Shown: positions 1 through 24,456 of the stretch, piece after piece
How the letters are laid out: each line of letters starts with the position of its first letter
Numbering within the stretch: the first letter of the stretch is position 1
Origin: an uncultured Candidatus Saccharibacteria bacterium
Lineage (GTDB): Bacteria; Patescibacteriota; Minisyncoccia; Phycocordibacterales; CAIJYI01
Length of the DNA stretch: 24,456 nucleotides
Direction of reading: 5' to 3'
Assembly (NCBI GenBank): GCA_964601555.1
Contig: CAZRNX010000001.1
Span: forward strand, 1-24,456
The notes under the pieces: generated by a model
What the model saw: only the letters and a program-made list of their open reading frames with translations
Database searches by the model: none
What the model was told of the DNA's origin: nothing
Translations under genes and position numbers: made by a program

Positions 1-15
1 TGAGATGAGTTTCAT
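1..15 (-). CDS. 5' end of a gene running off the left edge (MKLIS...)
   Basis: ATG at 15 on the minus strand, 6 nt downstream of a TTGCTC-N17-TATGCT promoter-like motif (-35 at 45-50, -10 at 22-27). Only 5 codons are visible. Confidence 0.4.
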
Positions 16-65
16 ATGGATAGCATAAGTGAGAAAAGTTGTTGGAGCAAGGGCTATGAATCGTC

Positions 66-91
66 AAAAAAGAACGCCCCGTTAGGGGCGT
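66..91 (-). terminator. Intrinsic terminator after the small membrane protein gene
   Basis: 7-bp stem ACGCCCC/GGGGCGT with a 4-nt loop containing the ORF stop codon, followed on the minus strand by TCTTTTTT. Confidence 0.7.
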
Positions 92-228
92 CTGTTTTGC
101 CACCCGGCGGCTAGTACGGCAACTATCGTACACACCAGCGCGGTGGGGAGTTGAGGGGTCTGGAACACAAACAAAGCAATAAAGCTGATAATACCACCGA
201 CTATACCATAGAGCAAATACCATTTCAT
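82..228 (-). CDS. Small two-helix membrane protein (48 aa)
   Basis: MKWYLLYGIVGGIISFIALFVF...LVCTIVAVLAAGWQNRRP has two hydrophobic segments. Start moved to the ATG at 228, which follows an AAGGTG SD-like motif. Confidence 0.6.
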   Translation of the reverse strand: MKWYLLYGIVGGIISFIALFVFQTPQLPTALVCTIVAVLAAGWQNRRP

Positions 229-278
229 AACGCACCTTTCGTGTGGGGACTGAAAACAAAATAGCACAGGTACACAGT

Positions 279-1280
279 TTACGCAACGCGCCCCTCAAAC
301 CACTCTACCGTTCGTTTCATGCCTTCGTCAAATTTTATTTTTGGACTGTATCCAAGAAGTTTTTTCGCTTTTGAGATGTCAGCATGAGTGTGCCGGACGT
401 CGCCGATCCTTGTCGGGCGTTTTTCTAGTTCAAGTTTCCTGCCCGTGTATTTTTCAATAATCTTTTTCACGTCATTCACCTCCGTTCGTTCGCCGTGCGC
501 GATGTTGAACGCTTCGCCGCCGAAATTCTTTTTTGACTGCATGGCAAGAATATTCGCCAACACAACGTTATCGACGTAGCAGAAGTCTCGCGATTGGCTG
601 CCGTCGCCCTCGAGGAATGCACGCTTCTTTTTCGGGAAATACACCGCTTCAAGCCAGGCGGAAATGACGGTTGAGTAAGGCGAGTCACCGTATTGTCCGG
701 GGCCGAAAACATTGAAATAGCGAAGTGATACGGTGTCGAGCCCGAGCAGTTCGCTGAAGTTTTTACAAAAAATTTCCCCGACATATTTCTGCGTTGCGTA
801 GGGAGATCTTGGGTCCGGCATGTTCGTACTCTCATTGGTCGGAAGTTTTTTCGCCCCGCCATAGATAGATGACGACGAAGAATAGATAAACCTTTTCACG
901 CCATGTTTTTTCGCTACTTCAAGAAGTGCGACAGTGCCGACGATATTCGCTTCACTTGTTTCGCGCGGATGCTCGACGGAGTAAGACACTCTCGGCAGTG
1001 CGGCAAAATGAAAAACATATTCCGGCTTGTGTTTTGCGAAAACTTTTTCGAGCAAATTTTTATCCAAAATAGTTCCCTTGTAAAAAACAAACGAAGCAGA
1101 GCCGAGGGAACCGAAAGGCGGCAGAGAACCCTCTCGTCCCGTAGAAAGATCATCAATCCCGACAATACTAATCCCAACAATACTTGCTGATGGGAATTTC
1201 TTTACGAATTGCTTCACGAAGTTAGAACCGATGAATCCGGCACAGCCGGTTACGAGGATTGTTTTTGTCATGTTTGTCAT
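279..1280 (-). CDS. NAD-dependent nucleotide-sugar epimerase/dehydratase (extended SDR, GalE/WbpP-like)
   Basis: ILVTGCAGFIGS Rossmann motif, HFAA, YSSSSSIYG, catalytic YATQK (YxxxK), LRYFNVFGP, RDFCYVDNV. Confidence 0.93.
   Translation of the reverse strand: MTNMTKTILVTGCAGFIGSNFVKQFVKKFPSASIVGISIVGIDDLSTGREGSLPPFGSLGSASFVFYKGTILDKNLLEKVFAKHKPEYVFHFAALPRVSYSVEHPRETSEANIVGTVALLEVAKKHGVKRFIYSSSSSIYGGAKKLPTNESTNMPDPRSPYATQKYVGEIFCKNFSELLGLDTVSLRYFNVFGPGQYGDSPYSTVISAWLEAVYFPKKKRAFLEGDGSQSRDFCYVDNVVLANILAMQSKKNFGGEAFNIAHGERTEVNDVKKIIEKYTGRKLELEKRPTRIGDVRHTHADISKAKKLLGYSPKIKFDEGMKRTVEWFEGRVA
1155..1184. repeat. 15-bp tandem duplication inside the epimerase (SIVGI-SIVGI)
   Basis: AATCCCGACAATACT followed directly by AATCCCAACAATACT, one mismatch. 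Confidence 0.85.
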
Positions 1281-1359
1281 GAGTTTAAGAATAACGAAAT
1301 TTCAATTTTCTTCAAACAAAAGGCCGCTATAAGAAGCGGCACAAAAAGAGAACTGAGAA

Positions 1360-2058
1360 CTATAAGATATGGAGCGGAAGTACAGAGCATGCGTGGTGCT
1401 GGTATCTGCTTCCACGCTCTGCCACTTCCCGCGCTTCCAAGTACCTACGCCTTTCTCTCTCGTCTTTTGGTTGCATATACTGGAGCGGGGTACGGTTGAT
1501 GAAGTATCTTTCTGTTCCCTCAATGCCAGTCATGGCATCAAGCTCTGCGCCGCTATTCTCTACAACCGCAATCTTCTCTCTTCTCAAACACCGCCCGGAA
1601 GATGCGAGCACTAACGCCTTTCTTTGTTTCGTAGGCACATATATGATTTCGGAAAGAAGGTGAGCAATCTGGCACGCGGTTGCTTTATATCGTTGCCACG
1701 CCGGATTCCCCGCGGTCATCAATATGATTTCCCACCCTCTTTCTTGAGCTACTTCCAGGAAGCGGAGGGAGTCATTAAAGAGATAGCGCGCCAAATTTGC
1801 AAACTGTTCCGAGAGAAGCATTTGTATTTCATGGAGCGGAAAGCGTCGCAGTGAAAGCTTGGCCATTTCTCGCATGTGAAGATCAAGTGTGTAACCAACC
1901 TCGGTTGCGCTTCTGTACGAGCGTTCCCAGTTACGCTCCCAAAGAACGTCTTTCGCCCGAAATTGCGGCAGTGCGCCTGGAAGATCGCAATGAAAGAATC
2001 TATCCGTGTCCAAAAGCGTGTGGTCAAGGTCGAGAACCAGAAGTTTTTTGCTTTTCAT
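1360..2058 (-). CDS. HAD-superfamily hydrolase/phosphatase (232 aa)
   Basis: N-terminal motif I LLVLDLDHTLLD and motif II-like LMTAG. The start at 2058 overlaps the upstream stop (TAATG), so the longer called N-terminus is probably spurious. Confidence 0.8.
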   Translation of the reverse strand: MKSKKLLVLDLDHTLLDTDRFFHCDLPGALPQFRAKDVLWERNWERSYRSATEVGYTLDLHMREMAKLSLRRFPLHEIQMLLSEQFANLARYLFNDSLRFLEVAQERGWEIILMTAGNPAWQRYKATACQIAHLLSEIIYVPTKQRKALVLASSGRCLRREKIAVVENSGAELDAMTGIEGTERYFINRTPLQYMQPKDERERRRYLEAREVAERGSRYQHHACSVLPLHIL

Positions 2059-2603
2059 TATTCTTCCACCACTGTTCGCACCGGGAGAATGAGCGGCGCC
2101 CGTACTCGGAGCATTACTTCTGTCCTGTTGCCGTATTGCGTTCGCATCCCGACAATGCCTTCCCCGAAAGTCTCGGCATATACCTTGAGCGCATTGAAAT
2201 TGAACGCGTACACCCACACGATAAAAGTAATATGGCTTTCAATGCGGTTGTTATGCGCCTTCGTCCATGATGCTATTTCTCGCATGCTTTCCGAAATAAT
2301 TTTCGGCCCGATTTTGCACCCCTGCCACTTCTTCCCCACGCCGACCTGTTCGAGTTCCATAACCGGTTCGGACCGCAAGAATCCTCCATGCATTTGCCAG
2401 CCAATATAGCCAAGTATCGTACCGTCAGTATTTTCTGCTACAAAATACTGATAGACGGGGAAGGCGCGGAAAAGAGAAAATACCCACCGTTGCGCATCTT
2501 CTTCACTTCCGCGATGTCCGAGAAATATCTCGGCGTTTATTCTCGCTATGGCGAGTATGTCACCCTCAACAGCTCGACGAACAACACAACACTGTATATT
2601 CAT
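2058..2603 (-). CDS. GNAT-family N-acetyltransferase
   Basis: VRRAVEGDILAIARI start, YFVAE...ILGYI, acetyl-CoA motif A-like ELEQVGVGKKWQGCKIG. GAGGT SD upstream. Confidence 0.82.
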   Translation of the reverse strand: MNIQCCVVRRAVEGDILAIARINAEIFLGHRGSEEDAQRWVFSLFRAFPVYQYFVAENTDGTILGYIGWQMHGGFLRSEPVMELEQVGVGKKWQGCKIGPKIISESMREIASWTKAHNNRIESHITFIVWVYAFNFNALKVYAETFGEGIVGMRTQYGNRTEVMLRVRAPLILPVRTVVEE

Positions 2604-2689
2604 AAGTTACCTCGTATGAAACACCTTCTTCTTTTGATAACGGGGACAAAAAACAATAGTTACGCGTACTTTTTATCCACAATTTACAT

Positions 2690-2812
2690 TTGACTGCTCT
2701 TTTTTAGAGAGTAGTATGGTTTGAAATGGGTCAAAAAACAAACATCCGTAAGGCAGGAAAAAAGAAGGGACAAGTATCCCATTAACGCCCGCTTCAAGAG
2801 CGGCATTTTTTT
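2690..2812 (+). promoter_or_regulatory. carA promoter and leader with a short ORF and terminator-like hairpin
   Basis: TTGACT-N16-TAGTAT (2690-2717); 19-codon ORF 2726-2785; CCGCT/AGCGG hairpin 2789-2803 followed by T7 (2806-2812), ending 10 nt before the carA ATG. Confidence 0.5.
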
Positions 2813-2822
2813 ATCATAAAAC

Positions 2823-3983
2823 ATGAAACTCATTCTTGAAGACGGTACGGTATTTGCGGGCAAAAATTTCGGCGCCGATGTGCGAGCCGAAGGGGAAGTT
2901 GTATTTACAACCGGGATGGTGGGGTATGTGGAGAGCCTTTCGGACCCGTCGTATGCGGGGCAGATTCTCGTTTTCACAACACCCTTAGTCGGCAATTATG
3001 GCGTTCCGGATAGAGAGTTTTTCGAATCGGGCAGGGTGCAGGCGGCGGGGGTGATAGTTTCGGAATACAGCGAGAATTATTCCCATCATACCGCCGAGCG
3101 CTCGCTCTCTCGCTGGCTTACAGAAGCAGGAATTCCCGCCATTACCGGCATAGACACACGCGCGTTGACGAAAAAATTGCGCACGTACGGGGTGATGTTG
3201 GGGTCGATCGTGCACGACAAGCAGATGCCCAAAAACCAAAAGCCATTGAATGATCCCAACGATGAGAATCTTGTCGCGCGGGTGAGCATTACAAGACCTC
3301 AAACGTATGGCAACGGGCCACTCAAAATTATCGCGGTTGATTGCGGAATAAAAGAAAATATCATTCGGAAGCTTACTCGTCCCGATACAACCGTCACACG
3401 CGTGCCATGGGATTATGATTTCACCCGCGAGACATACGACGGCATTGTTTTTGGGAATGGTCCCGGAGATCCGACGGCGTGTACTCCCACCATCAAGCAC
3501 ATTAGAAGAATATTTACACAAGAAAGTAAGAAAGAGAGAAGTAGGCAAAGACCGATGTTGGGGATTTGCTTGGGCACTCAACTCATGGCACTCGCGGCGG
3601 GAGCGAAAACTTACAAGCTCAAATTCGGCCATCGTTCGCAGAATCAGCCGTGTTTACTAGATAACCACCAGACACCAAAATTTTCAAGTCCTCGGAGTGC
3701 CCAGACATTGAAAATTTTGGTGTCTGGTGGTTCACTGCCACAACGCTGTTACATCACTTCCCAAAATCATGGATTTGCCGTGGAAGAGAAGTCGCTCCCG
3801 AAAGATTGGAGCGTGTGGTTTACAAATGCGAACGATGGGAGTGTAGAGGGCATAAGACACAAGACCTCTCCCTGGCAAGCGGTGCAGTTTCATCCTGAAG
3901 CTTCCCCGGGACCCACGGATACAGGGTGGATATTTGACGATTTTCTGAAGATGGTGAGAGAGTATAAAAAAAATGGGAAATAA
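2823..3983 (+). CDS. carA: Carbamoyl-phosphate synthase small (glutaminase) subunit
   Basis: GEVVFTTGMVGY, SDPSYAGQIL, GIDTRALT, NGPGDP, nucleophile GICLGTQ, ITSQNHGFAV, QFHPEA. Confidence 0.97.
   Translation: MKLILEDGTVFAGKNFGADVRAEGEVVFTTGMVGYVESLSDPSYAGQILVFTTPLVGNYGVPDREFFESGRVQAAGVIVSEYSENYSHHTAERSLSRWLTEAGIPAITGIDTRALTKKLRTYGVMLGSIVHDKQMPKNQKPLNDPNDENLVARVSITRPQTYGNGPLKIIAVDCGIKENIIRKLTRPDTTVTRVPWDYDFTRETYDGIVFGNGPGDPTACTPTIKHIRRIFTQESKKERSRQRPMLGICLGTQLMALAAGAKTYKLKFGHRSQNQPCLLDNHQTPKFSSPRSAQTLKILVSGGSLPQRCYITSQNHGFAVEEKSLPKDWSVWFTNANDGSVEGIRHKTSPWQAVQFHPEASPGPTDTGWIFDDFLKMVREYKKNGK
3663..3732 (+). repeat. 70-bp palindromic element in-frame within carA
   Basis: Perfect 25-bp inverted repeat (3663-3687 and 3708-3732) around the 20-nt spacer GTCCTCGGAGTGCCCAGACA. 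Confidence 0.95.
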
Positions 3984-6900
3984 ACATAAAATCAAAAAAG
4001 TGCTTCTCCTCGGTTCCGGGGGGTTGAAGATTGGCCAGGGAGGAGAGTTTGACTATTCCGGATCGCAGGCGATTAAGGCGCTCAAGGAGGAGGGGGTTCG
4101 AGTCGTGTTGATTAATCCCAATATCGCAACTGTGCAAACGGACCCCGGACTCGCCGATATGGTATATTTCCTCCCGCTCACGCTTCCGTTTGCGAAAAAA
4201 GTGATTGAGAAAGAACGGCCAGACGCAATACTTTTAAGCTTTGGCGGACAGAGTGCGCTTAATTTGGGACTCGAACTCGACAAGGGGGGTGTTTTGAAAA
4301 AATATCACATGAGAGTGCTCGGCACTCCTGTTTCTGCTATTCAAGACACGGAAGATCGGGAGCTTTTCATCAAGCGCCTGAAAGAGATTGGCGTGAAGAC
4401 GGCAAAGAGTTTCGCGGCAAGAAATGTTCGTGCCGCGCTCCGTGCCGCCGAGAAAATAGGATACCCGGTAATGATGAGATCGGGATTCGCGCTCGGCGGA
4501 GAAGGTTCGGGTGTTTTAAAAAATTCCAAAGAACTTACACAGAGGGCGATGGAAGCTTTTCGAACCACGACGCAAGTGCTCATCGAAGAATATTTACTAG
4601 GCTGGAAGGAAGTTGAGTACGAAGTAGTGCGCGATTCGGCTGATAATTGTGTCGTCGTCTGCAACATGGAGAATCTCGATCCCATGGGCATTCACACCGG
4701 AGAGAGCATGGTGGTTGCGCCGTCGCAAACACTCACAAACGAGGAGTATCACAGACTTCGCGAGATTGCGATCCAAACAGTGCGGCACTTGGGGATTGTT
4801 GGAGAGTGCAATATTCAATACGCGCTTCATCCCAAGACTGGCGACTACCGCGTTATTGAAGTGAATGCGAGACTTTCTCGATCGTCCGCGCTGGCGTCAA
4901 AAGCAACGGGCTATCCGCTTGCATTCGTGGCGGCAAAAATCGCGCTTGGATCAACGCTTCCGAATCTCACCAATGCGGTGACGAAAACAACGAGCGCGTG
5001 TTTCGAACCGGCGCTTGACTATCTCGTGCTTAAATTGCCGCGCTGGGATCTCGGGAAATTTGAAAATGCATCCGCGCGCATCGGAACGGAAATGAAAAGC
5101 GTGGGTGAGGTGATGGCGATCGGGAGAAGCTTCGAGGAGGTATTGCAAAAAGGACTTCGCATGCTCTGCGTAGGCGCGGACGGCCTCACGGCCAACCGCA
5201 ATGCGAAGTTTGTCATACGGGATTTCGCCGCTGAAATTAAAAATCCCACCCCCCGGCGCGTGTTTGCAATAGCAGAAGCTCTGCGCGCGGGGTGGAGTGT
5301 GAAAAAAATCCACAAACTCTCGTGGATTGATCCGTGGTTTCTGGAAAAAATGAAAAATATTATCAAGATTGAGCAGAGTCTAAGAAACTGTCCGGAAAGC
5401 TTGTTCTCACGGACACGCGTCGCCTCGCCCCGCGAGCGAGGCGCGCTCTTCTCGTCCTCGCTCTCCGCCAGTGGCGGAACCATGCCCGCTCGGACTGCGA
5501 AAGTTCCGCTCAAACAACTTTCCAGCCAGTTTCTTCAGCTTCTTTTAGACGCAAAGAAACATGGCTTTGCTGATGTGCAGATCGCAGAGGCAACTGGGAG
5601 CACGGAAGAAGAGATTAGGGCATTGCGCATCCGGAAGAAAATTCTGCCGGCCGTAAAGCAGATCGATACGCTTGCCGGAGAATTTCCCGCGCAGACTAAC
5701 TACCTCTACCTCACATATCATGGAAGTGAAAATGATGTTGCGCCCACCGAAAGTAACAGGGCAAAAAATATTATCGTACTAGGGAGCGGGCCGTATTCGA
5801 TCGGCTCATCAGTGGAGTTCGATTGGTCAAGTGTGCAGGCGCTAAAAACGCTGAAAGCCGAGGGGCACATAACAATAATGATCAATTACAACCCTGAAAC
5901 CGTCTCCACTGATTACGATGAATCGAGCCGGCTGTATTTCGAGGAGCTCTCGCTCGAACGCGTTCTTGATATTGTGGAATTTGAGAAACCAAAAGGCGTA
6001 GTGATTTCCATGGGAGGACAGATTCCAAACAACCTCGCAATGCCACTTTCCAAAAATAAATCCCTCGGCAGTACACGTATTTTAGGCACCGACCCGAAAA
6101 ATATAGACCGTGCGGAAGACCGGAAGACATTTTCAGACTTACTCGATCGCATTGGCGTCGACCAGCCTCTGTGGGCAAAGCTTTCAACAGAGGAAAAAGC
6201 GCTTCAGACGGCGGAAGAGTTCGGGTATCCGCTTCTCGTGCGGCCGTCGTATGTTCTCTCAGGCGCCGCGATGAGCGTCGCATTCGATCGAGATTCACTT
6301 TTGAAATGTTTAAGGCGAGCCACGGATGTGTCCGCAGAGCATCCGGTGGTGATTTCCAAATTTATCGAAAATGCGCGTGAAATAGAAATAGACGGAGTTG
6401 CGACAAAGGGCGAACTCACCATTTACGCCATTACGGAGCATGTAGAGAACGCGGGCACGCATTCTGGCGATGCGACGGTAGTTATGCCTCCCCAGCACAC
6501 CTATCTTGAAACAATCCGGCGCGCGAAGCATATCACCCGCGAGGTTGTGAAAGAGTTGAGCGTCACCGGTCCCTTCAATATCCAGTTTCTCGCAAAAGAA
6601 AATCGTCTGCAGGTAATCGAGTGTAATGTCCGCGCGTCTCGGAGCTTTCCGTTCATTTCGAAAGCGTCAGGGTATAACTTCGCCGAACTTGCCACACGCG
6701 CGCTACTTGGGAAAGATATTTCGGGAGAATATAGAACGGTTGACCTAGACTATTGTGCGGTGAAGTCGCCGCAGTTCTCCTACCGTCGCATCAAAGGGGC
6801 CGACCCGCTCGCATACGTTGAGATGGCTTCAACGGGCGAGGTCGCGTGTTTCAGTGAATCGTACTCAGAGGCACTTCTCCAGTCCATGCAAGCCGCGGGG

Positions 6901-7362
6901 TTTCGCTTGCCCAAAAAAAATATTCTCATTTCACTCGGCAAAGAAGAAAACAAGGTGAAACTTCTTCCCGCGCTCGAAAAATTTGTCCGATTCGGACTGA
7001 ATATTTTTGCAACAGAACACACAGCAGACTTTTTGCAGAGTCACAATATTGCCTGCACAAAAGTGTATAAGATTCACACAAAGAAAGAACCGAACGTGTC
7101 CGGCTTGTTCGAGAATGACAATACAAAAGGCGGGAGGAGTAGCAAGAAAGGGAAGTTAGACCTCATCATCAACATCCCCGCTTCCGCACTCGCGCGGGAT
7201 TCAAAAGACGGCTTCATCATTCGCAGGAAAGCGGTAGACCTCAATATTCCGCTTATCACCAATCGCCAGCTTGCAGAGGCGTTCATCCTTGCTTTTTCGG
7301 AAATGAAAGAGCGCGGCCGAAACGGCGACTTCGAAGTCAAGCCGCGAGGAGAGTATAGATGA
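3973..7362 (+). CDS. carB: Carbamoyl-phosphate synthase large subunit
   Basis: LGSGGLKIGQGGEFDYSG, two ATP-grasp halves (NMENLDPMGIHTGES, EHVENAGTHSGD), SGPYSIGSSVEFD, C-terminal MGS-like domain. Overlaps carA by 11 nt. Confidence 0.97.
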   Translation: MGNKHKIKKVLLLGSGGLKIGQGGEFDYSGSQAIKALKEEGVRVVLINPNIATVQTDPGLADMVYFLPLTLPFAKKVIEKERPDAILLSFGGQSALNLGLELDKGGVLKKYHMRVLGTPVSAIQDTEDRELFIKRLKEIGVKTAKSFAARNVRAALRAAEKIGYPVMMRSGFALGGEGSGVLKNSKELTQRAMEAFRTTTQVLIEEYLLGWKEVEYEVVRDSADNCVVVCNMENLDPMGIHTGESMVVAPSQTLTNEEYHRLREIAIQTVRHLGIVGECNIQYALHPKTGDYRVIEVNARLSRSSALASKATGYPLAFVAAKIALGSTLPNLTNAVTKTTSACFEPALDYLVLKLPRWDLGKFENASARIGTEMKSVGEVMAIGRSFEEVLQKGLRMLCVGADGLTANRNAKFVIRDFAAEIKNPTPRRVFAIAEALRAGWSVKKIHKLSWIDPWFLEKMKNIIKIEQSLRNCPESLFSRTRVASPRERGALFSSSLSASGGTMPARTAKVPLKQLSSQFLQLLLDAKKHGFADVQIAEATGSTEEEIRALRIRKKILPAVKQIDTLAGEFPAQTNYLYLTYHGSENDVAPTESNRAKNIIVLGSGPYSIGSSVEFDWSSVQALKTLKAEGHITIMINYNPETVSTDYDESSRLYFEELSLERVLDIVEFEKPKGVVISMGGQIPNNLAMPLSKNKSLGSTRILGTDPKNIDRAEDRKTFSDLLDRIGVDQPLWAKLSTEEKALQTAEEFGYPLLVRPSYVLSGAAMSVAFDRDSLLKCLRRATDVSAEHPVVISKFIENAREIEIDGVATKGELTIYAITEHVENAGTHSGDATVVMPPQHTYLETIRRAKHITREVVKELSVTGPFNIQFLAKENRLQVIECNVRASRSFPFISKASGYNFAELATRALLGKDISGEYRTVDLDYCAVKSPQFSYRRIKGADPLAYVEMASTGEVACFSESYSEALLQSMQAAGFRLPKKNILISLGKEENKVKLLPALEKFVRFGLNIFATEHTADFLQSHNIACTKVYKIHTKKEPNVSGLFENDNTKGGRSSKKGKLDLIINIPASALARDSKDGFIIRRKAVDLNIPLITNRQLAEAFILAFSEMKERGRNGDFEVKPRGEYR
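5382..5535 (+). repeat. 154-bp imperfect palindromic element in-frame within carB
   Basis: Arms AAGAAACTG-tcc-GGAAAG-c-TTGTT and AACAA-CTTTCC-agc-CAGTTTCTT, with internal hairpins CGCCTCGC/GCGAGGCG and TCCGCC/GGCGGA. Confidence 0.75.
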
Positions 7363-7367
7363 TCTAT

Positions 7368-7946
7368 TTATTTCTCCGGCAGCCAGCGCTTTTTGAGCGG
7401 AATAAAGGCGAGGGAAACGAGGGTCAAGAGAAATCCGGCAATAAGCACGCGCGTCATATCAAGATATACAAGCGATGATCCGAAGTAGGCAAAGAGAATC
7501 GTGGAGGGGAGAACCCCGAGAAATGTTCCCAAGACGTACGAGCGAAGTGTCACAGTGGTGAGGCCGAATGCGAAGTTAAGCGCTCCCGGGGGGAAAATCG
7601 GCAAGAGGCGCAGAAAAAATACAACAGCAAAACCGTTTTTCTCGATCTTTTTTTCATACTCTGCGAGTCCCTCGATAGTGCGCGTATGGGACCGAAAGAA
7701 CCCTCGTCCGAAATATCGCGCCGTCGCGAAAGAAATGGTTGCGCCGACCGTACCGGAAACGAGAGTGTAGACGGTTCCCAGAACGGGCCCAAAAAGCACA
7801 AGCCCAATGAGCATGAGAGGAAGTCCTGGCGCCATGACAGCGATGGCGAGGGAGTAGAAGACCATATACGCAACCGGCGCAAGCGCACCGTACGCGCGGA
7901 TCGTTTCCTGAAACGCATCGAGATTATATGTAAAGTAATTTTCCAT
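7368..7946 (-). CDS. TVP38/TMEM64 (DedA/SNARE-associated) family membrane protein
   Basis: GxxFGPVLGTVY...GATISFATARYFGR, FFLRLLPIFP, LNFAFGLT, YVLGTFLGVLP; several hydrophobic helices. Confidence 0.88.
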   Translation of the reverse strand: MENYFTYNLDAFQETIRAYGALAPVAYMVFYSLAIAVMAPGLPLMLIGLVLFGPVLGTVYTLVSGTVGATISFATARYFGRGFFRSHTRTIEGLAEYEKKIEKNGFAVVFFLRLLPIFPPGALNFAFGLTTVTLRSYVLGTFLGVLPSTILFAYFGSSLVYLDMTRVLIAGFLLTLVSLAFIPLKKRWLPEK

Positions 7947-7954
7947 GTGTTTGT

Positions 7955-8920
7955 TTATCTCCTTTTCCCATGAAACTGCCTGTGAATTTCACGCAGGCCC
8001 TTGTCTGTCACATGAGTATATATTTGAGTGGTAGAAATATTGGAATGTCCGAGCATTGCCTGAACGCTTCGCAAGTCCGCTCCGTTCTCGAGGAGGTCGG
8101 TTGCGAATGAGTGGCGAAGGGTATGTGGGGTAATTTTCTGAGATATTCCAGCTTTTTTTGCATAGAAATTCACGAGCCGTTCTATACTACGTGAAGTGAG
8201 CCGAAGTGATTTGTTTTTCAACTCCCTCGCGCCCGCGCCTTTGTGGTGGGAAATAAATAATGCATCGTCTATGTCTCCCCGTTTTTTCAGATAAGCCCGA
8301 AGAGCATCTTTTGACTTGGGAGAAAGAAATACCACGCGCACTTTCTCACCCTTCCCCCGCACCGAGAGTTCGTCGCGAGAGAGATCAATGTCCCGAGAGA
8401 GCGAGCAGAGTTCGGAGACACGCAGACCGGTAGAGAAAAGAAGCTCTAAGATAGCGCTGTCCCGAAGAGATTTTATCTCATCGCCGCCCGCACCTTCTTT
8501 AGGCATCTTGAGAAGCCGCGTGAGTTCTTCATGCGTCATCACGTCAATGTGTCTTTCAGGGACTTTTGCCAACTCGATTGCTTCCGGCGAAACACTCTTT
8601 ACTCCGCGCTTCGCGAGAAACTTAAGAAAAGCGCGAAGAGCAATGAGATAATAATTCTGCGTGCGTTTTTTCATCTCTCTTTCTTCTCTTTTATCTTTCC
8701 CGCCTCCGCTCGCCATCACTTTCTGCCGGTTAAGCCAAATGCGATATTTTCGCAGAAGCTCCTCACTCAAATCTCCCGGCTTTTCCACCCCAGAATCTTT
8801 TTTTACAAATTCCAAAAATCGCGAGAGATACCTATCGTAATTCGCAACCGTAAGAACGCTCCGTCCGCGCTCTATTTCGATATACTCCAGAAATTGCTGT
8901 TTCAGTTTCGCAAGCGCCAT
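7955..8920 (-). CDS. XerC/XerD-family tyrosine recombinase
   Basis: N-terminal FLEYIEIERGRS..TVANY; catalytic set LFSTGLRVSEL, GKGEKVR, HTLRHSFAT, LGHSNISTTQIY. XerC versus XerD cannot be resolved by eye. Confidence 0.93.
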   Translation of the reverse strand: MALAKLKQQFLEYIEIERGRSVLTVANYDRYLSRFLEFVKKDSGVEKPGDLSEELLRKYRIWLNRQKVMASGGGKDKREEREMKKRTQNYYLIALRAFLKFLAKRGVKSVSPEAIELAKVPERHIDVMTHEELTRLLKMPKEGAGGDEIKSLRDSAILELLFSTGLRVSELCSLSRDIDLSRDELSVRGKGEKVRVVFLSPKSKDALRAYLKKRGDIDDALFISHHKGAGARELKNKSLRLTSRSIERLVNFYAKKAGISQKITPHTLRHSFATDLLENGADLRSVQAMLGHSNISTTQIYTHVTDKGLREIHRQFHGKRR

Positions 8921-9002
8921 GGGGATAGTATAGCACCTACCAGAACGTTATACTCAGGCAGGAGTTGCAAAAAAAGCTGTAATATGCTATAGATAATACA
9001 TT

Positions 9003-9269
9003 ATGCTTACCAAGAAAAAGAAGGAGAGTGTCATTAAAAGGACGCAAATTCATGAGAAAGACACCGGCTCTCCGGAGGTCCAGGTCGCCGTGCTTACGAA
9101 GCGCATTGAGGCGCTTACGGAGCACCTTAAAGAGAATATGAAAGACAACCATTCTAGGAGGAGACTTCTTGCGATGGTTGCCGACCGCCGAGCGCATTTG
9201 AAGTATTTGAAGAAAAAGAACACGAAGCGCTACGAGTCTCTTACGAAAAAGTTGGGTATTAAAGCATAG
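9003..9269 (+). CDS. rpsO: 30S ribosomal protein S15
   Basis: HEKDTGSPEVQVAVLT, HLKENMKDNHSRRRLLAMV, LKYL; 88 aa. Confidence 0.97.
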   Translation: MLTKKKKESVIKRTQIHEKDTGSPEVQVAVLTKRIEALTEHLKENMKDNHSRRRLLAMVADRRAHLKYLKKKNTKRYESLTKKLGIKA

Positions 9270-9312
9270 TTTTTTACATTACAGTATTTAATCATTTTTA
9301 TATTTTTATTTT

Positions 9313-9843
9313 ATGGCTGTTATTAAACATCCGAGCCAGCGCGTTGGCGTTTTCATAGACACGCAAAATCTCTATCATAGCGCGAAGAATCTCTATCAGT
9401 CGAAAGTGAATTTCGGAGCTGTACTCAAAGAAGCGGTCGGCGCGCGTCAACTCGTGAGGGCGATCGCCTATGTCATCACGACGGAATCAGGCGAGGAGAA
9501 AAATTTCTTCGACGCACTTACGAAATTCGGGATAGAAACGAAGACCAAAGATCTTCAGATATTTTACGGAGGAGCAAAGAAGGCCGACTGGGATGTGGGG
9601 CTCGCTGTTGATGCGATATCGCTCTCGCCGAAACTTGATGTCGTTATTATTGTTTCTGGAGACGGCGACTTCGTGCCGCTTGTGGAGTTCCTTCGACTCA
9701 ACAGGGGCATTCGAGTAGAGGTTGCGTCCTTCGGCAAGTCCACTTCCGGCAAACTTCGCGAAGTCGTCGACGATTTCCTCGACCTCTGCGAATCGCCGCA
9801 GAAATATCTACTTCGTTCTAACGTTCGCGCGAGAGGGAGGTAA
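9313..9843 (+). CDS. NYN-domain (LabA/DUF88, PIN-like) putative RNase
   Basis: VGVFIDTQNL, KKADWDVGLAVD, IVSGDGDFVPLV, VEVASF, SGKLREVVDDF. Confidence 0.9.
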   Translation: MAVIKHPSQRVGVFIDTQNLYHSAKNLYQSKVNFGAVLKEAVGARQLVRAIAYVITTESGEEKNFFDALTKFGIETKTKDLQIFYGGAKKADWDVGLAVDAISLSPKLDVVIIVSGDGDFVPLVEFLRLNRGIRVEVASFGKSTSGKLREVVDDFLDLCESPQKYLLRSNVRARGR

Positions 9844-9864
9844 AATTAAAAAACAGGCAAAATG

Positions 9865-9890
9865 AAAGAGCGGATTGCTCCGCCCTTTTT
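9865..9890 (+). terminator. Probable terminator after the NYN gene
   Basis: AAAG-A-GCGGA ttgc TCCGC-C-CTTT followed by Ts. Confidence 0.55.
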
Positions 9891-9899
9891 GCAACATAA

Positions 9900-10079
9900 G
9901 GGCTCTTCCGAAAATAACTCCCCCATCTCGCCTCCAAATTTTCCCAATCTCCGACTTTTCTTCCGTCAAAAATCTTTCACTGCAGCTGCTGCTGCACCTC
10001 AAGATTTTTTCAGTCAGAAAAAATCGAATCTTAGAAAAATTTGAAACCGAATCTGGAGAAGTTATTTTCGGAAGAGCCC
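9900..10079. mobile_element. MITE-like 180-bp non-autonomous element
   Basis: Perfect 20-bp terminal inverted repeats GGGCTCTTCCGAAAATAACT (9900-9919) and its reverse complement (10060-10079); TAA on both flanks (9897-9899, 10080-10082); no ORF with a recognisable product inside. Confidence 0.7.
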
Positions 10080-10089
10080 TAAGTCGTTG

Positions 10090-10308
10090 CTAGAATCCGT
10101 GCATATAAGCATTGCCGCACTCGGCACACATATGCAGGCCATTTTCTGGGTCAACGGCGGGACAACTGTTGCACTCTGTGCAAACTTGCGCAGCCGTCTT
10201 TTCAATGATGACATTCCCACCACAATCAGGACACCAACCATCGTTGCTTGGGTCTTGGGTCGTAAATCGATGCCCACAATCTGAACACCATACCCACACA
10301 GTATCCAT
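10090..10308 (-). CDS. Small double zinc-ribbon-like protein (72 aa)
   Basis: Four CxxC motifs (CSDC, CPDC, CTEC, CAEC) plus an extra Cys. GGAGG SD before the ATG at 10308 and a near-consensus promoter upstream. Confidence 0.72.
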   Translation of the reverse strand: MDTVWVWCSDCGHRFTTQDPSNDGWCPDCGGNVIIEKTAAQVCTECNSCPAVDPENGLHMCAECGNAYMHGF

Positions 10309-10342
10309 AGCAGCCTCCAATTATTTATACAAGCACTCTTCT

Positions 10343-10371
10343 ATCTTATCATATACATAATAAAGTGTCAA
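10343..10371 (-). promoter_or_regulatory. Sigma70-type promoter of the zinc-ribbon gene
   Basis: TTGACA-N17-TAAGAT on the minus strand. Confidence 0.7.
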
Positions 10372-10509
10372 ATACTTTCTGTGGGTGATTTTTGGTATAG
10401 TATTTTTATTACCACTAATCGCTGGTTTTCGGATAGGTAGGATTGAAATCGCGCCAAGGGTTTCGGGCGAAGTTTCAATGCTAAAATCTGCGAACCAGCT
10501 CACGACTTT

Positions 10510-12615
10510 ATGAAGATAAAAGAATATTCTCTGGAGATCGGGGGGAAGCATCTTATCGTGCAGTTTAGCGATCTCGCGGATCAGGCGAATGGGTCGGCTA
10601 TAGTGCGCTACGGCGAGACGACGGTCTTGGCGACCGCGGTTATGGGCGGGAAGCGCGAACAGGATTGGTTCCCGCTTACAGTAGACTACGAAGAGCGGTT
10701 CTACGCATCGGGGCAAATCCTGGGCTCCCGCTTCATGCGCCGGGAGGGAAGGCCGTCGGACGAGGCGATACTTACCGGCCGCGTAGTGGACCGAACCATC
10801 CGGCCACTTTTTGACCACTCTCTTCGACACGATGTTCAAGTAGTGCTTACCGTGCTATCACTTAATCAAGACGATCCGGATATCTTGGCCGTCAATGCGG
10901 CCTCGCTCGCGCTCGCAATTTCGGATATTCCTTGGAGTGGGCCCGTGTCTGCCGTGCGCATTGGGAAGAAAAAGGGTGTTGAGGACTTCATCGTGAACCC
11001 CACATATGCTATTCGCGACGAGGCAGATTTCGAAATGGACCTCACGGCATGCGGCAAGGACGGCAAGATCAACATGATAGAACTTGGCGGGAAAGAAGTG
11101 AGGGAAGAGACGATTGAGAAAGCGATGCAGGAAGCTAAGAAAGAAGTCGAGCGCATTCAAGAATTCCAGAAGAAAATAATCGCAGAGATGGGGAGGGCGA
11201 AGCGTGCGATCGAGAAAGCGACCGTCCCCGAGGAAATGAGGGCGCTTTTCAAAGAAAACATCGAAGGGAAGCTCGACGAAACGCTTTTCTCCGGAACAGG
11301 TTCGAAGCGCGTGCATGATTTGGAAGACGAGTGGATTGCACTCGTGAAGTGCAAACTTCTCGACGCAAATATTTCTCTTGCGAAAGAAATTTTCGACGAC
11401 GCGGTGAATGAACTTCTGCACAACGAAGCCATTGAGAAAGAGCGACGGCCGGACGGAAGAAAGATGGATGAACTTCGCAACCTTTTCGCGCAAGCGGGAG
11501 GCATTTCCCCCGTGATTCATGGTTCGGGAGTATTCTATCGCGGCGGCACCCACGTTCTCTCGGCGCTGACTCTCGGCGGTCCGGGGGAGGCGCAATTGAT
11601 TGACGGTATGGAAATTAAAACCAAGAAACGCTACATGCATCATTACAATTTTCCGCCATTCTCGTCGGGTGAGACCGGACGGCTTGGAGGAATTAACAGA
11701 AGGGCTGTGGGCCACGGCGCGCTCGCGGAGAAAGCGCTCCTTCCTGTCATTCCGGACAAGGACACATTCCCCTACACGATTCGCATTGTGTCGGAGTCGA
11801 TGGCTTCCAACGGCTCTACCTCAATGGCCTCCGTTTGCGGCTCTACTATTGCGCTCCTTGATGCGGGTGTGCCGATAGCTCGACCGGTTGCGGGCATTGC
11901 GATGGGCTTAATGATGCGGGATGAGAAGACATACAAAGTGCTCGTGGATTTGCAGGGGCCGGAAGATCACCACGGCGACATGGATCTTAAGGTCGCGGGG
12001 ACTGCCGAGGGCGTGACGGCGATTCAGATGGATGTGAAAGTGGAAGGAGTGACTTTGCAAATACTCACGGAAGCGTTTGAGAAAGCGAAACAAGCCAGAC
12101 TTCAAATTCTTAAAATTATTCAAGACGCCATTCCGACGCACAGGGCCGATATTTCGCCCTATGCTCCAAAAATAGAGACGGTGAAAATTAAAGTAGACCA
12201 AATAGGCATGGTCATCGGACCGGGCGGAAAGATGGTTAATAAGATTCGCGAAGAAACGGGCGCGGAGATTGATATTGAAGACGATGGCACGGTATTCATC
12301 ACAGGCAAGAACGGCGCGGCGGAAGCGGCGAAGAAAATCATTGAAGCCATGACGCATGAATACAAGGCGGGGGAGCGCTATACGGGTATCGTCACTCGGC
12401 TCATGGAGTTCGGCGCATTTGTGAAGATAGGTCCGAACCAAGAGGGACTTGTACATATTTCTGAAATGGCGCCATTTCGTGTCAACAAAGTAACCGATGT
12501 CGTGAAAGAAGGCGACAACGTTCCCGTCATTGTGAAAGAAATTGACGACAAAGGCCGCATCAACCTCTCTATCAAGATGGCGGATCCAACGTTCGCTGAC
12601 AAGAAAAAGAGATAA
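10510..12615 (+). CDS. pnp: Polyribonucleotide nucleotidyltransferase (PNPase)
   Basis: FPLTVDYEERFYASG, RVVDRTIRPLF, HYNFPPFSSGE, SNGSTSMASVC, DLKVAGT, KH domain VIGPGGK, S1 domain EGLVHISEM. Confidence 0.97.
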   Translation: MKIKEYSLEIGGKHLIVQFSDLADQANGSAIVRYGETTVLATAVMGGKREQDWFPLTVDYEERFYASGQILGSRFMRREGRPSDEAILTGRVVDRTIRPLFDHSLRHDVQVVLTVLSLNQDDPDILAVNAASLALAISDIPWSGPVSAVRIGKKKGVEDFIVNPTYAIRDEADFEMDLTACGKDGKINMIELGGKEVREETIEKAMQEAKKEVERIQEFQKKIIAEMGRAKRAIEKATVPEEMRALFKENIEGKLDETLFSGTGSKRVHDLEDEWIALVKCKLLDANISLAKEIFDDAVNELLHNEAIEKERRPDGRKMDELRNLFAQAGGISPVIHGSGVFYRGGTHVLSALTLGGPGEAQLIDGMEIKTKKRYMHHYNFPPFSSGETGRLGGINRRAVGHGALAEKALLPVIPDKDTFPYTIRIVSESMASNGSTSMASVCGSTIALLDAGVPIARPVAGIAMGLMMRDEKTYKVLVDLQGPEDHHGDMDLKVAGTAEGVTAIQMDVKVEGVTLQILTEAFEKAKQARLQILKIIQDAIPTHRADISPYAPKIETVKIKVDQIGMVIGPGGKMVNKIREETGAEIDIEDDGTVFITGKNGAAEAAKKIIEAMTHEYKAGERYTGIVTRLMEFGAFVKIGPNQEGLVHISEMAPFRVNKVTDVVKEGDNVPVIVKEIDDKGRINLSIKMADPTFADKKKR

Positions 12616-12659
12616 AAAAGAACGCCAGTGGCATGAACCGCGGGGCTTTGAGCCAGTCC

Positions 12660-12898
12660 TTATTTGTGAAGTTCAGTAGCTGAAAAGTAAAAACAGTCTA
12701 TCACCAGTTGAAAGTCTTTGACTGTTTGGTCATTTCTCAAGACGGTAAGAAAAACTAGAAGTTCGCCAGGCTATAATCCATATTTGTTAGCAAACCACAT
12801 AGTTGTTCAGTTGGCCCGACCTGACCCAAGGCACTACCGTCACAAAACATTATCTTCCGCCACTCCTTTTCCACATACTTTTTCTCTTCAACTTTCAT
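12660..12898 (-). pseudogene. Possible degraded small gene
   Basis: A 47-aa ORF (12755-12898, MKVEEKKYVEKEW...) with a weak SD, and a second protein-like frame (MWFANKYGL*PGELLVFLTVLRNDQTVKDFQLVIDCFYFSATELHK*) ending at 12660 and broken by one TAG. No homologue recognised. Confidence 0.2.
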
Positions 12899-13004
12899 TT
12901 GAGGCCCCTGAAACACAACGATACGCCAGCTCTTTGTATACCATAACAAAAAAATCGTTTACAAACTTTTGTGTTCGTCTGTGTAAATTGATATAGTAGA
13001 GAAA

Positions 13005-13949
13005 ATGACAACACCTGTTCCACACAAGCCGGAAGAAAGTAGCGAGCCGGAGAAAGAGGGCGTGGCAAGCAACATTCGCGCCGATCTGCCATCGCTCCGG
13101 ACCTACAAAGCCGACGTTGCGCATGCAATGCAGGATGAGAAAACTTCTCTTGTCAAGATTGTCTTGGAAGAACAGCGCGAACGCCTCAAGCGACGGGAGG
13201 CAGACTCTCCAAAGGCCACAAAGAACCTTCTTCTTATCATACTCTCCGTTTTTTTTGTTATAGGAAGCACGGGTGTGGTGTACTACGTCTTTATCCGAAA
13301 AAGTCTGACCGAAGACGAGATGACCCTCAACGCCTTAAATATTCGACCGATGATTTTCGTAGAGAAAAATCGGGAAATTATTGTTGACACAAGTTTCGAG
13401 CAAGACGCGAGGCAGAAAGTTGCAAGCCATATCGAAAACGACAAGCTCATGCTCGACACTATCGAATACATTTTCTTTACCGAAGAGGTGAGCGTGGAGA
13501 CAAAAGAGGGGATAGTGAAACAGAAGAACATCATCGCGTCAGATAAATTTTTCAGTTTCATCAATCTGCGGATGCCCCCGATTCTTCACCGCGCGCTCGC
13601 GGAGGACTATATGTTTGGAATCCACTATTTCAACGACAACTCGCCGTTTTTTGTACTGACGACGGACTACTACGACAATGTTTTTGCCGGAATGCTGGAA
13701 TGGGAGAAGAGGCTCTCTGAAGAAATGCTTACGCTGTGGGGCCGTCCGGAGAAAGGGAAGGAGCTGAAAAGCCGCCGATTTGAGGATTTGGTTATAAAGA
13801 ACAACGATACGCGGGCCCTGCGCGGCTTTGATGGAAAGATTGCACTCATATATGCATTCAAGGACGAAAAAACGCTCATCATAACAACGAATGAAGATAC
13901 GCTTCTCGAAGTCTCTCGTCGTCTCGATCTTTCGCGGGGGAGGAAGTAG
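13005..13949 (+). CDS. Hypothetical single-pass membrane protein
   Basis: 314-aa ORF with one hydrophobic helix (LLLIILSVFFVIGSTGVVYYVFI); TTGTGT-N17-TATAGT motif 7 nt before the ATG. Confidence 0.85.
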   Translation: MTTPVPHKPEESSEPEKEGVASNIRADLPSLRTYKADVAHAMQDEKTSLVKIVLEEQRERLKRREADSPKATKNLLLIILSVFFVIGSTGVVYYVFIRKSLTEDEMTLNALNIRPMIFVEKNREIIVDTSFEQDARQKVASHIENDKLMLDTIEYIFFTEEVSVETKEGIVKQKNIIASDKFFSFINLRMPPILHRALAEDYMFGIHYFNDNSPFFVLTTDYYDNVFAGMLEWEKRLSEEMLTLWGRPEKGKELKSRRFEDLVIKNNDTRALRGFDGKIALIYAFKDEKTLIITTNEDTLLEVSRRLDLSRGRK

Positions 13950-14175
13950 CGAATACTTTGCGCGTTTCATAAAAACGCGATGTAGGGTGTCTAACATTTT
14001 TCTGTCCTTCAGGTTTCAGTTGTCTATTAACAATATAGTATTATTGGAGACATTGTCAGTATTCTCTCGGTGGAGAGAAACAATCTTGTCGGTATTAAAA
14101 TCACCAACCAACATTTTGCAAGCAACTTTAGAAATCTATTTGAAATAACATGGAAGAAATCTTGAAGCAGAAGCT

Positions 14176-14487
14176 TTATCCCTCCGGCGTTTTCTCTTGA
14201 AATTTTTTTACGTCTATGTCTTTTTGCGGTTGGTAATTCCCCCAACCGCACGTGCCACTCATGCACGCGGGGTATTGGCCCGGTTTCCCGCAGGTATCGA
14301 ATTCGCCGTGGACTACCGAGCACTTACAGTCGTTGTCGGCCCCGCACGACTGCCCAATAGTGTAGTACCCTTCCGGCACGGGCCACGGCTTGGAGTAGGC
14401 GCTCGCAAGATATATTGAGGAAACAAAAGCACTCGTCGCAAGCAATGCAAAGAGAATCTCTTTCAGGTCGTAGAATTTATTTTCCAT
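14176..14487 (-). CDS. Small exported or membrane-anchored cysteine-rich protein
   Basis: N-terminal hydrophobic segment followed by a six-Cys region (CGADNDCKC...C...C....C). Divergent from pgk. Confidence 0.7.
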   Translation of the reverse strand: MENKFYDLKEILFALLATSAFVSSIYLASAYSKPWPVPEGYYTIGQSCGADNDCKCSVVHGEFDTCGKPGQYPACMSGTCGWGNYQPQKDIDVKKFQEKTPEG

Positions 14488-14528
14488 AGCTATAGATTTT
14501 ATTGTAATATACGCTTATATTTAACACC

Positions 14529-15731
14529 ATGGACATGCCCCGCATTGATGACCAGAAGAACACGAACGAGCCAAGCCCATTGCGGGGCAAGCGAGTGCTC
14601 GTGCGGCTGGATTTGAACGTGCCAACCAATCATGGAAAAGTGACGGATGACTTTCGAATCAAAAGGGCCCTTCCAACGCTTGAATATCTTCAAGAACAGA
14701 ACGCGAAAATGACTGCAATAAGCCACATTGGGCGATCCCCCGACGATTCGCTAAGGCCCGTTACGGCAAAATTGGAAGAATTACTCGGCACACAAGTTTT
14801 ATTCGCTCAAAATATTTCCGAAGCGAGAAGTTTGGATGTGGAAACGAGAAACGGCGGCGTAATATTGCTTGAGAACTTACGGCGGAATCCCGGAGAAGAG
14901 ACAAATAGTCCTGAATTTGCGGAAGAACTTGCTTCGCTTGGTGACATTTTTGTAAACGAAGCATTTTCGGCTTCCCATAGAGTGCACGCTTCCATTGTGG
15001 GTGTTCCCAGACTACTTCCGTCTTATGCGGGCATACAATTTGCGGCGGAAGTAGACCATCTTTCAAGAGCGCTTGCGCCTGACCACCCCTTTCTTTTTAT
15101 ATTGGGCGGCGCGAAATTTGAAACGAAGCTGCCCTTTCTTCAAAAGTTTACGGAACTTGCGGACACGGTGTTTGTCGGAGGCGCATTGGGGAATGATATC
15201 CTGCGCGCGCAAGGATTTGTTACAGGAACGTCTGTTGTGGAAAAATACCTCCCGGAATATCTTGCCGAATTTACCAAAAGCAAGAAACTTCTCCCGATAC
15301 AAGACGTTCTCTCTCGCGCACCGGGAGATGTTGTCACTGCAAGGCGCGTGGATGCCACCAAGAGTTACGAATCAATCGTGGACGCGGGACCGGATACTAT
15401 AGCTTCGCTCGCAAAACCGATTCAAGAAGCAAGATGTATTCTCATGAACGGCCCGCTTGGGTGGTATGAAAAAGGATTCAGCGGCGGGACGAGAGAAGTG
15501 CTTCAAATGATAGCGAAAAACAAAAGTGCGATATCCATAATTGGCGGAGGCGATACAGTCGCGCTTATAAATCTAATGGGGGCGGAAAAAGAATTCACCT
15601 TCGTCTCTACCGCTGGCGGCGCGATGCTCGACTTCCTTGTCGACGGCGAACTTCCGGGGATTACGGCGCTTACAGAGTCTCAATCGATATGGCTCCATAG
15701 TATGGCCGATTCTTGCGCCCACGGCCCATAA
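14529..15731 (+). CDS. pgk: Phosphoglycerate kinase
   Basis: VLVRLDLNVP, DDFRIKRALPT, SHIGR, LLENLR, FVNEAFSASHR.HAS, ILGGAK, NGPLG, GGGDT, VSTAGGA. Confidence 0.96.
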   Translation: MDMPRIDDQKNTNEPSPLRGKRVLVRLDLNVPTNHGKVTDDFRIKRALPTLEYLQEQNAKMTAISHIGRSPDDSLRPVTAKLEELLGTQVLFAQNISEARSLDVETRNGGVILLENLRRNPGEETNSPEFAEELASLGDIFVNEAFSASHRVHASIVGVPRLLPSYAGIQFAAEVDHLSRALAPDHPFLFILGGAKFETKLPFLQKFTELADTVFVGGALGNDILRAQGFVTGTSVVEKYLPEYLAEFTKSKKLLPIQDVLSRAPGDVVTARRVDATKSYESIVDAGPDTIASLAKPIQEARCILMNGPLGWYEKGFSGGTREVLQMIAKNKSAISIIGGGDTVALINLMGAEKEFTFVSTAGGAMLDFLVDGELPGITALTESQSIWLHSMADSCAHGP

Positions 15732-15784
15732 GGACCAATCCCTTATCCCTTAGTCTTCCACTCCTCAAGTCCTTAAGGGAGAAG

Positions 15785-15934
15785 TTAGGGACACCCGGGA
15801 TCATTCTTTGGTTTCGGTCCCATGCAAAGAAAACCATTCAAGAAAGCTCGTTTTAACTTTAATTCTTCCTCTTTTGATAAGGGGTTGTTTGACAGGTCTA
15901 ATATGATTAAACCTTGTAAATCTTGTATTTCCGG
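15785..15934 (-). pseudogene. Remnant of a leucine-rich-repeat protein (last repeat plus cap)
   Basis: Translation PEIQDLQGLIILDLSNNPLSKEEELKLKRAFLN fits LxxLxxLxLxxNxL. No start codon of its own in this stretch; AT-richer than the flanking genes. Confidence 0.55.
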
Positions 15935-15935
15935 T

Positions 15936-16295
15936 TTATAAGTGTTTCCTAATCTTATCCGCGTTCCCCGCAAAATCGTTTTTGTCGCCCCGGGCTTCGC
16001 GGGGATTGGGGAAGAGCCAAACATGCGCGTGGAAGACTTCGTCTCCCATCACCTTGCCCCAGACCGCTTCCGTACCGAAAGATTTTTGAATGGCGAGCGC
16101 AACTTTTTGCACTACAGCAAAATACTCTCCGATATTCGGGACATCCCATACCCAGCGGAAGTGTTTCTTCGGAATCACTTGTACGTGTCCGGGCGCTTGC
16201 GGATGAATATCCATTAGTGCTATAAAATTCTCATCTCCATACACTTTTTCCGACGGGATTTCTCCCGAGGCGAGTTTACAGAATATACAGTTCAT
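15936..16295 (-). CDS. HIT-family nucleotide hydrolase
   Basis: MNCIFCKL, DIHPQAPGHVQVIPKKH, triad region VFHAHVW. Start set to the ATG at 16295, 1 nt after the upstream stop. Confidence 0.88.
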   Translation of the reverse strand: MNCIFCKLASGEIPSEKVYGDENFIALMDIHPQAPGHVQVIPKKHFRWVWDVPNIGEYFAVVQKVALAIQKSFGTEAVWGKVMGDEVFHAHVWLFPNPREARGDKNDFAGNADKIRKHL

Positions 16296-16296
16296 T

Positions 16297-16599
16297 TTAT
16301 TTGACATGTTCAAGAAGCGTATTCTTCACGTGGTCTATTTGTTTATGCGAAATGCCATAGTCACTACGGTTCTCCGTGAGCGTATCTGCAATCATTTCGA
16401 TCTCATCTTTCGAGACGCCGCCTCTTGGACTGTAGAAAATGCTTTTATGTTCGCCATGATCGCGGTCAAACTGCTGGTCAAGAAGCCCTTTCACGATGGA
16501 ATACTCGCGATCATTGAGGCGGTTTTCGCCCGTCTTCAATTTCCCGGCTATATGGCCTTTCTCAAACTCTTTTTTTGAAAGTTGGTGTGAACCCTGCAT
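16297..16599 (-). CDS. Hypothetical protein (100 aa)
   Basis: Charged, soluble-looking ORF directly upstream of HIT and co-oriented with it; no motif recognised. Confidence 0.65.
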   Translation of the reverse strand: MQGSHQLSKKEFEKGHIAGKLKTGENRLNDREYSIVKGLLDQQFDRDHGEHKSIFYSPRGGVSKDEIEMIADTLTENRSDYGISHKQIDHVKNTLLEHVK

Positions 16600-16682
16600 A
16601 GAAGTGAAAAGTTACTTATTAAGTGGCACCCTCCTGCCCCTAGGCATTAATTATGACCGAAATACTTTTGGAGTGCAAAGAG

Positions 16683-16778
16683 AAACCCCGTTCCGTGTGG
16701 CTCGGGGTTTTGTCACTACCGTTCTAGCGGTAGCGACTGTTGCCGTGAGGGAAGAGGAGTTATATCCTCACTCACGAC
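16683..16778 (-). ncRNA. Candidate structured RNA or 5' leader with three consecutive hairpins
   Basis: Stems at 16742-16778, 16712-16737 and 16683-16710. Two mismatches are G-U wobbles only on the minus strand. TTGCAT-N17-TATAGA promoter-like motif at 16787-16815. Confidence 0.45.
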
Positions 16779-16827
16779 TTGTGTTATCTATAGCATACTC
16801 GTATGAAAAATGCAAGAAGAATCTATA

Positions 16828-16920
16828 TTGACTTCACATAAATAATAATGTATATTATATCTGGGTGTTCTAGCACCCCCAGGAGGCCTATCCCGGCCTC
16901 CTGGTGTCAGAAGAGGAGGT
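16828..16920 (+). promoter_or_regulatory. Promoter and structured leader of the small lipoprotein gene
   Basis: TTGACT-N17-TATATT (16828-16856); hairpins GGGTG/CACCC and a perfect 10-bp CCAGGAGGCC/GGCCTCCTGG (16879-16904); SD AGGAGGT at 16914-16920. Confidence 0.6.
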
Positions 16921-16925
16921 ATAAT

Positions 16926-17096
16926 ATGGAGAAAGTGAGACTTGCGGCGTTTGCGGTACTCGCCGCTATGTTAGTCGCCTGTGCGGGGCCTACGCCACCG
17001 CCGGTCACAATTGACGCCATGCGAGCTATGGGTGAAGTACGTAAAGACGCTGGCGCCACAATCTATTTCTTTGTTCTCGAAAAGAACTGGGAGTAG
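16926..17096 (+). CDS. Small putative lipoprotein (56 aa)
   Basis: MEKVR, then a hydrophobic stretch and lipobox LVA-C, then a Pro-rich linker. Strong SD, own promoter and terminator. Confidence 0.7.
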   Translation: MEKVRLAAFAVLAAMLVACAGPTPPPVTIDAMRAMGEVRKDAGATIYFFVLEKNWE

Positions 17097-17128
17097 GTTG
17101 AGACTACGTACGAAAACGACGCAACCTT

Positions 17129-17160
17129 GGGCCTGCCTGTTCGGAGGCCCTTTTTATTTC
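17129..17160 (+). terminator. Intrinsic terminator after the lipoprotein gene
   Basis: GGGCCT/AGGCCC stem followed by TTTTTATTTC. Confidence 0.65.
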
Positions 17161-17164
17161 TGTT

Positions 17165-17770
17165 TTATTTCCCGGCTTTCAACGCCGCTGCAAGTTTGGG
17201 GTGGAAGATGTCATCCACAAGACCATATCTCTTCGCTTCATCGGCACTCATGTAGCGGTCTCGGTCGGAATCTCTCTCTATTTGTTCTTGTGACTTTCCG
17301 GTATTTTTCGCGAGGATTTTGTTGAGGTTTTCTTTTGTTTTTAAAATATGCCGTGCGTTGATTTCAATATCAGACGCCTGTCCTTCCACGCCGCCCATCA
17401 CTTGGTGGATCATGACCTCGGCGTTCGGGAGCGCATACCGTTTGCCGCGTTTCCCGGAAGAGAGAATGATCGCACCCATTGACGCTGCGATACCAACACA
17501 GATAGTAGAAACATCAGGTTTGATATGCTCCATCGTGTCGTAGATTGCCAGCCCCGCCGTAACGGACCCGCCGGGAGAATTCACATAGAGCATGATGTCC
17601 TTCTTCGGATCTTCGGCTTCCAGAAAAAGCAGCTGCGCCACTATTAAGTTAGCCATATGGTCGTCTATGGCACCCGCAAGGAATACTATCCGCTCGCGCA
17701 GAAGCCGCGAATAAATGTCATACGCCCGTTCGCCGAACTGTGACTTCTCTATAACGGTTGGAATAAGCAT
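17165..17770 (-). CDS. clpP: ATP-dependent Clp protease proteolytic subunit
   Basis: [31 protein letters not shown] (catalytic Ser), MIHQ (His), [10 protein letters not shown]. Confidence 0.97.
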
Positions 17771-17787
17771 CTTAGTTTTTTTTATTG

Positions 17788-18024
17788 TTAATGTCGGAGC
17801 TTCACCTGGCGGATTTCGTACTCTAAGCGCGAAATGCGCGCAAGGACATCGTGCTCTTCGGACTTCTCAATCTGCTTCAACCGCTCAGCGGTGGTATCCC
17901 TGAATTCAACGAACTCTTCCTGAAGCCGCGCCAGATCGCCCGAAAGCTTCTCAAGTCCCTTGTCTTCAGCGATTCGCGACACTGCGCTGTCCACGTATGC
18001 TTTGATAGAGTCATTCAGTTCCAT
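17788..18024 (-). CDS. Small coiled-coil hypothetical protein (78 aa)
   Basis: Heptad-like Leu/charged pattern; lies between tig and clpP, co-oriented; TATTAT motif 6 nt before the ATG. Confidence 0.7.
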
Positions 18025-18038
18025 GGTTTTATAATACT

Positions 18039-18116
18039 CTGATTCGTGAAATAAGTAAAATTTTCAACGTCTGGGCACTCCGAGGACTTGGAAATTTTAC
18101 TTATTTCACGAATCAG
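18039..18116 (-). repeat. 78-bp palindromic element overlapping the tig stop codon
   Basis: 29-bp inverted repeat with one mismatch (18039-18067 and 18088-18116) around a 20-nt spacer that matches the carA spacer at 19/20 on the minus strand. Confidence 0.95.
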
Positions 18117-19114
18117 GTTTCCAAAAACTCCATCACCTTCTCATTTATAAAGATAGATTCCACATAAGCTCTTGTGCGTTCCGGATCGGCGTCTCCATAA
18201 TGCCTAAGAAGATGCGCCACTTCTTTCTCCACCGCTTCTCTTTCTGGCGTAATATTTTTCTCTTGCGCAATATGTTTCAATACGAAGTTAGTCTTCACAC
18301 GCTTCTCTGCATCCGGAAACCACTCCTTGCGAATTTCTTCTTCACTTTTCTTCGCATGCTTCAAGTATTCGTCAAATGTTACGCCCATCGCCGCCACGTC
18401 AGCCTTGAACTGTTCCAGCATGGTTCGAAGTTCGCTCTCCGTGAGTATATCTGGGATCTCGCCCTTTGTTTCGGCAACGATTGCATCAAGAATTTCCGCG
18501 CGCTTCTTCGACCTGGCGCGATGCTCCTTCTCTTTCAAAAGATTCTCTCTTACTTTTATTCTCAGATCGTCAACAGTTTTAAAATCACCGACAGACTGTG
18601 CGAAGGCATCATTAAGCACCGGCAACTCTTTGTCCTCCTGCCCTCCTGTTTTTACCGCTCGCAACTCCCGCAATTTCTCGATAGCCTTTTCAACTTCTTC
18701 GTCCGAAACGCTCGCGACATCTTTCTTAGTCCGCTTTTCTTTTGTTTTTTTCTCGTAATCGGGAAGAGTAATTTTCGGGTAGGTGGCCGTGCGAATCTTA
18801 AAGCCGAGCGGGTTTCCCCGCGCAAGTTTGGTAAGCGATATGTGCGGCCGGCCAATCGCTTCTATTTTCTCTTCCGCAAGAATTTTCGGGTAATACTCGG
18901 CGAGAGCAAGCTCCGCCATCTTCTCTAACACGCCCGTTTCACCGACTTGCGCGGTGATAATATTTTCCGGGATATGTCCCTTGCGGAAGCCATCTATCGT
19001 GAGCGTATCTCCGAGCTTCTTCACGGCATGACTGCGAAATGCCTCAAAAATATCCGCGGGTATCTCGTCCGTGATCTCAACCTCGGATTTTGGCAACTTC
19101 TTTAATTCCGTCAT
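18113..19114 (-). CDS. tig: Trigger factor, short form (333 aa)
   Basis: Ribosome-binding signature IDGFRKGHIP, C-domain LNDAFAQSVGDFKTVDDLR...AEKRVKTNFVL. Start set to the ATG at 19114, 7 nt after a TTGACT-N17-TATGCT promoter. Confidence 0.92.
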   Translation of the reverse strand: MTELKKLPKSEVEITDEIPADIFEAFRSHAVKKLGDTLTIDGFRKGHIPENIITAQVGETGVLEKMAELALAEYYPKILAEEKIEAIGRPHISLTKLARGNPLGFKIRTATYPKITLPDYEKKTKEKRTKKDVASVSDEEVEKAIEKLRELRAVKTGGQEDKELPVLNDAFAQSVGDFKTVDDLRIKVRENLLKEKEHRARSKKRAEILDAIVAETKGEIPDILTESELRTMLEQFKADVAAMGVTFDEYLKHAKKSEEEIRKEWFPDAEKRVKTNFVLKHIAQEKNITPEREAVEKEVAHLLRHYGDADPERTRAYVESIFINEKVMEFLET

Positions 19115-19155
19115 AGCTAGAAGCATAGCGGGGGAGTAGAGAAAAGTCAAAAAAC

Positions 19156-19203
19156 AATCAAAAGTTAAACCTCGCTGGTACCAGCGAGGTTTAACTTTTG
19201 ATT
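19156..19203. terminator. 48-bp perfect palindrome, probable terminator upstream of the tig promoter
   Basis: AATCAAAAGTTAAACCTCGCTGGT followed directly by its exact reverse complement; U-rich run on the minus strand. Confidence 0.65.
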
Positions 19204-19219
19204 AACTCACGGCTCGGGA

Positions 19220-19576
19220 TTATAAGTTTTGCAGCTCGCCGTCCATTTCATTGAAGTTCGTGGCGTTTAAGTCAGCCTCTATATCAGCCGTCTCATCCGA
19301 GGTACCCTGTTGAGAGAGAGCCGCAGTTGCCGCGTCTGCATCCGCTGCAGGCATCATTTCACCGCCCTCTATCATCGGGCCGTCTTCCAGCATTCTATCT
19401 ATCTGTTCTTCTTGCATCTTGTTATTCCAGAGGTAGAGCCCGCCCAAGATGAGTACAACGATAATAATAACAGTGCCGATGAGAGCGCCTGACGACTTCT
19501 CATCTTCGTCCGACATCGGAGCGCCCATCTGCGGCAGAGGAGACGTGTTGGAGCTTGGATTTTGTTGCATGTCCAT
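19220..19576 (-). CDS. Hypothetical single-pass membrane protein with an acidic C-terminus
   Basis: GALIGTVIIIVVLILGGLYLW helix; acidic tail (SDETADIEADLNAT). Confidence 0.85.
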   Translation of the reverse strand: MDMQQNPSSNTSPLPQMGAPMSDEDEKSSGALIGTVIIIVVLILGGLYLWNNKMQEEQIDRMLEDGPMIEGGEMMPAADADAATAALSQQGTSDETADIEADLNATNFNEMDGELQNL

Positions 19577-19607
19577 AATTTTATGAATTTAATTTAATAA
19601 ATAAAAT

Positions 19608-20234
19608 TTATTGGGCTGGTGTTGTTGTGGCCTTCTTCGCCGTATTCTTCCCCTTTTTGATCTCCGTAATAGTGACGACAAGCGCCTTGTGGGCAGCTTT
19701 CATCGCTTCTATCGCTTTGCCTATTGATTCGCGCGCCTGCTTCAAACTGCTCGCCACGGGGTTTGGCGTACTCGTCCCCATGTTGGCGGGGAGCGCCGCA
19801 AGAATACCCTCAACGACTGTTTTTGCATTGGCAACGGCAGACTTCGCGGCGTCAATCTTTGTCTTTGCGTCCGCGAGCGAGGTTTTCGCTTTGGAGACAT
19901 CCACTCCTTCCGACTCAAGTTTTGTAATGCGCGACTCGATCCTTCCTGCGAGCTTCACCAAGCGCCCAATTCCCGCGTCGAGCCTGTGTAGAACTCTCCT
20001 AAAATGATTGCGGATAATATCTTCTCTTCGCTCCATCCGCATTTCCTTCATCTCTCCTCGTTTCTCCTCCATTTTCTCCTTCATCTCCCCGCGCATTTCC
20101 TTCATCTCGGCGCGTTTGTCCTGCATTTTGCCCCGCATTTCTCCGCGGGTGCTCGTACTCGTCTCTGCGGTTGCAACAGCTCCCGACAGAAGCAATCCCG
20201 CACCAAGTATACTTGCGACAATGATTTTCTTCAT
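19608..20234 (-). CDS. Secreted coiled-coil protein with E/M/K/R repeats
   Basis: Signal peptide MKKIIVASILGAGLLLSGAVATA; repeats such as KRAEMKEMRGEMKE/KRGEMKEMR; long Ala/Lys-rich helices. Confidence 0.88.
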   Translation of the reverse strand: MKKIIVASILGAGLLLSGAVATAETSTSTRGEMRGKMQDKRAEMKEMRGEMKEKMEEKRGEMKEMRMERREDIIRNHFRRVLHRLDAGIGRLVKLAGRIESRITKLESEGVDVSKAKTSLADAKTKIDAAKSAVANAKTVVEGILAALPANMGTSTPNPVASSLKQARESIGKAIEAMKAAHKALVVTITEIKKGKNTAKKATTTPAQ

Positions 20235-20363
20235 ACTTTTTATATTAAAACTAATAAATAATTCGCATAAAATACAAGATACAACAAGAATATTCTAGCA
20301 TGAGTGGAATACCCCCGCTATCAGCATATGTTGATAACAGAATACCCCGTATTGACGATTGCG

Positions 20364-20948
20364 TCATTCAAACTTCGGCGCGTAATCTTTCCGATACCTT
20401 TCCGCGCACTCTTTGATGACCCTTAAAGCCTCCTCCGGCCCGTGAAATGTTTCTACCACCCCGGTTCCGGGCTTCTTGAGCGCTTTGTAGTTTTCCCAAT
20501 AATATTTTGTCTCTTTCTGCCAGTATTCTCCCAAATCTTCAAACGTCTTAATATGGTCTGTTCTCTTATCGTCATTCAGAACAGCGATAATTTTGTCGTC
20601 CACTTCGCCGCCGTCAACGAATTTCATTACGCCGACAACACGCGCCTCGACAAGTGATCCCGGCACGAGCGGCTCGGTAATATTTACGATCTCCACATCA
20701 AGCGGATCGCCGTCTTGATCCCATGTAAGTGGAATCGCGCCGTATGTAAATGGGTATGCGAGCGACGAGTAGCCGACGCGGTCGAGCTTCAACTGTCCGC
20801 TTTCGGTAATGATCTCGTATTTATTGATGTTTCCAGCCGAGACTTCAACGATCGCATTCACTACCCCCCTTGCTTCATCGGTAAAGGGGGGCAAAGCATG
20901 CAAAAGATTCAACATGTACTTCGACGGCTTGTGGTCTATGTGCGCCAT
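20364..20948 (-). CDS. ppa: Inorganic pyrophosphatase (family I)
   Basis: NKYE, LKLDR, YPFTYGAIP, DGDPLDV, DGGEVDDKIIAV, YWENYKALK. Confidence 0.93.
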   Translation of the reverse strand: MAHIDHKPSKYMLNLLHALPPFTDEARGVVNAIVEVSAGNINKYEIITESGQLKLDRVGYSSLAYPFTYGAIPLTWDQDGDPLDVEIVNITEPLVPGSLVEARVVGVMKFVDGGEVDDKIIAVLNDDKRTDHIKTFEDLGEYWQKETKYYWENYKALKKPGTGVVETFHGPEEALRVIKECAERYRKDYAPKFE

Positions 20949-20973
20949 AAATTATTTAAGTGAGGCGAATAAT

Positions 20974-22200
20974 TTATTCTGCAGTCTTAGTTTCCTCTGT
21001 TTTTTCTTCAATCGTTTCAGTTTGCTCTTGCTTGCTTTCTTCCAATGCCGCCTTTTCTTCTTCTGACGGACCCGTTCCGTGAATGTCAATTTTCCACCCG
21101 GTGAGCTTCGCGGCCAGACGAGCGTTCTGGCCGCCCTTGCCGATTGCAAGCGAGAGCTCCGGCTCTGCAACGGTTACATCTGCGCGATGCTCCTCCTCGT
21201 TTAATTTCACGGACAAAATTTTTGCGGGAGAGAGCGCGTCGGCGATGAATTTCTCCGGCTCGCTTGACCACTCGATGAGATCTATTTTCTCGCCGCCAAG
21301 TTCGCTCATGACGGTAGAAACTCTCACGCCGCGCTGGCCCACACACGACCCCACGGGATCGATGTGAAGATCGTTGGAATGTACCGCGATTTTTGATCGG
21401 CTGCCGGGCTCTCTTGCGATCTGCTTCAATTCCACAGTACCACTCGCAACTTCCGGTGCCTCGATTTTAAAGAGCTCTTCCAGGAATTTTGGATGGGTTC
21501 GGGAAAGCCGCAAGTTGATGCCGCGGGGCGTTTCCTCAACACGAAAAAGGTACGCACGGATTCGTTCCCCGGGGCGGTATCGTTCGCGCGGGGTCTGTTC
21601 TTCAAACGGCAGGATGGCGGTTGTTTTGCCGAGGTCAACGAAAATATTGCCGCGCTCAATTCTTTGCACCGTACCCGAAACAATCTCGCCCTCTTTTCTG
21701 CCGAATTCTTCAAGGGTGGTCACTTTTTCCGCTTCGCGGAGTTTTTGTATTATCACCTGCTTTGCGGTCTGCGCCGCAATGCGCCCATAATCTTCTTTCA
21801 ATTCGAGCGGAAAGACGATTTCGTCCTCAAGCTCCGCGTCTTTTTTGATCATCCTCGCGTCTTCAATGAGAATATGATGCTCGGAGTTGTAGCGCGTTCG
21901 CATATCTTCTTCATCTCCCGAAGTCTCGGCGGACGGGGATGGATCTCCCCCTTCGTCTTCCGTCTCTTTCGGAACGCGCACGACGCTTTCATCAACAACA
22001 ACTTTCACCTGCGAGAATTCCGTCGCGCCTGTGTCGAAATCAAAACGCGCTCGGACGATCTGCCCCTTTTTCCCGTACTCTTTTTTATACGCGGCGGCAA
22101 GCGCCATCTCAATGGCTTCCAAGATCTTTTCTTTCGAGATGCCCTTCTCCTGCTCCATCTGCTCGAGCGCCGAGCGAAGCGTTTTCAGATCAAATCGCAT
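20974..22200 (-). CDS. nusA: Transcription termination/antitermination factor NusA
   Basis: EKGISKEKILEAIE, YGRIAAQTAKQVIIQKLREAE, LSRTHP, IAREPGSRSKIAV, CVGQRGVRV, AIGKGGQNARLAAKLTGWKIDI. Confidence 0.97.
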   Translation of the reverse strand: MRFDLKTLRSALEQMEQEKGISKEKILEAIEMALAAAYKKEYGKKGQIVRARFDFDTGATEFSQVKVVVDESVVRVPKETEDEGGDPSPSAETSGDEEDMRTRYNSEHHILIEDARMIKKDAELEDEIVFPLELKEDYGRIAAQTAKQVIIQKLREAEKVTTLEEFGRKEGEIVSGTVQRIERGNIFVDLGKTTAILPFEEQTPRERYRPGERIRAYLFRVEETPRGINLRLSRTHPKFLEELFKIEAPEVASGTVELKQIAREPGSRSKIAVHSNDLHIDPVGSCVGQRGVRVSTVMSELGGEKIDLIEWSSEPEKFIADALSPAKILSVKLNEEEHRADVTVAEPELSLAIGKGGQNARLAAKLTGWKIDIHGTGPSEEEKAALEESKQEQTETIEEKTEETKTAE

Positions 22201-22228
22201 GAGTTTATAAGTAAATTGTTAATTTTTT

Positions 22229-22297
22229 AAAAAATAAAGTCCGTCCCTCGACGGCCTTCACACTTTCTATCTTACTCCCACGCAAAACAACTGTCAA
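22229..22297 (-). promoter_or_regulatory. nusA promoter with a leader hairpin and U-tract (candidate attenuator)
   Basis: TTGACA-N17-TAAGAT (22269-22297); hairpin AAG-G-CCGTC gagg GACGG-A-CTT (22237-22258) followed by TATTTTTT. Confidence 0.6.
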
Positions 22298-22355
22298 CAA
22301 CCAGCATTTGGAGACTTTTTTTGCTCCAAAACAAACTACAGGCTATACTGTCTCC

Positions 22356-24224
22356 ATGTCTAATTTCTCTTTTGGGAAAGAAATGCCGGGTCATGTTCTG
22401 AAAGAGCTTGCGGAATATCCAGAGTTCCTGCGCGCGCTTCTCTTTCACCGAGATATTACAACTCGCGAGAAAGCAGAGAAGTTTCTCCATCCGTCGTACG
22501 AGCGCGACTCGAACGATCCGTTTCTGATGCACGACATGAAAAAAGCGGCAGAGCGAATCGTACGCGCGATTGAGGGGAGAGAGAAAATAGTGATTTTCGG
22601 CGATTATGACTGCGACGGCATCCCCGGCTCGGTGGTGCTCCATGACTTTTTCAAAAAAATAGGCTACACGAACTTCTCAAACTACATTCCCCATAGGCAC
22701 AACGAAGGGTACGGCTTGAATATCAAAGCGCTTGAAAACTTTACCCGAGACGGCGTGAATCTTGTTGTGACCGTTGATTGCGGCATTGTTGATTTCGAAC
22801 AAGCTCTCACGGCACGAGAACTTGGGCTTGACTTGATTATCACCGATCATCACTTGCCGGGAGAGAAAATCCCCAATGCTTTTGCTGTTGTAAATCCGAA
22901 ACTTTTATCTGCCGATGAGACAGATGGGGAAGAATATCCCGACTCGATGCTCTGCGGCGCAGGAGTAGCGTTTAAGTTGGTGCAGGCCCTTTTGGAAACA
23001 AGTACTATAGCCGGAGCGAAAAATATTTTTCCTGAAACCTCTTCCCCCCCAAATTCGCTACACGAATTTGGCCGCGCCCCCGCCCCGGTTTCAGCAAAAA
23101 CATTTTCCGCTCCGGCAAACCGTTCTTTTCGCGAAGCGTTTAATATTCCTCCCGGCTGGGAGAAGTGGCTCCTCGATATGGCGGGACTCTCTACTGTCGC
23201 TGACATGGTGCCGCTTCAGAACGAGAATAGGATGATTGCCTATTATGGACTGAAGGTTCTACGCAAAAGCCAGCGCATTGGGCTCAAGAAACTTCTGGAG
23301 AAAATGCGCATACAGCAGGAGAATCTCACAGAAGACGACATCGGCTTCATGATCGCGCCGCGGATTAATACAGCGTCTCGAATGGATATTCCTATGCGCG
23401 CATTTGAACTTCTCTCGACGGCTGATGAAAAGAAGGCGGACGCACTCGCAATGCATTTACATACGCTCAATGATCAGCGCAAGGGGGTGGTTGCATTGAT
23501 GGTGAAAGAAGCGAAACACACGCTTACGAACCGCGAGGTAGGGGAAGTGATCGTGACCGGGAATCCCAAGTGGTCGCCCGGACTCCTTGGCCTTGCCGCA
23601 AGCGCGATAGTGGAGAATTTCCACCGTCCCGCTTTTGTCTGGGGCAAGGATGAGGAAGGAAAAATCAAGGGCTCATGCCGCTCGGATGGTTCGGTTTCTG
23701 TCGTGGAACTCATGTCGCGCAGTAAAGAGTATTTCATACAATACGGCGGACACGAAGCATCGGGAGGATTCATGGTGTCGTATGAACACATTCACATTCT
23801 TGAAGAAAGACTTTCTCTTGTATACAAAGAGATGGGGGGGAAGAAAGAAAAGAAAGGAAGTGAAGAGATTTTCATAGATGCGAAACTCTCTCTTGATGAC
23901 GTGAATTGGGAGAATTACAAAATGATAGAGAGCCTGTCGCCATTCGGGCAAGGTAACCCGAAGCCGGTGTTTCTGTTTGAAAATATAAAAATAGAGAGCG
24001 TACGCGAATTCGGCAAAACCGGCACGCATCTCGAGCTCGTTTTCAAAAATTCAAAAAATATTCCCGTGAAAGCAGTCGCGTTTTTTAAAGCAAACGGCAA
24101 GAAAGATACAGAAGGGGAGAGACACTTCGCGCCCGGCGACACGCTAACTCTCGCCGTATCAATAGAGAAAGATAATTTTAAGAGATATCCGGAGCTGCGG
24201 TTACGGGTGATTGAAATTACATAA
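22356..24224 (+). CDS. recJ: Single-stranded-DNA-specific exonuclease RecJ
   Basis: DHH motifs FGDYDCDG, VTVDCG, ITDHH, TVADMVPL, APRINTASR, GSCR, GGH. Start set to the ATG at 22356, 6 nt after TTGCTC-N17-TATACT. Confidence 0.95.
   Translation: MSNFSFGKEMPGHVLKELAEYPEFLRALLFHRDITTREKAEKFLHPSYERDSNDPFLMHDMKKAAERIVRAIEGREKIVIFGDYDCDGIPGSVVLHDFFKKIGYTNFSNYIPHRHNEGYGLNIKALENFTRDGVNLVVTVDCGIVDFEQALTARELGLDLIITDHHLPGEKIPNAFAVVNPKLLSADETDGEEYPDSMLCGAGVAFKLVQALLETSTIAGAKNIFPETSSPPNSLHEFGRAPAPVSAKTFSAPANRSFREAFNIPPGWEKWLLDMAGLSTVADMVPLQNENRMIAYYGLKVLRKSQRIGLKKLLEKMRIQQENLTEDDIGFMIAPRINTASRMDIPMRAFELLSTADEKKADALAMHLHTLNDQRKGVVALMVKEAKHTLTNREVGEVIVTGNPKWSPGLLGLAASAIVENFHRPAFVWGKDEEGKIKGSCRSDGSVSVVELMSRSKEYFIQYGGHEASGGFMVSYEHIHILEERLSLVYKEMGGKKEKKGSEEIFIDAKLSLDDVNWENYKMIESLSPFGQGNPKPVFLFENIKIESVREFGKTGTHLELVFKNSKNIPVKAVAFFKANGKKDTEGERHFAPGDTLTLAVSIEKDNFKRYPELRLRVIEIT
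23010..23116 (+). repeat. 107-bp palindromic element in-frame within recJ
   Basis: 30-bp arms matching at 27/30 (23010-23039 and 23087-23116); internal hairpin CCAAATTCG/CGAATTTGG. Confidence 0.85.
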
Positions 24225-24267
24225 GCTTTGTGGTAGAAAGTACTTCGGTGGTCATTTGGAGAAAGTT

Positions 24268-24426
24268 ATGGAAATTATGCAGGATCTGATATTGCTTACA
24301 GGAGGAGTATTTTGGGGACTGGGGCAACCTGGTTACCGAATAGATTCAGGGCAGAAGAAGTGGTTTAGGCTGGCAGCGCTAGGACTGGTTGTCGTGGTCG
24401 CTGTGATAAGGTTCACTATGGGTTGA
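24268..24426 (+). CDS. Small membrane protein (about 52 aa)
   Basis: Two hydrophobic segments; GGAG SD before the ATG at 24268. The TGA overlaps a following ATG (24426) that may start a gene running off the window. Confidence 0.5.
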   Translation: MEIMQDLILLTGGVFWGLGQPGYRIDSGQKKWFRLAALGLVVVVAVIRFTMG

Positions 24427-24456
24427 TGGAGAAGTTGACCGCCAAGGATGGCGGTT

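Follow-up and report, generated by a model that had tools for sequence, protein, structure and literature searches.

A perfect 70-nt palindrome inside carA of an ultra-small bacterium from groundwater is probably one copy of a lineage-restricted, non-autonomous hairpin repeat that inserted into the gene and is read through as a tolerated passenger, in a manner resembling the Rickettsia palindromic elements (RPEs). Support for this reading comes from about nine other, intergenic loci of the same family, a closest CarA that lacks the insert, empty sites at family loci, and a structural model in which the insert forms a disordered tip. The palindrome lies in a 24,456-nt stretch of DNA (hereafter the window) belonging to a 774-kb genome (129 contigs, 48% GC, 96% estimated completeness) from a groundwater metagenome. 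The nearest CarA and trigger-factor relatives bear Parcubacteria, Nomurabacteria, or Kaiserbacteria names; judged from these names, the host is a member of the Patescibacteria of Parcubacteria/Paceibacteria type. The principal features of the window are as follows.

2823-3983, plus strand: carA, glutamine-hydrolysing carbamoyl-phosphate synthase small subunit, 386 aa, intact.
3663-3732, plus strand: perfect palindrome of 70 nt, with 25-bp arms (3663-3687 and 3708-3732) and a 20-nt spacer; a family copy in the carA frame.
3663-3734, plus strand: net insertion of 72 nt (24 codons), from protein alignments against homologue P0002 and 88 homologues with a six-residue loop.
3677-3718, plus strand: conserved family core, from BLAST and regular-expression matches at nine other loci, alignment, and consensus fold.
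3973-7362, plus strand: carB, large subunit, 1129 aa, overlapping the carA stop.
18036-18119, minus strand: second family copy in the window, between two minus-strand genes.

A repeat finder run on the window returned the two arms as 100% complementary over 25 nt and 20 nt apart. The arm sequence occurs twice in the window, once per strand, where 100 shuffles gave an expectation of 0. The RNA fold of the 86-nt segment 3655-3740 has a free energy of -45.6 kcal/mol (z = -8.9), a value equaled by 0 of 200 dinucleotide shuffles. Repeat finding, shuffling, and folding thus confirm the 25-bp perfect inverted repeat with a 20-nt spacer that a preliminary description had reported.

CarA reads NQPC-LLDNHQTPKFSSPRSAQTLKILVSGGSLPQRCY-ITSQNHG, with 33 residues from NQPC to ITSQ. 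The same preliminary description had put the typical interval at about nine residues, and this holds in 88 of 118 homologues, in which a six-residue loop is followed by RCY. The window loop has 30 residues, a net gain of 24 aa; the corresponding 72 nt equal the 70-nt palindrome plus 2 nt, in agreement with the proposed match between excess and palindrome length. The borders of the insertion (3663-3734) are uncertain by a few bases and are read as NHQTPKFSSPRSAQTLKILVSGGS. No target-site duplication was seen flanking the carA copy or the other copies, and comparison of filled and empty sites gives no clean duplication. The closest CarA (P0002; 357 aa, 71% identity over aligned parts) reads NQPC-VESGTG-RCY, without an insert. 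Alignments by phmmer against solved carbamoyl-phosphate synthetase (CPS) structures split at this place, leaving query residues 279-307 unmatched against 5 residues in human CPS1, and they put the insertion site at about residues 298-303 of Escherichia coli CarA, immediately before the ITAQNHGF strand. Longer loops, of 12-36 residues, occur at exactly the same position in 22 of the 118 homologues.

These metagenomic CarA homologues stood in for carA of related genomes in the empty-site comparison, carA not having been found in 40 relatives of the same genus, family, and order, the same-genus genome G001 included. The window thus carries carAB though 40 relatives have no detected carA, and its nearest CarAs are of Kaiserbacteria type, a pattern suggesting that synthesis of pyrimidine/arginine precursors has been patchily retained, or transferred, within the phylum. 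CarA also has a second, smaller, lineage-specific extension (FTQESKKERSRQRP, encoded at 3536-3559) of about 8 extra residues at about 238-245, before the catalytic GICLG; P0002 has about 4 residues of it.

The carA register is stop-free through the hairpin, and the other two sense frames contain stops. Three intergenic copies (on contigs C38, C104, and C111) are stop-free in the same register, with the peptide pattern NY/H-x-IL-KF-P/S-SPRS-A/T-QTL-K/R-I... (e.g., NHEILKFSSPRSTQTLRILVFHDS), so the family is readable in the carA register. Relative to these peptides, the carA copy has mainly exchanged Y/I/L/F/R/N for H/T/P/S/G/G, residues more friendly to a loop, while keeping perfect pairing. 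Whatever maintains the pairing of the stem, selection on the insert peptide may have operated alongside it.

The protein around the insert appears sound. Window CarA has the CPSase_sm_chain (PF00988) and GATase (PF00117) domains, an adjacent carB, and every residue invariant across the 118 homologues, including the Cys249-His357-Glu359 triad. An AlphaFold2 model built on the 118-homologue alignment (mean pLDDT 86.6, pTM 0.87) matches the CPS small subunits 1JDB and 1CS0 at a TM-score of about 0.84. Its only long low-confidence segment (pLDDT < 50) is residues 288-304, part of a coil (280-306) with strand 272-279 before it and strand 307-313 after it. On this model the insert prolongs the tip of a β-hairpin as a disordered stretch, and the structure prediction that had been proposed as a check of the loop returned a low-confidence coil tip in an otherwise confident CarA fold. 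The suggestion that the insert adjoins the glutaminase active site holds in sequence, the flanking strand bearing the QNHG motif, and the claim is limited to sequence.

In three other Patescibacteria CarAs the same loop is occupied by hairpin-forming inserts, unrelated in sequence to the window element and stemming from two independent insertions.

L015:1327-1400: CarA-loop insert of P0048, 36 aa, z = -5.8.
L050:1004-1077: CarA-loop insert of P0096, 36 aa, z = -7.4.
L048:2322-2395: CarA-loop insert of P0036, 29 aa, z = -6.4.

At the empty site of P0002, by contrast, z is +0.7. P0048 and P0096 differ at the apical sub-hairpin (GUGC/GCAC versus GCGC/GCGC), where a compensated change has taken place within a coding sequence. 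Hairpin elements unrelated to one another have struck this CarA loop independently in three or more Patescibacteria lineages. Equally long loops across the clade, free of DNA palindromy, had been named as the observation that would speak against an inserted hairpin; most orthologues instead have short loops, and the longest loops are strong hairpins. In the hairpins of these other CarAs, the outer stem includes the conserved Pro-Cys codons CCCTGT, and the near-repeat CCAGCCC(T/G)GT flanks the hairpin.

The carA hairpin belongs to a family of about 10 copies in the host genome (G000), located by BLAST, a loop regular expression, and R1, a covariance model derived from 8 copies, with which the carA copy scores 96 bits.

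Family copies in G000: C1:3659-3736 (carA), C1:18036-18119, and one each on C24, C38, C43, C50, C63, C88, C104, and C111.

All copies share the inner stem AAAATTT(T/C)CAA / TTGAAAATTT with one bulged purine, and a loop that starts GTCCTCGG and ends CCAGAC. The core of the carA copy comprises the inner stem AAAATTTTCAA, the loop GTCCTCGGAGTGCCCAGAC, one bulged A, and then TTGAAAATTTT; the loop lengthens the stem itself by GUC/GAC pairing. This 42-nt core is 87-98% identical to 8 other loci in the genome. The outer stem (12-20 bp) varies in sequence among copies and keeps its complementarity, with compensatory double changes at 13 of 28 stem pairs (RNAalifold, 8 copies). Across 25 copies the stem pairs comprise 709 Watson-Crick, 21 A.C, 13 G.U, and 9 other. 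On the usual sense strand of the confident stem, 8 variable-position A.C pairs plus one shared position stand against 2 G.U pairs, a count that reflects few independent events. The outer-stem consensus is approximately ATTACGAAATACT; the carA copy has ACCACCAGACACC, with mostly T-to-C changes mirrored on the opposite arm. Outer stems are still recognizably related, so the repeated unit is the whole hairpin and not the core alone. The carA copy is the best paired of all (25 of 25) and has the most divergent outer stem. Elements measure 68-104 nt in G000 and 90-100 nt in G001 and in the same-family genome G004. Searches of Rfam at permissive thresholds with 8 copy-bearing loci gave no family match, only sub-threshold look-alikes of miRNA precursors, which any long hairpin draws in Rfam.

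The family is narrowly distributed. The R1 search found about 12 copies in G001, 3 in G004, and 1 in G090, and none in the remaining ~185 of about 190 genomes searched in the order. The G001 copies have a longer loop (GTCCTCGGGTCTCCTCGCTTTGCTCGGCCAGAC). When metagenomes were scanned with a 17-mer, 4 of 80 loci were true members (2 being G001's own contigs) and the rest were mostly chance matches; the scan placed the family in two further samples. With genes called by a codon-usage gene caller trained on long open reading frames of the genome, 24 of 25 copies examined are intergenic and tight against gene ends, in short spacers where they often abut or overlap a stop codon; only the carA copy is intragenic. 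Relative to flanking genes, about 15 copies have the same orientation and 8 the opposite, giving no firm strand preference. Two sites filled in G001 are empty in G000: one on C45, reading TAA-C-ATG where the G001 counterpart has about 107 extra bases, and one at 20948-21076 of the window, at the place of a G001 intergenic copy. The family has thus been gained or lost site by site, as a mobile or once-mobile element would be.

The second window copy has an outer stem that spans the stop codon of the trigger-factor gene (tig; 18113-19201). No family copy was found at the orthologous place 3' of tig in relatives, where terminator-type hairpins occur. In one relative (G007, L199:1380-1500) that place holds a composite hairpin (z = -9.4), whose inner part, CCCGAACGC/GCGTTCGGG, is a terminator stem rich in GC and bordered on either side by A/U tracts, and whose outer part is a long AT-rich stem of AGCAATAAG repeats enclosing it. 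At the other end of the window gene, just upstream of this minus-strand coding sequence, lies a spacerless 48-bp perfect palindrome (19156-19203; z = -11.3), for which BLAST found no second copy in the genome.

That the insert is an assembly chimera through the repeat, or a lineage-specific expansion of the loop devoid of repeat DNA, is extremely improbable. Such accounts could draw on the De Bruijn contigs of Logan, which end within the repeat core, and on the variable loop length (12-36 residues in the 22 homologues above) of Patescibacteria CarA. Logan contigs nevertheless enter the insert from unique sequence on both sides in four runs from two groundwater samples of one study: left-side contigs run from unique carA through the left arm and loop (1500-3714 or 3284-3714), right-side contigs from the loop through the right arm (3688-4414 or 3688-5469), and the junctions are the same in the two samples. 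Each arm is unique in the genome and sits on its own contig, and still the two complement each other exactly, a match that no chimera would yield; the carA frame is unbroken across them. In the second sample, SNPs at 3779 and 3803 accompany a retained insert, marking a second strain variant that carries it, and no Logan contig in the two samples joins across an empty-site allele of the window carA. The identity of the core to eight other loci means, further, that the loop is made of repeat DNA. The carA insert is not an assembly artifact. Very improbable, too, is an insert that is present in DNA yet missing from the protein through ribosome bypass or excision from the mRNA. Bypassing has precedents in gene 60 of phage T4 and in the mitochondrial byp elements of Magnusiomyces, and a very stable hairpin within a coding sequence (-46 kcal/mol) is a bypass-type structure, with nothing in the data specific to bypass. 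An insert whose length divides exactly by three and whose carA frame is free of stops needs no bypass, no take-off/landing codon pair or splice-like motif is evident, and Rickettsia genes with an RPE are translated through the insert according to the summary of Abergel et al. (2006) given in PMC2229807.

A weightier alternative, still unlikely, is that the hairpins are functional structures under selection rather than selfish DNA, serving as RNA processing or stability sites of polycistronic mRNAs, where they would be RNase III targets or block exonucleases, or as protein-binding sites at the apical loop; for the carA copy this would mean a regulator within the coding sequence that, for example, cleaves or pauses the carA-carB message. 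The compensated pairs and nearly complete Watson-Crick pairing of the stems speak for it, as do a conserved apex and variable lower stem (the reverse of the conserved termini of a transposon), the position of copies exactly at gene ends within operons, the terminator-type hairpins 3' of tig in relatives, and an RNase III gene in the genome, Correia elements being RNase III targets (PMC2229807). Against it stand the mixed orientation of copies, the filled and empty states of orthologous sites in different species, and the absence of the family from most relatives. Mismatches in the confident stem are, moreover, mostly A.C on the usual sense strand, which would weaken that RNA and would become G.U only if the other strand were read, and the stem is followed by no U-tract, so the hairpins are not intrinsic terminators. 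Function and selfish origin can both hold and do not exclude each other. The selfish reading itself has to accommodate the lack of MITE-type terminal inverted repeats and an outermost stem that is the least conserved part. Diverged copies with compensated stems point less to simple selfish spread than to pairing maintained over the long term, and the perfect pairing of the carA copy despite its most divergent outer stem is not explained by neutrality alone. We consider it doubtful that some active process preserves the structure of the family, or that selection for a function read at the apex maintains its pairing, as opposed to the elements being mere tolerated junk. If either held, the elements might target small DNA hairpins already in place, CCCTG...CGGGG among the codons of the native loop pairing weakly; alternatively, hairpins in coding sequences of tiny genomes might be built-in regulators at the RNA level, such as RNase III or pause sites.

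For insertion and passive carriage, the reading that we prefer, the following course can be envisaged. Elements of 70-100 nt usually occupy short spacers between tightly packed genes, and one copy would have entered carA, most likely by insertion in a transposition-like arrival, at the β-hairpin tip between the GHRSQNQPC and RCYITSQNHG strands of the glutaminase domain. At 72 nt, a multiple of three, and in the only stop-free frame of the sense orientation, it would be transcribed and translated with the gene, as its open frame suggests, into a flexible loop of 24 residues at the protein surface. Neither the fold of CarA nor its catalytic residues would suffer, and the insert, presumably neutral, would persist as a tolerated passenger, as RPEs do in Rickettsia. 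With 1 of 25 copies intragenic, in-frame invasion is atypical of the family. In the mRNA, the 25-bp perfect RNA duplex would be a plausible RNase III substrate or ribosome obstacle; RNase III is encoded in the genome, and the structure makes a side effect on the mRNA likely.

We also considered which enzyme could have moved the repeat. The genome holds one IS200-type transposase gene.

C22:4733-5128 (L035:1405-1800), minus strand: Y1_Tnp (IS200-type) gene, the sole one in G000, 131 aa, with Y1_Tnp at C22:4829-5119.

Its C-terminal part extends into the end of an alpha/beta-hydrolase gene that converges on it; the Y1 gene looks truncated and is possibly a remnant. We rejected a RAYT/IS200 link: no family copies lie beside this gene, and across 41 genomes Y1 genes and the repeat are not co-distributed, with Y1 genes in 28 of 41 relatives irrespective of the repeat and none found in the repeat-bearing G001. 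A TnpB-type gene was not found in the genome. A small stand-alone GIY-YIG open reading frame (78 aa, C16:6527-6763) is flanked by no family copy or other hairpin.

The genome contains a further repeat, represented in the window by a 187-bp MITE-like element (9897-10083), which is bounded by perfect terminal inverted repeats of 21 bp and has no relation to the carA hairpins. It has more than 35 genome copies at 99-100% identity, many of them at contig ends; it looks like a recent burst, and its copies probably explain the 129-contig assembly. Two copies lie in inverted orientation 1.4 and 1.9 kb to either side of the Y1 gene. The genome has two DDE_Tnp_1 matches, and these genes more likely serve the 187-bp element.

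Among known repeat systems, the closest likeness is to RPEs. Ten types, RPE-1 to RPE-10, have been described (Ogata et al. 2000, 2002); as summarized in PMC10969869 and PMC2229807, they lie in frame in many conserved genes, are retained in the product, and are near-neutral, guanylate kinase being an example. Like them, the carA family is a repeated, non-autonomous hairpin element of a reduced genome, with no known transposase, that occurs both between genes and in frame in a conserved enzyme gene, adding a surface peptide without destroying the protein, as judged here from the open frame and the model. It shares with RPEs the repeated long stem-loop and, in only 1 of ~25 copies, an in-frame surface insert in an intact gene, carA. 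It differs in host, in length (70-100 nt against about 105-150 bp), and in the intragenic share, which reaches nearly half in some RPE families against 1 of ~25 copies here; it also conserves the hairpin apex while the outer stem varies with compensation, and the likeness is one of description. The view that a selfish hairpin had landed in a tolerant loop in RPE-like fashion stands by analogy rather than through family membership, taxon, size, and build being different. Descent from RPEs is very unlikely in a patescibacterial host, and the carA insert is best called a further case of the known protein-coding palindromic repeat kind.

Other systems fit less fully. Correia/NEMIS, ERIC, RUP, and YPAL are bacterial MITEs with long stem-loops (Delihas 2008, PMC2229807). 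The carA family resembles them in small size, intergenic position at gene ends, and occasional in-frame fusion to an open reading frame; MITEs may also be cotranscribed with their neighbors, and stem-loop RNA is a possible RNase III target in the Correia case (PMC2229807). MITEs, however, have conserved terminal inverted repeats and target-site duplications (often TA), whereas here the termini are the most variable part; we set this class aside because outer stems differ among copies, the inner stem and loop ends are conserved, and no flanking duplication is present. REP/BIME and REPIN-RAYT systems (PMC3733652) are likewise extragenic gene-end palindromes with a protein-recognizable hairpin and proposed roles in mRNA stability and termination, and the host genome does have a Y1_Tnp gene. 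REPs, in contrast, measure 20-40 bp, bear a GTAG or CGTC head, usually number tens to hundreds of copies, and flank a RAYT gene (PMC3733652). The family alignment has no conserved head tetranucleotide and the Y1 gene no nearby copy, and we rejected this class as well. Intrinsic (Rho-independent) terminators were rejected on their AT-rich, 24-34-bp stems with no T-run after them. The scattered, conserved-motif hairpins of the Ssn (GIY-YIG)/NTS/SRM system (Chenal et al. 2025, PMC11893778) may offer a last likeness, given the small GIY-YIG gene here; SRM hairpins often flank ssn, the GIY-YIG gene here is unflanked, and the likeness is by description and not to the SRM consensus.

Two further enzyme genes of the window contain in-frame hairpins. 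A GC-rich branched hairpin in carB (5384-5533; -62.6 kcal/mol, z = -4.0) codes for a Ser/Arg/Pro/Ala-rich stretch, and BLAST found no second copy of the segment in the genome. The recJ-like gene carries a hairpin at 23010-23116 (z = -9.5), with 30-nt arms that are 90% complementary and a 47-nt spacer with a small hairpin of its own; it has weak BLAST matches to contigs C10 and C2.

The genomes of Patescibacteria (CPR) rank with the smallest and most streamlined known; the present one nevertheless has at least two repeat families and several hairpin inserts in the core enzymes CarA, CarB, and RecJ within 24 kb. In the literature searched we found no published description of such in-frame hairpin repeats in Patescibacteria. 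Once the family is seen the single carA case is ordinary; the build of the family and the recurrent hairpins in the CarA loop are worth following. If translated, hairpin inserts would keep supplying essential proteins with new surface loops, a process proposed for Rickettsia RPEs and met here in an unrelated reduced lineage, which argues that genome reduction and mobile hairpins together generally have this outcome. The family also lets regulation of mRNA by coding-region hairpins be tested, and the conserved apex with its variable paired stem, together with the reuse of one CarA loop, provides handles for finding the protein that recognizes or moves these elements.

Follow-up and report, generated by a model that had tools for sequence, protein, structure and literature searches.

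Several families of small palindromic repeats in coding and intergenic DNA of a Patescibacteria genome

In-frame selfish palindromes are classically a peculiarity of Rickettsia. A stretch of 24,456 nucleotides of a Patescibacteria genome, analyzed here in full and called the window throughout, raises the question of whether similar elements operate in another phylum. A preliminary description had reported five long hairpins in this window, three of them in frame inside conserved enzymes, and had proposed that all five form one mobile family resembling the Rickettsia palindromic elements (RPEs). We asked whether the hairpins are real and repeated, whether they belong together, when they arrived at their sites and by what means they might spread.

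Hairpins in the window and their host genes

All five hairpins are present. They are formed by inverted repeats at positions 3663-3732 (25 of 25 bp paired, 20-nt loop), 5382-5535 (18 nt, 89% paired), 9899-10080 (27 nt, 93% paired), 18039-18116 (29 nt, 97% paired) and 23010-23116 (30 nt, 90% paired). The hairpins and their host genes, with the family letters used below, are:

2823-3983, forward strand: carA, intact, with matches to Pfam CPSase_sm_chain and GATase
3663-3732, forward strand: family A hairpin, in frame in carA, with a perfect 25-bp stem and the loop GTCCTCGGAGTGCCCAGAC, translated NHQTPKFSSPRSAQTLKILVSGG
3973-7362, forward strand: carB, intact, with Pfam domains and PDB alignment on both sides of the insert
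5382-5535, forward strand: carB insert, GC-rich, branched and palindromic, in frame (residues ~475-520), single-copy
9899-10080, forward strand: family B miniature element (MITE) of 182 bp between an NYN-domain gene and pnp, with 27-bp terminal inverted repeats and TAA on both sides
18039-18116, reverse strand: family A hairpin directly after tig, whose first arm gives the TGA stop (18113-18115)
18113-19150, reverse strand: tig, with Trigger_N and Trigger_C domains, lacking a PPIase domain
22308-24224, forward strand: recJ, intact by Pfam domains and by alignment to a solved homologue
23010-23116, forward strand: in-frame nested hairpin of family C in recJ, separating the DHH domain from the remainder of the protein, translated AGAKNIFPETSSPPNSLHEFGRAPAPVSAKTFSAPA

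The window is part of a ~0.77-Mb assembly from groundwater that is fragmented into 129 contigs. Counting as hairpins all inverted repeats with stem >= 16, at least 88% pairing and span <= 260, we detected 79 of them genome-wide, seven of which lie inside the window, as compared to 7, 4, 2, 0 and 1 in five dinucleotide shuffles. The palindrome density is far above that of shuffled sequence, a comparison that the preliminary description had proposed. The inserts in carA, carB and recJ are also present in independent per-run contigs of four runs from two groundwater samples, and they are therefore no artefact of one assembly. These contigs, together with the in-frame property of the inserts and the copies in other genomes, rule out an assembly or amplification artefact. 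An Rfam search of the whole window at the gathering threshold returned no match and a tRNA scan of the window returned nothing. Integron attC-like sites were also rejected as candidates, as a conserved tip on a variable stem is the reverse of attC and a cassette array is absent.

The three hairpins in CarA, CarB and RecJ had been described as in frame and non-disruptive, and the Pfam domains on either side of each are indeed intact. When compared to solved homologues, residues 279-306 of CarA, 475-520 of CarB and 232-290 of RecJ are true in-frame insertions. Genome-wide, coding copies occur in carA, carB, recJ, comM, comEC and uppP, always in frame and with the host gene otherwise intact. Because they are in frame and leave the host protein domains intact, these copies add a loop of 23-46 residues, and their open frames suggest that the loops are translated. 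The CarA insert is absent from all six aligned Patescibacteria homologues (0/6; the best is 71% identical). In the AlphaFold2 model of CarA, which is mediocre as a whole (mean pLDDT 65), residues 269-315 are coil with pLDDT < 50. The CarA homologues are nearest to Kaiserbacteria.

At least three unrelated families

Sequence comparison assigned the hairpins to unrelated families, which rules out a common family for all five. At least three unrelated families are represented in the window, namely family A, family B and a C/E superfamily, all of them small palindromic repeats without genes, so that the earlier proposal of a single family cannot be kept.

Family A is a hairpin of ~70-78 nt whose tip and inner stem are near-invariant within the genome. 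Its outer stem has a sequence specific to each copy, yet is perfectly Watson-Crick. The carA and tig copies have an identical 19-nt loop and share the inner stem, in agreement with the near-identical core that had been noticed in two of the hairpins. The tig copy had been placed within the 3' end of the gene; it sits just past the coding sequence, to which its first arm contributes only the TGA stop. We detected 10 copies of family A in this genome, ~12 in a same-genus genome and three in another genus, and the tip flanks CAAGTCCTCGG...CAGACATTGAAAAT are retained across the two genera on differing stems. Besides chance matches, a scan of genome contigs for the family A tip returned only the same-genus MAG 'uncultured bacterium SRR6158310_bin.79'. 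Only one copy, that of carA, is coding, and most copies lie between genes.

Family C has four copies, located in recJ, comM, comEC and an ORF of 231 aa, which share one frame and all read PPNS.xEFGRAP, and the related family E has ~10 copies. Both families consist of nested hairpins built from the same succession of modules: stem, A/T run, TTCCTCGC, central hairpin, CTCGTCA, A run, stem. All six coding copies of C/E type are in one frame (F-S/P-S-S-x-L), though the number of open frames is three to five out of six. BLAST searches with families C and E in eight relatives of the same taxonomic family detected no copies outside this genome, and the family C core had no real BLAST similarity to metagenome contigs among the 80 matches listed, which is little evidence of absence.

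The carB insert, of which a genome-wide search found no second copy, matches the C/E elements at TCCTCGC-TCTCCGCC (15 of 17 positions) and in a CCGCTCG...GAAAG module, with identical order and frame. It is probably a diverged member of the C/E superfamily. Single-copy as it is, and located in a linker whose length varies among CarB proteins, it could also be read as an ordinary lineage-specific low-complexity loop, palindromic by chance and unrelated to mobile DNA, and the same could be said of the other coding inserts. We consider this extremely improbable, as near-identical copies of the carA and recJ inserts occur several times elsewhere, the inserts of comM, comEC and recJ are missing from close relatives, and the modules of the carB insert are those of C/E.

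Family B is a conventional MITE of IS5/Harbinger type, defined by terminal inverted repeats and target site duplication. It is present in 26 full copies (~99.5% identity) and in eight more at contig ends, about 34 in total, and the same TNA triplet occurs on both flanks in 24 of the 26 full copies. Its read depth is ~24 times that of the flanks, and eight contig ends stop inside copies, which shows that the family breaks assemblies. Because of the TNA duplication, we infer that family B is moved in trans by a DDE transposase of IS5/Harbinger type. It resembles IS5/PIF-Harbinger MITEs in its terminal inverted repeats, 3-bp TNA duplication and high copy number, and in the presence of a DDE_Tnp_4/HTH_Tnp_4 gene in the assembly (on contig C120); unlike them, it has no full-length element with the same ends in this assembly. 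The C120 gene was rejected as the autonomous partner, since no family B terminal repeat accompanies it on its short, gapped scaffold.

Filled and empty sites in related genomes

The preliminary description had suggested a search for further copies in the genome and for empty alleles in relatives, and both exist. Seven sites are filled in this genome and empty in relatives: tig, recJ, comM, comEC, uppP, rplW|rplB and rpsL|rpsG. In the same-genus genome G001, tig ends in ...LESE* and is followed by a spacer of ~40 nt. The recJ insert is absent from recJ in five genomes of the sister genus, and the comM and comEC sites are empty even in a same-genus genome. Conversely, two copies of a sister genome have orthologous sites that are empty here. 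As orthologous sites in relatives are empty, the elements have moved recently, and the copies arrived after the split from the sister genomes. The carA gene is absent from 30 relatives, and there is therefore no close empty site for the carA and carB inserts.

Some of these site pairs also bear on the origin of the arms. When 99 nt are removed from comM, the junction EEG|KK matches that of the empty same-genus gene exactly, so that the first 8 nt of the 5' arm correspond to host codons. In uppP, the 5' arm reads KPVGN and the empty homologue KPQTN. The arms at rplW|rplB do not resemble host sequence, and a TAAAAAA direct repeat is present at the site. Overall, a host-derived arm is clear in one site pair and suggestive in two or three. 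Arm sequence such as ATGAATTACGAAATACT is also common to several copies of families A and E at unrelated loci, which means that the element itself brings at least part of its arms.

Possible routes of spread and known systems

Of 466 stem pairs, 418 are Watson-Crick, two are G-T and 46 are other combinations. The mismatches adjoin the core, with perfect pairing over the outer 14-20 bp. When copies are compared across genomes, 16 of 29 stem pairs differ at both positions and almost none at a single position. Since the stems are so strictly Watson-Crick, they point to a palindrome at the DNA level, and we infer that families A, C and E act as DNA hairpins rather than as RNA structures. Four of the six in-frame hairpins (70, 154, 107 and 107 nt) have a length that is not a multiple of three; hence the hairpin itself is not the inserted unit.

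The genomic position of family A would fit a different explanation, according to which at least this family consists of selected RNA or transcription elements, such as two-way terminators, mRNA-stabilizing stems or RNase III sites, and the coding copies are accidental. Most of its copies occupy gaps of a few bases that separate neighboring genes of the same operon (rpsL|rpsG, rplW|rplB and the pilus genes T2SSE|T2SSF) or follow tig, seven of the nine orientable copies are sense, and the tip is far more conserved than the stem. However, neither the rarity of G-U pairs (2/466) nor the equally good folding of both strands is expected from selection at the RNA level. Moreover, the stems are not followed by a U-tract, Rfam matches are lacking, the same operon junctions in sister genomes do without the element, and a perfect stem of 25-30 bp in the carA or recJ mRNA is more likely to be harmful. 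We therefore regard selected RNA elements as a quite improbable explanation.

The preliminary description had also suggested looking for HUH, IS5 or IS110 transposases near full-length copies. None could be linked to families A, C or E, and no other mover was identified in the 129 contigs, an assembly fragmented enough to hide one. In the same assembly we found no reverse transcriptase, and gene searches with PF13586 and PF00078 gave no matches. Families A, C and E might nevertheless be REP/REPIN-like or derived from IS200/IS605, with a Y1 (HUH) transposase or RAYT encoded elsewhere that recognizes the conserved tip or the hairpin and moves it as single-stranded DNA. The architecture, a hairpin whose conserved tip has a size that a protein could recognize and which lacks the usual terminal inverted repeats, would suit such an enzyme; a Y1_Tnp gene is present in this genome (C22:4733-5128), and genome G004, which also carries family A, has five Y1 matches. 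This Y1 gene, the only one of IS200 type here, matches the profile at positions 6-103 of 121 and then diverges, which indicates that it lacks the C-terminal part. The same-genus genome with ~12 family A copies has no Y1 match, although its fragmented assembly does not prove absence. REPs are 20-40 nt long, carry a GTAG or CGTC tag at one end and are linked to a RAYT gene (PMC3733652), whereas the elements described here measure ~70-110 nt and the consensus arms (ATGAATTACGAAATACT...) lack either tag. Movement by a Y1 enzyme is thus unlikely. The elements are similar to REP/BIME/REPIN sequences with RAYT, which are thought to be moved in trans, in that they are dispersed extragenic palindromes after genes with the hairpin as the unit; they differ in the missing tag, the missing intact Y1 gene, the longer stem and the copies in coding sequence.

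As a tentative proposal, possible rather than probable, template switching and snap-back may spread families A, C and E with no transposase involved. In this scheme, short A-rich microhomology would let a replicating strand jump to a donor hairpin, whose conserved core it would copy. The new strand would then snap back on the short inverted repeat of the core itself and continue in reverse over the host flank upstream, for a few to ~15 nt or, in the more detailed form of the proposal, 8-18 nt, before resuming on the host template, with no dedicated transposase cutting the ends. Snap-back on the host flank would produce outer stems that are copy-specific yet perfect and free of G-T pairs, and hairpins whose length is often not divisible by three even though that of the net insertion is. 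The single frame of all coding copies could arise because the targets resemble GGN-GAR-AAR codons, in phase with GAG-GAA-AAT of the core. As a shuffle test of the arms against the flanks of empty sites was not significant alone (best p 0.08-0.15), the case for snap-back is drawn only from position and frame arithmetic. Within a single step, template switching can give rise to perfect stems together with apparent compensatory changes (PMC8794818). Quasipalindrome mutation under the Ripley model (PMC8794818, PMC7202029) likewise yields perfect stems, two-sided pair changes and inverted adjacent copies in a single event. That process is a local mutation; here it would in addition have to bring the conserved core of a donor copy to another locus. 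If true, template switching would amount to the polymerase-driven writing of new peptide loops into genes across Patescibacteria.

Taken as a whole, we favor as probable an explanation that combines RPE-like in-frame repeats with movement of family B by a DDE transposase and spread of families A, C and E by template switching. The RPE-like mobile system of the preliminary description holds in kind, as the hairpins are repeated genome-wide, absent from the corresponding sites of relatives and read through in frame; what does not hold is their union into a single family. In adding in-frame loops to intact proteins, the coding copies behave like RPEs, as selfish DNA that persists in genes only where it is tolerated as a loop. 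That a free-standing Patescibacteria genome carries several families of this kind suggests a general way for reduced genomes to acquire peptide loops. The inserts also lengthen protein annotations in CPR genomes.

In these elements, a tip or core that is conserved sits on outer stems that are specific to each copy and perfectly complementary. We know of no report of such an architecture for RPEs, and found no paper in the literature that describes such invariant-tip hairpins in Patescibacteria. The architecture is maintained at the DNA level. How insertion occurs can be tested directly on the clean pairs of filled and empty sites from sister genomes. The closest known counterparts are RPE-1 to RPE-10 of Rickettsia (Ogata et al. 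2000, 2002). As far as they are summarized in PMC10969869, these are also small gene-less palindromic repeats of several families in a reduced genome, located between genes and in frame inside unrelated housekeeping genes that remain intact, with one conserved peptide per family and no known mover. RPEs span ~100-150 nt, and the elements described here 70-115 nt. Since phylum and sequences differ, we claim only an analogy: the likeness is one of functional class, not of homology.

Hairpins in the window and across the genome

An inverted-repeat scan, with which the raw sequence agrees, recovered all five hairpins that the preliminary description had placed in the window.

Hairpins of the window (forward-strand coordinates)
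3663-3732: carA, 25/25 bp paired
5382-5535: carB, 18-nt arms, 89% complementary
9899-10080: intergenic, 27-nt arms
18039-18116: tig end, 29-nt arms, 97%
23010-23116: recJ, 30-nt arms, 90%

Palindromes are in excess throughout the genome: the assembly (G000; 774 kb, 129 contigs, 96% complete) holds 79 hairpins with stems of at least 16 bp, compared with 7, 4, 2, 0 and 1 in five dinucleotide shuffles. The carA, carB and recJ inserts were unchanged in per-run contigs from four public runs of two groundwater samples, from which the assembly may itself derive; no joints skipping any of the inserts were found among these contigs. As had been proposed, these three lie within genes that they do not disrupt. 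Alignment to solved structures returned net insertions at CarA residues 279-306, CarB 475-520 and RecJ 232-290 in otherwise collinear proteins, with intact Pfam domains on either side. The CarA insert is low-confidence coil in an AlphaFold2 model that is mediocre as a whole, and is found in none of six aligned CarA homologues; the nearest homologues of this CarA are Patescibacteria/Kaiserbacteria proteins (best 71% identical). The fourth, the tig copy, lies directly downstream of tig and supplies its TGA stop from the first arm.

Several other features were observed alongside. The carA-carB pair (2823-7362) is missing from 30/30 relatives searched for it, same genus included, and each of the two proteins matches human mitochondrial CPS1 with a higher score than it does E. 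coli CarA/CarB, which suggests a patchy gene or acquisition within Patescibacteria. The trigger factor (18113-19150; 345 aa) has N- and C-terminal domains and no PPIase domain. A perfect 48-nt palindrome (19156-19203; 24+24, no spacer), situated between the start of tig and the gene upstream of it, occurs once in the genome and could be an operator or terminator. Elsewhere, three paralogous genes, serine-recombinase-like as judged by eye, carry 16-22-bp perfect inverted repeats around the same ~160-bp internal segment (contigs C53:441-636, C95:1797-1992 and C44:4697-4868); the C44 paralogue has arms unlike those of the C53/C95 pair, so that pairing is kept while sequence changes. Arrays of ACTAGT/ACCAGT-like hexamers (CTGGTAACTAGT...) at C5:8336-10796 and C17:1100-1241 form many overlapping inverted repeats.

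Families of hairpin repeats

The five hairpins had been taken for a single family, a view that BLAST and clustering of all hairpins overturned. All the resulting families have further copies elsewhere in the genome. As noted, two hairpins have a common core: the carA and tig copies are two of the ten members of family A, in all of which the loop is GTCCTCGGAGTGCCCAGAC and the inner stem AAAATTTCCAA/TTGAAAATTT, with a copy-specific outer stem. Across copies, and for family A across genomes, both partners are altered in 16-18 of about 30 stem pairs and a single partner in almost none. The tally is 418 Watson-Crick, 2 G-T and 46 other pairs; mismatches adjoin the core and are common to copies, and the outer 14-20 bp, though copy-specific, pair perfectly. 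This pattern is unlike that left by selection on an RNA helix, and the stems are a DNA-level palindrome, symmetric on either strand. No U-tract after the stems and no Rfam match were found.

The intergenic hairpin belongs to family B, with 26 full copies of about 99.5% identity, eight more at contig ends and read depth ~24 times that of the flanks. An identical TNA triplet on either side of 24 of the 26 copies identifies an ordinary MITE with IS5/PIF-Harbinger-type duplication. Contig C120 carries a DDE_Tnp_4/HTH_Tnp_4 gene, for which no ends matching family B were found.

The recJ hairpin is one of four family C copies.

Family C copies
Window 23010-23116: recJ
C2:14330-14436: comM
C10:13847-13957: comEC
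C10:8812-8919: 231-aa ORF

The same module order is found in family E (about ten copies, one inside uppP). Two family E copies (C6:1503-1776, C29:~950-1216) have a family B MITE inserted in the central loop, in both cases at the same TAA, and E is therefore older than B. The carB insert occurs once; it bears TCCTCGC-TCTCCGCC, which matches family C at 15/17, together with a right module CCGCTCG...GAAAG, in the order and frame of C/E, and by this likeness is probably a diverged member of that superfamily.

Position, empty sites and spread

A covariance model of family A found about 12 copies in a same-genus genome (G001), three in a genome of another genus and none in the other 38 relatives searched. 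Most copies are squeezed between neighbouring genes (S12|S7, L23|L2, pilus T2SSE|T2SSF, also upstream of mraZ), with the same placement in all three genomes. Coding copies of every family are in frame. All six C/E-type coding copies use one orientation and one frame, F-S/P-S-S-x-L (continuing in family C as PPNS.xEFGRAP), despite three to five of six frames being open. The methylpurine-DNA glycosylase gene at C104:102-647, with its Pfam match split in two stretches, may hold another in-frame insert.

Empty alleles do exist in relatives: the tig-end, recJ, comM, comEC, uppP, rplW|rplB and rpsL|rpsG sites are filled here and empty there, recJ in five sister-genus genomes and comM and comEC even in G001. 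Conversely, two G001 copies face empty sites in G000. The G001 recJ contig (C90, locus L029, 1-60) begins in the same linker as the insert, beside a small palindrome CCCCTCTAAAGAGGGG; the linker may have been hit independently, or the assembly may break there.

Four of six in-frame hairpins (70, 154, 107 and 107 nt) are not multiples of three, so the hairpin cannot be the inserted unit. When 99 nt are taken out of comM, the ...EEG|KK... junction of the empty gene in the same genus is recovered exactly; on this reading the 5' arm begins with 8 nt of host codons, of which the 3' arm is an inverted copy. In uppP, the net insertion accounts for 69 nt of the 84-nt hairpin, and the empty homologue has KPQTN at the position of KPVGN in the 5' arm. 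The comEC and recJ sites are compatible with a host-derived arm, albeit ambiguously. Empty targets have similar sequences (GGN-RAA-AAA), which resemble the left end of the core. Hairpin lengths, comM and uppP arms and similar targets led us to propose copy-choice insertion: a nascent strand would jump to a donor hairpin through A-rich microhomology, copy the core, snap back on its imperfect inner repeat, copy some host flank and return. A single template-switching event can yield perfect stems as well as apparent compensatory changes (PMC8794818). Against snap-back, several copies of families A and E have arm sequence in common although their loci are unrelated, a shuffle test of arms against empty sites was not significant (best p 0.08-0.15), and the rplW|rplB arms are not host-like, with a TAAAAAA direct repeat at the site. 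The elements thus bring at least part of their arms with them, and we consider snap-back a rather unlikely account of families A, C and E.

Movers and known systems

The only Y1 (IS200-type) gene found in the genome is truncated. No Y1 gene was found in the fragmented G001 assembly, nor a reverse transcriptase in these fragmented assemblies. The Y1 gene and an adjoining tRNA-like sequence lie at C22:4733-5240, a region bracketed by two oppositely oriented family B MITEs (3226-3407, 7038-7219).

Our literature searches turned up no account of such elements for Patescibacteria. Family B aside, which is an ordinary MITE, the elements differ from REP/REPIN-RAYT in size and end tag and are without an intact Y1 gene (PMC3733652). 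The earlier reading of an RPE-like system, wrong as to a single family, is supported in kind: by behaviour, Rickettsia palindromic elements are the nearest known system, for they too form several families with copies in frame inside housekeeping genes, and each family encodes one peptide (PMC10969869).

Follow-up and report, generated by a model that had tools for sequence, protein, structure and literature searches.

The stretch of DNA analyzed here (the window) covers 24,456 nt of contig C1 from an uncultured Candidatus Saccharibacteria bacterium (Patescibacteriota). Its genome, G000, is a MAG of 774 kb in 129 contigs; the copy numbers given below for repeats are therefore lower bounds. The window carries recJ (22356..24224, + strand), whose product has the DHH, DHHA1, and RecJ_OB domains (Pfam). 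The reading frame is open from a TTG at 22308, giving an ORF of 638 codons (22308-24224), and the 622-aa form on record starts at the ATG at 22356.

Within this ORF, and in frame with it, lies an inserted hairpin element of 108 bases (23010..23117, + strand). It supplies 36 codons, residues 235-270 of the 638-aa translation, which sit between the GVAFKLVQALL helix and WLLDMAGLSTVAD. Its two arms (23010-23039 and 23087-23116) are 30 nt each, spaced 47 nt apart, and complementary at 27 of 30 positions (90%). The outermost 9 nt on the left (23010..23018, +) are the perfect complement of the outermost 9 nt on the right (23108..23116, +), and their sequence is not common to the other copies of the element described below. 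All three mismatches fall further in, where an A/T-rich left segment that is conserved among the copies (23019..23039, +) faces the right inner arm (23087..23107, +). The conserved core (23040..23086, +) encodes SPPNSLHEFGRAPAP and consists of a C-rich internal loop, an apical hairpin, and a second C-rich loop. In the MFE fold, the apical hairpin (23049-23071) has a 9-bp stem and a 5-nt loop, with the C-rich runs unpaired on either side.

Folded as RNA, positions 23000-23125 reach -48.1 kcal/mol, compared with -20.8 +/- 2.8 kcal/mol for 200 dinucleotide shuffles (z = -9.76), none of which attained the native fold energy. The original prediction had described a palindrome at 23010-23116 with 30-bp arms matching at 27 of 30 positions and a central 9-bp hairpin, read as an in-frame insert of about 36 codons after GVAFKLVQALL. 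Arm pairing and fold (z = -9.8) bear out the palindrome in every detail, and translation returns exactly the residues that had been quoted. Host sequence starting 16 nt downstream of the insert (23132..23152, +), which encodes REAFNIPP and is conserved in relatives, is similar to the left end of the element, as a direct repeat matching at 15 of 21 positions. At a second copy, in comEC, the flanking host sequence shows a comparable likeness to the left end of its own element; these likenesses may reflect a target preference or chance.

The insert in the RecJ protein

We searched for RecJ in 40 relatives. In most of the genomes with a match, the protein aligns to the query as two pieces, residues 1 to ~230 and ~277 to 637, which lie only a few bases apart in the relative. 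In 27 of 29 related RecJ proteins, the linker between the GVAFKL helix and GWEKWLLD is about 7 to 20 residues long in the alignment, compared with ~50 here, and in the solved RecJ structure (PDB 8y30), 7 residues face 59 of the query. The element has thus entered the DHH domain of RecJ at a variable linker, which joins the GVAFKL helix to the one that follows (WLLDMAGLSTVADMVPL), in agreement with the expectation that this linker is short in typical RecJ proteins.

The two exceptions in the orthologue alignment are a contig break and another hairpin repeat. In G001, a sister species of the same genus, the recJ contig starts right at the insertion site. It opens there with a small hairpin (L014:1-40, the start of G001:C90), and no sequence for the N-terminal part of RecJ, about half of the gene, was found in G001; a repeat at this site probably broke the assembly. 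In G011, a distant relative from a different family of the same order, recJ has an insert of ~30 residues at the same linker (L013:2570-2679). At the DNA level this insert, too, is a hairpin; it has no sequence relationship to ours and is present as a repeat in at least 15 copies in G011, so the RecJ loop has been colonized twice, independently. A loop of equal length without DNA symmetry was found in none of these relatives.

An AlphaFold model of the protein, with 25 orthologues in the input, has a mean pLDDT of 85.6 and a pTM of 0.85. Residues 243-269 of the model have a pLDDT below 50 and no secondary structure, and lie between helices 217-230 and 284-298. The insert thus looks like a disordered surface loop of 36 residues, rich in Pro, Ser, and Ala, within an otherwise confident RecJ model. 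All 77 columns that are invariant across 26 RecJ sequences are kept, including D99, D101, D103, D157, and D180-H181-H182 of the DxD, D, and DHH motifs. The recJ gene looks functional, with the nuclease fold predicted to be intact along with the conserved residues, and the insert is presumably translated with it. The orthologue alignment and structure prediction, together with the genome search described next, support the initial reading of an in-frame element in a tolerant loop.

A repeat family and its superfamily

BLAST and an nhmmer profile reveal three further copies of the element in G000. The recJ segment is therefore a member of a repeat family, here called family A, and not a private loop. 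One copy lies in comEC (C10:13848-13956, sense) and one in comM, which encodes a Mg-chelatase-like ATPase (C2:14331-14435, sense); both host genes were identified with Pfam. The fourth copy (C10:8812-8919) is intergenic and takes up most of the space between two divergent genes, one for an M50 peptidase and the other rpmB. Family members are about 100-108 bp long. The cores in comEC and comM agree at 73 of 76 positions (96%); identity to the others is ~75% for the copy in recJ and for the intergenic one. As had been proposed, the recJ sequence is unlike the inserts noted in carA and carB.

Family A is confined to one species in our data. Its core pattern occurs in a single genome of the 401 from the order, G000 itself; an exact-pattern scan for the core in the genome_contigs, metagenome_contigs, and viral_contigs collections gave 0 matches; and among 5.8 billion clusters of a large protein database, no other protein shares the insert. 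Most of the copies may also lie close together. The gene comEC lies 0.7-3 kb downstream of recJ in five relatives, and in G000 the two genes sit at contig ends, recJ on C1 and comEC on C10. A stretch of ~8 kb thus probably holds three of the four copies, with the adjacency of C1 and C10 judged from synteny; a search for the join by sequence overlap or homology to G001 found no overlap.

Family A shares sub-terminal modules with a second group of repeats, family C: …TTTC-C-TTCCTCGC-TCT…CCC on the left and …CGCC-CTCGTCA-GAAAA… on the right. Searching G000 with a joint profile yields 19 matches at E < 1e-4, a few of which are the two halves of copies split by another element. The family C motif has 13 occurrences in G000, six in G001, and one in G004, and counts elsewhere are at the level of controls; one viral contig matches an 18-mer of the motif, with the rest of the element absent, which is at chance level. 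On these shared modules, we place family A as a branch of a larger, genus-level hairpin superfamily, a membership that goes beyond what had been seen from the window. Small elements of another kind occur in G000 as well. A 180-bp MITE with perfect 19- to 20-bp ends (window 9899-10080) is nested in family C copies at C6:1490-1780 and C29:889-1215, and thus more than one kind of small element is mobile in this genome.

The genic hosts of the superfamily in G000 are RecJ, ComEC, ComM, UvrC (C39:1710-1797), the large subunit of exonuclease VII (xseA, C20:9532-9599), BacA, and Fmt; those elsewhere are an HhH-GPD glycosylase in G001 and a radical-SAM protein in G004. The exonuclease VII large subunit (L077:240-1817, - strand, on C20 of G000) has an N-terminal HRDC domain before the OB fold, an unusual fusion, and the hairpin copy lies in the linker after HRDC. 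The glycosylase linker holds a family C copy in G001 (L072:1480-1600) and an unrelated, GC-rich, multi-hairpin insert in G000 (C108:1509-1673). Five of the seven G000 hosts are DNA-processing genes (recJ, comEC, comM, uvrC, and xseA), the other two being bacA and fmt. The probability of this by chance is ~2e-4, or ~1e-3 if recJ and comEC are counted once, assuming that such genes make up ~10% of coding length and with a class that was defined after looking. We treat the excess of DNA-repair and DNA-uptake hosts as a lead only.

All nine coding copies of the superfamily are sense-oriented, and eight of the nine share one reading frame, the exception being the glycosylase copy in G001. Within family A, the recJ, comEC, and comM copies lie on the same strand and are read in one frame as the peptide …SPPNS-x-H/Y-EFGRA…. 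In these copies, stop codons are absent from two forward frames and two reverse ones. The recurrent use of one frame when others are open, and the conservation of the peptide across RecJ, ComEC, and ComM, could be taken to mean that selection acts on the protein, with a portable module (NF-S-S-x-L-P-P ... FGRAP) serving as a common interaction or localization motif of its hosts. We consider this very improbable. The peptide is no more conserved than the DNA, one member of family A and many of the superfamily lie between genes, and one copy in G001 uses a different frame. Structure prediction leaves the insert disordered, at very low confidence, and the peptide is found in no other protein.

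Insertion junctions and the origin of the stems

The sister species G001 has no copies in comM or comEC, and family A has therefore spread recently. It also lacks the copies in uvrC, bacA, and fmt, where the linkers are too diverged between the two genomes for junctions to be read at base level. At comM, where the G000 and G001 proteins are 82-84% identical, the junction is exact: 99 nt (33 codons) stand between host GAAGAGGG and TAAAAAA. No target-site duplication was found at this junction or at recJ. The comM insert ends in 6 nt that are reverse-complementary to the 6 host nt directly to its left, and a second arm is missing from the empty site in G001. The comM copy thus did not land in a pre-existing hairpin. 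Insertion into such hairpins, for example, into terminator loops, would suit intergenic copies with A-runs and T-runs beside their stems, and is ruled out at comM.

Such a stable hairpin with well-defined ends (-48 kcal/mol at recJ) might also never reach the protein, if it were removed from the mRNA or bypassed by the ribosome, in the manner of hairpin-shaped intervening sequences or some mitochondrial translational hops. This is extremely unlikely. The genic copies are all free of stop codons and in frame, and the length of the exactly measured one is a multiple of three, none of which would be needed if the insert were skipped. Furthermore, no ribozyme or intron family in Rfam matches the element, and no matching take-off and landing codons were seen at its ends. 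Translation of the insert as part of RecJ is the reading that we keep.

The stems of the four family A copies are specific to each copy, yet they pair. Their perfect outer runs are 9, 11, 13, and 10 bp long and differ in sequence, and from one copy to another the arms agree at 38-72% of positions, even for the pair with 96% identity in the core. The arms were compared by script, because a MAFFT alignment of the four DNA sequences was out of register at the 3' end. The same holds for an orthologous family C copy that lies between convergent genes in both species (G000 C50:679-789; G001:C91, L074 ~1255-1355). Here, the core is kept, the flanking DNA is ~66-72% identical, and the stems are entirely different, with full compensation. 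The stems of this pair are flanked by an A-run and a T-run, and with its convergent neighbors, the copy looks like a bidirectional terminator built around the element. In fmt, the right arm aligns at the protein level with host residues of G001.

On the sense strand, G-U pairs (13) are about as frequent as A-C mismatches (11), and in each of 15 copies the antisense strand gives the better fold. Stem pairing is therefore a property of the DNA, symmetric between the strands, and strand-specific RNA structure is ruled out. The sense orientation of the genic copies may simply be the orientation with the weaker mRNA structure.

These counts also bear on whether the hairpin is a functional signal and not a selfish element. 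It could act as a site in DNA (for uptake, recombination, or a protein that binds a cruciform) or as an mRNA element that coregulates genes for genome maintenance and competence, in which case the recJ copy would be under selection. In keeping with this, conservation is higher in the core than in the stems and flanks of the orthologous family C copy of G000 and G001, most of the hosts process DNA (including the glycosylase that carries the one coding copy of G001), and every coding copy is sense-oriented. However, the superfamily has only ~20 copies per genome, family A occurs in one species, and the sister species has no copies in the same genes. The strand symmetry of the stems leaves no sign of strand-specific RNA selection, and Rfam offers no match. 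The bias in gene class was noticed after the fact, and as recJ and comEC are neighbors, their two hits are not independent. We thus regard a functional signal as unlikely and prefer a mobile repeat.

As to how such a repeat could arise, family A would spread by copying of its conserved core, and the outermost stem pairs would be made or perfected locally by intrastrand template switching, with one flank copied into the other arm. The outer stems would then be partly host-derived, because template switching copies the flank into the opposite arm. Template-switch mutations are known to make quasi-palindromes perfect or to extend the identity of their arms (PMC7202029, PMC3820800). Being length-neutral, the process is also frame-preserving. 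It is the best available mechanism for the stems, and we put it forward tentatively, as something short of probable, from two loci (6 nt at comM and the protein-level match at fmt) in variable linkers.

A broader picture can be sketched, which we consider rather doubtful. The elements would be self-perfecting palindromes whose core spreads and whose every copy grows its stem from the host flank, keeping length and frame. They would prefer genes of DNA repair and uptake (RecJ, ComEC, ComM, UvrC, ExoVII, and the glycosylase), either because such genes tolerate them or because weakened hairpin-processing nucleases help them to persist. Together with the hit in G011, this would make in-frame colonization by hairpins general in the CPR.

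Relation to known elements

Palindromic repeats lying in frame within housekeeping genes have been regarded as peculiar to Rickettsia. The segment in recJ is very probably one copy of a small, non-autonomous hairpin repeat that is specific to its species, inserted in frame, and similar in kind to the Rickettsia palindromic elements (RPEs). RPEs were described in frame within housekeeping genes by Ogata et al. (2000, 2002), as summarized in PMC10969869. According to that text, RPEs are palindromic DNA of ~100-150 bp that forms a long hairpin, as does the recJ element with its 30-nt arms and 9-bp apical stem (z = -9.8). They occur in several copies, some in unrelated ORFs and some intergenic (PMC10969869), which matches recJ, comEC, comM, and the one intergenic copy. 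Genic RPEs are in frame and read as one conserved peptide (PMC10969869), as in three of three genic copies of family A and eight of nine in the superfamily. They are absent from orthologues and occupy sites where fold and function are preserved (PMC10969869); the recJ insert is likewise absent from orthologues, and the model predicts a preserved fold. Both RPEs, in the same account, and family A are without a transposase or classical target duplication (PMC10969869).

Family A differs from RPEs in its phylum (Patescibacteria/CPR), in its fewer copies (4 in family A and ~20 in the superfamily), and in its conserved core with copy-specific, perfectly paired, apparently partly host-derived outer stems. 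Homology to RPE-1 through RPE-10 is not expected across phyla and for a core limited to a single species. The likeness is one of operational features.

Bacterial MITEs with in-frame intragenic copies, such as ERIC, BOX, and QMITE1 of Coxiella, are also small, non-autonomous, hairpin-forming, and multi-copy, with occasional translational fusions (PMC10969869, PMC5896051). Classical MITEs, however, end in fixed terminal inverted repeats, are bordered by direct target-site duplications, and can be traced to a recognizable parent IS; none of these was found for family A. Transposase genes in G000 amount to one IS200-type Y1 gene and two DDE_Tnp_1 matches, with no TnpB. The Y1 (HUH) gene (C22:4733-5128, - strand, 131 codons) adjoins a tRNA gene and looks like an ordinary IS200 tnpA. 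An nhmmer search found no copy of the hairpin families beside it on C22. Neither a parent IS with matching ends (at the Y1 locus) nor a target-site duplication (at recJ and comM) was found, and so no transposase, duplication, or parent element at these places links family A to a known transposition mechanism.

REP/REPIN-RAYT systems also consist of hairpin repeats, often between convergent genes (PMC3733652), and a Y1 transposase gene is present in G000. Yet REPs are 20-40 bp long, extragenic, and marked by a GTAG/CGTC tag (PMC3733652), in contrast to the 100-108 bp of family A, which is mostly genic and has no such tag. A RAYT gene is flanked by REPs, whereas the Y1 gene of G000 has no flanking repeat copy. 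Template switching at quasi-palindromes is a mutational process and not an element; it could explain the stems, but not the spread of the core (PMC7202029, PMC3820800). Searches of Rfam 15 with the element and the superfamily copies, at gathering and permissive thresholds, returned only chance matches to miRNA hairpins, far below threshold. We found no paper that describes such elements in Patescibacteria.

Family A is thus a new family of RPE-like, in-frame hairpin repeats in a new phylum. The RPE phenomenon extends to an ultra-small genome of the Patescibacteria: several families are present, two congeneric species differ in their insertions, and the RecJ loop has been hit independently in two different lineages. 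These findings point to hairpin repeats as a recurrent origin of new loops in the proteins of reduced genomes. The inserts make proteins longer, interrupt MAG assemblies (as, probably, at recJ in G001), and can pass for lineage-specific domains. Their copy-specific, apparently partly host-derived stems also provide a natural setting in which to study how template switching mutates palindromes.
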